A DNA stretch of 64,000 bases, from assembly GCA_964291265.2 (NCBI GenBank), contig OZ219747.1, positions 2,336,001 to 2,400,000 on the forward strand, given 5' to 3'. Origin of the DNA: Alphaproteobacteria bacterium (GTDB lineage: Bacteria; Pseudomonadota; Alphaproteobacteria; SP197). Within the stretch, counting starts at the first letter, position 1. The number at the start of each line of letters is the position of its first letter. This document shows, in pieces, positions 1-64,000 of this stretch. Made by a program: the position numbers and the translations under genes. The notes below the pieces were generated by a model. It had not been told where the DNA came from and ran no database searches. It was given only the letters and a program-made list of their open reading frames with translations.

Positions 1-364
1 CCCCGGTCATGAAGACACGCGTGAACCTTGCGGTGATGGCGGCCTGTCGCCTCCCTCACCACCCGGCTCACCTCGATGTCCCCAAGTCACATGCCCAGCG
101 CCCGCCAGCTCGTGGCGTCGTTCGCAAGGCAACGCATCCGGTCAGCCGCATCCAACACAGGCCTTGCTATCATCAATCCCCGCCACTACCTTGTGGCCGA
201 CAAAGAGGGCAGGGCTCGACAATGTCCCCCTCCTGCTCGGTACTATGTCAATCCTTATCGGCGTGCCGTCCTTGCTGCCTGGCAGGGTCAACCGGTTGTA
301 GTCGGCATGGCCGTTCATATGCTGGATGGCGTCAGCGTCAAGTCCGGGTCAGGAATCGATCAGG

Positions 365-806
365 GTGCCCAAACGTCAGGGGAGCAATCCAAAACGCAGA
401 TTCGTCCCGAGACACGAGATTGACCGCAGTGTCCTGAAACGCCTCGCGGACGAGGTCTGCTACACGAGGCAGCGCGCTTCACAAACACAAGGGCGCCGAC
501 TACGGTTTCCATCCTCCTGCGAACCCACGCCTGAACAAGTCACTGTGCCATGGCAGCGGTCGAATCGTGTGCTTGAACGAAGCGAGAGCCCTCTTCCGCG
601 AAGGCATCGAACGAGGGATGATCAGCAACATCGGCGAAGATGGATTTCCGAAGGACATCTGGGCCGTGGACTCGGAGGGTCGAGCGTACGAATCCAAGCT
701 CGAGCAAGGAAGTCGGCACGACCACGGCTACGAGTTGGGCGAGGACGATGACGGCATGCGGCGTCTGGTCCTGGAAGAATGGGGGCTGAGATGCAAGGCG
801 AACTGA
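365..806 (+). pseudogene. Small hypothetical, possibly toxin-like gene with one frameshift near 467
   Basis: GTG365 frame VPKRQGSNPKRR...DEVCYT continues after a 1-nt shift as GSALHKHKGADYGFHPPANPR...WAVDSEGRAYESKL...HGYELGEDD, ending at 806 and overlapping the next gene. Confidence 0.5.
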
Positions 807-1015
807 CAGTTTCACTCTCTTGCGGGGAACTCCCTTCTGGCTCGGCGCAGGAAAGGGCGACGTTCGGTCTGTTCTCGATGACAGCGAACGAACGACTGCT
901 CACTGCCGGTCAGGACATCGAAAGCGACGAACTCCGCCACGGTCCGCACGTTGCGGGATACCCGCTCGCCGAGTGGCTCATCTGGAACTGGTGGAGGATC
1001 CGGTGGGAGGGCAGA
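791..1015 (+). pseudogene. Truncated N-terminus of a protein resembling ImmA/IrrE-associated metallopeptidase family members
   Basis: MQGELTV...ERATFGLF...GPHVAGYPLAEWLIWNWWRIRWE, then runs into antisense helicase sequence; no HExxH motif remains. Confidence 0.4.
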
Positions 1016-2093
1016 CGGCCCTCGCTGGAAAGCCCCGAGAGCTTGCTCATGTCGCTCCGGAGGCTGCCGTCGTAATGCGCGTCGCAATCCGGATGCAGGC
1101 AAAAACGAAAGGCGCCGCGGATATGCCACGCGGGCAAGCCGTCCTCCGATACGGTGCCTCGCGTATCCACCCGGACACCGCGGGGCCGGTATTGCCGGAA
1201 ATGGGGTTTGAGCCAGGCCTCGTCACCGCGGAACTCCAGCCAGTCCTCCGGGTATTGATTCTCGATATCCTCGGGATCGAACAGCCCTGAAGGATCCGGC
1301 ATGAGATAGCCGGGCTGGACATCCTCGTCTTTGTGTGATCGTTCGGACAGGTCGCGGGGAAAGAACGTGTGCGGCTGCTTGCCGGCAAGCCTCGCCCAGA
1401 CGGGCAGGTATTCCTGGCCGCAGGCGCGGCAGAAGACGAGCGGGAAGAGGGCGCGGGAGCGGTCTCCGGGTTTGAACTGCTGGCCGTGCAGGGTGAGATA
1501 GCGCTCGTTTGGCGCCTCAAGGGTCGTGAAGGTGTTCCATGCTCCACTGATGAACTGGTGCAGCCGGAACGCGAAAAAGCTCTGGCCTTGTTCATTCCGG
1601 CTTTGGTGGGCGGTCAGGAGAAAGTTCGCCAGGTAGTCTCGGCAACGCGCGGCGTCGAGGCCGCTGTCGCCGGCAAGACGCTCCGAAGCCTGAAGGATGG
1701 TCAAGGGGCGCGAAATCCGCACAAGCCTGTCGCCCTGCTCTTCGAGCCCGAGATTGCGCTCCACCCAGGCTGCGACCGGATGGGCCGCAAGCGTTTCGTA
1801 TGTCGGATTCGAGGGGACTCCCCGCTCCATGGCGGTGCGCAGATCAGGTCCGCTCAGGCTTGCGCTGTGATCAGTGACGGGTCGCAGGGTTTCGGAAACG
1901 ATGTTGTCGGGATCGACAGCGGCGCCAAACAAGCGGCTTGCGACGTCCGCAACGGCAGCGTCCCGGTCGTCGGGTGAGCCTTCGGAGGCCATCGTCGCCG
2001 AGGTGCCGATACAGAGAAGACGCTCGTTGAACCGCTCCCGGACGCGTCGGACAAGCATGGCGACATCGGCTCCCTGCCGCCCGCGGTAGGTGT
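1016..2093 (-). pseudogene. Middle fragment of the split DEAD/DEAH helicase (DUF1998-associated type), 3'-truncated
   Basis: TYRGRQGADVAMLVRR, motif III IGTSATM, FRLHQFISG, CRAC; similarity ends at SGLSSEGR; continues the frame of 30769..31497. Confidence 0.85.
2082..2093 (+). repeat. Left junction direct repeat CGCGGTAGGTGT
   Basis: Identical to 30768-30779; flanking bases differ on both sides. Confidence 0.9.
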
Positions 2094-2462
2094 AAGCACA
2101 AGACCCGGCGATAACGGCACCAACGGGCCAACGGCAACCAAGCGTCTTCTCTCACTTCCCGACCCTTCTACAACAGGTTACATGACAATGCAAGAGAAAT
2201 TTCGATCGCGCCAGAACAACGCGGTGTCGTTCCGATGTCGTTAAATTGTTGCACCCAGGGAAGTAGAACGGCCACGACTGTCCGCTTGCCAGATCCCTCA
2301 CGGCCGTCCAGGATGACGCAACAGAAACATATCAGCGCGCCACAAGAACAACACAAGAAGGGGCTTCGATATCGCCATGCAGGATGAGCACAGGACAATG
2401 ACATCTCTGATCGGCCCTCATCCGGCGCATGTGTTTCCCCAGTCAACGCTGGTCACGGCGCC

Positions 2463-2801
2463 ATGACCGACCGCCGCCAGCACGCCGTCATGGCGACGGA
2501 CGCCGAGTGGGAACGCATCACCCGGGCGGCCCGTGCGGCCGGCATGGAGCTCTCCCGCTTCATCGTGCAGCGCACCCTGTTGCCGGATGCCTTGCCGGTG
2601 GAGGTGCTGCGGCGGGCCGTGCGGGAGGTGCTCGTCATGGCCCGCCTGGAAGAGCGGCGCCTGCGCGAGGCTGGCTCCGGGGAGGCCTGGGAGGAGGCCG
2701 GAGAGGCGGTCAACGCCTGGCTGGAGAGCGAGGGCGTCCTGGCGCGCCTGACCGATCCGGGAGCGGCCAACCGCTGGAAGGCGGCGGGAGACGGGGGATG
2801 A
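2463..2801 (+). CDS. RHH/MobC-like protein 1
   Basis: RRQHAVMATDAEWERITRAARAAGMELSRFIV strand-helix-helix pattern. Confidence 0.7.
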   Translation: MTDRRQHAVMATDAEWERITRAARAAGMELSRFIVQRTLLPDALPVEVLRRAVREVLVMARLEERRLREAGSGEAWEEAGEAVNAWLESEGVLARLTDPGAANRWKAAGDGG

Positions 2802-3091
2802 CGCGCCAGCTGAAGCGCCAGCGTTCCGTGCACTGTCCGCCCGAGGAACAGGAGATGATCCGCGGGAAGGCGAAGGCCGCCGGCAAGACGGTGTCGGGCT
2901 ACCTGCTTGACCTTGCCCGCGACGACGATCCGCAGATCCATCCCCTGGTGCTGTCGCCGGAGGATCAGCGTGAGTTCCTCGAGGGCACGAGGACCCTGCA
3001 GGAGGTGGCAAGCGCCCTGCGCCGGGAGCTTCCCGGCACGGAGGGCCTGACCCTCCTTGCGGCGGTGGCGGTGATGAGCCGATGGCGATGA
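2798..3091 (+). CDS. RHH/MobC-like protein 2
   Basis: KRQRSVHCPPEEQEMIRGKAKAAGKTVSGYLL; ATGA overlap with previous gene. Confidence 0.7.
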   Translation: MTRQLKRQRSVHCPPEEQEMIRGKAKAAGKTVSGYLLDLARDDDPQIHPLVLSPEDQREFLEGTRTLQEVASALRRELPGTEGLTLLAAVAVMSRWR

Positions 3092-3564
3092 GGCCGCGGC
3101 GGCGTCGCCGGAAGAAGCCGCCGTCGAAGCACCTGACGGTCTCGGCGACGGACGCCGAGTGGGAGATGGTGAGGTCGCAAGCGGCAGGCCGCGGGCTCTC
3201 GATCGCCCGCTATCTCGTGGGCCTGGCGGCCCGGGACGGGGCCGAGGGCGACAGGGGACCGCCGCTGGTGCTGGCCGGGGTTCAGCAGCGGGAGCTCCTG
3301 GAGCTTCACCGGGAGATGCTCTCGCTGCTGCAGGGCGATGAGGACACATCGTCGCTGATGGCCGACATCCAGGCGCGGGTCGCGGTGATGTTCAACCTGT
3401 GGGCGAAGGACATGATCGCCCGCGGCCGGGAGGAGGATCTCCAGGCCGAGCTGGCCTCGATCCTCGGCGAGGAGCAGGCGGCCGCCGTCATGGCCTCCGT
3501 CAGGAGAACGACGACGGAGCGCCCGCGGGCCGCGGATACGGTCCAGCCGGATCTCTTTTCCTGA
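3088..3564 (+). CDS. RHH/MobC-like protein 3
   Basis: KHLTVSATDAEWEMVRSQAAGRGLSIARYLV; ATGA overlap (alternative start 3082). Confidence 0.7.
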   Translation: MRPRRRRRKKPPSKHLTVSATDAEWEMVRSQAAGRGLSIARYLVGLAARDGAEGDRGPPLVLAGVQQRELLELHREMLSLLQGDEDTSSLMADIQARVAVMFNLWAKDMIARGREEDLQAELASILGEEQAAAVMASVRRTTTERPRAADTVQPDLFS

Positions 3565-3600
3565 ACGCAGGGGATCATCGGGGGAGCATGAGCCTGGCGC

Positions 3601-6600
3601 CTACATCGACAGGCCGCGGGACCGTCCACGCCTGCGGGCCTCGATCTCCCGGAGCGTCTCGGCCATGCGCCTCTCCCGCGCCGTCTCGTCATCCCAGGGC
3701 GCGCGTACGCATCCGCGCGTGAAGAGGGAGCGCATGTCCTGGCGGATCGTCGAACCGGCTGCAGGCGCTCCCTGCATCCCCCAGGAGCGGACCACGCGGA
3801 GCGTCACCCCGTCTCCCACCACGTCGTTGACGCCGGCCTCGACGGCCTCGACGATCGCCTCGACCTGCGCGGTGTCGCCCTCGAGCGGGGGCTGGACCGG
3901 GCCGGCATGCCGCACCATGGTCCAGCGTATCCTGTCGCCCGGAAGGACCCTCTCCTCGCAGGCGAAGGGGAAGGCGTCGTTGCGGGCGGGATACTGCCGG
4001 TCGCGTTCCCGCTGGCGCAGCGTCTCGTCGGGCCACAGGAGGCGCCGGCAGGTGACGTTGCCGGCAAGGGGGCGGAGCGTCTCGGCGTGGAGACTGCGGG
4101 TCTCTGTGCCGCCGACGGGACGAATGCGCAGGCGATCGATGACGTCGGGGCCGGTGACGTGGCTGACCATCTCGACAACCGCGTCGTGGCGGCCCTCTGC
4201 GTCGATCCAGCTGAGCCGGTCGCCGCGGAGCAGGGGCTCGGTCCCGTCCCAGCGGACGCTGCGGGAGACGTCGAACGGCGCCTCCCGCAGCTGCCGCATG
4301 GCGGTGCGGACCTCGAGGAGGTGGCGGGTCCGGCCTGCCTCCTCGCGCACCGCATCGTCCTGGGCCAGGCGTTCCGGGAGTGCCGCCACGATGTAGGCGA
4401 GGCGCCGGGGCGAAGCGCCCGCGGCGCGGATGTGGGCCTCCTGGTTCAGCGACCCTGCCTCCACGGCCTCCAGCAGCATCCGGGCACGGCGGCGCCAGGC
4501 GTCGGACAGCGCTGCGCTTCCCTGGAGGCCGGGTTGGAGAGCCAGGGCCTCCGCGACGAGCTCATGAGCCCGCTGGCGTTCACCGTCCCAGCCATCGAGC
4601 GTCTTGCGCCACGCGCTGACGGTGGTCCGGTCCTCCGCGGTAAGGCGCGGATCGTCCCGGAGCTGCCGCAGCGCCTCGCGCAGGGGCGCCATGTGGGGCG
4701 AATCGAGGGGATGGCGATGATGGTCCCGCACCTCCCCATTGATGGCGTCTGCCCGGCGCACGAGAGCCCGCAGGCTGTCGCCGAGGAGCATGGCGTCGAT
4801 GCGCTCGGCCTCGGTCTTGACGACATCCCCGGCGCCCGCCATGTCGCGGGCCGGCAGGCCGCCGGCCTTCCACGCGCCGGGGAGTGCACGACCTTCGGCC
4901 AGGAGCGCCGCGGCGTCGCGGCGCCAGAGGGCATCGCCCGGTTCCGCCGCCTCGCCCAGGCGGCCGGCGCGGCGGCGCCAGTCCGCGAGAACATCGAGGG
5001 CGGCGTCCGTCGCCATCCAGGAGGGCACCGAGGCAAGGCGTTGCTGGAAGGCATCGGGGGATGTTCCGAGGGCGCGAAGCTGCGCGGTGCGCTCGCCTTC
5101 GGGGATGGCGTCCATCGCCGCACGGGCTTCCTCTGCCGCCGCCGGGGCCACGGCGCGCCAGACCACACGGTCGTCGCCTGAGCCGCCGAACGTGGGCCGG
5201 TTCGCCTCGGCCTCCGCGAGGCGGGCAAGGGCTTTGGCGAGACGGCCGCGGTCACGGCGCCAGCGCCTGTCGTCATCGAGCCGGCGGACAAGCGTGCGCA
5301 CGGTTCCATCCGCCGTCGCGCCGTCGGCCACCGCCGCGGAGACCTCCTCGAGAAGGCCGGGCCAGTCAGCGAGGTCGCATGGCAGGCGTCCGGCGGCCTC
5401 GGCACGGTCCTCGATCTCCTTCACCCGCTGCAGAAGTGCGGCGCGGTCCAGGGCTCTGAAGGTCGTCTCGATGGTTGCCGCTGCCGCCGCGAGGCCGTGA
5501 CGGGCGTCGGCGAGGGCATCGAGGTGGCGGGCCTTCAGCGACCTGTCGGCCAGCATCGCCCGGGCGGCCGTCAGCAATGCCGCCGCCTCGGTGCGCCATG
5601 CCTGGGCATCGGGATGGTCTGCCACGATCCCGGGCCCCGTCTTCGCCAGGACCCGGGCCCTGGCGACGGTGGCCTCGGTCTCGCGGCGTTCCGCCTTCCA
5701 CCTGCCGTCGGCGTCCCGCCAGTCGGCCATCAGGTCGCGCGTTGCCTGCGGCGTGCCCTCGCGTCCGGCGAGATCCTCCAGGGCCGCCAGGAGCCGGGGG
5801 TAGTCCGCCGCGTCGAGGGGATGCACGCCGTCTTCCTCATGGGCCCGGTTGACGGACCAGGTGAGGGCGGCGAACGCCTGGCATGCGGCCGTCAACCGGG
5901 CTGCCTCGAGCTGTCTGACGACGCTGTCGACGGCGTCTTGGGCGCCCGCCATGTCGTCCGTGCGAGAGAGATGGGCGGCCCATTCCTCCACAAGCTTCCT
6001 GCCCTCCTCGATCAGGGCGCCCGCCCGTTCGACATTCTCCCGCGCGATGGTCGGACCCTCGCTGCCCTCGCGCAGCACCTCGGCGGCCCGCCCCGACCAG
6101 TCGTCGAGGCCGGTGAGGGCCGCGTCGGTGGCGCGCCACAGGGGCACGGCGCCGACCAGGGAAGCGAAGGCCTGGGCCGTCATGCCGCAGGCCGCGAGGT
6201 GGGCTCTGCGCTCGTGGTCGGCAAGGGCGACCACGGTCTCGAGGGCGCCGTCCAGGGCTTCGGCCCCGTCGCGCCACGCCCGGCGGTCCGGCGCGTCGCT
6301 GCGGAGGTCCGCGTAACGGGGCCTTGAGCGTTCGAGGTCCGCCAGCAGGCCGACGACCTCAGTCACGCGGCGGCGGTCGCGGCGCCAGCGCCCGTCGTCT
6401 GCCAGCCAGCGTTCCAGATGGCGGCCCACCGGATCGCCGGGTGCGGCGGCATCGACGGCACGGCGGATCTCGCTCAGCGTGCCGAACCATTCCGCGAGAT
6501 CGAGGGGCAGCCGGTCCTCGATGCGGGCCCGGCCAGCGATCCCGCAGACCCGCCACAGCAGCGTGGCGCGGTCAAGCGCCTCCAGTCTCTCGACGACCTC

Positions 6601-9600
6601 CCGGCCCGCCGTCACGATCCCGTCGCGCTCCTCCGGCATGGCGGCGATGTACGGACCATGAGGACCGTCCGTGTCAAGGAGCGAGCGCATGTGCCGCAGG
6701 TGAGCCTCCGCGTCACGCCGCCACCGCGTGACATCGGCATCCTCGGGATCGACCCCGCCCGCGCCATCGAGTGGCACGTGGTCTGCGAACCATGCTGCCA
6801 GCATGCCGACTCTCTGACGCGCCGACCTGAAGTCGTCGACGAGAGCGGTCTCCGTGGCATGGCGCGCCTGCCAGGCCTCCACCGCACGGCGTTCCTCCGC
6901 CGTCAGCCCCGTGGACCGCGCCAGGGCCGCGCCGCGGCGGGAGAGGTCCGCATGGTCCGCCAGGAGGGAGACCGGCACGGCCTTCTCCCGCGACCGCGTG
7001 AGCAAGGCACTCCAGTCGCGGGCAAAGCGCGCGGCATCGTCCTTCAGCCGCACCTTCTCCACACCGGCAAGCGCAGCCTCGAGGTGTCGGCGATCACCCT
7101 CCGGGAGTGCCGGCGCCTCCGCTCCGGCGAGCCGCCGCCGGGCGCTGTCGACAAGGGCCGTCCCCGCATCGCGCCACGTCCGCCAGGCCGGGCCGTCTCC
7201 TGCAGGGTGGCCTGTGGACCGGGCCGCCCATGCCAGTTCCGGCCAGCGCCGCGGCTGGTCCTGCAGGCCGGCGATGAGCTCCCGCACCTGGCGCTCCGCA
7301 GCGCGGGACGCTTCGTGGGCTCCAAGGCGTTCGTCGACGAAGGCGCGCATCTCGTCCGGCAGGTCCTCGACCGCCGCGAAGGCGGCAAGGCGCGCCATCA
7401 CCCCGGCATAGGCCGGAACCGACGAGGGAGGCGAACCCGACGCCTCCCGTTCCACCTCTTCCCAGTCGGTCACGACAGCGGCCCACGCATCGGGATCGAC
7501 GATCGGGCCGTCGAGATCCTCGCCCAGGGCCTCGAGCGCGGCGTCGGGCACGTCGGGCGAGGTCTCGAGACACTCGATCAGCGCCTCGCGGTCGTCCGTC
7601 AACAGCGTGAACCCCTGCGAGGCACGGCTCACCTCGACGTAGAACATCTCCCGGTTCGCCATGTGTCCGGCATCGAGGACGGCGATGACCTTCTTCGCCG
7701 TCTTCCCCTGGGCGCCGTGGACCGTGGAACTCCAGGCATGGTCGAGGTGGCGCAGGTGGGGATCGCTGCGGGACAGGGAGTACTCCGTGCCGTCGTCCGC
7801 CAGCAGCCGCACCCGCTCGGGCCCGATCGACAGCACGCGGGCTTCCTCGCCGTTGACCAGGGCCGGCGTGCGCCGCCGGGCCTTGCGGTTGCGCGTCCAG
7901 CGCACCCGGTCGCCGGCCCGGATCTCGATCTCCACGGTCTCGTGCACCCCGAGGTTGCGGGCGGCGTTGCCCGAGGGCCGGAAACGCCGTTCCCGGCCGT
8001 CGGCATGGTCGAGGACGACCCAGCCGTCGCCGACCCCGGTGATGGTGCAGACATCGTCGGCACGGCAACCATAGGCGTCGCGGTGGAAGACCACCGTGTC
8101 CCCCGGTTCGTAGTTGGCGAGAACCGAGGCCTCGATGCGGGTGTAGCGCCGGTCGACGAGGCGCCGGATGGTGAGCGTCCCTCCCGTCAGCACGCCTTCC
8201 TGCGCCAGGCCCTCGCGGATGGCCGCGTTGATCTCCCGGCGCACGGCATGGGTCGGGGCGAGGACGGCGCAGGCCTCCCGGTCCTCCGCCCCGAGGGCGA
8301 GCCACGCCCGGGCCGCCTCTGCACCGAGATCCTCCACCCGGTGTTCCGTCACCCGGTTGGCGAGCCGCGTCATGGCCTCGCCGGCCTCGCCCTCGCGGGC
8401 CCGCACCACCGCCTCCTTCAGGTCCGCATCCTCCTGGCGCAGCACCTCGTCCATCACCGCCGTCGCCATGCCGCGCTTCTGCATGAGGGCAAAGGGCTGG
8501 CCGGCGTCCACCGCCTTCAGCTGCGCCGTGTCGCCGACAAGCACCACGCGAGCGATACCAAGGGTTCCGGCCAGGGCGAGCAGCCTCTCCATCGCCACCG
8601 TGCCGATCATCGAGGCCTCGTCCACCACCAGCACCCCGCCGCCCATGTCCTCGCGGGCCCGCTCCAGGCGGTCGGGGTCCGAGAGATCGCCGTAGCGCAC
8701 CAGGAACCACTGAAGGGTGCGGGTCGGGACCCCGGCTTCCCTCTCCAGCACCCGCGCCGCGGCGGCCGAGGGAGCAAGGGCGATGAGCGGGCGCCCCTCC
8801 ACGAGGCCCGCCACCTCCCTCAGCATCGTCGTCTTGCCGCTGCCGGCCCGGCCTTGCACGCCCACCACCACATCGCCGGACCCCAGGACGTGACGCACCG
8901 CGTTCGCCTGCCCGGCGGTCAGTCTCGCCGCCGCAAGGCGGGCCGTCACCGTCTCTTCCGGGACCAGGGCGACGGCCAACGCCCGGCCCTGCCTCACCGC
9001 CTCCAGGATGCGCCGTTCCGCCTTGACCGCCCGGTCGGTGACGAAGGAACGGTCCGAGCCCCGCAGGACCGTCTCCAGCAACTCCCCTTCCGCGACGAGG
9101 CGCTCGATCGCCGCGTCGATCTCTTCCAGCCGGTAGCGTCCCGGCGCATGGCCCAGGACCAGTGCCCGGATGTCGCGAGCCGGGATCACCGTGCGTCTCT
9201 CCTCGACGTGAGCCACCGCCCGCGCCACCGCCTCGAGGACGCCCGTCTCGGGCTCGGCGATGCGTTCCGCCGGAGCCGAGGGGCGGAACCGGCGCCGCCG
9301 CACTACGGTCTCCACCACCGGCTCGAGGTGCGGCGCCGCAGGCGACCGCCGCCGACGCCGGCGTTCGTTCTTCGTCAGCTCCGCTTCCGGGTCCACCGGC
9401 AGCGCCATCTCCCGACCCGTCTCCGGTTCGACCGGCCTCGGCGGCCTGAGCGCCGCCTCGTCGCGCACAAGGCCCAGGGCGCGCGCCCGGGCGCGCCACT
9501 GCGGCACCAGCTCGGCAAGGCCCGCCTCGACCTTGCGGCGGCGCGTGTGGAGCGTCGCCTTCTGCGTTGCCTCACGCGTCGCCGGAAGCCCGTGCTTCTC

Positions 9601-10350
9601 GAGATAGGCAAGGATCTCCCGGCGGCGCCCGGAGAAGGCGTCCAGGAACTCCCCGTCGTAGCCCGCCAGCTCGAAGCCCGGAACCGGGCCGATCATCCGC
9701 GGCGTCACCGCGAAACCCTGCGCCACCAGGCGCGACGCCAGTTCGTTGCGGTAGTGCGCCCCGATCAGCTTCTCGCTGCGCCGCAAGGACGTCGGCTCGA
9801 TGCTCTTCCAGGCGCCGTCCGACGAGCGCGTCATGTTCGCCAGAACGCAGTGCGTGTGAAGTTGCGGGTCGAGATCACGGCTTGTGAGATGGCGAAAGCC
9901 CGCCACCACCATGCCGTCCGCCTTCACCCGCGGCCGGCGCTTCGTCGCCGCATCCCAGCCCCGGGTCTGCAAGAGATCCCGCTCGATCCAGTCCAGGGTC
10001 GCCCGAACCGCCTCGTCGTGGGCCCGGATGACACGCACGTCCCCCATCACCAGCGCTTCCAGCGATACCGACTTCGGCGCCGAGAACGTGATGTCCCAGC
10101 CCGGACGGTGCTGGCGCTCTCCCTCGACGATCCTCCCCAGACGGATGTCCGTCTTCGGCACCTTGCCCTGCAGCACCGACTCGAAGCGCGACGGCACAAC
10201 GTGGCCCCTCAACCCAAGGTCGCCCGCCGCACGGCCATGCCAGAAGCTCGCCTTGCGGTGCTCGGGATCGTTGCGGGCGTAGTACCCATCCCTCTCGTAG
10301 TACGAAACCGCGGTCGCCGAGGACGCAAGCTCGTGAACCGTCGCCACCAT
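3601..10350 (-). CDS. mobF: MobF (TrwC/TraI-like) relaxase-helicase with long repetitive C-terminus, 2249 aa
   Basis: SYYERDGYY catalytic Tyr cluster, DITFSAPKSVS, HLTSRDLDPQLHTH, Walker A GRAGSGKTT, DEASM, TVHGAQGKT, tail RSRGLSM. Confidence 0.95.
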   Translation of the reverse strand: MVATVHELASSATAVSYYERDGYYARNDPEHRKASFWHGRAAGDLGLRGHVVPSRFESVLQGKVPKTDIRLGRIVEGERQHRPGWDITFSAPKSVSLEALVMGDVRVIRAHDEAVRATLDWIERDLLQTRGWDAATKRRPRVKADGMVVAGFRHLTSRDLDPQLHTHCVLANMTRSSDGAWKSIEPTSLRRSEKLIGAHYRNELASRLVAQGFAVTPRMIGPVPGFELAGYDGEFLDAFSGRRREILAYLEKHGLPATREATQKATLHTRRRKVEAGLAELVPQWRARARALGLVRDEAALRPPRPVEPETGREMALPVDPEAELTKNERRRRRRSPAAPHLEPVVETVVRRRRFRPSAPAERIAEPETGVLEAVARAVAHVEERRTVIPARDIRALVLGHAPGRYRLEEIDAAIERLVAEGELLETVLRGSDRSFVTDRAVKAERRILEAVRQGRALAVALVPEETVTARLAAARLTAGQANAVRHVLGSGDVVVGVQGRAGSGKTTMLREVAGLVEGRPLIALAPSAAAARVLEREAGVPTRTLQWFLVRYGDLSDPDRLERAREDMGGGVLVVDEASMIGTVAMERLLALAGTLGIARVVLVGDTAQLKAVDAGQPFALMQKRGMATAVMDEVLRQEDADLKEAVVRAREGEAGEAMTRLANRVTEHRVEDLGAEAARAWLALGAEDREACAVLAPTHAVRREINAAIREGLAQEGVLTGGTLTIRRLVDRRYTRIEASVLANYEPGDTVVFHRDAYGCRADDVCTITGVGDGWVVLDHADGRERRFRPSGNAARNLGVHETVEIEIRAGDRVRWTRNRKARRRTPALVNGEEARVLSIGPERVRLLADDGTEYSLSRSDPHLRHLDHAWSSTVHGAQGKTAKKVIAVLDAGHMANREMFYVEVSRASQGFTLLTDDREALIECLETSPDVPDAALEALGEDLDGPIVDPDAWAAVVTDWEEVEREASGSPPSSVPAYAGVMARLAAFAAVEDLPDEMRAFVDERLGAHEASRAAERQVRELIAGLQDQPRRWPELAWAARSTGHPAGDGPAWRTWRDAGTALVDSARRRLAGAEAPALPEGDRRHLEAALAGVEKVRLKDDAARFARDWSALLTRSREKAVPVSLLADHADLSRRGAALARSTGLTAEERRAVEAWQARHATETALVDDFRSARQRVGMLAAWFADHVPLDGAGGVDPEDADVTRWRRDAEAHLRHMRSLLDTDGPHGPYIAAMPEERDGIVTAGREVVERLEALDRATLLWRVCGIAGRARIEDRLPLDLAEWFGTLSEIRRAVDAAAPGDPVGRHLERWLADDGRWRRDRRRVTEVVGLLADLERSRPRYADLRSDAPDRRAWRDGAEALDGALETVVALADHERRAHLAACGMTAQAFASLVGAVPLWRATDAALTGLDDWSGRAAEVLREGSEGPTIARENVERAGALIEEGRKLVEEWAAHLSRTDDMAGAQDAVDSVVRQLEAARLTAACQAFAALTWSVNRAHEEDGVHPLDAADYPRLLAALEDLAGREGTPQATRDLMADWRDADGRWKAERRETEATVARARVLAKTGPGIVADHPDAQAWRTEAAALLTAARAMLADRSLKARHLDALADARHGLAAAAATIETTFRALDRAALLQRVKEIEDRAEAAGRLPCDLADWPGLLEEVSAAVADGATADGTVRTLVRRLDDDRRWRRDRGRLAKALARLAEAEANRPTFGGSGDDRVVWRAVAPAAAEEARAAMDAIPEGERTAQLRALGTSPDAFQQRLASVPSWMATDAALDVLADWRRRAGRLGEAAEPGDALWRRDAAALLAEGRALPGAWKAGGLPARDMAGAGDVVKTEAERIDAMLLGDSLRALVRRADAINGEVRDHHRHPLDSPHMAPLREALRQLRDDPRLTAEDRTTVSAWRKTLDGWDGERQRAHELVAEALALQPGLQGSAALSDAWRRRARMLLEAVEAGSLNQEAHIRAAGASPRRLAYIVAALPERLAQDDAVREEAGRTRHLLEVRTAMRQLREAPFDVSRSVRWDGTEPLLRGDRLSWIDAEGRHDAVVEMVSHVTGPDVIDRLRIRPVGGTETRSLHAETLRPLAGNVTCRRLLWPDETLRQRERDRQYPARNDAFPFACEERVLPGDRIRWTMVRHAGPVQPPLEGDTAQVEAIVEAVEAGVNDVVGDGVTLRVVRSWGMQGAPAAGSTIRQDMRSLFTRGCVRAPWDDETARERRMAETLREIEARRRGRSRGLSM

Positions 10351-10356
10351 GGAGCG

Positions 10357-11133
10357 TCACTCCAGCGTCACGATCTCCAGCGACAGGTCCGGCGGCGGCA
10401 AGGGCGGCAACTCCGCCGCCGGCAGCATGGCCGTGACCGCAGGAGGAGTCTCGAGATACCGCACCACGAAGTCGGTCATGAGGCCGAAGAAGAACGCGCA
10501 GCCGACGAGAAGGGGAAGAGCCACGCCGGTAAGCCAGAAATCGCGGTGGGAGCGCTTGAGCGCCCGCTCGATATGCCCGAACCGAAGGCCGAGCGAGGCG
10601 GTGTTCCTGACGAGGTCGCCCAGCGTCCGCGCTTCGTCGGCCTGCGCCTCCTTCTTCTCCGCCATGGCGTCGTGCGTCTCCTTGCGCAGCGTCTCGACGG
10701 CAGTCGACAGCGCCGGGACGGCATCCGCGGCAGCGGCGAGCGTGTCGGCGATCCTGTTCAGCGTGTCGTTCAGGGCGGCAAGGTCGGCGTGAACGGCGGC
10801 TGCCGACTTCACGTTGGCCTCGTCGAGCCTCGCCGCAAGACCGGCGACGTTGGCAAGGACGCCCTGCACCGCCTCCATCAGCTCCGCGTGTCCCTCCGCA
10901 CCGTTGCTGTCTTGCTCCTTGAGCCGCTCCGCAAGGGAAACGACGGCATCGACCAGGGCCTTCAGGACTTTGAGTTGCTGCTCCATCGACTTCTGCAACG
11001 CCGCGCCCTGCTCGCCGACGAGGGACTGGCACGCGTCCACGGCAGCCTGGATCGCCTCCAGCGCCTCCCGGTCCGCCGACGCCAGGCGCTGTGCCGGTTC
11101 AAGCGGGCGAAGAAGAGTCTTTCCTCGTGTCAT
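10357..11133 (-). CDS. Coiled-coil protein with C-terminal transmembrane helix
   Basis: ATG 11133 with GGGGAG RBS; Ala/Leu/Glu-rich heptads; FWLTGVALPLLVGCAFFFGLM; ends 6 bp before the relaxase start. Confidence 0.7.
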   Translation of the reverse strand: MTRGKTLLRPLEPAQRLASADREALEAIQAAVDACQSLVGEQGAALQKSMEQQLKVLKALVDAVVSLAERLKEQDSNGAEGHAELMEAVQGVLANVAGLAARLDEANVKSAAAVHADLAALNDTLNRIADTLAAAADAVPALSTAVETLRKETHDAMAEKKEAQADEARTLGDLVRNTASLGLRFGHIERALKRSHRDFWLTGVALPLLVGCAFFFGLMTDFVVRYLETPPAVTAMLPAAELPPLPPPDLSLEIVTLE

Positions 11134-11583
11134 GGCGCATCTCCCCCTGTCGTGACTTCGGCCCCTCCCCAGGCCATGACAGGGATGCACACAGGAAACC
11201 TGAGAATGCAACCGCTGAATCGACGGGGAGGGCAGCTACTCTGGAACTTTGGTAACTGCCCAGGTAACCGGCGAAGTCCTGAGTATGTGTTGACGTTGTT
11301 CGCGGTGAGCGTTGCTTAGTGTTGGCAAGTTGTTGATGCCGCATCCTCAACCAGTGACAATCGCCAACAACCACCTTGTGACCGAACGCTTGTAATGAAC
11401 AAATCTGACTGGCCGCGAGTGCGCATTCCGATCCCACCTTGCCGCCTAGACTACCCTCTGAAGAGACCGAACAAGCCATGATGGCTATATGCCAGCCGCT
11501 CTGGGATGCGGGAAAGATCCCAGTTGTAGGATGGGGAAGTGAGTTCGATGGAACTGAACTCCATCCCCCGTGTTTTCAGTGAA

Positions 11584-11910
11584 CTACGAGGCGTCAAGAT
11601 CAGCCAGGAATGCGCGTCCCTTGGCGGTTATTCTGAGGCCGCCCCCCGATACATGTTCTAGATACTCCAAGCGGATGAAGTTGTTGGGGCTGTTCTTGTG
11701 CGACTGAATGTTGCGCACGATCTGCTCCCAGCGTTGTTCTCCAGGGCGTGTAGGGGAGTCTTCCAAGTCACCCTCTGTGAGGCTGACGTAATGGGGCATG
11801 ACCGTTCTGAGTTCTTCATGAGTAGCTTCCCCGAAGGGCTGATGTTCCAAGTATCTCAGAACGGCAACGGACATGTCGCGTTCAGTGGTTCTTCCTGCTA
11901 TGTTGGGCAT
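11584..11910 (-). CDS. Small winged-helix protein, Mrr N-terminal-like
   Basis: GGAGG RBS; RWEQIVRNI helix and LRITAKGRAFL wing motif. Confidence 0.65.
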   Translation of the reverse strand: MPNIAGRTTERDMSVAVLRYLEHQPFGEATHEELRTVMPHYVSLTEGDLEDSPTRPGEQRWEQIVRNIQSHKNSPNNFIRLEYLEHVSGGGLRITAKGRAFLADLDAS

Positions 11911-12104
11911 TGTCTACCTCCTGTTGATTAGACTGCCGCTTTCCGTTTGATCCGCTGTGACGGATTCGACCGGGCTTGACGGCAGAGAAAGTCGCCCGAG
12001 CTACCTGCTCATTGCACTTCCTCCGTTTGTGATTGGACGGAGTATAATGCCACAATATCGGTAGTCTGTCAATATCCCGCATAAGTCCCATTGGGAAACA
12101 AGCG

Positions 12105-12300
12105 GCCGAATACGAATCATCAACGATTGGAGTGACTTCATATATGGCCGGGACCAGACCGATGATTTCGGCATGGTTTTCGAAGACCTGAATGTCTCCG
12201 CCTACGACGGAGACATTCGCGTCGACTACGGGCCGGAAACAATCAACCTGAAAGGCGACGGACCGAGAAGGTTGAAACGGAACACTTCATTTTCGGATAA
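12105..12300 (+). pseudogene. Possible remnant of an RTX/T1SS-secreted protein C-terminus
   Basis: SDFIYGRDQTD...FEDLNVSAYDGDIRVDYGPETINLKG, then after a shift EHFIFG-stop. Confidence 0.3.
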
Positions 12301-12531
12301 GGTGGATCAGCCAGCGTGCCCTTCCGTTGGCCGGGACGACATACCGTGACGGCATGCTCGACAGTTGGCGACAGCCACCCGATCGAATGGATGGTCCTGG
12401 TCGGGTCCATCCATCCGGTGATCGCTGGACGCGGAATCTCCCCACGAACATGATGGAGGACATGTCAGGGGAACGGTTCCAGAATATTCCCGGGAACGTT
12501 GCACAGATCGGCGGCGCTGTCCGTCAGACGT

Positions 12532-15500
12532 TCACTCCTCGAAGCCGAACGATTCTTCATCCAGCTTGAGGTCTCGGGCGTTGGCCTTGACGGTCTCGAC
12601 CACGTCATCGGGATATCCTTCGTCAGAAACGTTGCCTTCGAGTTCGACGGTGAGGCTCAGGGACGACCCTCTTGGCCTGGTGAGTTCGGCCAACAACCCG
12701 TCCATGATGCGTGCAACCTCCAGACCAGCACGGTCGGGATCGATGTCGAAGGTCGCATGGAACCGCGTTGGCTTCCTTTCGATCGGAGGAGGCGGTGGTG
12801 GAGGAGGCGGTGGTGGCGGAGGCGGCTCGGGTGTTTGTATCGCGTCGCGCTGGACCAGCAATCCGTCACCGTAGCTATCGGGCAGCCACACCTCCCGTTC
12901 GCGGACACCCTGGTAGTTGCCGTCTGCATCGACATCGGCTGCATAGGCATAGGGGGACATCGCATCTCCGCACAGCTTCTCCAGTGCCTCCTTGAGGGTC
13001 GCGTCGTCGCGCAACCGCGGCAGATAGACAAACGTGGCGAACCAGTCACGGACGGTGGAAATACGCAAGTGTGTGTCACCTTCGGACCACAGTTTCCCGA
13101 GTTCGTTCACCAGATTGTCCGGTCCCAGAGTTTCCAGCACGGTTCCGTCCGAAGTTACTTTCGCCCACACCGCCTCGGCAATCGTTCGAGCACTGCCGCG
13201 GTTTGTCAGTCGCGTCGCCTGTATCGAGAAGCCAGTACCACCGTTCGCCGTGTGCTCTGGATAGAGGATGTGCACCCATGTGCTGCGTATACCCTGCTGA
13301 AGGCTATCGTGGCTGCGCTTGGCCTGTGTCCTGGCGTCCTGTGTTTGTGCGTTGGTGAGGTTTGCCACCATATCGCTGTCTTCAAGGATCGAGCGCCATG
13401 CCAGTTCCTTTCTGGCGTTGTTCCGTGTGGTGGTGACGTCAGATTCGTTTGCGGCAACGAACACCAACGCGTTGCGATAGCGCCGTTGGCTACCACCGCG
13501 GCGCTGAAGAACAGCCTCAGCCTCAATGGCAGCAGGCGACGTCGATCCGACGTTCCTGTCATGGGCTCTGGACGGCGGAAGGATGAACAGAGCCACCGCA
13601 CGCTGATCCTCGATATCGGTCGGGTTGTCCGGGGCCACATGGACCCGCTGGAATCCCTCACGTGAGCGATTGTCATCACGCAGCATGCTGATGATGCGTT
13701 GATCAGCCTCGTCGTCGGAAATGTCGCGGGCGCGGTCATCGACGAGCTTGTTCAGGGTTGGCAGGGGCGAAAACCAGTAGCTGTCACCGTCGCGGTAAAG
13801 ATGGGCCGATCGCGATGCGACCTGCTCCAGGGCCTCTCCAAAGACGCTGATCTGGTCACCTGGCTGTGCACATGCCAGCCGGATCTCGGTGCCGCTCATG
13901 CCGCCACGCGGAGCGCCGGCGTGCGGTGCTGTACCGAAGAACACAGCCCTTGCAGCGGATCGCACGGCACGTGTTCGAGCAAGGCGCGGACGATCTACCT
14001 CGATCCTCGCGCTCAGGGACTGATCGCCATCGACCTCGTTCTGCAGGATGGGCCCGAAGGCACGATCAAGCGGTTCCAGCAGAGCCGTCCTCACCTTGTC
14101 CTCGCTGAAGGGAAGATGAGCCGGCATGATCAGTGGCGTGGCGCTTTCACCAGTCCACAGCGCGTGGACCACATTGGCCATGATCTTGAGAATACCCCTG
14201 GTACGCTGGAACTTCTCGAGCACGGACCAGTCCCCGGAAAAACGCGCCAGCACTTCCGGATGGAGTGGATAGGCCCGCCGCATTGCGTCTTCGTAACCCT
14301 TCTCAAGCACCTCGGACGGGAAGTCGGCCTTGTGCTTGCGATAGAACTGGCGGAACGCCCGCACGGTATCGTCTCGTGCCTTCTCGCCTGCAGCATCAAG
14401 CGGCTGGAACAACCGCTGGCGAACAATCTCGTAAGTCTCGGTACCGCTTGCAGGCGTCCACGCCGACTGCACACGCCCGAAGATCTTCTCGAGGCGCTGG
14501 AGAGCATCCCGACCCTGTTCGTCGCCGACTTCAGCGCCCGACTCCGGGAGAGACCCGATGACCACCGCATGCTCGACAGCCGCGGCGGTCTCGGTGAGGG
14601 ACTGAATGAATGCGTGGAAGGCGTCGTACTCCAAACCGCGCAACTGGCGGGCAAAGGCAACGACCTCGTCCATCAGAATGAGACAGGGGGCCGCTTGACG
14701 CAGGATGGGTATCAGACGTTCCGACCCCGGATTGGTGCGGGCGGCCTCCGAACTGGCGATGGTCTCGAAAGCCGACCAGCCACCCAGACGCCAGGCAAGG
14801 TATCCCCACAGGGTGCGAATCTCACGCCCGTCACCTGTGTGCATGGCCTCGGCTGCGCCCTTGTGGGTGCCCACGAACACCGCACGATTGACTCGACCGA
14901 GGGTCTCGACGCCGGCGGCCTCGAAGATGGCCCCCAAGCCTGCCAATTCTTCCGGTTTGTAGCCCTCCTCCGCTGCACCCGCCAGGTGGTGGAGCGCCAG
15001 CATGGTATGGGTCTTGCCGCCGCCGAAGTTGGTCTGCAGTCCGATGACCGGCTCCCCCCCGGTACCGGCCAGCCGCGCCAGCGTCGAGGTGAGGACCCGG
15101 CTCAGACCCTCGGTCGTGTAGGTGATGCGAAAGAATGCCGCAGGATCGACATACTCCTCATCCCCCTCCCCTTGGTCCACCTGCGCCAGGTTGGCGGCGA
15201 ACTTGGAGTCGGAGACTCCAGCCTCGAGGACATCAGCATGGGGAGTGCAGACTTCGCGCCAGGGAAGCAGCCGATGCGACACCTCGGCCTCGTCAAGAGC
15301 GAGCTGCGGAAAGCGTGTGTCTGACCGGCCGGTTCCCACCGCACGCTGCTCCTCGTACAGACGATCAATGACGCGAACCTGCGATGATGCGTTGACGGCT
15401 TCTGCGACCTTGCCAAGGGCATCCAGGTGGCGCAGGGCTTCGCGTGGGTCGAGGTCACCGTTGAAATGGGCCACGGCGTTACGGGCCTCCATCGAAGCAA

Positions 15501-15774
15501 AGACGAAATTCCGAACACCGCGGTGCATCCGATCGTCGTCGATGGAGATATCACGCCAGTTGTCCTGGACGGTTTTCAACAACGCATGGACATCAAGCGC
15601 CTTCTCCGCAACCCCGCCACGGGCTCGGCTGGCGAAGCGATGCCAGTCCGGCCCGTGTCGCTGCTCCATGTACCTGGTCACATACGGTTCAAGACCAGTG
15701 CGTAGCGCTTCGAGTCCCGCTTCGACCCTTTGCTTGGCCTCAAGAGCAGCCTGTCTTTCGCCATCCCTTGTCAT
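12532..15774 (-). CDS. DUF499-family ATPase with N-terminal Swt1-like HEPN domain
   Basis: RNAVAH (Rx4H), LPWREVCTPHADV, LQTNFGGGKTH, LILMDE, AYPLHPE, FQRTRGIL. Confidence 0.9.
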   Translation of the reverse strand: MTRDGERQAALEAKQRVEAGLEALRTGLEPYVTRYMEQRHGPDWHRFASRARGGVAEKALDVHALLKTVQDNWRDISIDDDRMHRGVRNFVFASMEARNAVAHFNGDLDPREALRHLDALGKVAEAVNASSQVRVIDRLYEEQRAVGTGRSDTRFPQLALDEAEVSHRLLPWREVCTPHADVLEAGVSDSKFAANLAQVDQGEGDEEYVDPAAFFRITYTTEGLSRVLTSTLARLAGTGGEPVIGLQTNFGGGKTHTMLALHHLAGAAEEGYKPEELAGLGAIFEAAGVETLGRVNRAVFVGTHKGAAEAMHTGDGREIRTLWGYLAWRLGGWSAFETIASSEAARTNPGSERLIPILRQAAPCLILMDEVVAFARQLRGLEYDAFHAFIQSLTETAAAVEHAVVIGSLPESGAEVGDEQGRDALQRLEKIFGRVQSAWTPASGTETYEIVRQRLFQPLDAAGEKARDDTVRAFRQFYRKHKADFPSEVLEKGYEDAMRRAYPLHPEVLARFSGDWSVLEKFQRTRGILKIMANVVHALWTGESATPLIMPAHLPFSEDKVRTALLEPLDRAFGPILQNEVDGDQSLSARIEVDRPRLARTRAVRSAARAVFFGTAPHAGAPRGGMSGTEIRLACAQPGDQISVFGEALEQVASRSAHLYRDGDSYWFSPLPTLNKLVDDRARDISDDEADQRIISMLRDDNRSREGFQRVHVAPDNPTDIEDQRAVALFILPPSRAHDRNVGSTSPAAIEAEAVLQRRGGSQRRYRNALVFVAANESDVTTTRNNARKELAWRSILEDSDMVANLTNAQTQDARTQAKRSHDSLQQGIRSTWVHILYPEHTANGGTGFSIQATRLTNRGSARTIAEAVWAKVTSDGTVLETLGPDNLVNELGKLWSEGDTHLRISTVRDWFATFVYLPRLRDDATLKEALEKLCGDAMSPYAYAADVDADGNYQGVREREVWLPDSYGDGLLVQRDAIQTPEPPPPPPPPPPPPPPIERKPTRFHATFDIDPDRAGLEVARIMDGLLAELTRPRGSSLSLTVELEGNVSDEGYPDDVVETVKANARDLKLDEESFGFEE

Positions 15775-15822
15775 GGGGCCTCTCCCGGTAGCAGCGTTGC
15801 GAACATCCGACAGTCACAGATG

Positions 15823-18717
15823 CTACAGGAACGAAGGCTCCTGGTCAGGAGCGCTGACAGCGCCTTCGAGCGCTGCCCACTCGCTCACAAGCATGTTCCA
15901 CGCCTGAGCCTCTGACGCGCGACCCGTGCGTTCACAGATATCATAGAGGCGGTAGGCGAGTTGCCGTGCCGCTTCTCCCTGCTCCGGCGGCATGCGTCCA
16001 TAGAGCCGTGCCGCTGCTTCGAGACCGCCTTCGCTCGCCTCCAGGACACGAACCAGATGTTGCGCACACTCCCACGCGGTGAGTCGCGTGTCGCTCTGCG
16101 GATCCCAATCGGGCGGCAACTCCTTGCGCAGCAGCAGGCGCGCCTCGCCGGCTCTGGCACTGAACACACCGGCGTTGTTGAGATCGTCGATGCTGATCCC
16201 GTAGGCCTGCGCCATGGTGATCGCTTCACCGGACGTGCCGCGTCTTGCGCCGAACGCTTCGAACCACTCGATGCAGAAGCGGGTATCAGGATCATACCCG
16301 GCGGCCTCTTCGCCCCCTATCTCGTCACGCACCTGGTTGATGAGAGCGATTGCGGTGCGAACGGTCATGGTCGAGTCGTCCGCCTCCAGCACCTTCGAGG
16401 CAGCTGTGAACACGCCCATACCGGGGCCAATGGATGCTTGAGCCATGTCGACCGGGCCAACGCCGCCTGAGCGGATCTTCGCAAGAGCGTCGGGCATCTG
16501 CGAGCGAAGTTTCGCGATGAACTCACGTCGTGTAATCACCGGTGCATCGACAGGGCGCTTGCGGCAAACCAGCACGATGGATGAGGCAAGTGCGTTGGCG
16601 CCGGAAGCGATCATGCGATTGGGAAGCTCCGTCTTTATCGGCCATGTGCCGTCGACTATGTAGCCAACATCGACGAGCCCCTGTAGAAAGGTCGCCCAGC
16701 CAGGAGACGTCAGCCCTTCCTTGGAAAGCTCGGTTTCCTTGAAGGCATAGTAAAGCGTCACGGGAAAGGCGCTGGCGCCACTCTGATGCATGTTGAGGAG
16801 CGCTTGGCGCATGCCGTCCATGAAGAACTGCTCCGCCTCTTCCTTGCCACCGTGACGGTACGGCGAGGCAACAAGCTCTTCATTCTTCGGCACCAGTACG
16901 CGTCTGAAAAGGTCGGGCCAGACATCGCGCAGCGTGCGCCGTTGCCACACGTAAAAGAAGTCCGACAGATCTGCATAGCTGATGTTGCCGTAGTAGGGCG
17001 GGTCCGTTGCGATGATCGCATCTTCGCCAAGCCCGGTGTCGTCGGCCGTGGCCTGTTGAATCACAGCGCTCCGGGCCGCCGCCGGGCTGTTGTCCACCAC
17101 ATTCGCGAGGTAGTCCACTTGCCCGACGAAACTGCCGCTAGAATTGCTGAACGGATTGGCTTCGCAGAAATCCCACACCATGGGGAGTGCTTGGCGCGCG
17201 AATACGTGTTCGACCTTGGCTCCACCGGTATGCCAGCGGCTGAGTTTCGAACTCCGGTTCACCTGCCGACTGACACACAGCCCCAGATAGGTCGCCACGG
17301 CGTCAGCGTAGGCACACGCTCCCGTGCCGCCGTCCGCCAGCCGTGTGGCATCGGGTGCCATTCCGGCCGCCAGCGCATCCGCCAGCACCTTCTCCCGCGC
17401 CTCGGCCACCAGATCCGAAAGCGTCGTCAGCGCCACCAGTTGCCGGTCAGTGAAGAGGGCGGCGAAGGTGGTAAGACCATAGCCGTAACATGTGCCGCCG
17501 GTGAGCCTACGAGGTACTTCACCACCGGGTGACCATTCCGGCTCAGCTGAACGAGCGACTTCCTCCATCTCGTCTGTTGGGTCGAGATAGACACGGCCAC
17601 GCTTGCCTTTTGTCACCACCGCCATCAGACGTGCGTCCATGCGCCCCGCCTTGCCCTCGGTCTTGATGTAGTCGGCTTGGATCAGCGTTCCCGAGATCAG
17701 GCAAGTGAAGTTGGCGCCACCACCGGCCCTGGCGCCCGACTGTGCCCTTGCCAGTTCCTCCGGCTCGATGCCGCCCGCTTTCACCGTGAACGAGTAGTCC
17801 ACGCTCTCACGACACACCTCGGGGACGACGACTGCTTCCATGCCTTTCTTCGATGACAGGACGAACGAGCTTGCCAGGGGCACGTGCGCGCCTCGCAGCA
17901 TTGGATCGGGCGAGGCGACAGTATGAACCCAGAACCAGGCAATGACGGTCAGTTCCTGCCCCACCCAAGGCTCGAGGTCGGAGCGTGCCGCCGCCATCGC
18001 TTTGGTGACCGGAACCTTCGGGTAGAGATGGCCGATGCTGGCCTCGGCCTTGTCTCGCATCCACTTGCCGAAATGGCGGATGTCCTCGGCGAGGCCCCGC
18101 GCGCCGTTCCACGCCACGTTCAGGTCGCGCGCCGGGTTCACTGGCTGCCGCCCGGCAAACTTCGGTGGGATCTCGCAGGTCGCCTTGGAAACCAGCACCG
18201 CCACAGGATTGAGGTCGGAACCGTGTGCCTTGAGGCCAAGGCGCTGTGCCTCCAAAGGGATCGAGCCACCACCACAGAACGGATCACAGACCGGAGGAGC
18301 ATTGCAGGCGAGCCAGTTAAGCACCGCATCCGGATCATCGCGTGGCGGTGTGCGCTCGCCCCGACCACGGGCGATGGAACGGGCGATCTCCCATCGCGCC
18401 TGCTCCAGGATGTAGCGCTTGTTGGAGTTCTTCCAGGGCACAAGCTGCTCGATGATCTTGTGCAGGCGATCGCGTTCAGCTGTCTGTGCTTCCTCCGTCG
18501 GAAACTCCTCCGGCCAGCTGGAAGGATCGTCCACCAGCTGGCTGAAGAGCACGGCTCGGCAGGATGCCAGGGGTCGCCGGGCCCACCAATGGTGAAACGT
18601 GGAAGGATGCCCGCGTGCGCCCGAGGGCTCCCGCTTCGAGGCCTTGTTGATGGTGTTCAGCGGCAGTGAAACCTCGATGAGCTTCCTGCGGTGCGGAGAG
18701 TGAGACAGAGTAGTCAT
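15823..18717 (-). CDS. DUF1156-containing adenine DNA methyltransferase
   Basis: KLIEVSLPL, HHWWARRPLA, DPFCGGGSIPLEA, TDPPYY. Confidence 0.92.
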   Translation of the reverse strand: MTTLSHSPHRRKLIEVSLPLNTINKASKREPSGARGHPSTFHHWWARRPLASCRAVLFSQLVDDPSSWPEEFPTEEAQTAERDRLHKIIEQLVPWKNSNKRYILEQARWEIARSIARGRGERTPPRDDPDAVLNWLACNAPPVCDPFCGGGSIPLEAQRLGLKAHGSDLNPVAVLVSKATCEIPPKFAGRQPVNPARDLNVAWNGARGLAEDIRHFGKWMRDKAEASIGHLYPKVPVTKAMAAARSDLEPWVGQELTVIAWFWVHTVASPDPMLRGAHVPLASSFVLSSKKGMEAVVVPEVCRESVDYSFTVKAGGIEPEELARAQSGARAGGGANFTCLISGTLIQADYIKTEGKAGRMDARLMAVVTKGKRGRVYLDPTDEMEEVARSAEPEWSPGGEVPRRLTGGTCYGYGLTTFAALFTDRQLVALTTLSDLVAEAREKVLADALAAGMAPDATRLADGGTGACAYADAVATYLGLCVSRQVNRSSKLSRWHTGGAKVEHVFARQALPMVWDFCEANPFSNSSGSFVGQVDYLANVVDNSPAAARSAVIQQATADDTGLGEDAIIATDPPYYGNISYADLSDFFYVWQRRTLRDVWPDLFRRVLVPKNEELVASPYRHGGKEEAEQFFMDGMRQALLNMHQSGASAFPVTLYYAFKETELSKEGLTSPGWATFLQGLVDVGYIVDGTWPIKTELPNRMIASGANALASSIVLVCRKRPVDAPVITRREFIAKLRSQMPDALAKIRSGGVGPVDMAQASIGPGMGVFTAASKVLEADDSTMTVRTAIALINQVRDEIGGEEAAGYDPDTRFCIEWFEAFGARRGTSGEAITMAQAYGISIDDLNNAGVFSARAGEARLLLRKELPPDWDPQSDTRLTAWECAQHLVRVLEASEGGLEAAARLYGRMPPEQGEAARQLAYRLYDICERTGRASEAQAWNMLVSEWAALEGAVSAPDQEPSFL

Positions 18718-21700
18718 ATGTCTTGCCGTGTCGTCTGTTGTGCGGCCGCCGCGATGGAGGCGATGGTGATGGCCCGATTGACCTCGTTGAAGCCCGGTTC
18801 GGAACCGAACAGGGGAGCGGGATCGGGAACATAGAGAGGTTCCTGCGCCACGCCGTCGCGGACGAGAACCGCAGCCAGAATGAAGGTCTCGCCCGCATTG
18901 AGTGCCGTCAGGATCTCGTTGCGCGTCAGCGTGATGGTACGCGCATCGGCACGGCGCCCCTTGACTTCTATGAAGCGCAAACGGCCGGTCTCCGGCTCCC
19001 GGCTTTCGATGTCGTAGCCTCGATCTTCCGACGAGACATCGCGCGGTTCGTTGCCAAGACCGCGTTCGTGGGCCATGACCGCTTCCATCGCCATGGTCTC
19101 GGTTTCTGCGCGGGAAAGGGAATCATGCGTCGTATCCGGTGGATCCCCGCCGTCATCGTCGGTCGAGCCGTTGCCAAGCAGCCGCGCAGGCACGATGAGA
19201 GCGGCTCCGCAGATCTCCGGTGGCAGCGGTGCGATGTCGCGTTGGCGCTCGATGTCAGCAAGACGCCGCTGCAGTCGTTCGTAAAGTGTATCGACTTGCC
19301 GCCGGATGTTCGCGGAATTGAGTCGGGAGCGTTTGCCGGCGCATTCCTCCGCCTCGACCTCAAGCGCGCGGTGCGTGAGGTGGGTGATTTCCCGGCGCAT
19401 GCGGTCTTTCACCGCATCCTCGACCTTGTCGAGATCACCAAGGTGCTTCACCCTGACCTCGTCCAGGTGGCGTGGAACCAGATCGGAAATCGCGAGGGCA
19501 CGGGCACGGTCTTCGAGCGGGCCCTTGAGCCACGGATCGTCCAGCAGCGCCGCCACGACCTCCCGTTCGGCGCCATCCAACGGACGGCAGTCGAGGTAGG
19601 GAGCGGGGCCGCCTTCGGCGGCCCGTCCGTTCTCGTCCAGCCAGACGAACTGAAGGCGCTCGGAGACTATCTGCGGCTGACCATTGCGGACGGTGCGGCC
19701 ATCGCGGATCGCATGGCGAAGGGCAACAAGGACCCGCGGAGCGTCGTGCCTGTCCGCCACATCGACGAGCGCGGCGCCCCTGGTCAGTAGATCCCGGTAG
19801 CGTTCCAGGGTCAGGTCAATCAGAGCGTCGAGAAGAGGGTGGCCCGGCGCCACCAGGGCCGCCTGAGGCTGACCGGAGACATGTGTCTTGTCGAAGCAGA
19901 TGCGACGGTAGCGCTCGAGCACGGGGTCGCTGCGTCCGATGAGGCGATCACGGTCACGCAGCAACGGCGGGACGCGCATGATCTCGACGCGCCCCTTCTC
20001 CCGACGGCGCATTCGGCCGCCGGCCTCCGCCAACGCCACCTCGAAGAAGGAGCCGATGTGGTGAGGCTGGAGACGCGAAGCTGCAGCCCTCTCCATCGCA
20101 TCACGGACTCCACGTACGGTTGAAGGATCAAGACCCTCCCGGGTGAGCTTGTTGCGGGCCACGAGGTCGTTGATGTTGTCGATATCGACCTTGCCGTCGA
20201 TTGTCCGGAACAGATTGGCGCGAACCTCGGGCCTTTCGCCGTAGCGGATCGCTTCCATGAAGAGATCCTTCAGGGGTCTGTCCTCGAAGAGCTCACCGAG
20301 CACGTCATAGACCTTGCCGCCAAGCGCCTCCCGCGCGGTCTCCAGCTTCTCCAGGAGCCGCTGATAAACTGCGCCCTCGCGTGTCTCACTGGCCACGAGA
20401 TTCCACAGGTGGCACACCTCGGTCTGACCGATCCGGTGGATCCGGCCAAAACGCTGCTCCAAGCGGTTGGGATTCCATGGCAGATCGTAGTTGACCATCA
20501 GGTGACCTCCTCGCTGGAGGTTGACACCTTCGCCCGCAGCGTCGTTGGCCAGCAGGAAACGCAAGACGGGATCGTCGTTGAAGGCCGCAATGATGGCGCG
20601 CCGACGATCACGCGGAACACTGCCGTGGATGAGCTCGACACTTTCGGGGATGCCGGTGCGGTCGCGGATCCTGTTGGCCAGATAGGTCAGCGTGTCGCGG
20701 GCCTCAGCAAAGATGACGATCTTCCTTCGGGCGCCACCCTCCTGACCGAGCACCATCGGATCGTCGAGGATGCGATCAAGTTCACGCCACTTGGTGTCCT
20801 CGCCGGAGCGGCGCAGCGTGTGGGCCATCCCTTCGAGGCGCCGCAATTCCGCGATCTCCGCTTCGAGTTCGGTGATGGTCTGTGCGGCGGTGGCGCGATC
20901 AACCAGGCGGTCCTCGTGAACCTCCAGTTCCTCGCCCGTAGCCTCCTCGAAGTCGTTTTCGTCGAAGCTGAGCTCCGTCGCTACCGATGACAACCGGTCA
21001 CGCACCGGTGGGTTCTTCCGGCCGTGTCTTTCTTCCACAAGCCTCGCCTCCAACCGCGCCAGACGGCGCTTCATCGATTCATGAATGGCCGCAGGCGAGG
21101 ACGCCAGGCGGCGCTGCAGGATCTGCAAGGCAAAGCCGATGTTGTTGCGGCGCTTCGCGCCATCAACAGCCAGACGGTCCGCACGGTTCATCTCCTCGCG
21201 CACATAGCGGGTGACGGCCTCATAGAGTTCGGCCTCCCTTTCCGACAACTCGTATGAGACGGTATAGGCGCGGCGCTCCGGAAACAGAGGCCTGCTGTCG
21301 AACCGGTAGAGTTCTTCCTTGGTGAGCCGCCGCATCATGTCCGACGGATCAACCTTGCGCACACCCTGCCGGAAACGCCCCTCGAAACGGTCGGCATCGA
21401 GGAGACCCATGAAGAGCTGGAAATCCTCCTCCTTGCCGTTGTGCGGCGTTGCCGTCATCAACAGGAGATGGCGAGTCAGACGGCCTGCCAGGGAACCCAA
21501 TTGAAAGCGCTTGGTGTATCGAACCTCCTGGCCAAAGAAGGAGGCCGACATGCGATGGGCTTCATCGCACACGATCAGGTCCCAGGGCGGCGCCTTCTCG
21601 AGCTTTGCCCGGAGATCGTCGTTGCGAGCAAGCATGTCGAGGCGCGCGATCAACCGCTGCCCTTCGGCAAAGGGATTGCCGGTCACAGAGGTCTCCACTC

Positions 21701-22253
21701 GCTCACGGCTCACGATGTCGAACGCAAGATCGAACTTGTCACTGAGTTCATCCTGCCATTGTTCGACCAGGCTGCCGGGCGCGATGATGAGACAGCGCTC
21801 AAGGCTGCCCCTGAGCAGAAGCTCCTTGATGAGCAGTCCAGCCATGACCGTCTTGCCGGCCCCGGGATCGTCGGCCAGAAGAAAGCGCAGTGGCTGACGC
21901 TCCAGCATCGTGCCGTAGACCGCCGTCAACTGGTGAGGCAGGGGTTCAATGTGTGACGCATTGACCGCCGCGTAGGGATCAAAGAGGTGGGCAAGGCGAA
22001 TACGAAGCGCCTCCGCGGCAAGCCTGAAGAGATGCCCATCACCATCGAAGGCAAACCGTCTGGCGGGAACAACTTCGCTCAATCGGGGTTCGTCATCGCG
22101 ATAGAGGACCCGCTGGCCCAGACCGGCCGGCCCTTTCCAGGTTATCTCAACCGCATCGGTGCCATAGGCGCGCGTGGCGACAATCTCCACCGCTCCTTCA
22201 CCGACGAGGCCCGTGAGGCGGCTGCCCTGCACAATGTTCTCAAGCCTTATCAT
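18714..22253 (-). CDS. SNF2-family helicase with C-terminal DUF3883 nuclease domain
   Basis: LADDPGAGKT, DEAH, TATPH, GEGVNLQ, WNPNRLEQRFGRIHRIGQ, GYDIES...FIEVKGR; alternative GTG start 22268. Confidence 0.92.
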   Translation of the reverse strand: MIRLENIVQGSRLTGLVGEGAVEIVATRAYGTDAVEITWKGPAGLGQRVLYRDDEPRLSEVVPARRFAFDGDGHLFRLAAEALRIRLAHLFDPYAAVNASHIEPLPHQLTAVYGTMLERQPLRFLLADDPGAGKTVMAGLLIKELLLRGSLERCLIIAPGSLVEQWQDELSDKFDLAFDIVSRERVETSVTGNPFAEGQRLIARLDMLARNDDLRAKLEKAPPWDLIVCDEAHRMSASFFGQEVRYTKRFQLGSLAGRLTRHLLLMTATPHNGKEEDFQLFMGLLDADRFEGRFRQGVRKVDPSDMMRRLTKEELYRFDSRPLFPERRAYTVSYELSEREAELYEAVTRYVREEMNRADRLAVDGAKRRNNIGFALQILQRRLASSPAAIHESMKRRLARLEARLVEERHGRKNPPVRDRLSSVATELSFDENDFEEATGEELEVHEDRLVDRATAAQTITELEAEIAELRRLEGMAHTLRRSGEDTKWRELDRILDDPMVLGQEGGARRKIVIFAEARDTLTYLANRIRDRTGIPESVELIHGSVPRDRRRAIIAAFNDDPVLRFLLANDAAGEGVNLQRGGHLMVNYDLPWNPNRLEQRFGRIHRIGQTEVCHLWNLVASETREGAVYQRLLEKLETAREALGGKVYDVLGELFEDRPLKDLFMEAIRYGERPEVRANLFRTIDGKVDIDNINDLVARNKLTREGLDPSTVRGVRDAMERAAASRLQPHHIGSFFEVALAEAGGRMRRREKGRVEIMRVPPLLRDRDRLIGRSDPVLERYRRICFDKTHVSGQPQAALVAPGHPLLDALIDLTLERYRDLLTRGAALVDVADRHDAPRVLVALRHAIRDGRTVRNGQPQIVSERLQFVWLDENGRAAEGGPAPYLDCRPLDGAEREVVAALLDDPWLKGPLEDRARALAISDLVPRHLDEVRVKHLGDLDKVEDAVKDRMRREITHLTHRALEVEAEECAGKRSRLNSANIRRQVDTLYERLQRRLADIERQRDIAPLPPEICGAALIVPARLLGNGSTDDDGGDPPDTTHDSLSRAETETMAMEAVMAHERGLGNEPRDVSSEDRGYDIESREPETGRLRFIEVKGRRADARTITLTRNEILTALNAGETFILAAVLVRDGVAQEPLYVPDPAPLFGSEPGFNEVNRAITIASIAAAAQQTTRQDI

Positions 22254-22302
22254 GTCGAAGGAATACACCGCTTTACGTGAATGGCGCTATTGAAAGATTG
22301 TA

Positions 22303-22330
22303 ATAACTACTCACCCCTTGTTGGGGTCTG
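22303..22330. mobile_element. Solitary relic end of the IS66 element found at 49695
   Basis: ATAACTACTCACCCCTTGTTGGGGTCTG vs GTAACTACTCACCCCTTGTTAGGGTCTG, 26/28 identical. Confidence 0.75.
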
Positions 22331-22413
22331 ACGGGGCACCATGTAGTAAGCCTTCGGTCACGCAGTGACAGGGACACAACGGAACTGATCGAGCACGAGC
22401 GAGACCCCTAGCC

Positions 22414-24829
22414 CTGCCGAGTAATGACAATTACGACGTGACGTCAAGGGTCTGAATGTGTTGCAAGGGTTGCCGCTGTCCGGCCCGGAAGCCGACTTGA
22501 TGGCCAAGAACGGCGCTGGTCAGGCGGGTCGCGCCGTGCCACATGATCTGGTGTCCGGGCTCGGGATCATGCTTGCGATCCTGGTACCCGCCGAGATGGG
22601 CCACCAGGCGGACGGCATCCTCGAGGCGGTCGGGCGGCGTCATGCGCTTCTCGGCGGCGTAGTCGCGCAGGAAGCTCAGCTCTTGATCGGTGAACATCAG
22701 CTCGGGCTCACAGTCGGGAACCTGCCGTCCGAGCAGGGTCATGACCATGATGCGCCAGGCGATGACGGCGTTGATGGCGATGGCCCGCTGCAGTCGTTCT
22801 GCGGTCCGGAACAGCAGGAACTCGGTGCGACAGCCTGACTTGAGGACGCGGAAGAAGTCTTCGACCTTCCATCTCTGGAGGTAGAAGCCGACCATCCTGG
22901 CGGCATCCTCGGCGCTGCGCACCTTGAGCGTGGTGAGCAGGAACCACTGCACCGGGTTCTCGCCCTCGGGAGGATCGGTTTCGATGATGTGGACACCGGA
23001 AAGGGCGAGCGGCGCCCGGCCTTCGAGGGTGGAGGGCAAGGTCACGCGGCGGAACCGCAGTGCGCACTGAGCCACGCGTTTGCGTCGGGCCGCACGCGCC
23101 TTCGTTCGGCTCGCCTTCGGACGCTCGCTCAGGCCGTCGACCTCGACGGTGACGCCGCCGTCGGGCGGGCCTGCGCTCAAGGTTGCAAACAGCTTTGCGC
23201 GCCCCTTGCCGAGAACCCGGTCATGTCGGGCTCGGACCAGAAGCCCGACCCGTGGGTTGAGACGTTGATGATCGAACAGCTCGAAGAAGTCCGCTTCCCG
23301 ATCACAGACCGAGATCACGCGCGTCGTGCTTGCGACGTCGCGAACCGCTTCGTCGATGTCCTTGAAGCCTTCCATCCAGCGTCGGCTCTTCAACCGCTCC
23401 TCGGCCGCCGGGGAGCGCTGCTTCACCGCATCGAACCCCAGACGCAGAACCCCGAGCGGCAACCCCGTCTCGCTCACCGCCAGCGTCGCATGCAGGTGCA
23501 AACCCCGGGCCGACGAGGAGGTCTGGTTCTTGCCGATGACCTGAAGACCTTCGCATCCCGGCCGCCGGGAGAAATTGAGGTCGCTCCCGTCCTGGATCGC
23601 CAGCACGGTCGTTTGACCCTGGATGCGCCGGATCGTGCGCTCCCGATGCGGAGCAAGAATGTTCGCCACCGTCACCGCACTCTCCACCGGCTTCTCGATC
23701 AGGCGGTAGAAAGCACTGATCGCCGTGTTGTCGGCATCCGTGCTCGCGTGAATCTTGGAACCGGGACAGGAGGCCAGAAGAGCCGCACTCTTCACCAGGC
23801 GTGCCGACAGTCGCTTGTCACCCAAGGGAGCCCCTCCGAATTCGTTCGCCGCCCACACCGCACCATCCAGACCGTCTCCGGGTCCCAGCGACCAGGCAGG
23901 GTCGACCGGACCCACTCCCAGCTTGCGTCGCCAGCGCCGATCCAGACCGCGCATCCAGACCGTCTTGACGGTCTTGGCAGCGCGATGGTGACGATCCTGA
24001 CGACCCCGACCCTTCGTCCGCCCCGCACACACGAAGTTCGCAGCCCGCAGGCAGGTCCCGGCATAGCCCTCGTCCGCATAGGTTTCCACCACCAGGGGAC
24101 GGAACCCATACCGGGCCTCGAAATCCCTCGGTAGGCGCCGGAGAAGTCGCCCCAGAACATGGCTCGCCAGGTGCCGGCACCGCACCCGAAGCAGAAACCG
24201 GCTCAGACAGACCACCCGCTGGAGATGATCCCGCCGCTGGGACGGCGTCCATGCCATCCAGCGGTCGCGGGCCTCGCCCGTCAACGCCGCCGCCGAGATC
24301 CCGACCGCACCCAGGATCCCGTGCTCCGACGTCACAAGATAGCGCACCTGACAGCCGGCAAACGTCGTCATGCCATGAGGATGCTCGCGCGCCATCAACG
24401 TGTTCCATACCGTTCGCTCCGAAACCTCGGTCACCACCGACAGTTGCACCTGCGCAATCCCGGACAGACGGGACGGCACCCCGACCGGCAGCGGCACTTC
24501 TCCGTCAAGAAGACGCGGAGAGTTGTCCACGGCAGCAGCCTGCGGTGCCGGAAGCCGGATCTCCGGATACGACGATGCCAACGTGGTCAGGGCCTTCAGA
24601 CAACTCGACAGCTGCCAACGCCCGGCCGCGTCCCGGAACGAAAACTCTTCGCATACCCGGCGGCTCGCAGCCCGACGGCCAGAGTGCTGCTCCTGCGACA
24701 GGATGGCAGCAACGCGCGCCCGGGCCCCGTCCTCGCGCAGAGTGTGAAGAATGCTGGATTGTGCCATCATGGCGGCAAGCTAGCGCAGACCGAGCGGCAC
24801 GTCCAGACCTAATTTTCATGACATGGCAG
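22414..24829 (-). mobile_element. IS4-family (IS50-like) insertion sequence
   Basis: TIRs CTGCCGAGTAATGACAATT / CTGCCATGTCATGAAAATT (15/19); flanking repeat CCCTAGCC at 22406-22413 and 24830-24837. Confidence 0.85.
22431..24770 (-). CDS. IS4-family transposase fused to an N-terminal DUF4338-like domain
   Basis: WAANEFGGAPLGDKRL, IQDGS, VCDREAD, YLQRWKVEDFFRVLKSGC; N-terminal RDRWMAW...LSRFL...HLASHVL...VVETY. Confidence 0.88.
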   Translation of the reverse strand: MMAQSSILHTLREDGARARVAAILSQEQHSGRRAASRRVCEEFSFRDAAGRWQLSSCLKALTTLASSYPEIRLPAPQAAAVDNSPRLLDGEVPLPVGVPSRLSGIAQVQLSVVTEVSERTVWNTLMAREHPHGMTTFAGCQVRYLVTSEHGILGAVGISAAALTGEARDRWMAWTPSQRRDHLQRVVCLSRFLLRVRCRHLASHVLGRLLRRLPRDFEARYGFRPLVVETYADEGYAGTCLRAANFVCAGRTKGRGRQDRHHRAAKTVKTVWMRGLDRRWRRKLGVGPVDPAWSLGPGDGLDGAVWAANEFGGAPLGDKRLSARLVKSAALLASCPGSKIHASTDADNTAISAFYRLIEKPVESAVTVANILAPHRERTIRRIQGQTTVLAIQDGSDLNFSRRPGCEGLQVIGKNQTSSSARGLHLHATLAVSETGLPLGVLRLGFDAVKQRSPAAEERLKSRRWMEGFKDIDEAVRDVASTTRVISVCDREADFFELFDHQRLNPRVGLLVRARHDRVLGKGRAKLFATLSAGPPDGGVTVEVDGLSERPKASRTKARAARRKRVAQCALRFRRVTLPSTLEGRAPLALSGVHIIETDPPEGENPVQWFLLTTLKVRSAEDAARMVGFYLQRWKVEDFFRVLKSGCRTEFLLFRTAERLQRAIAINAVIAWRIMVMTLLGRQVPDCEPELMFTDQELSFLRDYAAEKRMTPPDRLEDAVRLVAHLGGYQDRKHDPEPGHQIMWHGATRLTSAVLGHQVGFRAGQRQPLQHIQTLDVTS

Positions 24830-24835
24830 CCCTAG

Positions 24836-26619
24836 CCCGGATTTGTCACCAAGTTTCCTATTGATGGGGATGGGGTTTGTGATATATGCACAAGACCAAT
24901 GAGTTACATACACCAAGGAGCCCATCCACATGGCGACACAGTGTTCAGCACAACAACTGGAGTTTGAAGGTCTCGGACGGCGGCAGATTGTGGCTAATTT
25001 CGATGGTGGCCGCATGACCTCCGACGGTGGTGCGCTTCTGTTGCGGGAAGCAGACAGGCTTTTCAACGTGACGGAGCGTGTCGCTGGCGCTTTTGTTGAT
25101 TATCGTGATCCCAGTCGCATTGAACACGATGTGACGACACTGGTGGCGCAGCGCATCATCGCTTTGGCTCTGGGTTACGAGGGTCTCAACGATCATGACC
25201 GTCTGCGTGACGACCCTGCTCTGGCCCTGGCTTGCGGGATCGACGATGTGGAGGGAGAGAGACGGGTTCGCGAGCGGGACCGTGGACATGTGCTGGCGGC
25301 CTCGAGCACGCTGAACCGCCTGGAACTCGGCGATCCGCATGAGGCGAGCCTGGACCGCTACAAGAAGATCGTGGCCGATCACGAAGCACTGGACTGTCTT
25401 CTTGTGGACCTGTTTCTGGAGAGCCATGCGGAACCGCCCAAGGAGATTGTTCTGGATCTTGATGCCACCGACGATCCGGTGCATGGCGACCAGGAGGGCA
25501 AGTACTTCCACGGCTATGACGACCACCATGGCTTCCTGCCGCTGTTCGTCGTCTGCGGCGAGCACATCCTGCGCTGCCGGTTGCGGACGGCCGACCATGG
25601 CGCGGCGGATGGCTCGGTGGATGAGCTGTCACGGATCGTTGAGCAGATCCGCGGCACGTGGCCCCGGACACGGATCGTGGTGCGGGGGGATGCCGACTTC
25701 GGCACGGACGACATCATGGTCTGGTGCGAGGACCATGGTGTCGACTATGTCTTTGGATAGGGTCAGAATCCTCGCTTGAACAGCATGGTCACGAAGGCAC
25801 TCAACAAGTCGAGGCGGCGTTGTCTGGTGTCCGGCAAGCCATCCAGACGGTATCGGGATCTGCGGTATCGCACGCAGAAGTCATGGTCCCGCGAGCGGCG
25901 AGTGGTGGCCAAGGCGGAATGGCTACCGGGACCGCGCGGCAAGAACGCTCGTTACATTGTGACGAGCATCTCCAGGAAGGAGGTCGGCGCTCGGGAACTC
26001 TATGAGCAGTTGTACTGTGCTCGGGGAGACATGGAGAACCGGATCAAGGATCAGCAGTTGTGGCTGTTCTCCGATCGCACGTCGTGCCATGTCATGCGGG
26101 CCAACCAGCTGCGCATGTACTTCTCGGCCTTTGCCGGCGCCCTCGTCGACATCCTGCGCCGTGTCGGCCTGCACGGCACCGAGTGTGCCCGCTGGCGCGT
26201 CGACACCATACGCTCCCGGTTGTTCAAGCTTGCCGGCAGGGTGACGAAGACGGTGCGCCGGCTTCGCCTCTCCTTTGCCTCGATCTTCCCCTTGCAGGAG
26301 GTGTTCGCCCGCACTCTCGTCAACCTGCGTGCCGCGGCCCAGGCGCCGCCGCCGGGATAGCTTGTGCTGCATCCCATCACAGTCTGATCACAGCGTCTCC
26401 CGAAGGCGTCGCCAGGGGTGTGCCTGGCGCATGTCCCGGCATAGACACGAACGCCAAAAAACGGCTTTCGGCTCCCTTGGCCTGCCAAAATGAGCCGAAA
26501 AACTATCCCAAATGCGACACGATTCCGCCAACAGCGCAATCAAAGTGAACCTTGTCTGCGCCCGAGGCTGAAGATTACGCCATCATTCCACTATCATTCC
26601 CCTTGGTGACGGAACCGGG
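24836..26619 (+). mobile_element. IS1380-family insertion sequence
   Basis: TIRs CCCGGATTTGTCACCAAG / CCCGGTTCCGTCACCAAG; CTAG on both flanks (24832-35, 26620-23). Confidence 0.88.
24930..26360 (+). pseudogene. IS1380 transposase with in-frame TAG at 25758-25760
   Basis: FDGGRMTSDGG, LDLDATDD, RGDADF, YCARGDMENRIKD; both ORFs share one frame. Confidence 0.88.
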
Positions 26620-26885
26620 CTAGACAGTGCGTAGTTGCCACTGTCATCCTCATCAACATCGCCCTTTGACCGAACGTTCACCTTCAGGCTAAGCTTTGAC
26701 TGCGTGTGCCCTCCCTACGCGCCGTGTTCGCTGTGCCGTCTCGTACCACTCCGAGCTTGATTGGTGAACGGTAAGGCGTAAATATAGCCTTTTAAGCAGG
26801 ACGGCGGCACCCCATCGGGCGGGCTAGGATAAGTCCTGCTTTTCTGGTTGTCGACTAGGGACGTAGGATATTTAGGAGTACATAT

Positions 26886-28088
26886 GTGATGCCAAGAATT
26901 AGTCGTGGAAAAGGACGAGAGCGACGACTGCGTGAGAGACTCTTTGACGCAGGGAACAATAGATGCCCAATATGTCTTTCCGTCTTTAATCGATCAGATG
27001 TATCGAATGGAACAAGCGTGACGCTTGAACACGCGCCACCCAAGTCATTAGGAGGAAATCCGATATGTTTGACCTGCAAGGCTTGCAACAACAAGACAAG
27101 CAAAGCAGACCATCACGCATTCTTGTCTGCAAAAGCTAGAGATGAGTGGGCGGGAGGCCAAGGATCTCCCATTGACGTGAATTTTCTGGGCCATAAGAGA
27201 AAATACAGGTTTATCCCCAAAAATTCAAACGCTCCGTTTCCGGCACAGAAACACCTGTTTCAAAGCGGCATCATTAAACTAGATGCGTTACCATCGAAAT
27301 TGGACTTGTGTGCATATGAAGGAATCAGTTTCAAGATTCCACACCGCGACGACTTTGAATTTGTGAGCATGATTAAATCCGCCTATCTAATGGTTTTCGC
27401 TCTAATGGGTACACATGGATATCAATTCGCTGAAAATGTTGGAGTTCGTTTAATCAGAGAACAAATAATGAACCCTGAAGAGAAAATACTTAAAGGCGGT
27501 TTTGTCGGTGAAATGAAAGTTGATTCCGAGGACTTCCGCAAAATTGATAGGACAATAGTTTTCTTGCTCAATACAAGCCCCTATCCAATTTGGATAGTGC
27601 CGATGTCGCATGGTAGGATAGTTGTTTTGCCATCTGGCAACGCAGAACCAATCAATGAGTTAGTGATGAGTCCGAAACGAGTTGATGTTTCACTTGGCAA
27701 TTTGACTGGGTGGATATCGAGAAAGTTCAGTGATTCATCTGCAATTGGAGGCCCTATCAGAGAGTGGGGGAGCGACTTGCAAAAAACATCACTGGTGGGT
27801 ACTTTTGCCGGACCTATTCCCACAAGTAGGGAGCATTGGCGGTTTATTGTTGTTTTTTGTCAGGCGCAAAGGTATGTGGCATTGCCATTTTCTCCAATGG
27901 ACTGTCTTGACGAGGACTGTTCTGATGATTTAGATTTCATCAATGTAGTTGATATGTTTGGCGAGCCGGAGGTTAGGGGGAGAAAATTGGATAGGAGTCA
28001 ACTCACAACTACCGGCTTTTCTCATGCGAGAGAAATTACTATGGTCCGCAAGACAGGGAATGATGAACAAGGCTTTAAGGAGGATTAA
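26886..28088 (+). CDS. HNH-endonuclease-domain protein, low-GC cargo
   Basis: CPIC...TLEHAPPKSLGG...CLTCKACNN; AGGAG RBS; visibly AT-richer than its flanks. Confidence 0.75.
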   Translation: MMPRISRGKGRERRLRERLFDAGNNRCPICLSVFNRSDVSNGTSVTLEHAPPKSLGGNPICLTCKACNNKTSKADHHAFLSAKARDEWAGGQGSPIDVNFLGHKRKYRFIPKNSNAPFPAQKHLFQSGIIKLDALPSKLDLCAYEGISFKIPHRDDFEFVSMIKSAYLMVFALMGTHGYQFAENVGVRLIREQIMNPEEKILKGGFVGEMKVDSEDFRKIDRTIVFLLNTSPYPIWIVPMSHGRIVVLPSGNAEPINELVMSPKRVDVSLGNLTGWISRKFSDSSAIGGPIREWGSDLQKTSLVGTFAGPIPTSREHWRFIVVFCQAQRYVALPFSPMDCLDEDCSDDLDFINVVDMFGEPEVRGRKLDRSQLTTTGFSHAREITMVRKTGNDEQGFKED

Positions 28089-28347
28089 GAGACATAAAGT
28101 GTGTTAAGCTGAATTTCGCCGGGCGGTAATCGAACCATTCCTTGAGGTGACCACGGTTGCCCTCCAGCACCGCCAGCTCCAATACGAACCCACCCGTGCG
28201 GTCGGGGCGATACCAAGTTCCACGACGACCTCGACCTGATGTGTGTCACCTTCGATGTATTGTTGCCGCCCGAGGATCAGACCGCGAACCAGTGTCAAAC
28301 GCGTGGTGGTCGAACGAAACCGGGCTGTCCTGAGACGGAGCCTGGCC

Positions 28348-29505
28348 TCAGGATTCCGTGCCCGATGCCATGATCTGTGTCATGACGTTCCCGACCCGCT
28401 CCGCCGCCGCCTCGACATCCCTGTCCGCAACGTGGGCATAGCGCAGGGTCATTGACACTTGGCGGTGACCGAGGAGTTTCGCCACTGTCGGAAGTGGCAC
28501 ACCATTCAGGACAGCCTGGCTGGCAAAGTTGTGTCGCAGGTCATGCAGACGCACATCCTCGATGCCGGCCCGTTTGCGGAGGGTAATCCACATCTGATCG
28601 ACGCTCGATATGGGTGCGGTTGGATCGCAGGGCGACGGAAAGACATGATCGCTGCCCGCCCTGGGCTGACGAGCAATGATCCGGCGGGCCTTGCTGTTGA
28701 GGTAGACTTTCCGTGGTCCGGTCTTGCTGTCGGCAAGATCGAGCGTGTCGGTTCCGACTTCGGACCACCTGAGGGTTCGGATTTCGCTGCAACGGCATCC
28801 CGTATAGAAGAGCAGGCGAATGATGTCTGCCTGAGCCGATCGCCCCGGGCGTTCGGCGACCAACCGGTCCAGTTCGGCATGCAGGCGACGGGCCTCGTCC
28901 CGGGACAGGAACCGGTTGAACCTGCGTTGCGGGTTCCGGCGAATTCCGTTTGCTGGATTGGTCTCGAGATGACCATGAACCGCCGCGTGGTTGAGAATTT
29001 GGCGCAAGGTGTCAAGAGTCCTGTTAGCACCACCGGGCGCCGTCGCGCTGTAGCGGTCGAACCAGGCCATCACCTCCTTGCGTGTGATCCGGTCCAGCGG
29101 CATGTCGCCGAAGGTCGGCAACAGTTGATGTGTTAGTACGCTGTCGGTGCTGCGCCGGGTGTTGGGCTTGAGACGACCGAAACACTCGGAACGCCAGACA
29201 CCTGCGACAAAGTCGCCGAAGAGAGGTACGGGAACCAGGGGAGTGTCCACCAGCGGTTCCATGTCGCCGGACTGGATGGCGAGACACCGGGAGCGCGCTT
29301 CCTCGACAGACATGCTTGTCACGGGACCCAGCGTCCGGCGTTTCGAGGAACCGTGCCGGGAGTTCAGGACAACGAACGACTTGTGGCCGGAAGACCGCAC
29401 CCTGACGCCAAGGCCCATAATCCGCGTGTCCCATACGGTATACTCGACGGGCATCGTCGCAAGGCGCGCAATGGTGCGATCACTCAACCGCATCTTTCGT
29501 TTCAT
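28348..29505 (-). CDS. Tyrosine recombinase/integrase 2 with arm-binding N-terminal domain
   Basis: WDTRIMGLGVRV; TGCR, DSKTG, HDLRH, LLGH, TLRY. Confidence 0.95.
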   Translation of the reverse strand: MKRKMRLSDRTIARLATMPVEYTVWDTRIMGLGVRVRSSGHKSFVVLNSRHGSSKRRTLGPVTSMSVEEARSRCLAIQSGDMEPLVDTPLVPVPLFGDFVAGVWRSECFGRLKPNTRRSTDSVLTHQLLPTFGDMPLDRITRKEVMAWFDRYSATAPGGANRTLDTLRQILNHAAVHGHLETNPANGIRRNPQRRFNRFLSRDEARRLHAELDRLVAERPGRSAQADIIRLLFYTGCRCSEIRTLRWSEVGTDTLDLADSKTGPRKVYLNSKARRIIARQPRAGSDHVFPSPCDPTAPISSVDQMWITLRKRAGIEDVRLHDLRHNFASQAVLNGVPLPTVAKLLGHRQVSMTLRYAHVADRDVEAAAERVGNVMTQIMASGTES

Positions 29506-30638
29506 ACCTCGACCCTCCCACCCAGGGCCGAAACAAGGGACTCGGCTACCTCGTGAACCGTGTCATCGGCAAGATGCGTGTACTTGAGCGTGGTCGCTGG
29601 ATCAGTGTGGCCCAGAAGCTTGCCTATGGTGGGGATCGTCTCGCCATGAGCGAGTGCTATCGAGGCGTAGGTGTGACGCAAGTCATGGCAGCGAACATCC
29701 GCGATCCCCGCCTCCGAGCGCACATTGAGCCAGAAGCGGTGGAGCCCACCCGCCGAAAGGTGGCGACCTCCACGGGGAGACGGGAACATCCAGCGGCCCC
29801 TTCGGGGCAGCCCGTCAAGGATCCGGCGTGCCGCTGATGACAGCCAGACCGTGCGCGGGCCCGTCTTGCTGTCACGCAAGTAGAGCTTGCCCTCACGGTA
29901 GTCCGACCACCGGAGACCGAGAACCTCGCTCTTGCGACATCCGGTCAGAAGCAGCAATCGCACGATCGCGGCCAACAGGGAGCTCTTTTCGCGCTTGTCG
30001 TTGAGAACTCGGCCCAAGCGCCTGATCTCGTCGTGGCTGAGGAACCTCTCGCGATGGCGTCGGCGGTAGCGCTTGATGCCTTTGCAAGGATTGGAGCCTT
30101 CCGGACGATAGCCGTAGACCTCGGCCTGCCGCATGATGACGGAAAGAACCGGCGCTGAACGGTCCGCGGCAACGGGCGTGGCATGAAGTGAAGCGAACCA
30201 GCGCTGAACGTCGTGTCGCGTGATGTCCCTTATGGCACGCCCCTTGAAACACGGCAGGATCTGGTTCCTGAGGTAGCCGAGATTGACCTCCAGGGTGCGT
30301 GGCTTCCAGTGCCTCCGGTATCGCTTGAAGACCTCGTCTGCGACATCCTCGAACAGGATGGCTTCGGTCTCGACAGGCAAGGCTCCGTCAGTCGTGGAGC
30401 GTGACGCGAGAAGGGATGTTGCCTTGTTCCGGGCGCACTCCAGAGCCATGGCCCCGGCGTCGCCTATGGGGTGCCAGACCCTCTTGCCGTCGACCTGGCT
30501 GTGAAGGAAGTACCGCTTGCGGCCTGAGGGGAGGATACGCACACCGAAACCCCGGATGACGGTATCCCGAACGTCGAGGGTCTTCTTGTCCGGTTTGAGG
30601 GTATCGACCCGTCGTTGCGTGAGGTGTCTCTTCGGCAT
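29502..30638 (-). CDS. Tyrosine recombinase/integrase 1 with arm-binding N-terminal domain
   Basis: RDTVIRGFGVRI; TGCR, DSKTG, HDLRH, LLGH, TLKY; starts ~130 bp from the right junction. Confidence 0.95.
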   Translation of the reverse strand: MPKRHLTQRRVDTLKPDKKTLDVRDTVIRGFGVRILPSGRKRYFLHSQVDGKRVWHPIGDAGAMALECARNKATSLLASRSTTDGALPVETEAILFEDVADEVFKRYRRHWKPRTLEVNLGYLRNQILPCFKGRAIRDITRHDVQRWFASLHATPVAADRSAPVLSVIMRQAEVYGYRPEGSNPCKGIKRYRRRHRERFLSHDEIRRLGRVLNDKREKSSLLAAIVRLLLLTGCRKSEVLGLRWSDYREGKLYLRDSKTGPRTVWLSSAARRILDGLPRRGRWMFPSPRGGRHLSAGGLHRFWLNVRSEAGIADVRCHDLRHTYASIALAHGETIPTIGKLLGHTDPATTLKYTHLADDTVHEVAESLVSALGGRVEV

Positions 30639-30767
30639 GGCATTCTCCCCGATTCCTGTTGCACCGGGGGGTACGGAAACGACATGAACCCGCTTCCCCG
30701 GCGAAACTTCGTGAGAGAGAACGCTTATTGTTTCAGTTGGTTACAGTTCCGTTTAGCACCACAGGTG

Positions 30768-30779
30768 CGCGGTAGGTGT
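30768..30779 (+). repeat. Right junction direct repeat, preceded by hairpin GCACC-ACA-GGTGC
   Basis: Identical to 2082-2093; hairpin at 30756-30768. Confidence 0.9.
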
Positions 30780-31497
30780 GCAGCTCGTCGAGGACCAGAA
30801 ACCGGAGTCCCACAGCATGTTCGCGAATCGCCTTGTCGGTCTCGAGGAACCGCGTCATGACCAGCTCGAGCATGACGTAGTTGGTCAGCAGAATATCGGG
30901 AGGGTTCTTCGCGATCAGCTCGCGCTCCTCCTGGGTTTCCTGTCCTGTATAACGGGCGAAGGTGACCGGCTCGCCGCCTTCGCCGTAACCAAGCCGCAGA
31001 TACTTCTCCAGTTCCTCGCGCTGGCTGTTGCAGAGCGCATTCATCGGATAGACGACGATGGCCGTGATGCCGCGATAGATGTCGTCGGCGCGTTTCCGCC
31101 GCAACACGTCGTCGACGATGGGGATGAAGTAGGCGAGCGACTTGCCCGAGCCCGTGCCGGTGGTCAGGACATAGCTCTCGCCGCGTCCGGCAATTCCGAT
31201 GGCGTCTGTCTGGTGCCGGTGCAGCAGGAGGCGCTCGCCGAACGTGTCATCTGGACGCTTGAGCCGGAAGACTCTCGCGCATTCCGGGTCGAGTGTGCCG
31301 TCAGCGACCAGGTCGTCGATGTATCCGCCCCGCTCGAAGTTAGGATTGAGCTGGATGAGCGGGGTCGGCCAGAAGTGGCCTGCGGCATAGGCTGCATCGA
31401 CTACGCGGGAGATGTCCTCGGCGCGGATCCTGGAGAAGCTTCGGGAAAACCGCTCGTATTCGGCGACGAGCTCTTCCCGGAAGGCGAAGACATCCAT
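30769..31497 (-). pseudogene. N-terminal fragment (243 aa) of the split DEAD/DEAH helicase
   Basis: MDVFAFREEL, HQ motif, TTGTGSGKS, YPMNAL, TNYVMLE, LVLDELHTYR then element sequence. Confidence 0.9.
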
Positions 31498-32528
31498 CAG
31501 CGGCTCCCCGCCGCGGCGGCATTGGCATGCGCCTCGATCACGGCGCACCGCTCCATCAGGGCATCGAACGATTCGGTGTCGTCCAGCAGCATGCCATCGG
31601 CGAGCATCCGGGCGTAGTCATCGGCGAGTACCGCACGCGCGGCGCCGGAGGGGACGAGTTGGAGGTCACCGGAAACCGCGACTTCGTAATCAATCCTCGA
31701 GCCGGTCGCGTCGTTCTCTGTGAAGAACATCGCCTTGTGGCGGGCAACCGACAGGGCGAGGGCGCGATCGGCGAGCGCGTTTGCCGCAATCCCCGCCTCG
31801 TCAAGACGCGCGAGATCGTGCCAATGCCTCGACAGACGCTCGCCGCGCTGCCGCTCCTGGCGGCAGAAGACATGGATGGCGGTCGCTTTCTCCCAGAACG
31901 TGCGCTCCGCCAGCATGACGGCGGGGCTCGCCTCGGGAAACGCAAGGTCCGGCAAATGCGCAGCTGCGTCGCAAACGACCGGATGAATTGTGTGCGGCTC
32001 GCCGGTCGATCGGGCGCCGAACTCGACCATGACCTCGGGGCGCACCAACCCGGTTTCCTCGAACAGTGGCTCGTAGGCGATGTAAAGGCGATCCCCGTCG
32101 ACACGAACTGCTGCGTTGAATCCGGTGCGCGCGAGCCCGGCCTCGACAAGCGGGTGCGCCTGATCCCGAACCCATCCAGTCAGGCGGGGGCGGATCGCCC
32201 TCGTCCAGCGCTTCTCCTGGCTGCGCGTGGGCGGAAGCGCCTCGTCGCCGGCGCCGGAAACCAGGTCGGACGCGAAGGCGCGAATGTCGTAGGTGATGTC
32301 GACATCTTCGGAGAACCGGCGGATCGCCCGCCATGCCTTCGACAGCGAGGTGCCGCCCTTGAAGGTCAGGTGTGGGGCGAATGGGGCCTCGAACAGCACC
32401 GCGAGGGTGGCGACGACCCAAATGTCCTTTTCGAGAAAATGCACCCGGTACTGTCCTCTTTCCTGAGCAACCCTCAGCGCATGGAGGCGGTCGCTGACCG
32501 AAAGGCTCTGGAACAGCGTCTCAGCCAT
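31497..32528 (-). CDS. abiEii: AbiEii/AbiGii nucleotidyltransferase toxin (type IV TA)
   Basis: EKDIWV, FKGGTSLSKA, RRFSEDVDI, ERTFWEK, SRHWHD. Confidence 0.9.
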   Translation of the reverse strand: MAETLFQSLSVSDRLHALRVAQERGQYRVHFLEKDIWVVATLAVLFEAPFAPHLTFKGGTSLSKAWRAIRRFSEDVDITYDIRAFASDLVSGAGDEALPPTRSQEKRWTRAIRPRLTGWVRDQAHPLVEAGLARTGFNAAVRVDGDRLYIAYEPLFEETGLVRPEVMVEFGARSTGEPHTIHPVVCDAAAHLPDLAFPEASPAVMLAERTFWEKATAIHVFCRQERQRGERLSRHWHDLARLDEAGIAANALADRALALSVARHKAMFFTENDATGSRIDYEVAVSGDLQLVPSGAARAVLADDYARMLADGMLLDDTESFDALMERCAVIEAHANAAAAGSR

Positions 32529-33117
32529 GTGCGAGGCGTGCGCTCAGCGGTTCGGCCATCCAGAAGGGCATGACGGCCCTCGCGGCCGCAAGCTCATCCC
32601 GGTCCACCTCGGAGAGCGTCGGCAGAACCACTTCGAGGCCGTCCTCGACCTCCTCGGGGCCGAGCCATGCCAGGGCGCGGATGACCTCGCCGGCCTTGCG
32701 GTGTGGCGCCGCCAGTTGCCAACGCGGCGCGTGGCGCAATTCCACGATGGATGACCCGAAGTGGAGATGTCGGCTGGGACCGGAGGTAAGGTAGACCGCA
32801 CGGACCGGATTCTGCGTGGTCAGGCGCAGGCGATTGGCCGCGGCGCCGCCGCACGGCACGATGGTCTCGCCCCAGAGTGCCGACAGCGCGGCGAGCGCCT
32901 TTCCCGTGCTCGGCGCACACGTTCCGAACCGGGTCTCGACCGGGCGCATGTAGACGCCCTGGCAGATGCGCATGAGACGGCCCGAGCGCGCGAGGCGGGA
33001 CAACGCCTGGTCGACCGCCGCCCGGTGGCCGAGGTGCAACAGGGCGCCCGGACACAGCGGCGTGGCTTCCGGGCGAGCCTTGGCGTACTCCATGATGCGC
33101 TTGGGAAGGCCCCGCAT
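32521..33117 (-). CDS. abiEi: AbiEi-type antitoxin (DUF6088-like)
   Basis: VDQALSRL...RICQGVY, AANRLRLTTQNP; overlaps toxin start. Confidence 0.85.
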   Translation of the reverse strand: MRGLPKRIMEYAKARPEATPLCPGALLHLGHRAAVDQALSRLARSGRLMRICQGVYMRPVETRFGTCAPSTGKALAALSALWGETIVPCGGAAANRLRLTTQNPVRAVYLTSGPSRHLHFGSSIVELRHAPRWQLAAPHRKAGEVIRALAWLGPEEVEDGLEVVLPTLSEVDRDELAAARAVMPFWMAEPLSARLAHG

Positions 33118-33194
33118 CGGTCGATGCCTCCTGTTCGTTTGTCAGAAATCTAGCGGCAATGCTGCCGAATTGCAACGCTGGAAATACAGTTTCC

Positions 33195-33475
33195 GCGAAT
33201 GTCACAGGTGATATCAACGTCTTCGGAGAAGCGGCGGACAGCTCGCCATGCCTTCGACAACGAGGTGCTGCCCTTGAAGGTCAGGTGCCCGGCGAACGGG
33301 GCCTCGAACAGCACTGCGAGGGTGGCGACGACGCAGATGTCCTTCTCGAGCATATGGGCCCGGCATTGTCCTCTTTCCTGAGCGGCCTCAGCGCATGGAG
33401 GCGGTCGCTGGCCGAAAGGCTCTGGAACAGCGTCTCAGCCATGCACGAGACGTGCGCTCAACGGTTCGGCCATCC
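33195..33475 (-). pseudogene. Degenerate partial copy of the abiEi end / abiEii start
   Basis: Aligns by eye to ~32280-32561; frameshifted; GG changed to GS in FKGSTSLSKA. Confidence 0.85.
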
Positions 33476-33700
33476 CGATTGCCGCCTGCATCGTGCCGTG
33501 CTCCTTCGACAGGTGAATGGAACGGGGGCAGCGCCCCCTCCCTCCGCAGCGCCGACCGCCGCCCCTTCACGGCCAGACCTCTCCTCCTGCCGGTGGGAGG
33601 CGCGTGGAGGGAGACGCGGCAGGACGGCCGTGCAACGGACAGGGCCGCGGCGTGAGTTGAAAAGCCACACCGGGCAACATAAAAGGAGGCATGAAGGCGA

Positions 33701-34102
33701 ATGTGCGCGAGGCTCGGATTGCAGACGTTCAAGACCAGAGCGTTCGCCCGTTTCGCCGATCGCGAGGGGCTGGCGGATGCGGCATTGTGCGAGGCCGTCC
33801 GACGCGCCGGGGAGGGGCTGATCGACGCCGACCTCGGCGGCGGCGTCATCAAGCGGCGCATCGCCCGCAAGGGCTGCGGCCGGTCCGGCGGGTTCCGCAC
33901 GATCGTGCTGTTCCGTCGAGGCGAACTGGCGTTCTTCGTGCACGGGTTTGCGAAGAGCGACCGGGATAACATCCGGCGCAAGGAACTTTCGGGGCTGCGA
34001 TCGCTGGCAAATGAGTATCTGGCGCTGGATGCGGCGGGTCTTGCGGCCGCGCAGGCGACTGGATCGATAATCGAGGTGGAATGCGATGACCAGGCAGTAT
34101 GA
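33701..34102 (+). CDS. RelE/ParE-family toxin (type II TA)
   Basis: FKTRAFARFA, DADLGGGVIKRRIAR, SGGFRTI, GFAKSDRDNI; start may be TTG 33719. Confidence 0.9.
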   Translation: MCARLGLQTFKTRAFARFADREGLADAALCEAVRRAGEGLIDADLGGGVIKRRIARKGCGRSGGFRTIVLFRRGELAFFVHGFAKSDRDNIRRKELSGLRSLANEYLALDAAGLAAAQATGSIIEVECDDQAV

Positions 34103-34403
34103 GAGCGAGGTGCTGGCTTCGGTGCACGAGGCGGCGCTCGGCCTGGACGAAGCGGGCCTGATGTCGAAACGCACCATGCGGAAGTTCGACGAGATGTGCC
34201 TCGCGCCCGTCAAGGAGATGACGCCGGAGGACATTCGCGCGCTTCGGCTGCGCGAGCGTGCGAGCCAGGCGGTGTTCGCCCGCTACCTCAACGTGACGAC
34301 GGGTCTTGTGAGCCAGTGGGAACGCGGCGAGAAGCGCCCCCGCGGCACCTCGCTGAAGCTGTTGACGCTGGTGGCGAAGAACGGCCTCGGTGCGGTCGCG
34401 TGA
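34086..34403 (+). CDS. HTH antitoxin (HigA/YiaG-like)
   Basis: [21 protein letters not shown]...[11 protein letters not shown]; toxin-first order. Confidence 0.9.
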
Positions 34404-34479
34404 AAACACGCTCCAAATCGCGGCCCCGCCCAGCGCAATCGGGGCGTGCTCCGATGCGAGTTCGCCGCGGGGTTGCACC

Positions 34480-34587
34480 ATGGGCGCTGAATCGGCAATC
34501 GAGTGGACCGAGGCAACGTGGAATCCGGTGACGGGCTGCACGAAGATCATCCGCGGTTGTGACAGTCAAGGAACGCCGCGAACATGA
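34480..34587 (+). pseudogene. N-terminal stub of phage Gp37/Gp68 (DUF5131) protein
   Basis: [27 protein letters not shown], truncated after ~28 aa. Confidence 0.8.
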
Positions 34588-35171
34588 ACGACGGTTTCCA
34601 GCTGGTACTGGACCACATCCGGCCGGTTGCCGGAACGGAGGCAGAAAGGGGCCGCCTGTTCGAGCGGCTGATGAAGGCGTATTTCGTGCAGGATCCGCTC
34701 TACCGGGACCGATTCGCGCAGGTGCGACTGTGGTCCGAATGGGCTACCTCGCGGCATGACTTCGACGACGCCGACACCGGCATCGACCTGGTCGCCGAGG
34801 AGCGGGACGGCGGCTTCTGCGCCATCCAGTGCAAGTGCCATGCGCCGGGCACACGGATATCGGCGCAGGCTCTCGATTCCTTCATCGCCGCGTCTGCGCG
34901 TGAACCGTTCACGGCGCGAATCTTCGTAGACACCGAGTATCGGGTCAACGGGCGCACCCCGCTCGAATGGCTGATCGATCGCTACCGTATCGTCCGCGAC
35001 CGGCAGAGCGGCATCGTCAATGACCCCAACGGCTGGTTCGACGACCCGCGTGACCTGATACCGGCGCTGCGCCGCATCGTGCAGGTCAGCGTGGAGACCG
35101 TTGCCATCATTGCGGGCCTTCCCTGCCCGTTCGCGGAACTGCGGGAGCAGTCGAACGGAGGGCGACCATGA
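34584..35171 (+). CDS. Type ISP restriction-modification enzyme with large in-frame internal deletion (probable pseudogene)
   Basis: GRLFERL...DTGIDLVA...AIQCK nuclease joined at ~34934 to terminal [16 protein letters not shown]...SGIVNDPN...VSVET. Confidence 0.8.
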
Positions 35172-36610
35172 CGGTCGAGCGGATTGCGCGAATGGTATCG
35201 GCGGGTGAATCCGAGACGCTCGAGTTCAAGACCACGACCGGGACGCGTCGCGAGGCGGTACGAACCGTCTGCGCGATGCTCAATCAGCAGGGCGGCCTGG
35301 TCCTGTTCGGCGTCACGCCGGAAGGGAGCGTGTCGGGCCAGCAGGTGAGCGAGCGCACGATCGAGGAGGTGAGCGCCGAGCTCTCCAGAATAGATCCGCC
35401 CGCTTTTCCGGCGATCGAGCGCATCCCGGTCAAGGAAGGTCTCGAGGTCGTCGCCGTCACTGTCGTGCGCGGGCAGGCCGGACCCTACATGTACCGTGGC
35501 AACGCGTACCGGCGGGTCGGCAACACCACCGTCGAGATGCACACGGGCGAGTATCGCCAAATGCTCTTCGAGCGCATGCACAGCGAGCGGCGCTGGGAGA
35601 ACCAGCCTGCGGAGGGATGGTCGGTCGACGAACTAGACGCCCACGAGATACGCACCACCGTGGAGGAAGCGGTGCGGCGAGGCCGGATCGAAGATCCCGG
35701 CACCCGCGAACCCGGCGACCTGCTTCGCGGCCTCGGACTTTACCGGGACGGAGTATTGTGGCGGGCGGCGGTGGCGCTGTTCGGCCCCGAGGAACGGATC
35801 ACGTTCGACATGCCGCAGTGCCTGCTCCGCGTCGCGCGCTTCCGGGGTATTGACCGCACGAAGTTTGTCGACAATCGTCAATTTCGTGGCAACGCCTTTT
35901 CGCTGCTCAAGGCCGCCGAACGCTTCCTGCGCGACAGCCTGCCCATCGCGGGTCACATCGAGGAGGGCCGCATTGAGCGAATCGACGAGCCGCTGATTCC
36001 TCCACTTGCGACGCGCGAGGCGCTGGCGAACGCGCTTTGCCATCGTGACTATTCTATCGGCGGCGGTTCCGTGGGCGTTGCAATCTACGATGATCGCCTG
36101 GAAGTCACGTCGACCGGGACGCTGCATTTCGGACTGACGCCCGAAAAGCTGTTTGCACCGCACGAATCGATACCCTGGAATCCACTGATCGCCGATGTCT
36201 TCTACCGTCGCGGCATCATTGAGCGCTGGGGACGTGGAACGCTGAAGATGGCGGAAGTGACAACCACAGCCGGTCTGCCGCAGCCCGAAATCGAGGATGC
36301 TGGAGGGTGCGTGACGGTCAGATTTCGCCATCCGTCGGCATCAGTGCATATCGTCGCGAGCGAGCGTGCGGCAGTGGCCGACAAGTCAAGTGTGCAGGTG
36401 CAGAAACTGAGCGAGGTGCAGCGAAGCGTCCTCGATCTTCTGGACCATGCCGACTATCCTCTGGCGCTTCGCGAAATACATGCTCGTTTGACCGGATCTC
36501 CGAGTCTTCGTCAGGTGAAGAGGGTATTGACCCGATTGCGGGAACTGGGATTTGCAACATCGACGGGTCACGGGGTTTCTGCTCGATGGAACCGCGTGCA
36601 AGGACAATAG
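35168..36610 (+). CDS. AlbA_2/Schlafen-like domain + HATPase_c_4 + wHTH protein
   Basis: ESETLEFK, CAMLNQQGGLVLFGV, REALANALCHRDY, NPLIADVF, IERWGRG. Confidence 0.88.
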   Translation: MTVERIARMVSAGESETLEFKTTTGTRREAVRTVCAMLNQQGGLVLFGVTPEGSVSGQQVSERTIEEVSAELSRIDPPAFPAIERIPVKEGLEVVAVTVVRGQAGPYMYRGNAYRRVGNTTVEMHTGEYRQMLFERMHSERRWENQPAEGWSVDELDAHEIRTTVEEAVRRGRIEDPGTREPGDLLRGLGLYRDGVLWRAAVALFGPEERITFDMPQCLLRVARFRGIDRTKFVDNRQFRGNAFSLLKAAERFLRDSLPIAGHIEEGRIERIDEPLIPPLATREALANALCHRDYSIGGGSVGVAIYDDRLEVTSTGTLHFGLTPEKLFAPHESIPWNPLIADVFYRRGIIERWGRGTLKMAEVTTTAGLPQPEIEDAGGCVTVRFRHPSASVHIVASERAAVADKSSVQVQKLSEVQRSVLDLLDHADYPLALREIHARLTGSPSLRQVKRVLTRLRELGFATSTGHGVSARWNRVQGQ

Positions 36611-36869
36611 ACCCATTGGACCGGCCCTATTGGGTCCAATGGGGGGCATTGGAAGACAAGCAGAAGTCCTCACCTCGTGGAGAGACACTTTCGGACATCT
36701 CTGATTGAACAGCTGGAGGCTGGAGGCCAAGCCGCGCAGGATCAACAAACCGACGACACCAAAAACAGCACCCACCGCAACCAACGTCAACACAGACTCA
36801 GACCTGACGAGGTACCTGGGCAGTTACTTCGAATGTACCGGGGTGTTGTGATAGAAAGTCGGCATACAC

Positions 36870-37519
36870 ATGGAACTGCCGACAGATCATCACATGCCTG
36901 CGTATCGCGCCGAATCTCAGAGAGAGACAGCCGTCAGACTTCTTGGCGAGCACGGCATCATGCGGCTGTCGGAGATGAAGGCGGCCGGAGTCCATTATCA
37001 GACACTGACCCGGATGGTTGAAGATGGCTCCGTTCTGCGTGTCGGCCGAGGCCTCTACCAGCTTCACAGCGCCGACTACTCCCTGACCCACAGCCTTGCA
37101 GAGGTGGCCAAGGCCGTGCCAAAGGGGTGATCTGCCTCATCTCGGCTCTCCAGTTCCACGAACTCACGCTTCAGGCCCCGCCCCATGTCTGGGTCGCCAT
37201 CGGGCGCAAGGAGCGCAAACCTCGCATCAGCTATCCACCGGTCCGAGCCATGCGGTTCGGCGAAAGGGCCATGTCGGTTGGCGTCGAACGCCATGTGATC
37301 GACAAGGTCGAAACCCCGATCTTCGATCCGGCCAAGACCATCGTCGACTGCTTTCGCTATCGCAAGGAGATCGGCATCGACATCGCCTTCGAAGGGCTCC
37401 GCAATGGGATCCGCAGACGCAAGGCGCATCCCGACCGGATCGCTGCCTATGCCAGGGATCTGCATATCTGGTCGGTTCTCAAGCCCTATCTTGACGCGGC
37501 GGTGGCCGATGAAAAATAA
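36870..37519 (+). pseudogene. abiEi: Second AbiEi antitoxin, frameshift at ~37124-37127
   Basis: RVGRGLY...AVPKG|VICLISALQFHELT...AKTIVDCFRYR. Confidence 0.85.
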
Positions 37520-37958
37520 GTGCAAGAACGTCGCCCAGTCGGTGCGCGATCGGCTGCGGACGGTTACCGTCCGACTGCGCCTGAACTACAACCTCGTTCT
37601 GACTCGCTACGCGCTCGAACGCTTGCTATATCGCCTGAGCGTGTCGCCTCAACGGAATCGGTTCGCGCTCAAAGGCGCCATGCTGTTCGTCGTCTGGACG
37701 GCGGACATCATTCGCCCGACCCAGGATCTCGACCTGCTTGGTTTCGGCGATTCTGACGTCGATGGGCTACGAGATGCGTTCCGCGACATCATGGGCACGC
37801 CTGTTGCCAACGACGGTGTCGCATTCGACCTTGACTCGGTGCGCGCCGAACCGATCCGGGCGAAGCAACCATACGACGGCGTTCGAGTCAGCGCCCGGTC
37901 ATTCATCGGTACGGCGCGCGTGCCGATTCAGATCGACATCGGTTTTGGCTACGCCGTC
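37509..37958 (+). pseudogene. abiEii: Second AbiEii toxin, 3'-truncated
   Basis: ERLLYRLS, FALKGAML, RPTQDLDL, QIDIGFG; similarity then stops. Confidence 0.85.
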
Positions 37959-38559
37959 AAGGCCCTGGAGGGCCTGGGCAAAGCGGATGGCCTCGTGCAG
38001 CGAGAAGCGCGTGTTCGCGTCGGCGAAGATCATCTCGTCCCGCAGCAGGTCATCACCCGTTCGATGTCGTCGTCGACGGCGCCGCCCCCGACCCTGAGCT
38101 GGAAGTGGCGGTAGCCGTCATCGCGGCAGGCGCGCATCGCAGGGACGCTGTCCGGGGGGGATGTCGGCATCGAACAGCACGGAGCGGCACCGGCTCGGGC
38201 CAGCGGCCACCGGGGAGGTGAGCACAAGGAGCTGCCCGGTCGCCTGGACCATGATGTCCCGGAGCGCGGTGTCGAGGGGCGCCTTCAGGTTGTTGATGGC
38301 TGCGGTCCCACTCGCGGTTGATCTTCTCGACGTGGAAGGGATCGGCGCCGATGAAACCCCGGGCGACGCTCGGGATGCCCGCCAAGCGTTTGCCAAAACG
38401 CGGGCGCATGGTGCGTTCCGATCGGGCAGGTCCCGCGTTGGTGTCGACGGGCCCGACGACGGACGTGTCGACACGTGGTGCGAAGCCGCTGCCTGATCTG
38501 TACCCGCCGGTCCTCGGCGGCGTCGTGACGCCGTGGACGCGCACCCGGGTGATCTTCAT
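37956..38559 (-). pseudogene. Mandelate racemase/enolase-superfamily gene, frameshifted and truncated
   Basis: Fragments MKITRVRV, IGADPF, LKAPLDTALRDI, GYRHFQLRVGG, IFADANTRFSLHEAIRFA in changing frames. Confidence 0.7.
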
Positions 38560-39038
38560 GGTGCTGTTCCTGATCGGGTGTCGATGTCCGGCCGCTCCCA
38601 GCGGGCGGCGGCCTCGTCATCGTGGGCGCGGGCCTCGACCCAGTGGCTGCCGTCCCGGGTTTCCTCGAGTTTCCAGAAGGGCGCCTTCGTCTTCAGCCAG
38701 TCGATCAGGAAGGCGCAGGCCTCGAGGGCGGCGTGGCGATGGGCCGATGCCGTGATCACCAGCACGATCCGGTCCCCGGGTTCGAGGCGGCCGTAGCGGT
38801 GAATGATGAGGCTCGCCTCCAGCGGCCAGCGGCGGCAGGCCTCCTCGTCGATCTCGCGCAGCATCCTCTCGGTCATCCCGGGATAGTGCTCCAGGGTCAT
38901 CGAGAAGGAGCTGCCATCGCCCGCCATGTCTCGCACCACGCCGACGAAGGAGGCGATGGCGCCGAGTGACGTCGAGCGCGAGGAGATGGCCTCGGTCTCG
39001 CGAGCGATGTCGAAGTCCTCCGCCTGGACGCGAATCAC
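38556..39038 (-). CDS. moaE: Molybdopterin synthase catalytic subunit
   Basis: LEHYPGMTE, IIHRYGRL, HRHAA, LKTKAPFWK. Confidence 0.95.
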   Translation of the reverse strand: MIRVQAEDFDIARETEAISSRSTSLGAIASFVGVVRDMAGDGSSFSMTLEHYPGMTERMLREIDEEACRRWPLEASLIIHRYGRLEPGDRIVLVITASAHRHAALEACAFLIDWLKTKAPFWKLEETRDGSHWVEARAHDDEAAARWERPDIDTRSGTAP

Positions 39039-39042
39039 GGGA

Positions 39043-39294
39043 CTAGCCGCCGGTCACCGGAGGAAAGAGAGCCACTTCGTCATCGTCCATGACCGGAGTC
39101 CCGGCATGACCGTAGGCCTGGTTGACGGCGATGCGCACATGACCGGGATGGGCGAGAGCCTCGGCGTAGACGCCGCCGCGCCGTTTCAGCCAGTCGACGA
39201 GACCTCCCGCATCGACAACGTCCCCGGGCAAGGTGACGTCCTCGCCGGCAAGGCCGATGGTCTGCCGGACGGATGCGAAATAGAGAAGCCTCAT
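39043..39294 (-). CDS. moaD: Molybdopterin synthase sulfur carrier
   Basis: LYFA...EVALFPPVTGG. Confidence 0.95.
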   Translation of the reverse strand: MRLLYFASVRQTIGLAGEDVTLPGDVVDAGGLVDWLKRRGGVYAEALAHPGHVRIAVNQAYGHAGTPVMDDDEVALFPPVTGG

Positions 39295-40577
39295 GACAGG
39301 ACCTCGCTGAACGGCAGCACCTCTATCATGTCACCGGCCTCGAGTCGTGTCATGTCCTCGGGAAGCTCCGCGAGACCGTCGGTGTCGACCAGGGACGACA
39401 GCAGGCCGGCGCCCTCCCTCGCGAAGGCATGGGCCTCGGTCACGCCGTCACCCCGGCGGCGCAGGTGGACCCGAACATACTCGCGGCGCCCGCCCTTCTT
39501 GTCGCGGCCGAATGCGGAACGGACGTTGAAGGTCATCGGCGCTGTGTCGTCGGCGCCGCCAAGGCGCAGAAGCAGGGGCCGGGCAAAGCGCAGGAAGGTC
39601 ACCATGGCCGCTGCCGGGTTGCCGGGCAGGCCGATGAAGGTCGCGTCGCCGATGTCGCCGAGCACCAGTGGACGCCCGGGCTTGATGGCCATGTACCAGG
39701 CATGGAGCGTGCCGTGTTCGCGAATGGTGCGCTGCACGTGATCCTCGTCGCCCACGGAAACGCCGCCCGACGTCATGAGCGCGTGATGCCGCCGGGCGGC
39801 GTCGAGAATGGCATGCCGGGTCGCCGCCGCATCGTCGCGCAGGATGCCGAGATCGGTGACCTTGCAGCCGATGGCGTCGAGCAGTGCCCGCACGGCATGG
39901 CGGTTGGCATCGAAGATGGCGCCGGGCCCGAGAACGCCGGGAGGATCGGTGACCTCGTCGCCTGTCGAGAAGAGGGCGACACGGAGCGGCTCCCTGCAGG
40001 GCAGGAGCGTGAGGCCAACCGAGGCGGCAAGACCGATGTCGAACGGTCCCAGCCGGCGCCCCCGGCGCAGGATGGTGCTCCCCGCCGCGACGTCCTCCCC
40101 GGCCTCGCGCCTGTTGGCGCCGCGCCGGATCCGGGAATCGACAACGATCGAGTCGCCTTCGATGCGGACATACTCCTGCATGGCCACGGTGTCGCAGCCT
40201 TCGGGCATGGGCGCCCCGGTGAAGATGCGGATGGCCTCGCCGCGCCGCGCCCGGCGGTCAAGGGCCATGCCGGCCGCTACCCTCGCCGTGACGGGAAGGA
40301 TCGTGTCGGCGGAACAGGCGAGGTCGTCGTGGAAGAATGCGTAGCCGTCGACGGCGGCGTTGGCGTGAGGGGGAACGTCCATCGTCGAGACGACGTCACG
40401 GGCGAGGACCCGCCCGGCGGCCCCGGCCAGGGGGATCTCTTCGGCGGTCGTCACCGGAGCGGCCATGCGCGAGATGAGATCGAGCGCTTCCGCCGCCGTC
40501 ATCAACCGGTCGCCGCGCGCGTCGGGGCTCGCCACCGGGCCGGCGCCGTGCGGCAGGCGTGTCGGCGCCGGACTCAT
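39291..40577 (-). CDS. moeA: Molybdopterin molybdotransferase
   Basis: AVDGYA, RIFTGAPMP, STGDE, SGGVSVGDED, GLPGNP; ATG 40577 overlaps pgsA stop. Confidence 0.95.
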   Translation of the reverse strand: MSPAPTRLPHGAGPVASPDARGDRLMTAAEALDLISRMAAPVTTAEEIPLAGAAGRVLARDVVSTMDVPPHANAAVDGYAFFHDDLACSADTILPVTARVAAGMALDRRARRGEAIRIFTGAPMPEGCDTVAMQEYVRIEGDSIVVDSRIRRGANRREAGEDVAAGSTILRRGRRLGPFDIGLAASVGLTLLPCREPLRVALFSTGDEVTDPPGVLGPGAIFDANRHAVRALLDAIGCKVTDLGILRDDAAATRHAILDAARRHHALMTSGGVSVGDEDHVQRTIREHGTLHAWYMAIKPGRPLVLGDIGDATFIGLPGNPAAAMVTFLRFARPLLLRLGGADDTAPMTFNVRSAFGRDKKGGRREYVRVHLRRRGDGVTEAHAFAREGAGLLSSLVDTDGLAELPEDMTRLEAGDMIEVLPFSEVLS

Positions 40578-41131
40578 GGTTCCTCCGACAGCGAGCGCCG
40601 GCGCGCCGTCAAGGCGCGCCGGGCGGCCTCTCCGTGAAGCAGTCCCGAAAGGGCGGTCATAAGCGCGGCCAGCCACATGGCGGCGAGGCCGACGGTGGCG
40701 AAGGCCGGATCGGGGGCGAGAACCAGGGCGATGGCGAGGCACTGGAGGACCGTCTTGGTCTTCGAGAGAGGTGTCACACCGACGGTGAGGGAGGATGCGG
40801 CGAGGGCCTCGCGCAGGCCGCACACAAGGATCTCGCGGATCACGATGACGAGCGCGGCGATCACCGGCACCTCGGACGTCGCTGTCAGAACGACGATGAC
40901 ACCGCACACCAGCACCTTGTCGGCGACGGGGTCGAGGACCCGGCCCAGGGTGGAGCGGACGTTCATGCGGCGCGCCAGCCAGCCGTCGAGGGCATCGGTC
41001 GCCGCCGCCACGCAGAAGACGGCGAGCGCCGCCCAGCGGGCGCCCGCGTCCCCTTCGATCAGGAGAAACGCGATCGGCGCCAGGGCCGCCATGCGGGCGA
41101 TGGTGAGGATGTTGGGCAGTGACGCCATCAC
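40574..41131 (-). CDS. pgsA: CDP-diacylglycerol--glycerol-3-phosphate phosphatidyltransferase
   Basis: PNILTIAR, TDALDGWLAR...GRVLDPVADK; follows uvrC. Confidence 0.92.
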   Translation of the reverse strand: MMASLPNILTIARMAALAPIAFLLIEGDAGARWAALAVFCVAAATDALDGWLARRMNVRSTLGRVLDPVADKVLVCGVIVVLTATSEVPVIAALVIVIREILVCGLREALAASSLTVGVTPLSKTKTVLQCLAIALVLAPDPAFATVGLAAMWLAALMTALSGLLHGEAARRALTARRRSLSEEP

Positions 41132-43050
41132 GAGTCGCGCTGGAAGTGGTCACGGATGCGCCGGGCCACTGTGCGGTCGATGCCCTTGACCTTCTCGAGA
41201 TCCGCCAGGGCTGCGTCGGCCACGGCTCGGGCCGATCCGAAGTGATGCAGCAGGGCCCGCTTGCGTATCGGACCGATGCCCGGGATTTCGTCGAGCAGGG
41301 AATGGCTGATGCGGCTGGCGCGTTTCGAGCGATGGGCGCCGATGGCGAAGCGATGGGCCTCGTCGCGCAGACGCTGGATGAACCAGAGCACGGGATCGCG
41401 TTCCTCCGGCGTCAACGGGTCGCGTCCGGCAAGGAAGATGCGCTCGCGCCCAGCATGGCGGTCCGGCCCCTTGGCGACACCGGCGACGTCGACACCGGAA
41501 ATGCCGAGGCCCTCGATGACGGACAGCGCCGTCGACAGCTGTCCGGCGCCACCGTCGACGAGGACAAGATCGGGCCAGGCGGAGGAGGTGCGTTCGGGGT
41601 CCTCCTCGACGAGGCGCGAGAAGCGGCGCTCGAGAACCTCGCGCATCATCGCGTAGTCATCGCCCGCCGGGGCCGTGCGGACCGTGAACTTGCGATACTG
41701 GTTCTTCATGAATCCCTCGGCGCCGGCAACGATCATCGCGCCGACGGGCTGGGATCCCTGGGTATGGCTGTTGTCGTAGACCTCGATGCGCCGGGGCGCC
41801 GCGTCGAGGCCGAGCAGGGCGGCCAGGCTCTCGAGATGGGAGCGCTGCGTCGCACTCTCGGCAAGGCGCCGCCGCAGGGCATCCCGTGCATTCTGCAGGG
41901 CATGGTCCATCAGGGCCCGGCGGCCGCCCCGGCGCGGGACGCTGATCTCCACCCCGTGTCCCCTCCTGCCAGCAAGGGCCTCGGTCAGGAGGGCGTGATT
42001 GTCCGGCCGCATCGACACCAGGATGATGCCGGGAACTTCCTTGTTCTCGTAGAACTGCGCCAGGAAGGCCGCCATCACGCTTTCCGGAGTCCTGTTGGCG
42101 CTGCGCCCCGGCCAGTAGGCCCTGTTGCCGTAGTTGCGTCCGTGGCGGATGAAGAAGACCTGAATGCAGGTCTGCCCGCCTTCGCGGCAGAGGGCCACGA
42201 CATCGGCCGCGGCCAGCGTCGGCACGTTGATCTGCTGGTGCGCCTGGATGTGGTTGAGAGCGCGAATGCGGTCACGCAGGCCGGCCGAGCGCTCGAATTC
42301 GAGGGCTTCGGCAGAGTCCTGCATGCGCCGGGAGAGGCCGTCCTGGACCTCCCGGGTCTGGCCCTTGAGAAAGGCGCGGGCCTCTCCCGTCAGGCGTGCG
42401 TAGTCCTCGTCGTCGGCAAGCCCGACACAGGGCGCCACGCAGCGTTTGATCTGGTACTGCAGGCAGGGCCGGGTGCGGTTGTCCAGCACGTGATCACTGC
42501 AGCTTCTGAGAGGAAATGCCTTCTGCAGGGCCGTGATGGTCCGGTTGACCGCACCGGCGCTGGCAAACGGGCCGAAGTAGTCGCCCTGCCGGCGCCGGGC
42601 TCCGCGATGCTTGACGATCTGCGGCCACCGGTGGTCGCGACGCAGCAGGATGTAGGGAAAGGACTTGTCGTCACGCAGGACGACATTGTAGCGCGGCTTG
42701 AGCTTCTTGATGAGGTTGGCCTCGAGAAGCAGCGCCTCGGCTTCCGTCGCGGTGGTGACCACTTCGATGGCCGCAGTGCCGGCGACCATCCTGTGAAGAC
42801 GCGGGTCGAGGCGCCCCGGTTGCGCGTAGGTCGCAACCCTGTGCGCCAGGTTGCGCGCCTTGCCGACATAGAGGACCTCGCCTTCGGAGGAGAGCATGCG
42901 GTAGACGCCGGGCCCTTCGGGCATGGTGGCCAACGACCTCCTGACGGCCTCGGCGCCATGCCCTGCGGGGATCGCGTCCATCTGTTCGACCGCCGGTCCC
43001 TCGGTCTCTCCTGACGGTCGGATGTCCCTCGATGCCTTCGCCATCGCCAA
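41128..43050 (-). CDS. uvrC: Excinuclease ABC subunit C
   Basis: PGVYRM...YVGKARNL, YDNSH, DGGAGQ, RDEAHRFA, HhH. Confidence 0.97.
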   Translation of the reverse strand: MAMAKASRDIRPSGETEGPAVEQMDAIPAGHGAEAVRRSLATMPEGPGVYRMLSSEGEVLYVGKARNLAHRVATYAQPGRLDPRLHRMVAGTAAIEVVTTATEAEALLLEANLIKKLKPRYNVVLRDDKSFPYILLRRDHRWPQIVKHRGARRRQGDYFGPFASAGAVNRTITALQKAFPLRSCSDHVLDNRTRPCLQYQIKRCVAPCVGLADDEDYARLTGEARAFLKGQTREVQDGLSRRMQDSAEALEFERSAGLRDRIRALNHIQAHQQINVPTLAAADVVALCREGGQTCIQVFFIRHGRNYGNRAYWPGRSANRTPESVMAAFLAQFYENKEVPGIILVSMRPDNHALLTEALAGRRGHGVEISVPRRGGRRALMDHALQNARDALRRRLAESATQRSHLESLAALLGLDAAPRRIEVYDNSHTQGSQPVGAMIVAGAEGFMKNQYRKFTVRTAPAGDDYAMMREVLERRFSRLVEEDPERTSSAWPDLVLVDGGAGQLSTALSVIEGLGISGVDVAGVAKGPDRHAGRERIFLAGRDPLTPEERDPVLWFIQRLRDEAHRFAIGAHRSKRASRISHSLLDEIPGIGPIRKRALLHHFGSARAVADAALADLEKVKGIDRTVARRIRDHFQRDS

Positions 43051-43091
43051 GCAGGGCGGGGAGCCGCGCGACCGCGGCTCCCCCAGCCATG

Positions 43092-43754
43092 TCAGTCCGA
43101 GGGCTGCGGCACGATGCGCAGGTAGGGCTTGGGCGCTTTCCAGCCTCCGGGAAATCTCTCCCTTGCCTCGTCGTCCTTGACGGCGGGGACGATGATCACG
43201 TCTTCGCCGTTCTGCCAGTTGGCCGGGGTGGCCACCTTGTGGCTGGCCGTCAGCTGGCAGGAATCGAGGAGGCGCAGGATCTCGTCGAAATTGCGTCCCG
43301 TCGACATCGGATAGCTGACCATCGCCTTGATCTGCTTGTCGGGCCCGATGACGTAGACCGTCCGCACCGTTGCGTTGTCCACCGGGGTGCGTCCCTCGGC
43401 GGTGTCACCGGCGCCGGCCGGCAGCATGTTGTAGGTCTTGGCGACGGAAAGGTCGGTGTCGGCCAGCAGCGGGTAGTTGAGTGCGTTGCCGGTGACATCC
43501 TCGATATCCTTCGACCAGCCTTCGTGATCGGCCACGCCATCGACCGAAAGGCCGATCAGCTTGGTGTTGCGCCGGTCGAACTCGGGTTTCATGCCGGCAA
43601 CGGCGCCGAGTTCGGTCGTGCAGACCGGTGTGAAGTCCTTGGGGTGGGAAAACAGGATGCACCAGGAATCACCGATGTACTCGTGGAACCTGATGCGCCC
43701 CGCCGTCGAATCCTGTTCGAAGTCAGGTGCCGTACTGCCTATCGATAGTGTCAT
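43092..43754 (-). CDS. 1-Cys peroxiredoxin (Prx6)
   Basis: FSHPKDFTPVCTTEL, GRNFDEILR, ATPANW. Confidence 0.95.
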   Translation of the reverse strand: MTLSIGSTAPDFEQDSTAGRIRFHEYIGDSWCILFSHPKDFTPVCTTELGAVAGMKPEFDRRNTKLIGLSVDGVADHEGWSKDIEDVTGNALNYPLLADTDLSVAKTYNMLPAGAGDTAEGRTPVDNATVRTVYVIGPDKQIKAMVSYPMSTGRNFDEILRLLDSCQLTASHKVATPANWQNGEDVIIVPAVKDDEARERFPGGWKAPKPYLRIVPQPSD

Positions 43755-43924
43755 GTCTTGCCATTGCTCCGTGCTGGATGATCCGGTCAGGGGACACATG
43801 CCTGGAAGAGCGGGGCCGTTCCCCGGGTCAGGGAACGTCATCCCGGCAGCCTCGCCCTTGACACTTGGGTTCCCGCGCCCGGAAGTCAACCGTCCCGGAG
43901 AGCGGCGGCAGCGGACTGCCGACG

Positions 43925-45607
43925 TCAGAACAGGCCGCGAATGCGGCCCCGCGAATCGACGCCGATGTTGTCGGCGGCAGGATGGCGCGGCAATCCGGGC
44001 ATGGTCATGACGTCGCCCGTGATGACGACGAGGAACTCGGCGCCGGCGGACACCCGGACCTCGCGCAGCGGAACTGTGAATCCCTCGGGCGCCGCTTTCA
44101 GCGCCGGATCGGTCGAAAAGCTGTACTGGGTCTTGGCCATGCACACCGGCCAGGAACCGGCCGGGGTATCGTCGAGCTCGGCGAGCCGGCGCGAGACCGC
44201 GGCAGGGACGTCGATGTCGTCGGCCCGGTAGATCTGCCGGGCGATGGTCCGGATCTTCTCTTCGAGCGGCATGTCATCGCCATAGAGCGGCCGGAAGTCG
44301 GCGGCTCCGCTCTCGGCCAGTTCCACCACGGACTCGGCGAGGTCGACGGCGCCGGCGCCGCCGTCGGCCCAGTGGGTGGCCTCGACGCAGCGCACGCCCT
44401 GGGCAGCGGTGAGGTCCAGCAGGGTCGACACCTCGGCATCGGTGTCGGCGGAGAAGCGATTGACGGAGACGACGGCCGGCACCCCGAACTTCGCCACGTT
44501 GGAGATGTGGCGCTGCAGGTTGGCAAAGCCTCGCTCGACGGCGGCGATGTCCTCCCTTGCCAGGTCCTCGCGGGCCACCCCGCCGTGCATCTTCAGCGCC
44601 CGGATGGTGGCGACGATGACCACGGCATCCGGCGACAGCCCCGCCTTGCGGCACTTGATGTTGAAGAACTTCTCGGCTCCGAGGTCGGCGCCGAACCCGG
44701 CTTCCGTCACCACGTAGTCGGCCATGCCGAGGGCACTCGAGGTGGCGAGCACGGAGTTGCAGCCGTGGGCAATGTTGGCGAAGGGGCCGCCGTGCACGAA
44801 GGCGGGATTGTTCTCCAGGGTCTGCACGAGATTGGGCTTGATGGCATCCTTGAGGAGCGCCGCCATGGCCCCCTCCGCATTGAGATCGCGCGCCGTGACA
44901 GGTGTTCTCTGCCGCGTGTGGGCAACGACGATGTTGCCGAGCCGGCGCTTGAGATCGTCGATGTCCGTGGCAAGGCAGAATATGGCCATGACCTCGGAGG
45001 CGACGGTGATGTCGAAGCCGTCCTGGCGCGGAAACCCGTTGGCCACCCCGCCAAGCGAGTTGACGATGGATCTCAGCGCCCTGTCGTTCATGTCGACGAC
45101 GCGGCGCCATGCCACCCGGCGTTCGTCGATGCCGTGGGCGTTGCCCCAGTAGATGTGGTTGTCGACCATGGCCGCCAGGAGGTTGTTGGCGACTCCGATG
45201 GCGTGGAAGTCACCGGTGAAATGGAGGTTGATGTCCTCCATGGGCACGATCTGCGCATGGCCGCCGCCGGCCGCCCCTCCCTTGACGCCGAACGATGGAC
45301 CGAGCGACGGCTCCCTGAGGCAGATCAAAGTCCTGCGGCCGATGCGATTGAGTGCGTCGCCGAGGCCCACGGTCGTCGTCGTCTTTCCCTCGCCCGCGGG
45401 AGTCGGGGTGATGGCCGTCACGAGGACGAGACGGCCCCTCTCGCGGTTCTCCAGGCCCTTGATGTAGTCGAAGGAGAGCTTCGCCTTGTCGTGACCATAG
45501 GGCTCGAGATGTTCGGCGCCGATGCCCAAGCGGTCCCGGGCGAGCTCGATGATCGGTCTCAGTGTCGCGGCCTGGGCAATCTCGATGTCCGATGCGGGTG
45601 TCGACAT
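43925..45607 (-). CDS. fhs: Formate--tetrahydrofolate ligase
   Basis: [43 protein letters not shown]. Confidence 0.97.
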
Positions 45608-45678
45608 GATGGAGGTTCCCTCCCGGGGCAGTGGTTCCTGATGTGCGAATGGGGTGGCGTCGGTCTTCGGCGTCGCCT

Positions 45679-46236
45679 TCAGGAGGCGTTCCGGCTCTCC
45701 CGGCCGCCGTTCTTCACGTCCGACACGCGCCAGGAGAGGCGCATTTCACCGGCGGTGTTGGCCACCGTTGCCAGGCACGCCTCCACCCGGTGGTCGGGAA
45801 TGTGGACCGCGAACCTCGTCACGTAGCGATCGCGGCCGGGTGCCGGAATGCGTTCCGAGTTCATGCGCACGATGTTGGCGCCAAAGCCGCCGAAGATCTC
45901 CGAGATGCGCAGGATGAGACCCGGAGCGTCCGGGCCGTCGAGCTCGATTCGATGGGTGATGTGCCCGGCCTCGTCATGCACCGCCCGCATGTCGAAGGTC
46001 GCCACCGTGACCCTGCCTTCGGCGACGCCGTCGAGGGTTTCGAGCTCCTGCCTGACCCTGGCCGTGGCGACCTCGTCGGGAATCTCGGCGATGCAGGTGA
46101 ACTCCGCCATGTCGCCGAGGACGGCAAAGGTCGTATCGGAGAGATTGGCGTCGAGGTCGAAGAGGCGGCCGGCCATGTCGGCCACGAGTCCGGCGCGGTC
46201 GCGGCAGATGACGGAAATCAGGCAGACGGCGGTCAT
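45679..46236 (-). CDS. Double-ACT-domain protein (GcvR-like)
   Basis: CRDRAGLV and [11 protein letters not shown] signatures; ATGA overlap with upstream gene. Confidence 0.8.
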
Positions 46237-48257
46237 GCGGCCTCGAGATGCTGCTTGCGGTCCTCGACGACCTGATCGGCCTCGCGACCGGTCAGTTCCT
46301 GGAGATGATCGAACGACATGTCGAAGTATCCCACGCCCTGGGTCAGTGAGCGCAGTTCGCTGACGAGCGTGAGGGTCTCGCTTTGGGGCATGTGCGCCGT
46401 GACGGTGTCCCATTCCTTCCAGCCCTCGCGGGCCTCGAAACCGAGAATCTGGCCACGCCGTCCGGTGATCAGCTGCTGCACGCGCGCCGTGGCCGAATTG
46501 GGAGCATGAACGGATACGGTCATGATCGGTTCAAGGAGCACCGGACTGCAGGAGGGCATGCCTTCGCTCATGGCCACGCGCGCCGCCAGCTTGAAGGCCA
46601 TTTCGTTGGAATCGACGTCATGGTACTTGCCGTCGAAGACCTCCACGGCGACGTCGACCACGGGAAAGCCGAGCGGACCCTGGAGCAGGTACTCCTTCAC
46701 CCCTGCCTCGACCGCGGGAATGTACTGCCTCGGGATGTTGCCGCCGGTCACCGAATTGGTGAATTCGAAACCGCTGCCCCTGGTCAGCGGACGGATATTG
46801 ATCTGAACATCGCCGAACATGCCGCTGCCGCCTGTCTGGCGCTTGAAGCGGCCGTGCTGGGTGGTCGGCTTGCGAATGGCCTCCCTGTAGGGCACCAGCG
46901 GGCGCCCGGATGTCACCTCGACCCCGTAGCGTCCGGACAGCTTCGAGAAGGCGGTCTGCAGGTGCATGTCGCCCTGGCCCCAGAGCACCAGCTGCTTGAG
47001 GTCCGGGTCCTGTTCGGGCTCGATGGACGGATCCTCCTCGTGAATGCGATGGAGTGCCGTGGCCATCTTCACCTCGTCCTCGCGGCGCGCCGCGTGGATC
47101 GCGAGGCCGTAGAGGCGGGGCGGCGTCCCGGCTCGTGGCCAGGCGGTGTCCTCGTCGGGTGCGTCGTTGCCCATGACGAGGGTATCCCCGGTGCGCGCTC
47201 CCTCGAGGCGGCCGAAGGCGACGATGTCTCCGGCCCCGGCACGGTCGATCTTGACGCTCTGGCTGCCCTGAAGGTGGTACATGCCGCCGATGCGGTTGCC
47301 GTTGACCGTGTCGCCGTCCTTCACCTCGCCACGCCAGATCCGGGCCAGTGACAACTTGCCGCCATGCTGGGTGTTGTAGGTCTTGAGCACCTGTGCGGCG
47401 AAGGGACCATCGCCGCCACGTCTTGCCGCGGCGCGGCCGGGATCGGGAACCCAGTGCCGGAGTTCCTGGAGCAGGCGGCGGACACCGTTCTCCAGTTCGG
47501 CGGAACCGAGCAGGACAGGCACCACCCGCGCCTCGGCGAAGGCCCCGCTGAGTTCGCTCACCACCTCCTCCTGGGTCGGCACTTCGTCCTCGAGAATCCG
47601 CATCATCAGGTCGTCGCTGAAATCGGCCAGGCCCTCCAGCATCAGGTTGCGCGCCTCGTCCTCGCGCTCCATGACACCGTCCGGCATCTCGATGGCTTCG
47701 GAGGCGCCGCCCTCATGGTAGCGCCACGCCGACTCGCTGATCAGGTCGACATAGCCCGTGACATGGTCGTTGTCGCGCACGGGCACCTGCGTGATCAGCA
47801 TGGGTGTCCCCGAGATGTCCTGCATGGCCGGCAGGAGTTCGCGCATCAGGGTGGTGGTGCGGTCCATCTTGTTGATGAACACGAGATGGGGAATCCGGTT
47901 GTGTTCGAGAAAGCGGAAGACCGGCGCCATGGTCGTTGTCCGTTCCACCACCGGCTCGTAGACCACCACCGCGGCGTCGGCGCCGATGAGCGCGTTGCGC
48001 GCCTCGGCCTGGAACTCGATGGAGCCGGGGCAGTCGAGAAAGTTGAAGCGAATGCCTTCGAAGGTGGCATGGCCGGCGCTCACTTCCGTGCTCATGTTCC
48101 GCTGGCGCGCCTCCGGCGCCGAATCGCCGACCGAGTTCCCGTCCTTCACGGAACCCTTGCGGCCGATGGCGCCGCAGATGTAGAGCATGGCCTCGAGGAG
48201 AGTCGTCTTTCCGCTGAGCGATGGACCGACGATGGCGATGTTCCTGATGTCTGGCAT
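46233..48257 (-). CDS. fusA: Elongation factor G paralog (EF-G2-like)
   Basis: Divergent G1 GPSLSGKTT, DCPG, NKMD, HDVDSNEMAF, LLEPIM. Confidence 0.85.
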   Translation of the reverse strand: MPDIRNIAIVGPSLSGKTTLLEAMLYICGAIGRKGSVKDGNSVGDSAPEARQRNMSTEVSAGHATFEGIRFNFLDCPGSIEFQAEARNALIGADAAVVVYEPVVERTTTMAPVFRFLEHNRIPHLVFINKMDRTTTLMRELLPAMQDISGTPMLITQVPVRDNDHVTGYVDLISESAWRYHEGGASEAIEMPDGVMEREDEARNLMLEGLADFSDDLMMRILEDEVPTQEEVVSELSGAFAEARVVPVLLGSAELENGVRRLLQELRHWVPDPGRAAARRGGDGPFAAQVLKTYNTQHGGKLSLARIWRGEVKDGDTVNGNRIGGMYHLQGSQSVKIDRAGAGDIVAFGRLEGARTGDTLVMGNDAPDEDTAWPRAGTPPRLYGLAIHAARREDEVKMATALHRIHEEDPSIEPEQDPDLKQLVLWGQGDMHLQTAFSKLSGRYGVEVTSGRPLVPYREAIRKPTTQHGRFKRQTGGSGMFGDVQINIRPLTRGSGFEFTNSVTGGNIPRQYIPAVEAGVKEYLLQGPLGFPVVDVAVEVFDGKYHDVDSNEMAFKLAARVAMSEGMPSCSPVLLEPIMTVSVHAPNSATARVQQLITGRRGQILGFEAREGWKEWDTVTAHMPQSETLTLVSELRSLTQGVGYFDMSFDHLQELTGREADQVVEDRKQHLEAA

Positions 48258-48332
48258 GATTGTCTCACAAGCTGCGCGTCTGCCACCGTGTCAACCTAGT
48301 GCGACGCGCCGGGCCCTGCAACGTCCACCGGC

Positions 48333-49052
48333 ATGACGACGAGGCACCGCCCCTCTCCCAATGTCAATGATCGGCGGGCGGAAGTCTGCATGCTCGTCCT
48401 CCACTACACCGGAATGCGGGATGCCGCCGCGGCCCTGCAGCGCCTGGTCGATCCGGCGTCCGGAGTCAGTGCCCACTGGCTTGTCGACGAGGATGGTGCG
48501 GTCACCTCGCTGGTTCCGGAAGCGCGGCGCGCCTGGCACGCCGGTGTCGCGTGCTGGCAGGGGGTTCACGACATCAACAGTGCCTCGGTGGGCATCGAGA
48601 TCGTCAATCCCGGCCACGACGGAGGACTGCCGCCGTTTCCCGGACGGCAGATGGAGGCTGTGGCGGCGCTCTGCCGCGATGTCCTGGCTCGCCATGGCAT
48701 CCGCCAGCGCCATGTCCTGGGACACAGCGATGTCGCACCGCAGCGCAAGCAGGACCCCGGAGAACTCTTCGACTGGCGCTGGCTCGCGAGCCGGGGCGTC
48801 GGGCTGTGGCCGCCGCCCCGGCCCCCTGCCGCGACATGCCTGAGCGAGGGAGACAGGGGGTGCGCCGTCGTGCGCCTGCAGGACCATCTGGCGGGTTTCG
48901 GATACGCCGTCGCGCCGGACGGCTTCTACGGCCCCGTGACGGCTGCCGTCGTCACCGCCTTCCAGCGCCACTTTCGACCGGCGCGGGTCGACGGCGTGGC
49001 GGATGGCGAGACCGCGGCCCGTCTCGTGGCCCTGGTTGACGCGGCACATTGA
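48333..49052 (+). CDS. N-acetylmuramoyl-L-alanine amidase (AmpD/AmiD type) with PG-binding domain
   Basis: LHYT, VSAHW, AWHAG, GHSDVAPQRKQDPG, AFQRHFRP. Confidence 0.93.
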   Translation: MTTRHRPSPNVNDRRAEVCMLVLHYTGMRDAAAALQRLVDPASGVSAHWLVDEDGAVTSLVPEARRAWHAGVACWQGVHDINSASVGIEIVNPGHDGGLPPFPGRQMEAVAALCRDVLARHGIRQRHVLGHSDVAPQRKQDPGELFDWRWLASRGVGLWPPPRPPAATCLSEGDRGCAVVRLQDHLAGFGYAVAPDGFYGPVTAAVVTAFQRHFRPARVDGVADGETAARLVALVDAAH

Positions 49053-49086
49053 CTAAGCTGGTGGTGCCACGCTATCCCTTCCCACC

Positions 49087-49489
49087 GGGAATCAGACGGA
49101 CGGATGGCCGCTCTTCCCCCATCGGGAAGGGAGGAAAGTCCGGGCTCCACGGAAACATGGCGCCGGGTAACGCCCGGCGGGGGTGACCCCAGGGACAGTG
49201 CCACAGAAAGTAGACCGCCTCCGGCCGCAGGGCCGACGGCAAGGGTGAAAGGGTGCGGCAAGAGCGCACCGCGGCTGCGGCAACGCAGACGGCATGGCAA
49301 ACCCCGCCAGGAGCAAGATCGAGTAGGGGCGGCACGTGGTTCCACGAGGCCCGTTTCCGGACCCCGCCGCCCGGGTTGATCGCGCGAGGCGCGCGGTGAC
49401 GCGCGTCCCAGATGAATGGCCATCGGCCGCCCTCGGAACCTTCAAGGGGGGCGGATCACAGAACCCGGCTTACAGTCCGCCTGATTCCC
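49087..49489 (+). ncRNA. rnpB: RNase P RNA, class A
   Basis: GAGGAAAGTCCGGGCTCC, AGTGCCACAGAAA, ACAGAACCCGGCTTA; P1 pairing GGGAATCAGACGGAC/GTCCGCCTGATTCCC. Confidence 0.97.
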
Positions 49490-49702
49490 GCCGCCGCCCC
49501 TGGCGATGACATGGCCGGGGGCGAATCCCAACTCTCAGGCAGAGGAATTTTATCCACCGGCCAGGTCGACAACACCGTGAAGAGCCCGATAGTAGGCGAA
49601 CACGCTACAAGATGATGTCACATCCTGGAATGTTACCCCCAGCATATTGGGAATTGCTGGTGCCAAGGCGGGCTGCTCAAGACATTGAAATTTCGTAACT
49701 AC

Positions 49703-51181
49703 TCACCCCTTGTTAGGGTCTGGTTGTCCGTAGTGCTGGTTGAGGATGTCTACGGCCTTTCCGTCGAGGGCGATGTGGATGGCGACGTGAGGGTTGTAGC
49801 CGAGTGCGTCCATGGTGGTGAGGTAGCTTGAGCCGCGGCACCATGCTTTGGCGTGGGGCATGGTACGGAAACATCCGGACACCTTGATCTTGACCTTTGT
49901 CATCCTGATCTTCTGCTCTCCGGTATTATTTGTGAAACTGACATTGGGGTCCTTCATGAAGCGCAGGACGGACTTCTCGTGTTTCACGAGACGTTCATGC
50001 AGGTTGTGCGCGTCGGACTTTGCGATGCGTCCCCGTTTTCCTTTCGTCCGTGGCGGGATGTCGGGCAGTTCCCTGGCGCCCTGGGTGAGGATGGTGCGGT
50101 AGCGCTTGCGCACGGCCCGGCGGTCGGCCTCGTTCAAGGTCTTGGATGCGCTCTTGTTGACCCTGCGGGAGACCTCGCGCAGCAGGCTTTTCATCAGTCG
50201 CGCCCAGCGGTAGCCGTTGGACTCGACGACGAAGGTCAGTTCGCGCAGGAGATGGCTGCCGCACAGTTGGTGGCGGCATTGATCGTAGCCCATGTAGGCA
50301 GCCCAGCAGTCGTGGATCAGGACGCCCTTGTAGCGCGGGATGATGCCGATCTCTTCGATCGCCTCCCGGCCGCGCTTGGGGTGCGGGAACTTGCACGTCA
50401 GGGTGCCGTCGGTGACGACATGGAGCCATTGGGTCTTGCCGGCGACCCGGAAGCCGGTCTCGTCGACATGCAGGGCCGGTTGTTGCAGGAGATGGGCCAC
50501 GGCGGCCTCCTCCCATGATGCGAGGGCATCGTGAAAGCGCCGGACATAGCCGAGGCAGGTCGCCTCGGAGAGCTTGATGCCGGAGATCGCGTGCACGAGC
50601 GAGACGGCACGACGCAGGGACAGCATCTGGGCGATCAGCAGGTTGATGACGAGGGCCTGGATGCTGACGCCATACTGCAGGGGGCCCGGCATGTTGTCTG
50701 GGAACCGGCCCTTGGTCCGGGTCCGGCACTTCGGGCATTCCTTGATCTCGGCTTCGACGCGGCGCTCGACGACTTCGAACACGATGTCGTAGAGGACGCG
50801 GCACTCCCGGTCGACGGGGTCGACATCGTGGAGGTCGGCGCCGCAGGCGTCGCAGGCATCGACGACGATCGTCTCCTCGACGGTGGTCGTGCGCAGGTTG
50901 TCGCCCGTCTGCTGGTTCGGTTTCGGGCCCTTGCCGTGGCTCCCGGTGCGCCTCGCGCTCTCGTCCTTGTCAGTCTGCGATGGCGGCAGACCGGAGTTCC
51001 GGCTTGTCTTGCGTGTGATCTTCTCCATGAGCACGGTCAGCAACAGCTTTATCAGCATCAGCATGCCGCGGAAGAGCTCCTCGCACTCCTGGTTGACCTT
51101 GCCCTGCTTGCGGAGATCCTGGAACTGCTTCTGGAAGACGTCGGCCTCCTGGCGCACAGACGTGCCGTTCACGCTCGCCAT
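49703..51181 (-). CDS. IS66 transposase
   Basis: SRNSGLPPS, CDAC/CPKC, HVDETG, IHDCW, HQLCGSHLLREL, TNNTGEQKIR; stop lies within the TIR. Confidence 0.95.
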   Translation of the reverse strand: MASVNGTSVRQEADVFQKQFQDLRKQGKVNQECEELFRGMLMLIKLLLTVLMEKITRKTSRNSGLPPSQTDKDESARRTGSHGKGPKPNQQTGDNLRTTTVEETIVVDACDACGADLHDVDPVDRECRVLYDIVFEVVERRVEAEIKECPKCRTRTKGRFPDNMPGPLQYGVSIQALVINLLIAQMLSLRRAVSLVHAISGIKLSEATCLGYVRRFHDALASWEEAAVAHLLQQPALHVDETGFRVAGKTQWLHVVTDGTLTCKFPHPKRGREAIEEIGIIPRYKGVLIHDCWAAYMGYDQCRHQLCGSHLLRELTFVVESNGYRWARLMKSLLREVSRRVNKSASKTLNEADRRAVRKRYRTILTQGARELPDIPPRTKGKRGRIAKSDAHNLHERLVKHEKSVLRFMKDPNVSFTNNTGEQKIRMTKVKIKVSGCFRTMPHAKAWCRGSSYLTTMDALGYNPHVAIHIALDGKAVDILNQHYGQPDPNKG

Positions 51182-51846
51182 GACGACGCCTCCACCGCCA
51201 TGACAGCCGCCAGCACGGCGAGCCGCTCGCCTTCGGGCATCGTCCGGTAGCGCCGCGCCCAGCTCTCTGCGAGGCGCTTGATGCGCTGGCGGTCGATCGA
51301 GTTCCTGCCCGCACACGTATGCCAGTGCGGCCGGCCCGGTGCGAAGTTGAACCACAGCTTCTCGGTGACAACGCAGGCCTGGTTGTTGACCTGGACCTCG
51401 GCCGAGCGCCAGCCGGCGAGGTGCGTGTCGTAGAGCCGCGAGGGATAGCCGGAGATCATCACCTGGCAGGGCAGCGACGTCAGGATGTCGAGGAGCGCAA
51501 CATGGTCATCGTCCGTGCAGTCGAAGCGGTAGCGGCGCTGCGACCGGCGCGTCGACTGCACGTAAGGCGGGTCGCAGTAGACCAGCTCGCGGCCCTGGAA
51601 GGCGAAGGTCTCGAGAAAACGCAGGGCGCAGCCTTGGTGAAGCTCCACCGGATAGTCACAGCGGAAGGTGTCGATCGCCCGTCGGTTGAGGTCGATGCCG
51701 ATGCTGCGTAGCGCCGGAGGCTTGCGCTTCATGATCGCGCCGCCCCCAAGGAACGCCTCGATGTACACGTCATGCGGCGGCATGGCCGCGACGATCGCCT
51801 GGCTCAGACCCGTCGTCGCCTTCGATCCGTACCATGCCGCCATCAA
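51169..51846 (-). CDS. Short Dam/D12-class N6-adenine DNA methyltransferase
   Basis: YGSK, YIEAFLGGG, YCDPPY, MISGY; ATG at 51843; overlaps transposase start by 13 bp. Confidence 0.9.
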   Translation of the reverse strand: MMAAWYGSKATTGLSQAIVAAMPPHDVYIEAFLGGGAIMKRKPPALRSIGIDLNRRAIDTFRCDYPVELHQGCALRFLETFAFQGRELVYCDPPYVQSTRRSQRRYRFDCTDDDHVALLDILTSLPCQVMISGYPSRLYDTHLAGWRSAEVQVNNQACVVTEKLWFNFAPGRPHWHTCAGRNSIDRQRIKRLAESWARRYRTMPEGERLAVLAAVMAVEASSWRA

Positions 51847-52170
51847 TATCTCCGACGCAAACCGCCCCGATGGCCAGCATGTAGAGTGCCCCTCCTACAA
51901 TGTCAAGCGCATATCTCCAGAGGATTGGAAAGGCAGCCAACCGCTGTGGATGATTGCATCATCACGGGGACAAAACCTGGTCATACAAGGCCGGAACGTG
52001 GAGCTGAAGCCGAAGATCGATCCGCTTCTTGTCAGTCGGAACACGCACATCCGATCATCGGCAGCGAGCAAGTGAAGGCGGCAAGAGAAAATGCCGGATC
52101 CGAACCCGTCAGGAAAAACGATCCGTCATCAGTAGGGGGTGAGTAGTTACGAAATTTCGAGCTTCCTGAT

Positions 52171-52211
52171 TTGACATCCCAAAGTTTCCCAAGTATTCCC
52201 AAGATATTCCA
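52171..52211 (+). promoter_or_regulatory. dcw promoter with candidate MraZ boxes
   Basis: TTGACA at 52171, 17-bp spacer, TATTCC; TCCCA repeated every 10 bp (52177, 52187, 52197). Confidence 0.7.
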
Positions 52212-52243
52212 AACGGTGAGGCGGCGAAAACGGTCGAGCGGGA

Positions 52244-52735
52244 ATGGCAGGGAGTCCAAGTGCGCCACCGAAAATCTTTGCGGGAACGCACATCAAGACA
52301 GTCGACGCCAAGGGACGGGTATCCGTGCCGCCGATCTTTCGCGCCTGCTTCGAGGATCCCGAACAGGGTCTCTACGTCATGATGTCCGTCTCGGGAGAAA
52401 TGGCCCTCGACGTCTTCGAGCCGGAGGAGTTCTCCGGCTTCATCTCCAATTCCGAACAGGTGTTTTCCAGCGAGGCGATGGACAGCGCCATCGCCATCTT
52501 CGGTGCGTCGCTCCACCTGCGGCTCGATCGGGAAGGACGGATCGTGCTTCCGGCGGAGTTCAAGGAGTTCGCCGCCATCGATGGCGAGGCATGTTTCATA
52601 GGCCTGGGGCGACACTTCCAGATCTGGGAACCCTCGAGAGGCCGGGCCAAGCAGGAAGAGGCGCGCCGGAACACCACCCTCAAGCGCGAGACCATCAGCC
52701 TGCCGCTGTCCGCCCCGGGAGGCAGGGCGTCATGA
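52244..52735 (+). CDS. mraZ: Transcriptional regulator MraZ
   Basis: VDAKGRVSVP and LDREGRIVLP repeats. Confidence 0.93.
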   Translation: MAGSPSAPPKIFAGTHIKTVDAKGRVSVPPIFRACFEDPEQGLYVMMSVSGEMALDVFEPEEFSGFISNSEQVFSSEAMDSAIAIFGASLHLRLDREGRIVLPAEFKEFAAIDGEACFIGLGRHFQIWEPSRGRAKQEEARRNTTLKRETISLPLSAPGGRAS

Positions 52736-53682
52736 GCGCAGCCCACGTCCCGGTCCTTCTCGACACGGCGCTCGCCTGCCTGGATCCGGCCGACGGCGAG
52801 ATCATCGTCGATGCGACATTCGGCGCCGGTGGCTATGCGGCGGCCCTGCTTGACGCGGCGTCCTGTCGGGTGATCGCCCTCGACAGGGATCCCTTCGCCG
52901 TGCGCGAGGGCCGCAGGCTGGCGCGCCGCTATGACGGGCGGCTCACCGTCGTCGAGCGGCGCTTTTCCGAACTCGATGCCCTGGTCCGCGAAGAAGTCGC
53001 AGGACCCGTCGACGGCGCCGTCTTCGACCTCGGTGTCTCGTCGACGCAGATCGACGATGCCGGGCGCGGTTTTTCGTTCCGCCTCGATGGCCCCCTCGAC
53101 ATGCGCATGGGCGCCGCAGGGGCGACCGCCGCCGATGCGGTCAACGCCCTTGACGAGGACGGTCTCGCGCGGATTATCAGCGAGTTCGGAGAAGAGCGCC
53201 GGGCGCGGGCCGTGGCGCGTGCGATCGTCAGGGCGCGTGCCGAATCGCCGATCACGCGGACCGGCGAGCTCGCCGACATCGTGCGCCGCACCGTGCGTCG
53301 GTCCCCCGGGGGGATCGATCCCGCCACCCGGACGTTTCAGGGCCTGCGCATCTGGGTCAATCAGGAACTCCACGAGATCGAGCGGGGCCTCATGGCCGCC
53401 GAGGCCGTCCTGCGGGAAGGCGGGCGCCTCGTGGTCGTCGCCTTCCACTCCCTCGAGGACCGGATCGTCAAGCGGTTCCTGCGACAGCGCAGTGGTCGGG
53501 ACGCTCGGCCGGAACGCCATCGGCCCCCGGCCGGCGAGACCCCGGAGCCGACATTCCGTCTCGTGACGACGCGCGCGGTACGTCCCGCTGCCGCCGAGAC
53601 CCGGGCCAATCCGCGGGCCCGTTCAGCCCGTCTGCGCCATGCCGTGAGGACGTCCGCGCCATGTTGGGGGACGGCCGCATGA
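52732..53682 (+). CDS. rsmH: 16S rRNA m4C1402 methyltransferase
   Basis: HVPVLL, DATFGAGGY, DLGVSS, FHSLEDRIVK, NPRARSARLR. Confidence 0.97.
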   Translation: MSAAHVPVLLDTALACLDPADGEIIVDATFGAGGYAAALLDAASCRVIALDRDPFAVREGRRLARRYDGRLTVVERRFSELDALVREEVAGPVDGAVFDLGVSSTQIDDAGRGFSFRLDGPLDMRMGAAGATAADAVNALDEDGLARIISEFGEERRARAVARAIVRARAESPITRTGELADIVRRTVRRSPGGIDPATRTFQGLRIWVNQELHEIERGLMAAEAVLREGGRLVVVAFHSLEDRIVKRFLRQRSGRDARPERHRPPAGETPEPTFRLVTTRAVRPAAAETRANPRARSARLRHAVRTSAPCWGTAA

Positions 53683-54017
53683 CCGCGCGTGGAGGATGGC
53701 TGTGGATGATCGGGGCGCTTGTTGCCGCGCTCGCTGTCTTTTCCCAGCACCACCATGCCAGGGAACTGAGAACCGAACTGGAAAGGCTCGAGGACGACCT
53801 CGCCGAACGGCGCGAGAAAGTCAGGGTGCTCGAAGCCGAGTGGAGCTATCTCAGCCGCCCCGAGCGCATCAAGGATCTTGCGGGCCGCCATCTGGAGGAG
53901 CTTGTGCCGGTGACGGTCCGCCAGCTTTCCCGGGTGTCAGGCATCCCCCTGGCGCCGCCCCCGATCGGCATCGGAACCGTGTGGAACCAGTCAGGCGCCG
54001 GGGAGGAGGGATTGTGA
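53679..54017 (+). CDS. ftsL: Cell division protein FtsL
   Basis: TM plus coiled coil, AEWSYLSRPERI; position. Confidence 0.88.
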   Translation: MTARGGWLWMIGALVAALAVFSQHHHARELRTELERLEDDLAERREKVRVLEAEWSYLSRPERIKDLAGRHLEELVPVTVRQLSRVSGIPLAPPPIGIGTVWNQSGAGEEGL

Positions 54018-55711
54018 CCGGACAGGCGAAGCAGGGGGCGCCCCTGGTCCTGGAAGGCGCCGGCAAGCAGGCCGTGGGACTGTGCAAGCAACGCCTGATG
54101 GTGGTGGCGATGTGCATCCTGACCGCTTTCGTCGTGATCGGAGGGCGTCTCGTCGACGTGATGAGCGTGACGCCGGTCAAGGCCGGCATGGCGGCGGAGG
54201 CCACGACTCCCAAGGGGCGGGCCAACATCGTTGACCGCAATGGTGTCCTGCTGGCCTCCAGCCTGTCCGTCGCGTCGCTCTATGTCGATCCGGCAGGGGT
54301 CACGGACCCGCAGGCGACGGCGGCAGCGCTTCTCGAGGTCTTTCCGGACATGGACCGCGACCATCTCCTCGAGTTGCTGACCAGCACCAGGCGGTTTGAA
54401 TGGATCCGCCGCAAGCTCGAGCCGAGCGTTCAGCAGGCGGTGCGCGATCTCTACCAGCCGGGTCTCGGTTTCGCCGTCGAGGAACGGCGCATCTGGCCCC
54501 AGGGCCCGCTGACATCCCACGTCGTCGGCTACACGGACATCGACGGCCGCGGCCTGGCGGGAATCGAACAATCGTTCGATGAGCAGCTGCTCGCCGACAA
54601 CCAAGGCGACGTCGCGCTCTCCCTCGATGTTCGCGTCCAGCAGATCGTGCGCGACGAGCTCGCGCGTACCGTCGAGACCTTCTCGGCCAAGGGCGGAGCC
54701 GCTCTGGTCATGGACGTGCACAGCGCCGAGATTCTCGCCATGGTGTCCCTGCCGGACTTCGATCCGGCCGATCCGGCGGTCAGCGACCTCGGGAGCCGGT
54801 TCAACCGGGCGACCCTGGGCGCCTACGAACTGGGCTCCATCTTCAAGACCTTCACGGCCGCCATGGCCTACGAATCAGGCGTCGCCAGGCTCGGCGATGC
54901 GTTCGATGCAACGGAGCCGCTCACTGCCGGTCGTTTCACGATCACGGACTACAAGCCGCAGAGCCGCTGGCTGACCATGCCCGAGATCATGGTGCACTCG
55001 TCCAACATCGGCGCGGCACGCATGGCGCTGGCCGTGGGGAGCGACTACCAGAAGGCGTTTCTCGAGCGCATAGGCCTGCTCTCCCGGTCCGCCATCGAAC
55101 TGCCCGAGGTGACGCGTCCGCTCTATCCCTCGACGTGGGGTACGCTCAGCACCATCACCATCGGTTTCGGCCACGGCATTGCCGTATCGCCGGTGCAGCT
55201 TGCCGCGGCCGTGGCTGCCATGGTCAACGGCGGCCTGTTCCGTCAGCCGACCCTGCTGAAACCGCAGGGTGACCCGGATCCGGGCCATCGGGTGATTGCC
55301 CGGAAGACATCGGAAACGATGCGCATGCTGACCCATCTCGTGGCGCGTTTCGGAAGTGGCCGCAAGGCCCAGGTCGACGGCTATCTCATCGGCGGCAAGA
55401 CGGGTACCGCCGAACAACCGGGCGAGTCGCGCCGCTACGACAGGAGAAAGCTGATCTCGACCTTCGTCGCCGCCTTCCCGATCAACGATCCGCAGTACGT
55501 GGTTCTCCTCTCGGTCGATGAACCGAAGGGAACCGAGGAGACCTTCGGCTACGCCACGGCCGGCTGGACCGCCGCTCCCGCTGTCGGGAACATCATCGCC
55601 CGCCTCGGTCCGATGCAGGGGATCCTTCCGGATGACGGGGTCTTTGTCGGCCTGCCGGAGACGGAAGGCGATGCGAAAGAGCAGCTGGAGATGATCCTTG
55701 CGTCTTTCTGA
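54014..55711 (+). CDS. ftsI: Penicillin-binding protein 3
   Basis: IVDRNG, GSIFK, SSN, KTG. Confidence 0.95.
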   Translation: MTGQAKQGAPLVLEGAGKQAVGLCKQRLMVVAMCILTAFVVIGGRLVDVMSVTPVKAGMAAEATTPKGRANIVDRNGVLLASSLSVASLYVDPAGVTDPQATAAALLEVFPDMDRDHLLELLTSTRRFEWIRRKLEPSVQQAVRDLYQPGLGFAVEERRIWPQGPLTSHVVGYTDIDGRGLAGIEQSFDEQLLADNQGDVALSLDVRVQQIVRDELARTVETFSAKGGAALVMDVHSAEILAMVSLPDFDPADPAVSDLGSRFNRATLGAYELGSIFKTFTAAMAYESGVARLGDAFDATEPLTAGRFTITDYKPQSRWLTMPEIMVHSSNIGAARMALAVGSDYQKAFLERIGLLSRSAIELPEVTRPLYPSTWGTLSTITIGFGHGIAVSPVQLAAAVAAMVNGGLFRQPTLLKPQGDPDPGHRVIARKTSETMRMLTHLVARFGSGRKAQVDGYLIGGKTGTAEQPGESRRYDRRKLISTFVAAFPINDPQYVVLLSVDEPKGTEETFGYATAGWTAAPAVGNIIARLGPMQGILPDDGVFVGLPETEGDAKEQLEMILASF

Positions 55712-57158
55712 GCTCATCGACGGCCTGCCGGCGCAGCATCGCTGCGGGATGTCCGACGTCGACATCACCGGCCTTGCGGCCGATTCAAGGCAGATCCGGG
55801 AAGGCCATCTCTTCGCCGCCTTCAGGGGTAGCCGGACCGATGGCCGGTGTTTCGTGGACGACGCCCTCGATCGCGGCGCGGCCGCGGTCCTCCTCGGGAA
55901 CGACGGCGGGATGCCGGCACTCGCGGAAAGGGCGGCCGTCGTGGCAGCCGCCTGCCCGCGCCACGTCTTCGCCCGCATGTGCGCCCGCTTCCACGCCCCG
56001 CCACCTGGTATCGTCGTGGCGGTGACAGGCACCAACGGCAAGAGTTCGGTGGTTGATTTCTGCCGCCAGTTCTGGTCCGCCATGGGTATCCGGGCCGCCT
56101 CCTTCGGCACGCTCGGCGTGATCACGCCTGAAGGCGTCCAGGGTCTGGGATACACCACGCCCGATCCGGCCGGCCTGCATGCCTGTCTTGCTCGCCTGCA
56201 CGCCCGCAACATTGGCCGGGTCGCACTCGAGGCGTCGAGCCACGGCCTCCACCAGCGCCGCCTCGATGGTCTTCATGTCGATGCCGCGGCCCTTGTCAGC
56301 TTCAGCCGGGACCATCTCGACTATCACGTCACCGCCGAATCCTATCTCGAGGCAAAGCTGCACCTCTTCGACCTGATGCGGCAGGGCGGCACGGCCGTTC
56401 TCAATGCCGACATGGCCGAACACCGAGCCGTGGCCGACCGCCTCGGGAACCGGACCAGCGTGTCGTTCGGCGAGACGCAGAGCGACATCACTCTCGAGGG
56501 ACTTGCGGAGGCCGGGGACGGCCATCAGGTCCTCGAGGTCAGGGCGGACGGCATCACCCGCCCGGTGATGCTGCCGCTTGCCGGGCGTTTCCAGGCCATG
56601 AATGCCCTGTGTGCCGCGGCCCTCGTCGCCGCGGTCGAGGATCAACCCGTGCACGACGTCCTTGCCCTCTCCGGTCACCTCAAGTGTGTGCCGGGGCGCC
56701 TCGAAAGGGTTCCCGGTCACCCCGCCGGCGCCAGGGTCTACGTCGACTACGCCCATACGCCCGATGCCCTCGCGACGGTGCTCACCGGCCTGCGTGAGAC
56801 GACCGAGGGGCGTCTCGCCGTGGTCTTCGGTTGCGGCGGTGACCGGGACCGTGAAAAGCGGCCGCAGATGGGGGCCATCGCCGCGCGTCTCGCCGATGAC
56901 GTCTGCGTGACTGACGACAATCCGCGAACCGAGGATGCGGCATTGATCAGGCGCGCCATTCTCGCGGCGGCGCCGGGAGCGCGCGAAAGCGGTGACCGCC
57001 GCGAGGCGATCCGCAGCGCCGTGGCGTCGCTGGGCGACAACGATGTGCTGGTGGTGGCCGGCAAGGGACATGAAGGGGGGCAGGTGGTGAACGGCGATGT
57101 GCTTCCCTTCGACGACCGCGAGGAGGTGCGGCGCGCCTTCGGGCGAGGTGGATCATGA
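55698..57158 (+). CDS. murE: UDP-MurNAc-dipeptide--DAP ligase
   Basis: TGTNGKSS, EASSHGL, DYAHTPDA, DNPR, AGKGHE. Confidence 0.96.
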   Translation: MRLSELIDGLPAQHRCGMSDVDITGLAADSRQIREGHLFAAFRGSRTDGRCFVDDALDRGAAAVLLGNDGGMPALAERAAVVAAACPRHVFARMCARFHAPPPGIVVAVTGTNGKSSVVDFCRQFWSAMGIRAASFGTLGVITPEGVQGLGYTTPDPAGLHACLARLHARNIGRVALEASSHGLHQRRLDGLHVDAAALVSFSRDHLDYHVTAESYLEAKLHLFDLMRQGGTAVLNADMAEHRAVADRLGNRTSVSFGETQSDITLEGLAEAGDGHQVLEVRADGITRPVMLPLAGRFQAMNALCAAALVAAVEDQPVHDVLALSGHLKCVPGRLERVPGHPAGARVYVDYAHTPDALATVLTGLRETTEGRLAVVFGCGGDRDREKRPQMGAIAARLADDVCVTDDNPRTEDAALIRRAILAAAPGARESGDRREAIRSAVASLGDNDVLVVAGKGHEGGQVVNGDVLPFDDREEVRRAFGRGGS

Positions 57159-58549
57159 ACGGCGACGGACTGTGGAACGACAGGAGCGCCTCGCGGGCTA
57201 CCGGAGGGCGGACCACCATGCCTTTCGATGCTGAGGGCGTCGCCTTTGACAGCCGCGAGGTGTGCCAGAGCGATCTCTTCGTGGCGCTTTCAGGGAGTGT
57301 CACGGACGGCCACCGTCATGTCGGGCACGCCTTCCGGAACGGCGCGGCGGCGGCCATGGTCAATCACCGGCCCGCAGGCGTTCCCGCCGCATCGCCGCTG
57401 CTGCTCGTCGTCGACACGTTCCAGGGCCTGGAAGACCTGGCCAGGGAGGCGCGGCAACGGACGTCCGCGCGGGTCGCGGCGGTGACGGGCAGCGTCGGCA
57501 AGACGGGAACCAAGGACATGCTGCATCGGGTGCTGGCGCACCAGGGTCTCGCCCACGCGAGTGACCGCAGCTACAACAATCAGGTCGGAACACCTTTGTC
57601 CCTGGCGCGCATGCCGCGGGCGACCGACTATGGCGTCTTCGAGATCGGCACCAATGCACCGGGAGAGATCGGGCCCCTTGCCCGTCTGGTTCGCCCCCAT
57701 GTGGCGCTTGTGACCACCATCGAACCTGTGCACATCGGACATTTCGCCAACGAGGACGCCCTTGTCGAGGAGAAGGCCGCGGTCTTCGACGGTCTCGAAG
57801 AGGGGGGCGTGGCGATCATCAATGCCGACAACCGCCATGCGGCGGCCCTCGAGGACCACGCGGCGCGGCGCGGGGTGACGACGGTCCGCTTCGGCGCCGC
57901 GCCGAGGGCCGATTTCCGGCTCGTGCACTGGACTCCCGTGGCGACCGGATCGCGGGTGCGCGTGGCGGCGGCGGCAGGCGAGCTCGACTACGATCTCTCG
58001 CTTCACGGACGCCACCTGGCGCTCAACAGCGTTGCCGTGCTGGCAGCCGTGGACGCGCTGGGCGGCGACCTGCGCGAGGCAGCGGCGTCCCTTGCCGCCA
58101 TTCTCCCCCTGTCCGGACGTGGCCTGCGGCGAACCGTCGCACTGCCCGGTGGGCGCGCCGTCGTCATTGACGAGACCTACAACGCCAGCCCGGTGTCCGT
58201 GCGTGCCGCTCTCGACGTTCTGGCGCACACGCCGACGGATCCGGGAGGACGGCGCATTGCGGTTCTCGGCGACATGGCAGAACTCGGCGACGATGCCGCC
58301 TGCCTCCACGCCGGCCTTGCCGAGTCGGCCGGAGCGGTCGCGGACCAGGTCTTCACCATCGGTCCCCTCATGGATCATCTCATGGACGCCCTGCCGCTCG
58401 AATGCCGCGGCGGGTCGACCGGCGATTCGCACACCATGGCCATGCTCCTCGCCGACTGCCTGCGGCCGGGCGACGTGGTGCTCGTCAAGGGATCACGGCG
58501 CATGGGTCTGGAATCCGTGATCGAGGCGATCGCGGGGAAGGGAGGCTAG
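57155..58549 (+). CDS. murF: UDP-MurNAc-tripeptide--D-Ala-D-Ala ligase
   Basis: [32 protein letters not shown]. Confidence 0.96.
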
Positions 58550-58553
58550 ATCG

Positions 58554-59642
58554 GTGTTCCATGGCCTCTACCCCCTCGTTTCGGACGACATCGGTGCCCT
58601 GCGCCTGTTCTCCTTCATCACCTTCCGTACCGGCGGCGCCATCATGACCGCGCTGATCATCTGCCTGCTGTTCGGGGACCGCATCATCGCCTGGCTGAAG
58701 ACCTTCCAGGTCAAGGGGCAGCCGATCAGGGATGACGGACCGGCGCACCACATGGTCACCAAGGCGGGCACACCGACCATGGGAGGTGTCCTCATCCTGC
58801 TCTCGGTCACCGTATCGACACTGCTGTGGGCGGATCTTTCCAACGGCTTCGTGTGGATCGTGCTGCTCGTGGCGCTGGGATTCGGGGCCCTGGGCCTGGT
58901 GGACGACTATCGCAAGGTCTCGACACACAGCAGCAAGGGTCTTGCCGGGCGAACCCGCATCGTCGCCGAAGCGATGGCGGCAGTTGCTGCCGCCATCGCG
59001 ATCGCCTGGCTGACCGACGGAACCCTCGGCACGTCGCTGGCGCTGCCCTTCTTCAAGGACCTGCTGATCGACCTCGGATGGTTCTACGTCGTCTTCGCCG
59101 CCTTCGTGATCGTCGGCACCTCCAATGCCGTCAATCTCACCGACGGCCTCGATGGTCTCGCGATCGGACCGATCATCGTCGCGGCCATGACCTTCGGAAT
59201 CGTCGCCTATCTCTCCGGTCACGCAGTCTATTCCGGGTACCTGCAGCTTCCCGGGGTCCCGGGCTCGGGCGAACTGGCGGTGCTGTGCGGCGCCCTGATG
59301 GGAGCCGGGCTCGGGTTCCTGTGGTTCAATGCGCCACCGGCCATGATCTTCATGGGTGACACCGGCAGCCTGGCAACGGGAGCGGCGCTCGGCACCATCG
59401 CCGTCATCACCAAGCACGAACTGGTGCTCGCCGTGGTGGGCGGAATCTTCGTGCTCGAAACGGTGTCGGTGATTCTTCAGGTGGCGTCGTTCCGGCTGAC
59501 CGGGCGTCGCATTTTCGCCATGGCCCCCATCCACCATCACTTCGAACGCAAGGGCTGGAGCGAGGCGACGATCGTCATCCGATTCTGGATCATCGCCGCG
59601 GTGCTGGCGTTGATCGGCCTGGCCACCCTCAAGCTGCGATGA
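58554..59642 (+). CDS. mraY: Phospho-MurNAc-pentapeptide transferase
   Basis: [32 protein letters not shown]. Confidence 0.97.
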
Positions 59643-61111
59643 ACGCCATGATTGATCTCTCTCGTCATGCCGGCAAGTCGATTGCAGTCTTCGGACTGGG
59701 AAAATCGGGCATCTCGGCTGCCCTGGCCCTTCAGAACGGCGGAGCCGAGGTCAGTGCGTGGGACGATGATCCGCTGCGCCGCGCCATGGCGGAAGACCTC
59801 GGCGTCACGCTCAACGATCTCTATCGCACCGAATGGGACGCCTTCACCAGTCTCGTGCTGTCTCCAGGCGTTCCACTGACCCATCCGGCTCCGCACCCCC
59901 TGGTGGCGCGGGCACTGATCACGAGGATTGAGATCGTCGGAGACATGGAGCTCTTCGCCAGGTCGCGGCCACCCGGCCGGGTGGTCGGAGTGACCGGCAC
60001 CAACGGCAAGTCGACGACATCGGCGCTCGTCACGCATCTGTTGAAGGCCGCTGGCCGGGAGGTTCAGCTGGGCGGCAACATCGGCGTCCCGGTGCTTGAT
60101 CTGGAAGCGGGAAGTGATGACGGGATCTACGTTCTCGAACTGTCATCCTTCCAGCTCGACCTCATCCGTTCCCTCATCAGCGATGTCGCCGTGTTGCTCA
60201 ACATCGCACCCGACCACATCGAACGCCACGGTGATTTCCCGAACTACATCGCCTCCAAGACGCGCATCTTCACCCGGCGCGCCTCGTCGCAGACGGCCGT
60301 CATCGGTGTCGACGACGACATTTGCCGGCGCATTCACTCCGAACTTGCCGGACGCCGCGGACGCACCGTCGTTCCGGTGTCGGCGCAGCGCGCCGCAAGG
60401 CGGGGTGTGTGGATTCACGAGGGCGTTCTCATCGACGACCTCAGGGGCCGGGCGGTCGAGATCGCGGACCTTGGCTCCCTGCCGTCGTTGCGGGGCGTCC
60501 ACAACATGCAGAACGCGGCAGCCGCCTATGCCGTGATCCGCACCCTCGGGGTCGATGGCAGGGACGTCGCCGATGCCTTTGCGACCTTCTCCGGACTGGC
60601 CCATCGCCAGGAGGTTGTTGCCGAAATCAACCGCGTGACCTTCGTCAACGACAGCAAGGCCACGAACGCCGAGTCAGCAGCCCGCGGACTGGCCTGTTTC
60701 GACAACATCTACTGGATCGCCGGCGGCCGCGCCAAGGACGGCGGCATCGCGACCCTGTCGGCCCACTTCCCGAGGATGGTCCATGCCTTCCTCATCGGCG
60801 AGGCGGCCGGCGCACTGGCGCAGACTCTCGACGGGCAGGTGCCCTTCACCAATTGCGGTGATCTGGAGAGCGCGGTTGCCAGGGCGACGGAGATGGCGCT
60901 CTCCGACCGGATGTCCAGGGCGGTTGTCCTGTTGTCGCCGGCCTGCGCCTCGTTCGATCAGTTCTCCAGCTTCGAGGAAAGAGGGGACCGGTTTCGCGAG
61001 CTTGTCCTCGCCGAGGCGAAGGGCCGCGCCGACATGCCGGTCACGGCCGCCAGGGCCGCCAGGGCGCCGGTGCGCAAGACGCGCTCGACAACCGGCAGGG
61101 GCGCCTCATGA
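59639..61111 (+). CDS. murD: UDP-MurNAc-L-Ala--D-Glu ligase
   Basis: [38 protein letters not shown]. Confidence 0.96.
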
Positions 61112-62229
61112 CCACCTTCGATCGCACTGACAGAAGCATGGTGGCCCGCTGGTGGTGGACCATCGATCGCTGGAACATGTCGGCCCTGTTCATCCTCATG
61201 GCCTTCGGAGCGATCCTGATTCTTGCCGCCAGTCCGCCGGTGGCCGAACGCATCGGTGTCGATGCCTTCCACTTTGCCGAGCGGCAGTTCCTGTTCCTGG
61301 TTCCGGCTGTGGCCTTCCTGGTGAGCCTGTCCCTGCTCGATCCCGTTCACGTCCGGCGGGCCGGTCTGGCCCTCATGATCGTCTCCCTCGTCCTGCTGGT
61401 CGTGACCCTGCTGGTCGCGGCCAGGACCAAGGGCGCACAACGCTGGATCCCGCTCGGCGTCTTTTCGCTCCAGGCGTCCGAGTTTGCCAAGCCGGCCCTT
61501 GCCATCACCACCGCATGGCTGCTGGCCGCGGGCCGGAATGTCCCCGGATTTCCGGGAATCCGGCTCTCGTGCGCCCTGACGGCGATCGTTGCCGTCCTGC
61601 TGGTCCTGCAGCCCGACTTCGGCACCACGTTCATCGTGCTGGCCGTCTGGGGCAGCCAGCTCTTCCTTGGCGGCCTGCCCTTCCTGGTGGTGGCCGCCGT
61701 CGCCGTGGCGGCGGTTCTCGGACTCTTCATCGGCTATCAGCAGTTCGACTACGTCAGGGACCGTATCAACGGCTTCTTCAATCCGGAATCCGTGGACACC
61801 TACCAGATCGAGATGTCGCTCCGGTCCTTCCGGTCCGGCGGCCTCAAGGGCCGCGGTCCGGGCGAGGGTGTCATCAAGGACCATCTGCCGGATGCCCACT
61901 CCGACTTCATCTTTGCCGTCGGCGGCGAGGAGTTCGGACTCATGGCCTGCCTGGTGCTGGTGTCGCTCTACGCCTTCGTCGCACTGCGCGGATTCATGCG
62001 CCTGCGTCACGAGAGGAATCTCTTCGTGCTCCTCGCCGTGTCCGGCCTCGTCATCCAGTTCGCCTTGCAGGCAGTGGTCAACATGGGGGTTTCCCTGAGG
62101 CTGCTGCCGACCACCGGAATGACCCTGCCCTTCGTGTCCTATGGTGGCTCCTCGCTGATCGCCATGGCCATCGGCATGGGCCTGATGCTCGCTTTGACGC
62201 GTCAGCGCCCGAACCGGGGGCGATCATGA
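61108..62229 (+). CDS. ftsW: SEDS peptidoglycan polymerase FtsW
   Basis: GAQRWI, QASEFAK, QPDFG, HSDFIF, LPFVSYGGSS. Confidence 0.96.
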   Translation: MTTFDRTDRSMVARWWWTIDRWNMSALFILMAFGAILILAASPPVAERIGVDAFHFAERQFLFLVPAVAFLVSLSLLDPVHVRRAGLALMIVSLVLLVVTLLVAARTKGAQRWIPLGVFSLQASEFAKPALAITTAWLLAAGRNVPGFPGIRLSCALTAIVAVLLVLQPDFGTTFIVLAVWGSQLFLGGLPFLVVAAVAVAAVLGLFIGYQQFDYVRDRINGFFNPESVDTYQIEMSLRSFRSGGLKGRGPGEGVIKDHLPDAHSDFIFAVGGEEFGLMACLVLVSLYAFVALRGFMRLRHERNLFVLLAVSGLVIQFALQAVVNMGVSLRLLPTTGMTLPFVSYGGSSLIAMAIGMGLMLALTRQRPNRGRS

Positions 62230-63350
62230 GTGCTCGTGTCATGATTGCGGCCGGTGGTACCGGGGGGCACCTGATTCCGGCACTCTGCGTTGCCGGTGAA
62301 CTGGTACGCCGGGGCCATCATGTCACGGCCGTGACCGACCGGCGCGGCGCCGCGCTGGCCCACCGGATCAGCGACATTCCGGTGCGCCAGGTGCGTGCGG
62401 CCAGTCCGTCGGGCCGGTCAGCCTTCGGCAGGGTCGCGGCCGGCTTCACCATGCTGGCCGGTTGTGCCGGCGCGCTCCGCCTGATCCATGCCGGAAAGCC
62501 GGCGGTCGTGGCCGGGTTCGGCGGCTATCCGACGATTCCCCCCCTTGCCGTCGCGCAGCTTCTGGGCCTGCCGGTGCTGATTCACGAGCAGAATGCCGTT
62601 CTCGGGCGGGCCAACCGCTTTCTCGCCCCCAGGGCCAGGGTGGTGGCCACCTCGTTCGCCGGGACGCAGCCGGCGGCGGCGCGGCGCACGGTCGCCGTGG
62701 GTGTTCCGGTTCGCGACGCCATTGCGGCTCTCAGCCGGGTCGCATACCGCCCCCCCGGACCTGCGGGACATGTCAATCTCCTGGTGGTCGGAGGGAGCCA
62801 GGGCGCTGGACTCTTCGGCACCCTGCTGCCCGCCGCCGGACAGTGCCTCGACGGATCCCTGCTGCGGCGCCTCAAGGTGGTGCAGCAGTGCCGGGAGGAA
62901 GATGTCGAGCGCACCGCGGCGGCCTGGCGAGCTCTCGGGGTGACGGCGACGGTGGCGCCCTTCTTCGAGGACATGGCCGGGCACCTCGCGCGGGCGCACC
63001 TGGTGGTGGCCCGGGCAGGAGCCTCGACCATAGCCGAGCTCGCCGTGTCGGGCCGGCCATCGGTCCTGGTGCCGTTTGCGGGGGCGGCGGACGACCACCA
63101 GACGGCGAACGCCGACGTTGTCGTCGGCGCCGGCGGCGGATGGCTCGTCGACGAGAGGGAAGCCGACGCCCGTTCCCTTGCCGCGCATCTTGATTCCCTC
63201 CTCACCTCGCCGGCGGCATTGGCGCGCGCTGCCGGCAACGTGCGCCGCCTCGCCCGCACCGATGCTGCCGCGGCGCTTGCCGAGGCGATCGAGAACCTTG
63301 CGGCCGGCAATGGCCGCGCCTGCCGGGTGCTGAAGGAGCAGGGGGCATGA
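62226..63350 (+). CDS. murG: Lipid II GlcNAc transferase
   Basis: [37 protein letters not shown]. Confidence 0.96.
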
Positions 63351-64000
63351 TCTGCACACCGGACGCCATGGGACCCGTGCACTTCGTCGGCATCGGCGGC
63401 ATCGGCATGAGCGGCATCGCCGAAGTGCTGCACAACCAGGGCTACTCGATCCAGGGGTCCGACATGGCCGAAAGCGCCTCGGTGAAGCGGCTGCGCCGTC
63501 TCGGCATCCCGGTGGCCATCGGCCACTCCGGCGACAATGTCGAAAACGCGAGCGTGGTTGTCGTCTCCTCGGCCATCGCCGCCGACAACGTGGAAGTCGC
63601 CGAGGCGCGGCGCAGCTGGATCCCCGTCGTGCGCCGCGCCGAGATGCTGGGCGAGCTGATGCGCCCGGTCCACTCCATCGCGGTCAGCGGCACCCATGGC
63701 AAGACCACCACCACGTCGCTGGTGGGCTGGTTGCTGGAGTGCGCGGGTCTCGATCCGACGGTGATCAACGGCGGCATCGTCAACGCCTATGGCGCCAACA
63801 CCCGCATGGGCAAGGGCGGATGGATGGTGGCCGAAGCCGACGAGTCCGACGGCAGCTTCCTGCAGCTGCCGATGACCGTCGCGGTCGTCACCAACATCAA
63901 CCCCGAACACCTGGAGAGCTACGGGTCGTTCGACGCCGTGCGGGAGGCCTATGCGCGCTTCATCGGCAACATTCCGTTCCATGGCCTTGCCGTGCTGTGC
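63347..64000 (+). CDS. murC: UDP-MurNAc--L-Ala ligase (partial, runs off the window)
   Basis: [32 protein letters not shown]. Confidence 0.95.

Follow-up and report, generated by a model that had tools for sequence, protein, structure and literature searches.

In CTnDOT and Tn916-type elements, a variable central segment of 5 to 6 bp lies beside fixed bases, and one end of an element has a different coupling sequence from the other. Tandem tyrosine integrases and a relaxase are found together in MTnPi1-3 of Prevotella intermedia, integrative mobilizable elements (IMEs) present in several copies per genome (PMC4755523; PMC5704250). Their insertion site has low specificity and five free bases, TTAC NNNNN AA (PMC5704250), also given as TTAC/TTGC-N5-AA, and the available portions of PMC4755523 and PMC5704250 describe no nic overlap. 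In streptococci, IME_oriT elements carry one tyrosine integrase and insert into the MobT oriT of another element, with the crossover within the relaxase nic site (PMC7563843, PMC5704250). The oriTs of R388 (relaxase TrwC) and F have a GCACC-GAA(A)-GGTGCG hairpin and GTGT or GTCT ahead of the nick (PMC4814116, PMC3264647, PMC2504302), and TrwC is able to integrate DNA at nic-like sites (PMC3264647). GInts and strand-biased circularizing elements (SEs) have more than one tyrosine recombinase; the former have 10- to 11-nt imperfect repeats with att variants driving target specificity (PMC5385486), and the latter have a possible copy-out step and a 6-bp footprint that is not the same at the two ends (PMC10214605). 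According to the accessible part of a 2017 review, no known canonical IME encodes MobF (PMC5704250), and the available part of a preprint states that islands carrying a relaxase seldom have a recognised oriT (bioRxiv 10.64898/2026.01.13.699239).

The window, a 64,000-nucleotide stretch of an Alphaproteobacteria genome, contains a 28.7-kb insert bounded by an exact 12-bp direct repeat, CGCGGTAGGTGT, at 2082-2093 and 30768-30779. By itself, the 12-mer is weak evidence because 4 copies occur in the 4.8-Mb genome. However, homology with sister copies begins at 2089 and ends at 30769-30780, at the junctions; therefore, the element ends are real. These limits, with the end-to-end identity described below, rule out a chance repeat. 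Removing the insert joins the flanks into one uninterrupted minus-strand frame (651 aa) that contains ...LDELHTYRGRQGADV, and thus both the repeat and the restored frame claimed in the initial annotation were confirmed. The two halves were collinear with 120/120 longer homologues examined, 115 of which have DELHTYRGRQG. The interrupted gene (5' part, 30780..31548; 3' part, 910..2081; both minus strand) encodes a DEAD/DEAH helicase with a DruE-like N-terminus. It remains truncated after restoration (651 aa versus about 1740 aa), with a second break near 970-990, where homology to full-length relatives stops.

Across the family, the repeat is 10 bp, five variable bases (N5) followed by GGTGT, at 2084-2093 and 30770-30779 in the window copy; the additional CG of the 12-bp repeat is common to only about half of the elements. 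At the left junction (2082..2093, plus strand), N5 is CGGTA (2084-2088) and GGTGT occupies 2089-2093, with element DNA starting at 2094, directly after the predicted nick. The right junction (30753..30779, plus strand) consists of TTA, a hairpin, GCACC-ACA-GGTGC (30756-30768), a G, N5 (30770-30774), and GGTGT (30775-30779), and the predicted nick after 30779 coincides with the element boundary. A CTCTC-rich motif at 2142..2155 (plus strand), whose spacing is similar across the left ends compared, is inverted relative to a GAGAG-rich motif near the right end (30711..30724, plus strand); we regard both as candidate arm-type integrase sites.

The three small genes, giant relaxase, transmembrane coiled-coil gene, and two integrases of the initial annotation were all present. 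Two of the three genes called RHH matched NikA weakly, those at 2463..2801 (E of 4e-4, below the Pfam cutoff; likely a relaxase accessory protein, with no match among the plasmid relatives sought) and 2798..3091 (E of 1e-6, with weak MobA/TraJ matches), but the third (3082..3564) had no Pfam match and resembled the other two only weakly, in relatives; all are on the plus strand. The relaxase-helicase (3601..10350, minus strand; 2249 aa) has a TrwC domain with YY..YY and HUH motifs, an SF1 helicase, and a C-terminal extension of ~1300 aa. Its MobF/TrwC match was above the Pfam cutoff, and its best PDB match was TrwC. The closest plasmid relaxases were merely 40 to 44% identical; in two plasmid regions around the nearest of these, a nic-like TGCG-N-GTGT was found in one and a GCACC hairpin site near the relaxase in neither. 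The coiled-coil protein (10357..11133, minus strand), with one C-terminal hydrophobic segment, had been counted as backbone. It precedes the relaxase in just 4 of 27 elements checked and is clade specific, outside the family core. Atlas look-ups yielded no usable result for this protein or for the C-terminal 349 aa of the relaxase. The tyrosine recombinases IntB (28348..29505) and IntA (29502..30638), both on the minus strand, have Arm-DNA-binding domains and intact catalytic motifs and are 38% identical; across the family these motifs are intact in 39/40 intA and 38/40 intB matches.

Thus, the element has its own integration module, with two intact integrases, att sites at both ends, and empty targets, and its own relaxase. 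As the annotation had noted, no T4SS, coupling protein, or Rep family was matched among the element ORFs scanned. The intact MobF relaxase and the nic-like site suggest that it may be mobilizable; the genome yielded no VirB4-type ATPase or TrwB-type coupling protein. A profile search for a helper T4SS in 23 genomes of the genus found the VirB4-type ATPase profiles PF03135 and PF19044 in 0/23 and 1/23, respectively, and strong PF10412 matches in 3/23, none of them in G000.

These features place the element beside, but apart from, the systems above as far as the accessible text describes them. It shares with MTnPi1-3 two tandem tyrosine integrases, a relaxase, multiple copies, and five free site bases, but those elements belong to Bacteroidetes and have AT-rich sites, a primase gene (none was matched here), and integrases without significant mutual homology. 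In contrast to IME_oriT, the element has a MobF relaxase and a nic-like site at its own end, and its family inserts at targets scattered over the chromosome. GInts and SEs require four genes and have no mobilisation genes (PMC5385486, PMC10214605). More broadly, SE, GInt, RIT, and Tn554 elements, going by their descriptions, have a three- or four-gene recombination operon and no relaxase, whereas here there are two recombinase genes plus a relaxase. An open-access literature search found no description with this backbone, and the available parts of PMC8138268 and PMC4853378 held no match to the family; we therefore retain the annotation's view that it is undescribed.

Comparing other loci, the check that the annotation had proposed, showed that the backbone widely co-occurs and revealed the shared end rule. 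Family members were present in over half of 22 congeneric genomes, and seven copies with both ends were found in this genome. The end motif, which had an intA start about 100 to 130 bp away in 85/124 pattern matches, occurred 15 times in G013, 16 in G005, 12 in G019, and 30 in G061. The targets identified were a helicase, IS, group II introns, tRNA, and other genes, and this spread rules out helicase-specific targeting. For E2, E3, E4, E6, and E7, we found uninterrupted targets with a single 10-mer in this genome; the target of sister E2 is a multicopy IS.

The right ends follow the pattern TTAGCACC-NNN-GGTGCG-N5-GGTGT, which is almost the same as the relaxase hairpin of R388 and the nick sequence of F (R388, GCGCACCGAAAGGTGCGTATTGTCT/AT; F, TTTGCGTGGGGTGT/GGT). 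As in MOBF oriTs, an inverted repeat ending in GCG lies upstream of GTGT, and the loop was G-N-A in 80/113 ends. However, the 8-nt spacer of R388 and F is fixed (PMC4814116, PMC2504302, as far as available), whereas among 139 ends of the family the GCG-to-nick spacing, which includes the variable N5, was 10 nt in 34, 11 nt in 103, and 12 nt in 2. The family also differs from these plasmids in having no coupling protein or T4SS, a site split at the element boundary, and two tyrosine recombinases alongside. The window-copy hairpin was no more stable than shuffled sequences (z of -1.1).

Similar sites lie beside distant tandem-integrase pairs. We found a canonical CG-N4-GTGT 60 to 270 bp upstream of 12/16 such pairs, compared with 2.7% of random windows. 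This pattern, which has the 8-nt spacing of R388 and F, was set after the sequences were seen; several of the loci are related, and 2/16 also match on the opposite strand. Several of these pairs have different yet pairing stems, and some lie on MOBF plasmids.

We then compared N5 between ends. Of 60 elements tried, 12 without a recognisable partner end were left out; N5 was the same at both ends in 37 of the remaining 48, with one mismatch in 8, two in 2, and three in 1, although one set of left ends was chosen by best match, which biases toward identity. Across different elements, N5 was identical in 6/2256 pairs. Mismatches between ends fell at positions 4-5 in 12/15 cases (p of 0.002). Beyond GGTGT, the +1 base matched in 19/48 and the +2 base in 14/48, and the first element base, following GTGT, was a purine in 48/48. 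Like CTnDOT and Tn916-type elements, the family thus has a variable segment beside fixed bases, but its segment usually matches at the two ends. This match also distinguishes it from SEs. Among the 139 distinct right ends, we counted 118 different N5, with few in tRNA genes, which rules out a fixed attB or tRNA targeting.

Sister elements at different sites shared a mean of 3.3 of 5 N5 bases at end identities of at least 97% (7 pairs), 2.3 at 94 to 97% (25 pairs), and 1.9 at 90 to 94% (28 pairs), against a background of 1.3 (9401 pairs); many of the close-sister pairs come from one genome (G061). In 12 disjoint sister pairs, 32/60 bases matched (p of about 1e-5). Position 1 was kept best and positions 4-5 worst. 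N5 is therefore a code inherited with the element, which close sisters keep even when they occupy different sites. A set of 113 ends with little inheritance had favoured duplication of a random target site as the origin of N5, a view that was dropped after more close sisters were added.

We think it probable that the 10-bp N5-GGTGT core sits inside a MobF-nic-like site, with the two tyrosine recombinases integrating and excising across the core and the element's own relaxase nicking the same site for helper-borne transfer. Our best reading of these sequences is an IME whose attachment site would lie within its own oriT; we infer the cutting enzyme, the overlap length, nicking, excision, and transfer. 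In the circular form, hairpin-GGTGCG-N5-GGTGT would lie between the divergent intA and RHH genes, as attP and oriT in one, and the relaxase would nick it for transfer by a helper conjugation system. IntA and IntB, like XerC/XerD, might cut one strand each and exchange strands over an overlap of roughly N5 plus GG(T). Homology would be needed mainly at positions 1-3, with mismatches tolerated at positions 4-5, so that each element would pick one of about 10 to 25 matching chromosomal 10-mers. After insertion at a mismatched site, the right end could keep the target base once the heteroduplex is replicated, and core and target preference would therefore drift lineage by lineage. No circle joint was found among 15 of 70 joints listed, in assembled contigs of three runs of one study compared with sister E2.

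An alternative reading gives the relaxase a different use. It could nick the left junction (host N5-GGTGT^element), unwind the element, and terminate at the right hairpin, giving a single-strand circle that the integrase pair inserts elsewhere while the donor site stays filled; the element would therefore multiply in a genome without conjugation machinery. Both junctions finish exactly at GGTGT, the hairpin is present only at the strand-finishing end, and most searches for VirB4-type ATPases in the hosts with high end-motif counts found none. In addition, recombination between two oriT copies by TrwC needs no conjugation, and one of the two can be as short as 17 bp (PMC3264647, in its available part). 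However, no relaxase was matched between the ends of several elements whose repeats are intact (e.g., G013n, G061b, and G061l), although service in trans or later loss could account for these, and ordinary excision and reintegration during replication could also raise copy number. We consider this reading unlikely. A broader proposal, which we regard as doubtful, is a transposon assembled from conjugation parts that moves by rolling-circle copy-out and paste-in. In it, the MobF relaxase-helicase would copy out between nic-like junctions without a T4SS, a heterodimeric tyrosine recombinase would paste by an element-carried, rewritten five-base code, and the same oriT-coupled pair would allow recombination at the nick site in F-type plasmids of Vibrio, Shewanella, and Photobacterium.

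The longer spacer and the variable N5 beside the nick are unlike known relaxase targets, and therefore the site may no longer be nicked. An ancestral tandem-integrase module could have targeted plasmid oriTs and kept the sequence as a recombinase site, with the true oriT elsewhere or lost. IME_oriT provides a precedent, and in Shewanella and Vibrio plasmids, the integrase pair adjoins an apparent plasmid oriT. Spacer length tracked the integrase rather than the relaxase in one clear case, E7 versus G013b, which are 90% identical in the relaxase domain and 59% in the integrase region. However, the G-N-A loop and stem pairing are retained across distant families, the relaxase catalytic motifs are conserved in 32 aligned domains, and inspection of the window element by eye showed no second prominent hairpin-linked TGCG-N-GT[G/C]T site. 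We consider a relic quite improbable. Least credible is integration of the transferred strand by the relaxase alone at nic-like chromosomal sites, with the integrases merely resolving or regulating: end-to-end identity does stop at the predicted nick and TrwC does integrate into minimal and mismatched targets, but strand transfer neither requires nor creates N5 identity or its inheritance, the motif travels with the integrase pair, and chromosomal integration by TrwC occurs in one fork orientation only (both TrwC statements from the accessible part of PMC3264647), whereas the 12 ends in this genome divide 6:6 between replichore strands (ori/ter assigned from the GC skew of one contig), with no lagging-strand bias.

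If the attachment site does lie within the oriT, two sites that are normally separate are here apparently fused into one small site for both cell-to-cell movement and insertion. The apparent fusion is seen again next to integrase pairs that are only distantly related, some of them on conjugative plasmids from cultured Gammaproteobacteria and sphingomonads, and is therefore testable in tractable strains. It bears on the rarity of island oriTs, as the element boundary would divide the site in this family, and on whether relaxase-linked integration, which TrwC has so far performed in the laboratory, has a natural counterpart. As a tool, a pair of recombinases directed to its target by an exchangeable 5-bp overlap beside GGTGT would also be attractive.

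Members of the family exchange defence cargo and interrupt genes, with as many as about 30 sites in one assembly. In the window copy, the cargo includes a complete Hma defence system (12532..22268, minus strand) with adjacent hmaC (12532-15774, with HEPN_Swt1), hmaB (15823-18717, methylase), and hmaA (18714-22268, SNF2 helicase), identified by PADLOC with component E values of 0, 0, and 3e-234. It is flanked by a small Mrr_N-like protein (11584..11910, minus strand; below the cutoff) and an IS4-family transposase with a DruA-like N-terminus (22431..24770, minus strand) that is multicopy in the genome. On the plus strand follow an IS1380-type transposase (DDE_Tnp_1_4; 24930..26360), whose ORF is broken by an in-frame stop near 25760, and a low-GC gene with a weak HNH match (26886..28088).

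The direct repeat CGCGGTAGGTGT lies at positions 2082-2093 and 30768-30779 of the window, and both copies are exact. Similarity to the sister copies of the element within this genome starts at 2089 and stops at 30769-30780. Thus, the exact 12-bp repeats that the initial annotation placed at the borders of the insert are real, and the boundaries of sister-copy similarity coincide with them. With four occurrences in the genome, the 12-mer is weak proof by itself. Deletion of the 28,686 bases between the repeats gave a 651-aa minus-strand frame reading through DELHTYRGRQG, which confirmed the predicted restoration of ELHTYRGRQ, and both halves of the helicase were aligned in order by 120/120 longer homologues examined. 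Full-length homologues are mostly about 1740 aa, so the target gene is interrupted a second time near window 970-990. The target region, which holds Mrr-like and AlbA_2 genes, is itself a defence island, and an AbiEi/AbiEii pair with a partial duplicate spaced 915 bp lies outside the element at 31497-33821.

The left part of the element encodes a 2249-aa MobF relaxase-helicase, three small genes opposite and facing it, and a transmembrane coiled-coil ORF beside it. The relaxase retains its tyrosines and HUH motif, and its top solved-structure relative is R388 TrwC (E 8.5e-47). At the right end are intB and intA, tandem tyrosine integrase genes whose products are 38% identical, each with Arm-binding, SAM-like, and catalytic domains. 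The cargo comprises a complete HmaABC system, an Mrr_N-like gene, an HNH-like gene, an IS4, and a broken IS1380. The relaxase, integrases, and small genes of the proposed backbone held; the coiled-coil gene did not, as it is upstream of the relaxase in 4/27 elements. Two of the three supposed RHH genes are NikA-like, one below the cut-off, and the third has no such match. The relaxase C-terminal extension (window 3601-7500) ranges from none to about 1300 aa in the 27 elements (totals 877-2261 aa), and neither a family nor an Atlas match was found for it. The IS4-family transposase at 22431-24770, which carries a fused DruA-like domain, belongs to a type with several divergent groups, each multi-copy in this genome. 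Short segments at 11240-11400 have dozens of genome-wide repeats at about 85% identity and may mark the termini of a small mobile repeat.

The source genome contains seven two-ended copies, 13-52 kb long and one of them nested inside another, together with several remnants. The backbone genes also co-occur elsewhere, as the initial annotation had asked: intA (E<=1e-60) and the relaxase domain were each found in 14/22 other genomes of the genus. The third small gene was found in 12/22 and had no match in 38 genomes outside the genus. A pattern scan for end motifs covering 24/64 parts of the species collection returned 120 loci with 124 matches (two loci pairs overlap), and intA starts about 100-130 bp from the motif in 85/124. 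By title, most of these loci came from alphaproteobacterial MAGs (Defluviicoccus, Rhodospirillales, Paracoccaceae, Ruegeria, Silicimonas), with Gammaproteobacteria and one Chloroflexota bin beyond them. Individual genomes carried 15 (G013), 16 (G005), 12 (G019), 30 (G061), and 5 (G062) end motifs, while the reversed control gave 0. At loci L074 (G019:C90), L207, L209, and L211 (G064), the relaxase is co-oriented with the RHH genes beside the same end motif. Judged by sequence likeness, the motif at loci L097, L194, and L190 continues into tRNA-5'-end-like sequence (GGGTGTAGCCAAGTGG, GGGTGTAGTTCAGCGG). Sister copies E7 (G000:C2:936300-953040) and E4 (2129350-2142640) have different left halves and occupy an identical site in two copies of a repeat that we take to be a group II intron; over 30 uninterrupted copies of this site matched in the genome.

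The right end follows the pattern TYAGCACC-NNN-GGTGCG-(0-2 bases)-N5-SGTGT, where N5 is five variable bases, and the left end reads N5-SGTGT and then a purine. We attempted to pair the ends of 60 elements, of which 48 were paired (13 genome handles) and 12 were dropped without a recognisable partner. The left and right N5 were identical in 37 of the 48 and differed at one position in 8, two in 2, and three in 1; N5 was identical in 6/2256 cross-element pairs. One set of left ends had been picked by best match, a choice biased toward identity, but these ends precede the first RHH gene by 320-570 bp and share a CTCTC motif about 55 nt inside. Mismatches fell at positions 4-5 in 12/15 cases (p 0.002). 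Beyond the 10-mer, per-position identity falls to 14-25 of 48; the 12-bp repeat, exact here, is therefore a 10-bp family core plus a CG found in some targets. Uninterrupted targets for five own copies, within IS or group II intron copies elsewhere in the genome, contain the site once, at times with a one-base variant.

Where does N5 come from? An initial comparison of 113 ends gave weak inheritance. In the enlarged set of 139 right ends, with 118 distinct N5, sisters inserted at different sites matched at 3.3 of 5 positions at >=97% end identity and 2.3 at 94-97%, and more distant pairs at 1.9 (90-94%), 1.4 (85-90%), and 1.3 (below). Twelve disjoint sister pairs gave 32/60 matches (p about 1e-5), many of them from G061 and not fully independent. 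That sisters at different sites share N5 indicates that it is element-borne and changes stepwise, which disfavours blind duplication as its source. Conservation among sisters is highest at position 1 and lowest at positions 4-5, and three counted cores occur 9-26 times each in the source genome. Strand exchange by tyrosine recombinases tests homology, with tolerance in mid-overlap, and the N5 pattern fits such an exchange. GInts reportedly produce att variants driving specificity (PMC5385486). On the evidence of its end sequences, the family likely has a drifting target code that is carried by the element.

The hairpin loop of the right end reads G-N-A in 80/113 ends, and C-GNA-G loops are unusually stable; the hairpin of the window copy showed no stability excess over shuffles. 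An IHF-like box adjoins the loop in 59/113. The R388 relaxase substrate is given as GCGCACCGAAAGGTGCGTATTGTCT/ATAG (PMC4814116) and that of F as TTTGCGTGGGGTGT/GGT (PMC2504302). The right end has a hairpin nearly letter-for-letter identical to that of R388 and the same terminal GTGT as F, and the element boundary coincides with the predicted nick. However, the spacer is 10-12 nt in family ends and 8 nt in R388/F. Between E7 and G013b, an element of genome G013, spacer length tracks the integrase, which also speaks against a working nic, as does the unexceptional hairpin of the window copy.

We think it probable that the element is an IME with attP inside its own oriT: IntA and IntB would integrate and excise it at attP, and the relaxase would nick the same site for helper-driven transfer. 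A relaxase copy-out route is unlikely but has several points in its favour. Neither a VirB4-type ATPase nor a TrwB-type coupling protein was found in the source genome, and VirB4-type matches in 0 and 1 of 23 genus genomes indicate that a helper is scarce. Along with this scarcity, the copy numbers and junction geometry favour copy-out, and TrwC is reported to recombine two oriT copies without conjugation (PMC3264647). For sister copy E2, no circle joint appeared among the 15 joints listed of 70 (contigs, three runs, one study). We consider it improbable that the nic likeness is a relic. Integration by the relaxase alone is very improbable, since it leaves N5 identity unexplained and no replichore bias was seen (6:6), in contrast to the bias reported for TrwC (PMC3264647).

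As in MTnPi1-3, tandem integrases and an N5 site are present (PMC4755523, PMC5704250). IME_oriT inserts at another element's nic (PMC7563843), whereas this family attaches at its own nic-like site; SEs (PMC10214605) and GInts (PMC5385486) have several recombinases without a relaxase, whereas this family has a MobF relaxase. As these elements are described, in none of them does a MobF relaxase occur together with both a paralogous Arm-domain pair and attachment at the element's own nic, and a 2017 review states that MobF is encoded by no known canonical IME (PMC5704250). The failure to match a described IME stands, as we found no description of the family in the open-access literature. The family is real and recurrent, apparently undescribed in print, and likely an IME variant with fused oriT/att.

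Plasmids of Shewanella, Photobacterium, Vibrio, and sphingomonads, as well as other genomes, carry more distant tandem integrases (34-43% to IntA). A canonical CG-N4-GTGT lies 60-270 bp upstream of the pair at 12/16 loci, some of them related and the pattern chosen after inspecting them, compared with 2.7% of random windows and 2/16 on the opposite strand. The association of the integrase pair with nic is therefore old. On a Shewanella baltica plasmid, leading-region-type genes are followed in turn by nic, the integrase pair, cargo, traI, and traD, and from this order the nic-like site there is probably the real oriT. A 24-kb stretch between direct TGCGTGGGGTGT repeats (G346:C1:93035-117090; L247, L277) carries a tandem integrase pair, a type I RM, and an Ig/Fn3 protein, with no relaxase match in its scanned parts. 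At L236:14830-14850, L242:11845-11870, L243, and L246 (Shewanella, Photobacterium, and Vibrio plasmids), the pair directly adjoins an F-type nic on its trailing side, and the hosts are MOBF or former MOBF plasmids. Similarity between L237, on a V. europaeus plasmid, and L246 ends within nic and gives way to unrelated coding-like sequence, as if the integrase module had recombined at nic.

Follow-up and report, generated by a model that had tools for sequence, protein, structure and literature searches.

The window examined here, meaning the whole 64,000-nt stretch of DNA, contains a 28.7-kb insertion whose right end raises the question of whether one short sequence can serve a mobile element both as its point of entry into the chromosome and as its origin of transfer. 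Transfer origins (oriT) and attachment sites are normally separate modules. A first-pass annotation had noted that the right boundary looks like the oriT of a MOBF relaxase and had proposed that attP and oriT may coincide, so that the relaxase could excise or insert the element with or without the integrases.

Boundaries and gene content of the element

The insertion is bounded by 12-bp direct repeats (CGCGGTAGGTGT) at 2082-2093 and 30768-30779, the longest sequence shared by both junction regions, and the element starts with AAGCAC at 2094. Removal of the 28.7-kb element in silico restored the reading frame of a DEAH helicase through DELHTYRGRQG, and contigs of the empty allele joined at 30768 in three of three public runs, all from one study. 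The ends and their flanks comprise the following features:

910-2081, minus strand: interrupted host DruE-like DEAH helicase gene, 3' part
2082-2093, plus strand: left direct repeat, attL core, without hairpin (repeat comparison)
2148-2155, plus strand: subterminal TCTCTCAC, inverted partner of 30711-30718, candidate arm-type integrase site
30711-30718, plus strand: subterminal GTGAGAGA, candidate arm-type integrase site
30768-30779, plus strand: right direct repeat, attR core (repeat comparison)
30780-31497, minus strand: interrupted host DruE-like DEAH helicase gene, 5' part

The inverted 8-bp motif thus listed lies about 50 nt inside either end. A similar pyrimidine motif is found about 50 nt inside most left ends of sister elements, which also carry a GAGAG-like motif at the position equivalent to 30711-30718. 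The gene order from the right end is intA, intB, IS pieces, HmaABC, a coiled-coil ORF, a MobF relaxase-helicase and three NikA-like genes:

29502-30638, minus strand: IntA, tyrosine recombinase with arm-binding domain and catalytic R-H-R-H-Y
28348-29505, minus strand: IntB, second tyrosine recombinase, ~37% identical to IntA and overlapping its stop
12532-22268, minus strand: cargo, the HmaA, HmaB, HmaC anti-phage system (E 0, 0, 3e-234)
10357-11133, minus strand: coiled-coil ORF directly upstream of the relaxase, common to close sister elements
3601-10350, minus strand: MobF relaxase-helicase of 2249 aa, with YY-X4-YY and H-X10-HTH
2463-2801, 2798-3091 and 3082-3564, plus strand: three tandem NikA/MobC-like ribbon-helix-helix (RHH) genes

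Both integrases have an arm-binding domain and intact catalytic residues. The relaxase scores 265 bits against NF041492 (cut-off 100), and its nearest solved relative is TrwC of R388 (E 7e-47). The RHH genes match PF21983 with E values of 4e-4, 1e-6 and 0.012, of which the second alone passes the cut-off; they adjoin the left end and would be the first genes after the predicted nick. The coiled-coil ORF has no coupling-protein match. With an integrase at one end, direct repeats, an empty site that restores the host gene, and a relaxase but no mating-pair system, the window element has the features of an IME with a tyrosine recombinase.

Several further features lie in and around the element. 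A 779-aa ORF (22431-24770, minus strand) joins a DruA-like domain to a Tn5/IS4-type transposase, a DDE_Tnp_1_4 transposase is split into two ORFs (24930-26360, plus strand), and a 400-aa ORF adjoining intB (26886-28088, plus strand) has a low GC content of 44% and a weak HNH match. The element is inserted in a defence island, with an AbiEii/AbiEi toxin-antitoxin pair at 31497-33478, its partial 915-bp-spaced duplication, and a second AbiEii fragment at 37404-38114. An IS66-family element with perfect 23-bp terminal inverted repeats occupies 49687-52158. In the same genome, a sister element (L130, G000:C2:3662055-3680041) is inserted in a repeated sequence of which eight empty copies exist, each differing from the occupied core by one base; its empty form with the full 13-bp overlap was found in three of three runs.

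A conserved hairpin and GTGT around a free spacer at the right end

On the plus strand, the right end consists of GCACC (30756-30760), a loop ACA (30761-30763), GGTGC (30764-30768) and GCGGTAGGTGT (30769-30779), which we divided as follows:

30755-30769, plus strand: conserved terminal hairpin AGCACC-ACA-GGTGCG, on the element side of attR, R388 IR2-like
30770-30775, plus strand: variable 6-nt spacer CGGTAG, identical to the host target sequence, the probable strand-exchange overlap
30776-30779, plus strand: conserved GTGT, with a predicted nick 3' of 30779 (A2094 would follow in the circle)

That the hairpin and the sequence following it end exactly at the right boundary, and that the hairpin is absent from the left copy, as first reported, was confirmed in the sequence and by repeat comparison; the left copy (2082-2093) lacks the GCACC/GGTGC stem. 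The hairpin-spacer-GTGT pattern, which was itself derived from the observation, has a single occurrence in the window, against an expectation of 0.01, and one of 100 shuffles reached that count. Folding of a 56-nt stretch gave a structure no more stable than shuffles (z -0.47), so folding energy is uninformative and the case for the hairpin rests on conservation.

The pattern AGCACC-N3/4-GGTGCG-N5-8-GTGT matched 85 times in 14 of 41 related genomes, all within the genus, and the reversed control matched twice. The genome of the window carries nine near-complete IntA copies (at least 56% identity), and motif counts indicate up to 15-16 elements per genome, with element sizes of ~6-52 kb. An IntA-anchored census of genus loci, 80 metagenome loci and the window's own genome comprised 124 upstream regions, of which 114 contained the motif under the script's rule. 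By eye, the ten misses included four full motifs with a 4-nt loop, one ending in GTGA, one compensated variant, and four without the motif. At one intA copy (G000:C2:4032227), the hairpin is replaced by an end similar to that of the IS66-family element at 49687-52158.

The 114 ends contained 21 loop sequences and 102 distinct spacers of 5 nt (n = 1), 6 nt (n = 38), 7 nt (n = 69) or 8 nt (n = 6). The stem was GCACC/GGTGC in 107 ends; a compensated change from C-G to T-A was present in three, and twice more in one census miss (L214), and the stem was broken in four, the distal arm being affected in three of these. The proposed conservation of the hairpin at the ends of relatives is therefore borne out, with stem and GTGT fixed and loop and spacer free. 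The host base after GTGT was a purine at 94 of the 114 right ends and a pyrimidine at 20. At the left ends, the element base after GTGT was A or G in 36 of 36, which are related and hence not independent. Six of nine whole elements checked had no relaxase, yet their hairpin was perfect.

Comparison with the nic sites of R388 and F/R100

The R388 nic is GCGCACCGAAAGGTGCGTATTGTCT/ATAG (PMC4176350) and that of F/R100 ends in GTGT (PMC3074121); the nic sequences that the first-pass annotation had given for R388 and F agree with these sources. The GCACC-loop-GGTGCG hairpin is nearly identical to R388 IR2, and the GTGT end is that of F/R100. As in a MOBF oriT, an inverted repeat with a free loop and a conserved proximal arm lies directly 5' of the predicted nick, the last bases conform to G-T-(C/G)-T, a purine follows, and the element encodes a TrwC-related MOBF relaxase with catalytic tyrosines and a histidine triad. 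In the map of requirements for TrwC, the loop is free, the proximal arm essential and the distal arm tolerant, with a purine at +1 (PMC4176350). The constraint pattern at loop, arms and +1 purine fits this map and therefore counts for the MOBF nic reading.

Two features differ. The spacer of characterized sites is 4 nt, fixed and read by the protein, with T18 and T21 near invariant, whereas here it is free and mostly 6-8 nt (5-8 nt over all ends). TrwC requires nucleotides 17-25 to be nearly invariant (PMC4176350), and a free spacer 2-4 nt longer argues against nicking at this site. F TraI, for its part, joins substrates with altered spacer bases if the hairpin is present (PMC3074121). The second difference concerns polarity. 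Relaxase genes typically lie on the lagging side (PMC11541004), that is, the hairpin side, whereas here the predicted nick has the RHH and relaxase genes on its 3', leading side; the caveat about polarity attached to the original proposal is real. The window element also differs from R388 and F in having no coupling protein or mating channel, and in that its site doubles as a chromosome junction.

Relatives on MOBF plasmids

Using IntA as the query, we retrieved paired integrases on plasmids. In a quick tree, IntA and IntB were each sister to a Shewanella/Vibrio/Photobacterium/Aliivibrio pair (SH-aLRT 95 and 96), sphingomonad pairs came next, and tRNA-linked integrases stood apart; the Shewanella IntA as query found one locus only in our genome collection. 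F/R100-type sites lie upstream of intA in the gammaproteobacterial relatives, in the same place and polarity as the motif in the window. The Shewanella site is GCGTGGGGTGT, and that of pPHDD1 is GCAAAACTTGTTTTGCGTGGGGTGT, which is nearly the F hairpin oligonucleotide listed in PMC3074121. Among 17 paired-integrase loci, 12 have a hairpin-GTGT or F-type nic upstream in the same polarity, where 0.56 would be expected, and none of six outgroup loci has one; the rule was written after the sequences had been seen, and the matches include close kin (three Shewanella, two Photobacterium). The five misses were V. europaeus, N. humi, pTAV1, G008 and Leisingera, the last with its site on the reverse strand. 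The hairpin sequences are wholly different between groups of relatives.

On pSBAL17501, pPHDD1 and V. crassostreae p1, an intA-intB-cargo block lies downstream of traI between two direct nic copies, the second just past traI, which implies that the plasmid oriT received integrases and cargo as one block. No second nic copy was found in the stretches retrieved for L152, L153, L154, L156, L157, L159, L160 and L162; among gammaproteobacterial loci beyond the three plasmids, this applies to four.

Conventional nic sites also occur within the genus. At three of 15 other relaxase loci, the same hairpin is followed by R388's 4-nt spacer, 0.5-1.8 kb downstream and in the canonical polarity (GCACC/GGTGC or GCATC/GATGC, G, 4 nt, GTGT), with no integrase in 14 kb. 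Among the remaining loci, one has a weak 4-bp stem and 11 have no motif within 3.5 kb downstream, including L270-L273, which cover both genomes with a TraC. The fixed 4-nt spacer is found in sister loci (L127, L275-L277) and in the plasmid relatives. TGCGT-N-GTGT lies upstream of the mob operon in three of four integrase-free plasmids whose relaxases are 40-42% identical; the strict hairpin scan had missed the 4-bp stems of these control plasmids, and the nic-like motifs came from a relaxed scan.

The nic sites of the relatives are the decisive evidence, on which we conclude that the right end either descends from a MOBF nic or mimics one. The proposed coincidence of attP with a MOBF nic is accordingly well supported by comparison, and nicking there is a prediction.

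Some relatives deserve mention in their own right. In L166 (NZ_AP025478.1, 14.5-38.5 kb), the block between the nic copies encodes type I restriction and contains a darobactin gene cluster, cargo that would lead the strand predicted to be transferred. A relaxase-free 26.5-kb element (L164, NZ_CP010956.1), which carries hairpin-GTACGGTGT, interrupts an efflux-adaptor gene in frame, and its ssb is the first gene after the predicted nick, oriented toward it. On the Leisingera plasmid (L163:8724), hairpin-GTGAGGTGT lies between mobF and the integrase pair and points toward intA, the reverse of the others. Two further GCGTGAAGTGT repeats ~220 bp apart follow the traI-side nic copy in L150 (14237-14677), and L156 is similar. 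Rather than an attL, the site at 954 kb in genome G020 could be a native oriT. The plasmid pPDL2 is unrelated (PMC3516476).

Spacer identity and choice of target

We located 36 left ends by similarity to confirmed left ends. The six spacer bases were identical between the left end and the nearest right end in 31 of 36, differed at one position in three, and at three or five positions in two, counts that retain some bias toward matches as the references were drawn from exact pairs. Of the latter two left ends, one has its match in a different right end, on the far side of a probable inversion. For about half of the 52 right ends studied in other genomes, the DNA retrieved contained no left end. 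A spacer TGGAAG is common to a left and a right end 2.5 Mb apart on opposite strands (L069, G013:C1:4672384; L072, G013:C1:2136524), which suggests that part of the chromosome was inverted through two elements.

When recombination of this type depends on homology across an overlap of 6-7 bp, the two ends come to match, and a spacer that is specific to the insertion and the same at both ends suggests homology sensing of the kind seen in tyrosine recombinases. One alternative is that the relaxase alone inserts and excises the element by TrwC-like strand transfer at nic-like targets, the integrases being dispensable. TrwC does integrate DNA into 17-bp targets and tolerates acceptor mismatches (PMC3264647), and every target here ends in GTGT. 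However, such strand transfer would put the spacer of the element at the right end and that of the host at the left end, and the two would not have to agree as they do. In Vibrio europaeus, host sequence stands on the right and the nic on the left: the nic GTGGTGTGT follows host codons A-D-L-P at the left end, and at the right end the hairpin is followed by host L-V-V-D-H-F-R-Y of an aldehyde dehydrogenase, placing the crossover at the hairpin side, ~8 nt 5' of the nick. One spacer mismatch in the window's own genome has the host-like allele on the right, against relaxase-only transfer; of two other cases, one is polymorphic and hence ambiguous, and one has no homologue. The end is also always tied to the integrase pair. 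We therefore regard insertion by the relaxase without the integrases, which the first-pass annotation had allowed, as highly improbable, given the spacer identity, the V. europaeus crossover and the dependence of targets on the integrase end described below.

In all 25 elements compared, the length of the spacer goes with the IntA clade, and equally with the relaxase type. One element of the same genome (936-953 kb) combines a 7-nt spacer and the corresponding integrase type with a relaxase type otherwise paired with 6 nt; it breaks the tie between integrase and relaxase, so spacer length goes with the integrase. Target choice thus appears to go with the integrase end rather than with the relaxase type. 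That element (G000:C2:936301-953035) and another at 2129346-2142636 have ~96%-identical integrase regions and occupy two copies of the same target, with different relaxase types and different left ends.

Integrase pairs that are closest in sequence and inserted at different targets showed spacer differences of 0 (99.1% identical), 1 (98.5%) and 0 (92.8%). The mean for close pairs was 2.0 (six pairs, one mis-parsed) vs 3.6, with an exception of 98.0%-identical integrases that differ at 3 of 5 spacer positions. A pure target-copy duplication, as by a transposase, was considered because almost every spacer is unique; it seems rather unlikely, since in most of the closest integrase pairs the spacers agree or nearly agree although the targets differ. 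The free 6-7 nt plus GTGT and the use of DNA homology suggest that the target of the integrase pair might be set by editing attP.

No circle joint (hairpin-core-left-end) was present among the joints listed from three runs, in contigs only, and four metagenome flanks that passed a crude circle filter appear to be host coding sequence.

The relaxase, alternative nick sites and conjugation helpers

If the relaxase did not nick at the junction, it might do so at 11134-11583, as the original proposal had allowed. That region contains no hairpin-nic motif, and only ~100 nt of it are shared, with five of 39 other relaxase upstream regions. No alternative hairpin-nic was shared among 40 relaxase upstream regions, and none was found in the element interior. 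A 39-nt inverted match (82%) links 11279-11317, upstream of the relaxase operon and in the part common to close sister elements, to 36763-36801 outside the element.

The relaxase keeps the equivalents of TrwC R81, S89, P91 and Q159, which contact G17 and T23, and has no equivalents of N182, D183, V186, R190, D216 and N218, which contact G17, T18 and T21. All 15 element relaxases that were aligned retain the catalytic motifs, and they likewise have none of the spacer-reading residues of TrwC. The relaxases of L168 and L169 also have no N182 equivalent despite a conventional nic, so the missing residues are a weak argument. Several relaxase ORFs are truncated.

Conjugation helpers are rare. The window's own genome had no match to a coupling protein or VirB4, apart from one 88-residue fragment. 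Among 23 genomes of the genus, VirB4 was found in none, F-type TraC (a candidate F-type helper) in two and a strong coupling protein in three.

These observations bear on the possibility that the oriT is vestigial, i.e., that the end descends from a MOBF nic and is now a binding and crossover site for IntA/IntB only, with the relaxase nicking an unrecognized site elsewhere or degenerating. The free and long spacer, the polarity inverted relative to the relaxase, the scarcity of helpers and the truncated relaxase ORFs would all suit it, and the hairpins kept in relaxase-free elements fit an integrase site equally well. Yet the lack of a shared alternative hairpin-nic in the regions searched, the compensated stem changes, which suit a single-stranded hairpin, the +1 purine in all left ends, the RHH genes beside the junction and the intact catalytic motifs argue against it, and we consider a vestigial oriT rather unlikely.

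Proposed mechanism

We favour as probable the reading that recombination is the work of IntA and IntB and that the relaxase, after excision, nicks the circle at that same site, which would make attP also oriT. To judge from the comparisons above, one short sequence is likely to be both the integrases' crossover point and the predicted transfer origin. IntA and IntB would integrate and excise the element by crossover in the 6-7 nt that separate the hairpin from GTGT; in the circle, the predicted relaxase nick comes directly after GTGT. The family may have begun as hitchhikers that inserted into the nic of MOBF plasmids and rebuilt a hairpin-nic at their own end. Within the genus, the elements would have come to carry their own relaxase, the spacer would have grown to 6-8 nt and drifted, and each lineage would find chromosomal targets that match its spacer plus GTGT. 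After nicking at GTGT^R, the circle might be mobilized where one of the rare F-type helpers is present, or undergo rolling-circle copying within the cell. Against this reading stand the longer, free spacer, the polarity, the hairpins of relaxase-free elements and the scarcity of helpers, all set out above.

A variant would make copying by the relaxase and pasting by the integrases the main route. A nick at the left copy would displace the plus strand through the element, with termination at the right hairpin, making a circle while the donor site stays filled; the integrases would then insert the circle. The geometry is suitable, with a start that has no hairpin beside the RHH genes, and a hairpin at the end that would favour joining, as for F TraI. 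This route would also suit a genus that has almost no conjugation machinery and yet carries up to 15-16 elements in one genome, and resetting from the right copy would explain the fast spacer drift seen in the 98%-identical integrases. However, the pyrimidine after GTGT at 20 of 114 right ends would be poorly processed by TrwC (PMC4176350), ordinary excision would suffice given intact integrases and inverted arm-like motifs at both ends, and no circle appeared among the joints listed from contigs. As the main route, it seems to us unlikely.

More broadly, and tentatively, the MOBF nick site may be the attachment core of a new proteobacterial family of two-integrase elements, whose members in this genus would combine a spacer-blind relaxase, rolling-circle copy-out and paste-in by IntA/IntB; this is possible, though short of what we would call probable. 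If true, insertion at nic on F-like plasmids would rebuild a second nic, the cargo would be the first DNA transferred, and the cargo block could be peeled off alone by the plasmid's TraI. Integration would then be naturally re-targetable, to any site matching the 6-7-nt spacer plus GTGT.

Comparison with known systems

With attachment site and oriT fused, as they appear to be here, a single 25-nt site would link excision and integration to nicking. Such a fusion would account for the parasitism of MOBF plasmids of marine Gammaproteobacteria and sphingomonads by an unrecognized integrase pair, would put cargo for restriction, toxin-antitoxin functions or antibiotic biosynthesis first in line for transfer, and would give exact oriT predictions for those plasmids. 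We found no description of paired integrases with a MOBF nic as attachment site in open-access main texts; further literature used for comparison comprised PMC4814116 and bioRxiv 10.1101/2022.06.02.494495.

Multi-integrase elements of the SE, GInt, RIT and Tn554 groups likewise have at least two tyrosine recombinase genes at one end, with short crossover cores and many insertion sites (PMC10214605). The window element is nevertheless neither an SE nor a GInt or Tn554. SEs and GInts depend on a set of four genes (intA, tfp, intB, srap), whereas here two adjacent integrases are conserved, with IntA overlapping IntB and no gene between them; and SEs and Tn554 leave a 6-bp donor footprint, whereas here both ends usually have the same core (31 of 36). 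The words oriT and relaxase are absent from the SE paper (PMC10214605). MTnPi1-3 of Prevotella are also multi-integrase elements but prefer AT-rich sites (PMC5704250). The oriT-only islands and PIMEs are integrated and mimic a helper's oriT, with or without a relaxase; the PIMEs have IncP-like oriTs, and the relevant passages describe no overlap of oriT and attachment site and no paired integrase (bioRxiv 10.64898/2026.01.13.699239, 10.64898/2026.01.12.698999).

In its way of working the family resembles, without belonging to, the IME_oriT of Streptococcus and Staphylococcus, tyrosine-integrase mobilizable elements that insert into the stem-loop/nic of an oriT (PMC7563843, PMC5704250). They share with the present family a relaxase of their own, insertion at an oriT nic and the occasional use of chromosomal sites. 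Insertion into an oriT, in our case a MOBF oriT, is seen in L150, L161 and L166, whereas the window element sits in a helicase gene and not in the oriT of a conjugative element. The IME_oriT use MobT oriTs in Firmicutes with a Rep_trans-type relaxase, and the passages concerned do not describe attP as the IME's own oriT (PMC7563843, PMC5704250). The elements described here have a MobF relaxase instead of MobT/Rep_trans, act on MOBF sites in Proteobacteria and carry a two-gene integrase module; their own end rebuilds the hairpin-nic, and the core differs from one insertion to the next in this genus.

Follow-up and report, generated by a model that had tools for sequence, protein, structure and literature searches.

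Insertion sequences (IS) of the IS66 family carry terminal inverted repeats (TIRs) that begin with GTAA and are flanked by 8-bp target site duplications (TSDs). In the ISBst12 group tnpA and tnpB are missing and only the transposase gene tnpC is present, and among three-gene IS66 elements a tnpA-tnpB pair that faces tnpC from the opposite strand is an unusual layout. In IS10 and IS50, expression is controlled by Dam through methylation of the promoter. A methylase can also act on its own promoter: that of CfrBI is silenced when a C within reach of its -35 box, overlapping it, is methylated, as stated in the available part of the source (10.64898/2025.12.04.692298). A described relative of the protein considered here is Upf31 of the IncP-1beta plasmids pBP136 and R751. 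According to the available passages of Elg et al. (PMC11997246), Upf31 is an autorepressor that lowers the activity of its promoter about 50-fold, an effect that needs its C-terminal domain and is lost in the mutants Y180A, F185A or W198A. The same passages report that GATC methylation was not detected and that induced Upf31 gave zero SMRT signal in a methylase-free strain, with the gene on an expression vector and motif finding on. They propose a CATCG repeat as the Upf31 operator and say that the IncP-1beta inverted-repeat clusters had been described without a function; IS copies or restriction sites beside the repeats are not mentioned in them.

The window, i.e. the whole stretch of 64,000 nucleotides that was analysed, contains a 2456-bp IS at positions 49695-52150, flanked by rnpB (49092-49488) and mraZ. 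Its ends are perfect 15-bp TIRs, GTAACTACTCACCCC, located at 49695-49709 (transposase end) and 52136-52150 (promoter end), and both are bordered by the 8-bp TSD GAAATTTC (49687-49694 and 52151-52158). Because this TSD is itself palindromic, a repeat finder returns arms of 23 nt. Both the GTAA start of the TIRs and the 8-bp TSD are thus as in the IS66 family. Contigs of three out of three runs, which belong to a single study and one of which is possibly the source of the assembly, joined position 49686 directly to 52151 and skipped 2464 nt (the element plus one TSD), revealing an unoccupied insertion site. The element holds two genes and a 300-nt leader, and neither tnpA nor tnpB. The tnpC gene (49703-51181, minus strand) encodes a 492-aa IS66-type DDE transposase that matches PF03050 (E 4e-42) and scores 252 bits with NF033517, above the cut-off of 180. 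Its start overlaps by 13 nt the upstream gene, also on the minus strand (51169-51843, ATG at 51843), whose 224-aa product is assigned by Pfam to PF02086 (D12/Dam-like) and is called here the Upf31-like protein. An earlier note made from the sequence alone had described a complete 2456-bp IS with perfect TIRs and a TSD and a methyltransferase-like gene overlapping the transposase start, and both parts of that description hold. The element shares with ISBst12-type IS66 an IS66 transposase, the GTAA ends, the 8-bp TSD and the lack of tnpA and tnpB, and differs from it in the added upstream cassette. The nearest named IS66 records are 32-36% identical to the window transposase; the nearest named transposases, ISGst1 and ISGka4 according to the record annotation, are 32-33% identical. 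The name ISGka4 is applied to another family in the part of PMC8024623 that was available.

Inside the leader, a 59-nt stretch (51933-51991) matches, at 97% identity, the end of an IS110-like element that the genome also contains, and is a probable relic of such an element. The IS110-like element occurs at four genomic places, one of them inside the 5' end of the Upf31-like gene of another copy. An outward promoter-like match (52029-52058, chance level 0.2) lies near the IS end and faces mraZ, and 20 nt beyond the IS end begins a TTGACA (region 52171-52215) that precedes the dcw operon.

Across the whole genome we located 18 left and 18 right ends of this IS, of which 15 pairs could be matched by their own 8-bp TSD. 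Nine copies are full-length with both genes intact and six are interrupted, four of these within the Upf31-like gene. The element is a real, active and recently multiplying IS66. A second IS66 family of about 2442 bp in the same genome, called here family B (copies at positions 613783, 1238263, 1600202 and 2478985, among others), also has a cassette with an Upf31-like gene. The two Upf31-like proteins are 62% identical and the two transposases only 33%. Four of the seven family-B copies, two of them identical, share a truncation of the gene at codon 133 and yet are flanked by TSDs; the gene is thus dispensable in cis, as would be the case for a trans-acting repressor. One family-B copy has a 9-bp TSD.

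The window protein and pBP136 Upf31 are 42% identical over 220 aligned residues (E 1e-61), the C-terminal domain included, and they share their length, the DPPY motif and the C-terminal helices with an aligned tryptophan (W195 in the window protein, W198 in Upf31). They differ in that C177 and S182 of the window protein stand at the positions of Upf31 Y180 and F185, the latter being Phe in 91 of 120 relatives. With two of the three aromatic residues of Upf31 repression changed, the window copy may repress weakly. A structural model (pLDDT 84) shows a Dam-type core at residues 1-169, a low-confidence linker and a helix pair at 182-223. The core adopts the alpha-class fold, motifs I and IV included, and its best fold matches are Mcbe1, DpnM, Dam and T4 Dam (Z 15.1-16.1, rmsd 1.9-3.2 over 136-150 aligned residues). 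Residues 6-168 of the model match residues 12-270 of Dam with the target-recognition domain, which in Dam enzymes is placed between motifs III and IV, missing: only 55 residues separate the motif FLGGG (31-35) from DPPY (91-94). Here too the earlier note, which had counted about 55 residues between motifs I and IV, little room for a recognition domain and a C-terminal helix, was borne out by the model. Compared with the Dam/D12 enzymes, which have the same motif order, the catalytic region is some 100 residues shorter, the C-terminal helices are an addition, and the score falls below the TIGR00571 cut-off. Of 181 distinct proteins from IS elements, plasmids and phages, 180 have DPPY intact, and the glycines of motif I and D51 are nearly invariant among 120 close homologues. 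The IS clade has a beta-hairpin that differs from that of the phage and plasmid members. The homodimer prediction scored 0.17 (mark 0.42). A sequence search of solved structures returned only spurious TPR-like matches and a weak one to DpnM; the protein atlas offered only automatic 'DNA methylase' names, and the PADLOC matches, including a weak one to PD-Lambda-5_B, were to generic methylase models.

Upstream of the Upf31-like gene we predict a -35 box TTGACA (51901-51906, minus strand) and, 17 nt after it, a -10 box TACATG (51878-51883, minus strand) whose position is deduced from the spacing. Because this -10 box lacks the last T, a promoter scanner missed the cassette promoter; in relatives the box is mostly TATGCT. 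The predicted operator, TGTAG-N10-CTACA (51880-51899), follows the -35 box, and the template-strand C of that box (51904, plus strand) lies 5 nt beyond the operator arm. No other strong site was found in the element, its ends included, and the operator is present at 17 of the 18 left ends in the genome. Extra operator-like matches in coding regions (+140 and +1630) were discarded as likely codon by-products, and the window element has no counterpart of them. An alignment of 93 distinct IS promoters, anchored on the -35 box and two bases of the left arm, shows TTGACA followed by CATAG-N10-CTATG, of which the window site is a symmetric variant. The right arm, which falls within the -10 box, is the unbiased part of this alignment. 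Conservation is limited to the half-sites and does not extend to the 10-nt spacer between them, and the pair 9/26 covaries, with 69 complementary cases vs 55 after shuffling, a comparison between related sequences that yields no true p-value. pBP136 and a Xanthomonas plasmid carry CATCG-N10-CGAT/GA in the same promoter position, so TTGACA followed by palindromic half-sites 10 nt apart is an arrangement shared with Upf31. The IncP-1beta form is CATCG-N10-CGATG, in contrast to TGTAG or CATAG half-sites, and it occurs in arrays instead of as one operator; the window gene further differs in being part of an IS that is devoid of KorB and in being coupled to tnpC. The operator type tracks the protein clade, a match that may come from shared ancestry alone.

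The distribution of the gene was examined in the best 80 of 410 genome matches and the best 80 of at least 496 metagenome matches; the 80 genome loci stem from about 17 assemblies and are not independent. A recognisable transposase lies directly downstream of the gene in 137 of these 160 loci, so that pairing is not sporadic. It belongs to the lineage of the window transposase in 79 loci, to classic tnpC in 51, to other IS66 lineages in 6 and to an IS4 in 1. The other loci comprise two with unclassified long ORFs, one with a glycosylase-like gene and three rearranged loci, and no ORF of 100 aa follows the gene in 17 loci, several of them at contig ends. TIRs with a matching TSD surround the gene in 53 of the 80 genome loci, and start-stop overlaps or short gaps tie it to tnpC. 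We found tnpA-like and tnpB-like ORFs on the opposite strand at the far ends of all four classic elements inspected (L003, L011, L025 and L062), and NCBIfam confirmed tnpA and tnpB in L025 and L003. The window element itself has neither gene, but the proposal of the earlier note that the methyltransferase stands in place of tnpA/tnpB fails as a general statement, given the 51 loci with classic tnpC and the tnpA/tnpB of the elements inspected. In a tree of 26 proteins the Upf31-like protein of the window falls into one group (support 98/92) with the proteins of two classic elements whose transposases are only 25-26% identical to that of the window, which indicates that the cassette moves between transposase lineages. 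More widely, the gene heads an IS4 and transposases 21-34% identical to the window transposase, and in phages and plasmids it is found without a transposase. Values of dN/dS were 0.18-0.39 in 17 of 20 comparisons, the other three being saturated.

The gene is rare, with 2 occurrences in 400 other sampled genomes of the phylum. In 14 of the 400, more distant transposases were present and the gene was absent from the stretch examined, some of them having little room upstream. In five genomes chosen for having the gene, it lies upstream of 24 out of 24 full-length transposases of the close lineage. About ten in-frame fusions of the gene to the transposase were seen, each in a single sequence; programmed fusion as a rule was rejected, as two of the three inspected proved to be deletions across the junction. 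In two loci (L144 and L161) the cassette precedes an ORF of 450-530 aa, without NCBIfam match in the one scanned (L161), that possibly represents another transposase family. In P2-like phages (L169-L223) the gene sits after replication gene A and before a variable cargo that extends up to the portal gene and includes HicAB, an IrrE/PIN pair or a PapB-like gene. No common downstream effector gene was found in the phages, where the gene mostly follows the P2-like gene A. Some distant members are fused to, or lie beside, C5-methylase-like or DpdA domains (P0133, P0134, P0138-P0140, P0142, P0143 and P0146; loci L226, L231 and L236).

The phage and plasmid relatives revealed a position rule. An operator site lies near the gene in 39 of 81 such loci, often in clusters on both sides. 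Among 194 eight-base flanks of these sites, 94 contain a 6-bp palindrome, against a background of 5.3% in the same regions and a mean of 15.6 (maximum 27) in shuffles, an excess of restriction sites of about ninefold. The register is fixed for each site, with CTGC[A]G in 14 of 14 cases, GGT[A]CC in 13 of 13, TGG[C]CA in 11 of 11 and CTCG[A]G in 5 of 5, where the bracket marks the base at +5, i.e. 5 nt past the half-site. The offset differs between palindromes, and the bracketed base falls on +5 in CTGC[A]G, CTCG[A]G, TGG[C]CA, CGG[C]CG, CAG[C]TG, G[A]TC or GAT[C], C[C]WGG and CTGA[A]G. We take the modified base of GGT[A]CC to be the KpnI base, and the register of GATATC presumably differs from the base modified by EcoRV. 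The bracketed bases are those of the rows of table S4 of Blow et al. 2016 (PMC4752239) in the part available, where two misfits appear: GT[A]C stands against six m4C rows for GTAC, and GGTACC has no detected row. When every position was scored with these motifs, after dropping four -35 arms, the +5 base was marked in 93 of 176 arms and the next best position in 23. The motif list was picked after the flanks had been seen, a choice that can raise the count but does not single out any position. In chance arms of this genome the +5 base was marked in 8 of 154.

The rule holds in both clades (74/140 and 25/48) and in 25 of the 29 protein clusters with a site. In pBP136 (L251) the CATCG-N10-CGATG repeats form five clusters (18-149, 6080-6197, 9271-9449, 25191-25235 and 26990-27125), most of whose arms are flanked by in-register SalI, PstI, XhoI, GGCC or GATC sites. 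With the same motifs, +5 is marked in 25 of 37 clustered arms of this plasmid vs none of the 12 isolated ones. A collection-wide scan, some contigs of which were already in the first set, gave 23 PstI sites in register vs 3 off it and 14 vs 5 for KpnI; the gene was within 1.2 kb of 18 of 37 in-register sites vs 0 of 8 off-register sites. A set of 44 new, held-out flanks was weaker (12 of 44 palindromic, A or C at +5 in 70%), and a control made of sites at a distance from the gene proved contaminated, with +5 marked in 24 of 123, probably because of remote clusters. In several phage contigs (L302, L307, L316, L317 and L325) a lone intergenic operator flanked by an in-register site lies apart from the gene, possibly as part of a small regulon. 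No description of the position rule, or of an IS66 with an Upf31-like gene, was found in the literature searched, mostly non-subscription; the IS66 and Upf31 families themselves are known kinds.

In the IS elements the two arms behave differently. In 88 of 88 left arms, +5 falls on the template-strand C of the -35 box, a count that is forced by the -35 consensus and so is not independent proof of engagement. The right arms are off the rule, with +5 marked in 2 of 84 and 6-bp palindromes in 3 of 142 flanks. Right arms (e.g. 51871-51876 in the window; also L113, L122 and L129) have GATC at +6 in 23 of 85 cases and GGCC at +5 in 7 of 85, the window included. Both arrangements put a methylatable base at +7, and the left +7 base is also fixed, as A; either the register is shifted in the IS clade or the pattern comes from shared ancestry.

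Taken together, these data lead us to read the element as an IS66 with a portable cassette of promoter, operator and gene, whose Upf31-like product acts as a dimer to repress itself and the coupled transposase, with a probability of roughly 0.6. The Upf31 homology, the palindrome conserved over the promoter and the coupling to tnpC support the self-regulation that the earlier note had offered as one option. The dimer would bind the split palindrome in its own promoter and shut off both genes, presumably anchored on the operator by its basic C-terminal helices. Each methylase domain, having no recognition domain of its own, could then reach the base 5 nt past the half-site; in the IS, gripping or N4-methylating the -35 template C would block the promoter. 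Since the left +5 base is a -35 C and the right arm is off the rule, we read the IS cassette as the autorepressor of a two-gene operon that may use its pocket on that cytosine. The odds between self-methylation and binding without methyl transfer are about even. If a single base next to a rare 10-bp split site were methylated, this may be compatible with the Upf31 SMRT result (PMC11997246, available passages), because motif finding with a vector-borne gene would be expected to miss so rare a site. In a naive cell a burst of transposase would be followed by repression of all copies in trans. Control by promoter-base methylation is shared with M.CfrBI (10.64898/2025.12.04.692298, available part), but there, as with Dam in IS10 and IS50, a short site is methylated genome-wide, whereas the fold in the window is encoded by the element and seems to be tied to a split site that is rare.

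A simpler account, in which the protein merely covers the operator as a steric autorepressor and its methylase pocket is idle in the IS, is unlikely but the most serious competitor. It agrees with repression by Upf31 without detected methylation (PMC11997246, available passages), with the absence of the +5 rule from the IS right arms and with an operator that already overlaps the -10 box; it does not account for a DPPY kept in all but one of 181 proteins, the nearly invariant motif I glycines and D51, or the low dN/dS. Intact catalytic motifs without a recognition domain, together with the rare C5-methylase or DpdA fusions and neighbours of distant relatives, would also suit a methylase of low specificity that shields the element or its host from restriction. 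A broad methylase of this type, which is what the earlier note envisaged for restriction evasion, should have given a signal when Upf31 was induced in the methylase-free strain (PMC11997246, available passages), and protection leaves the ninefold excess of restriction sites beside operators unexplained, so we regard it as improbable.

We give even less credit to a transposition cofactor that would replace TnpA/TnpB or be guided by the transposase to the ends, as the earlier note had also suggested. The 24 of 24 association in the five selected genomes and the in-frame fusions are what such a cofactor would predict, but the gene co-occurs with tnpA and tnpB, heads unrelated transposases, IS4 included, and occurs alone in phages and plasmids; moreover, the IS ends have no strong operator, truncated family-B copies have moved, and related transposases of 14 other genomes lack such a gene in the stretch examined. 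Least probable of all is a neutral passenger captured once. Its rarity (2 of 400 genomes) and, weakly, the four of six interrupted copies broken inside the gene fit that idea, which conflicts with purifying selection and with repeated exchange between transposase lineages in which promoter and operator were kept.

Beyond repression, a fixed distance between palindrome and methylatable base would be the expected product of a tethered base-flipping pocket. Since the restriction-site excess is hard to square with protection only, foreign methylation of the +5 base is probably of consequence for the family members of phages and plasmids, where it would likely alter binding. We therefore put forward, tentatively and at somewhat less than even odds, that the Upf31 family is a methylation-reading switch: a dimer on CATAG or CATCG-N10 sites would probe the base 5 nt outside with its Dam-type pocket, with phage and plasmid arrays of varied restriction-modification sites around the gene that detect methylases of the host or of invading phages, and IS66 and IS4 elements that aim the pocket at their own -35 cytosine and so control transposition. 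This role is drawn from the relatives, not from the window copy.

If these readings are right, the annotation 'DNA adenine methylase' would conceal thousands of regulators (3098 matches among 3783 candidates scored), and IS elements would carry a portable throttle that is exchanged between transposase lineages. The position rule gives the IncP-1beta inverted-repeat clusters a testable role, and mobile DNA would have a means of detecting the methylases active in the cell around it.
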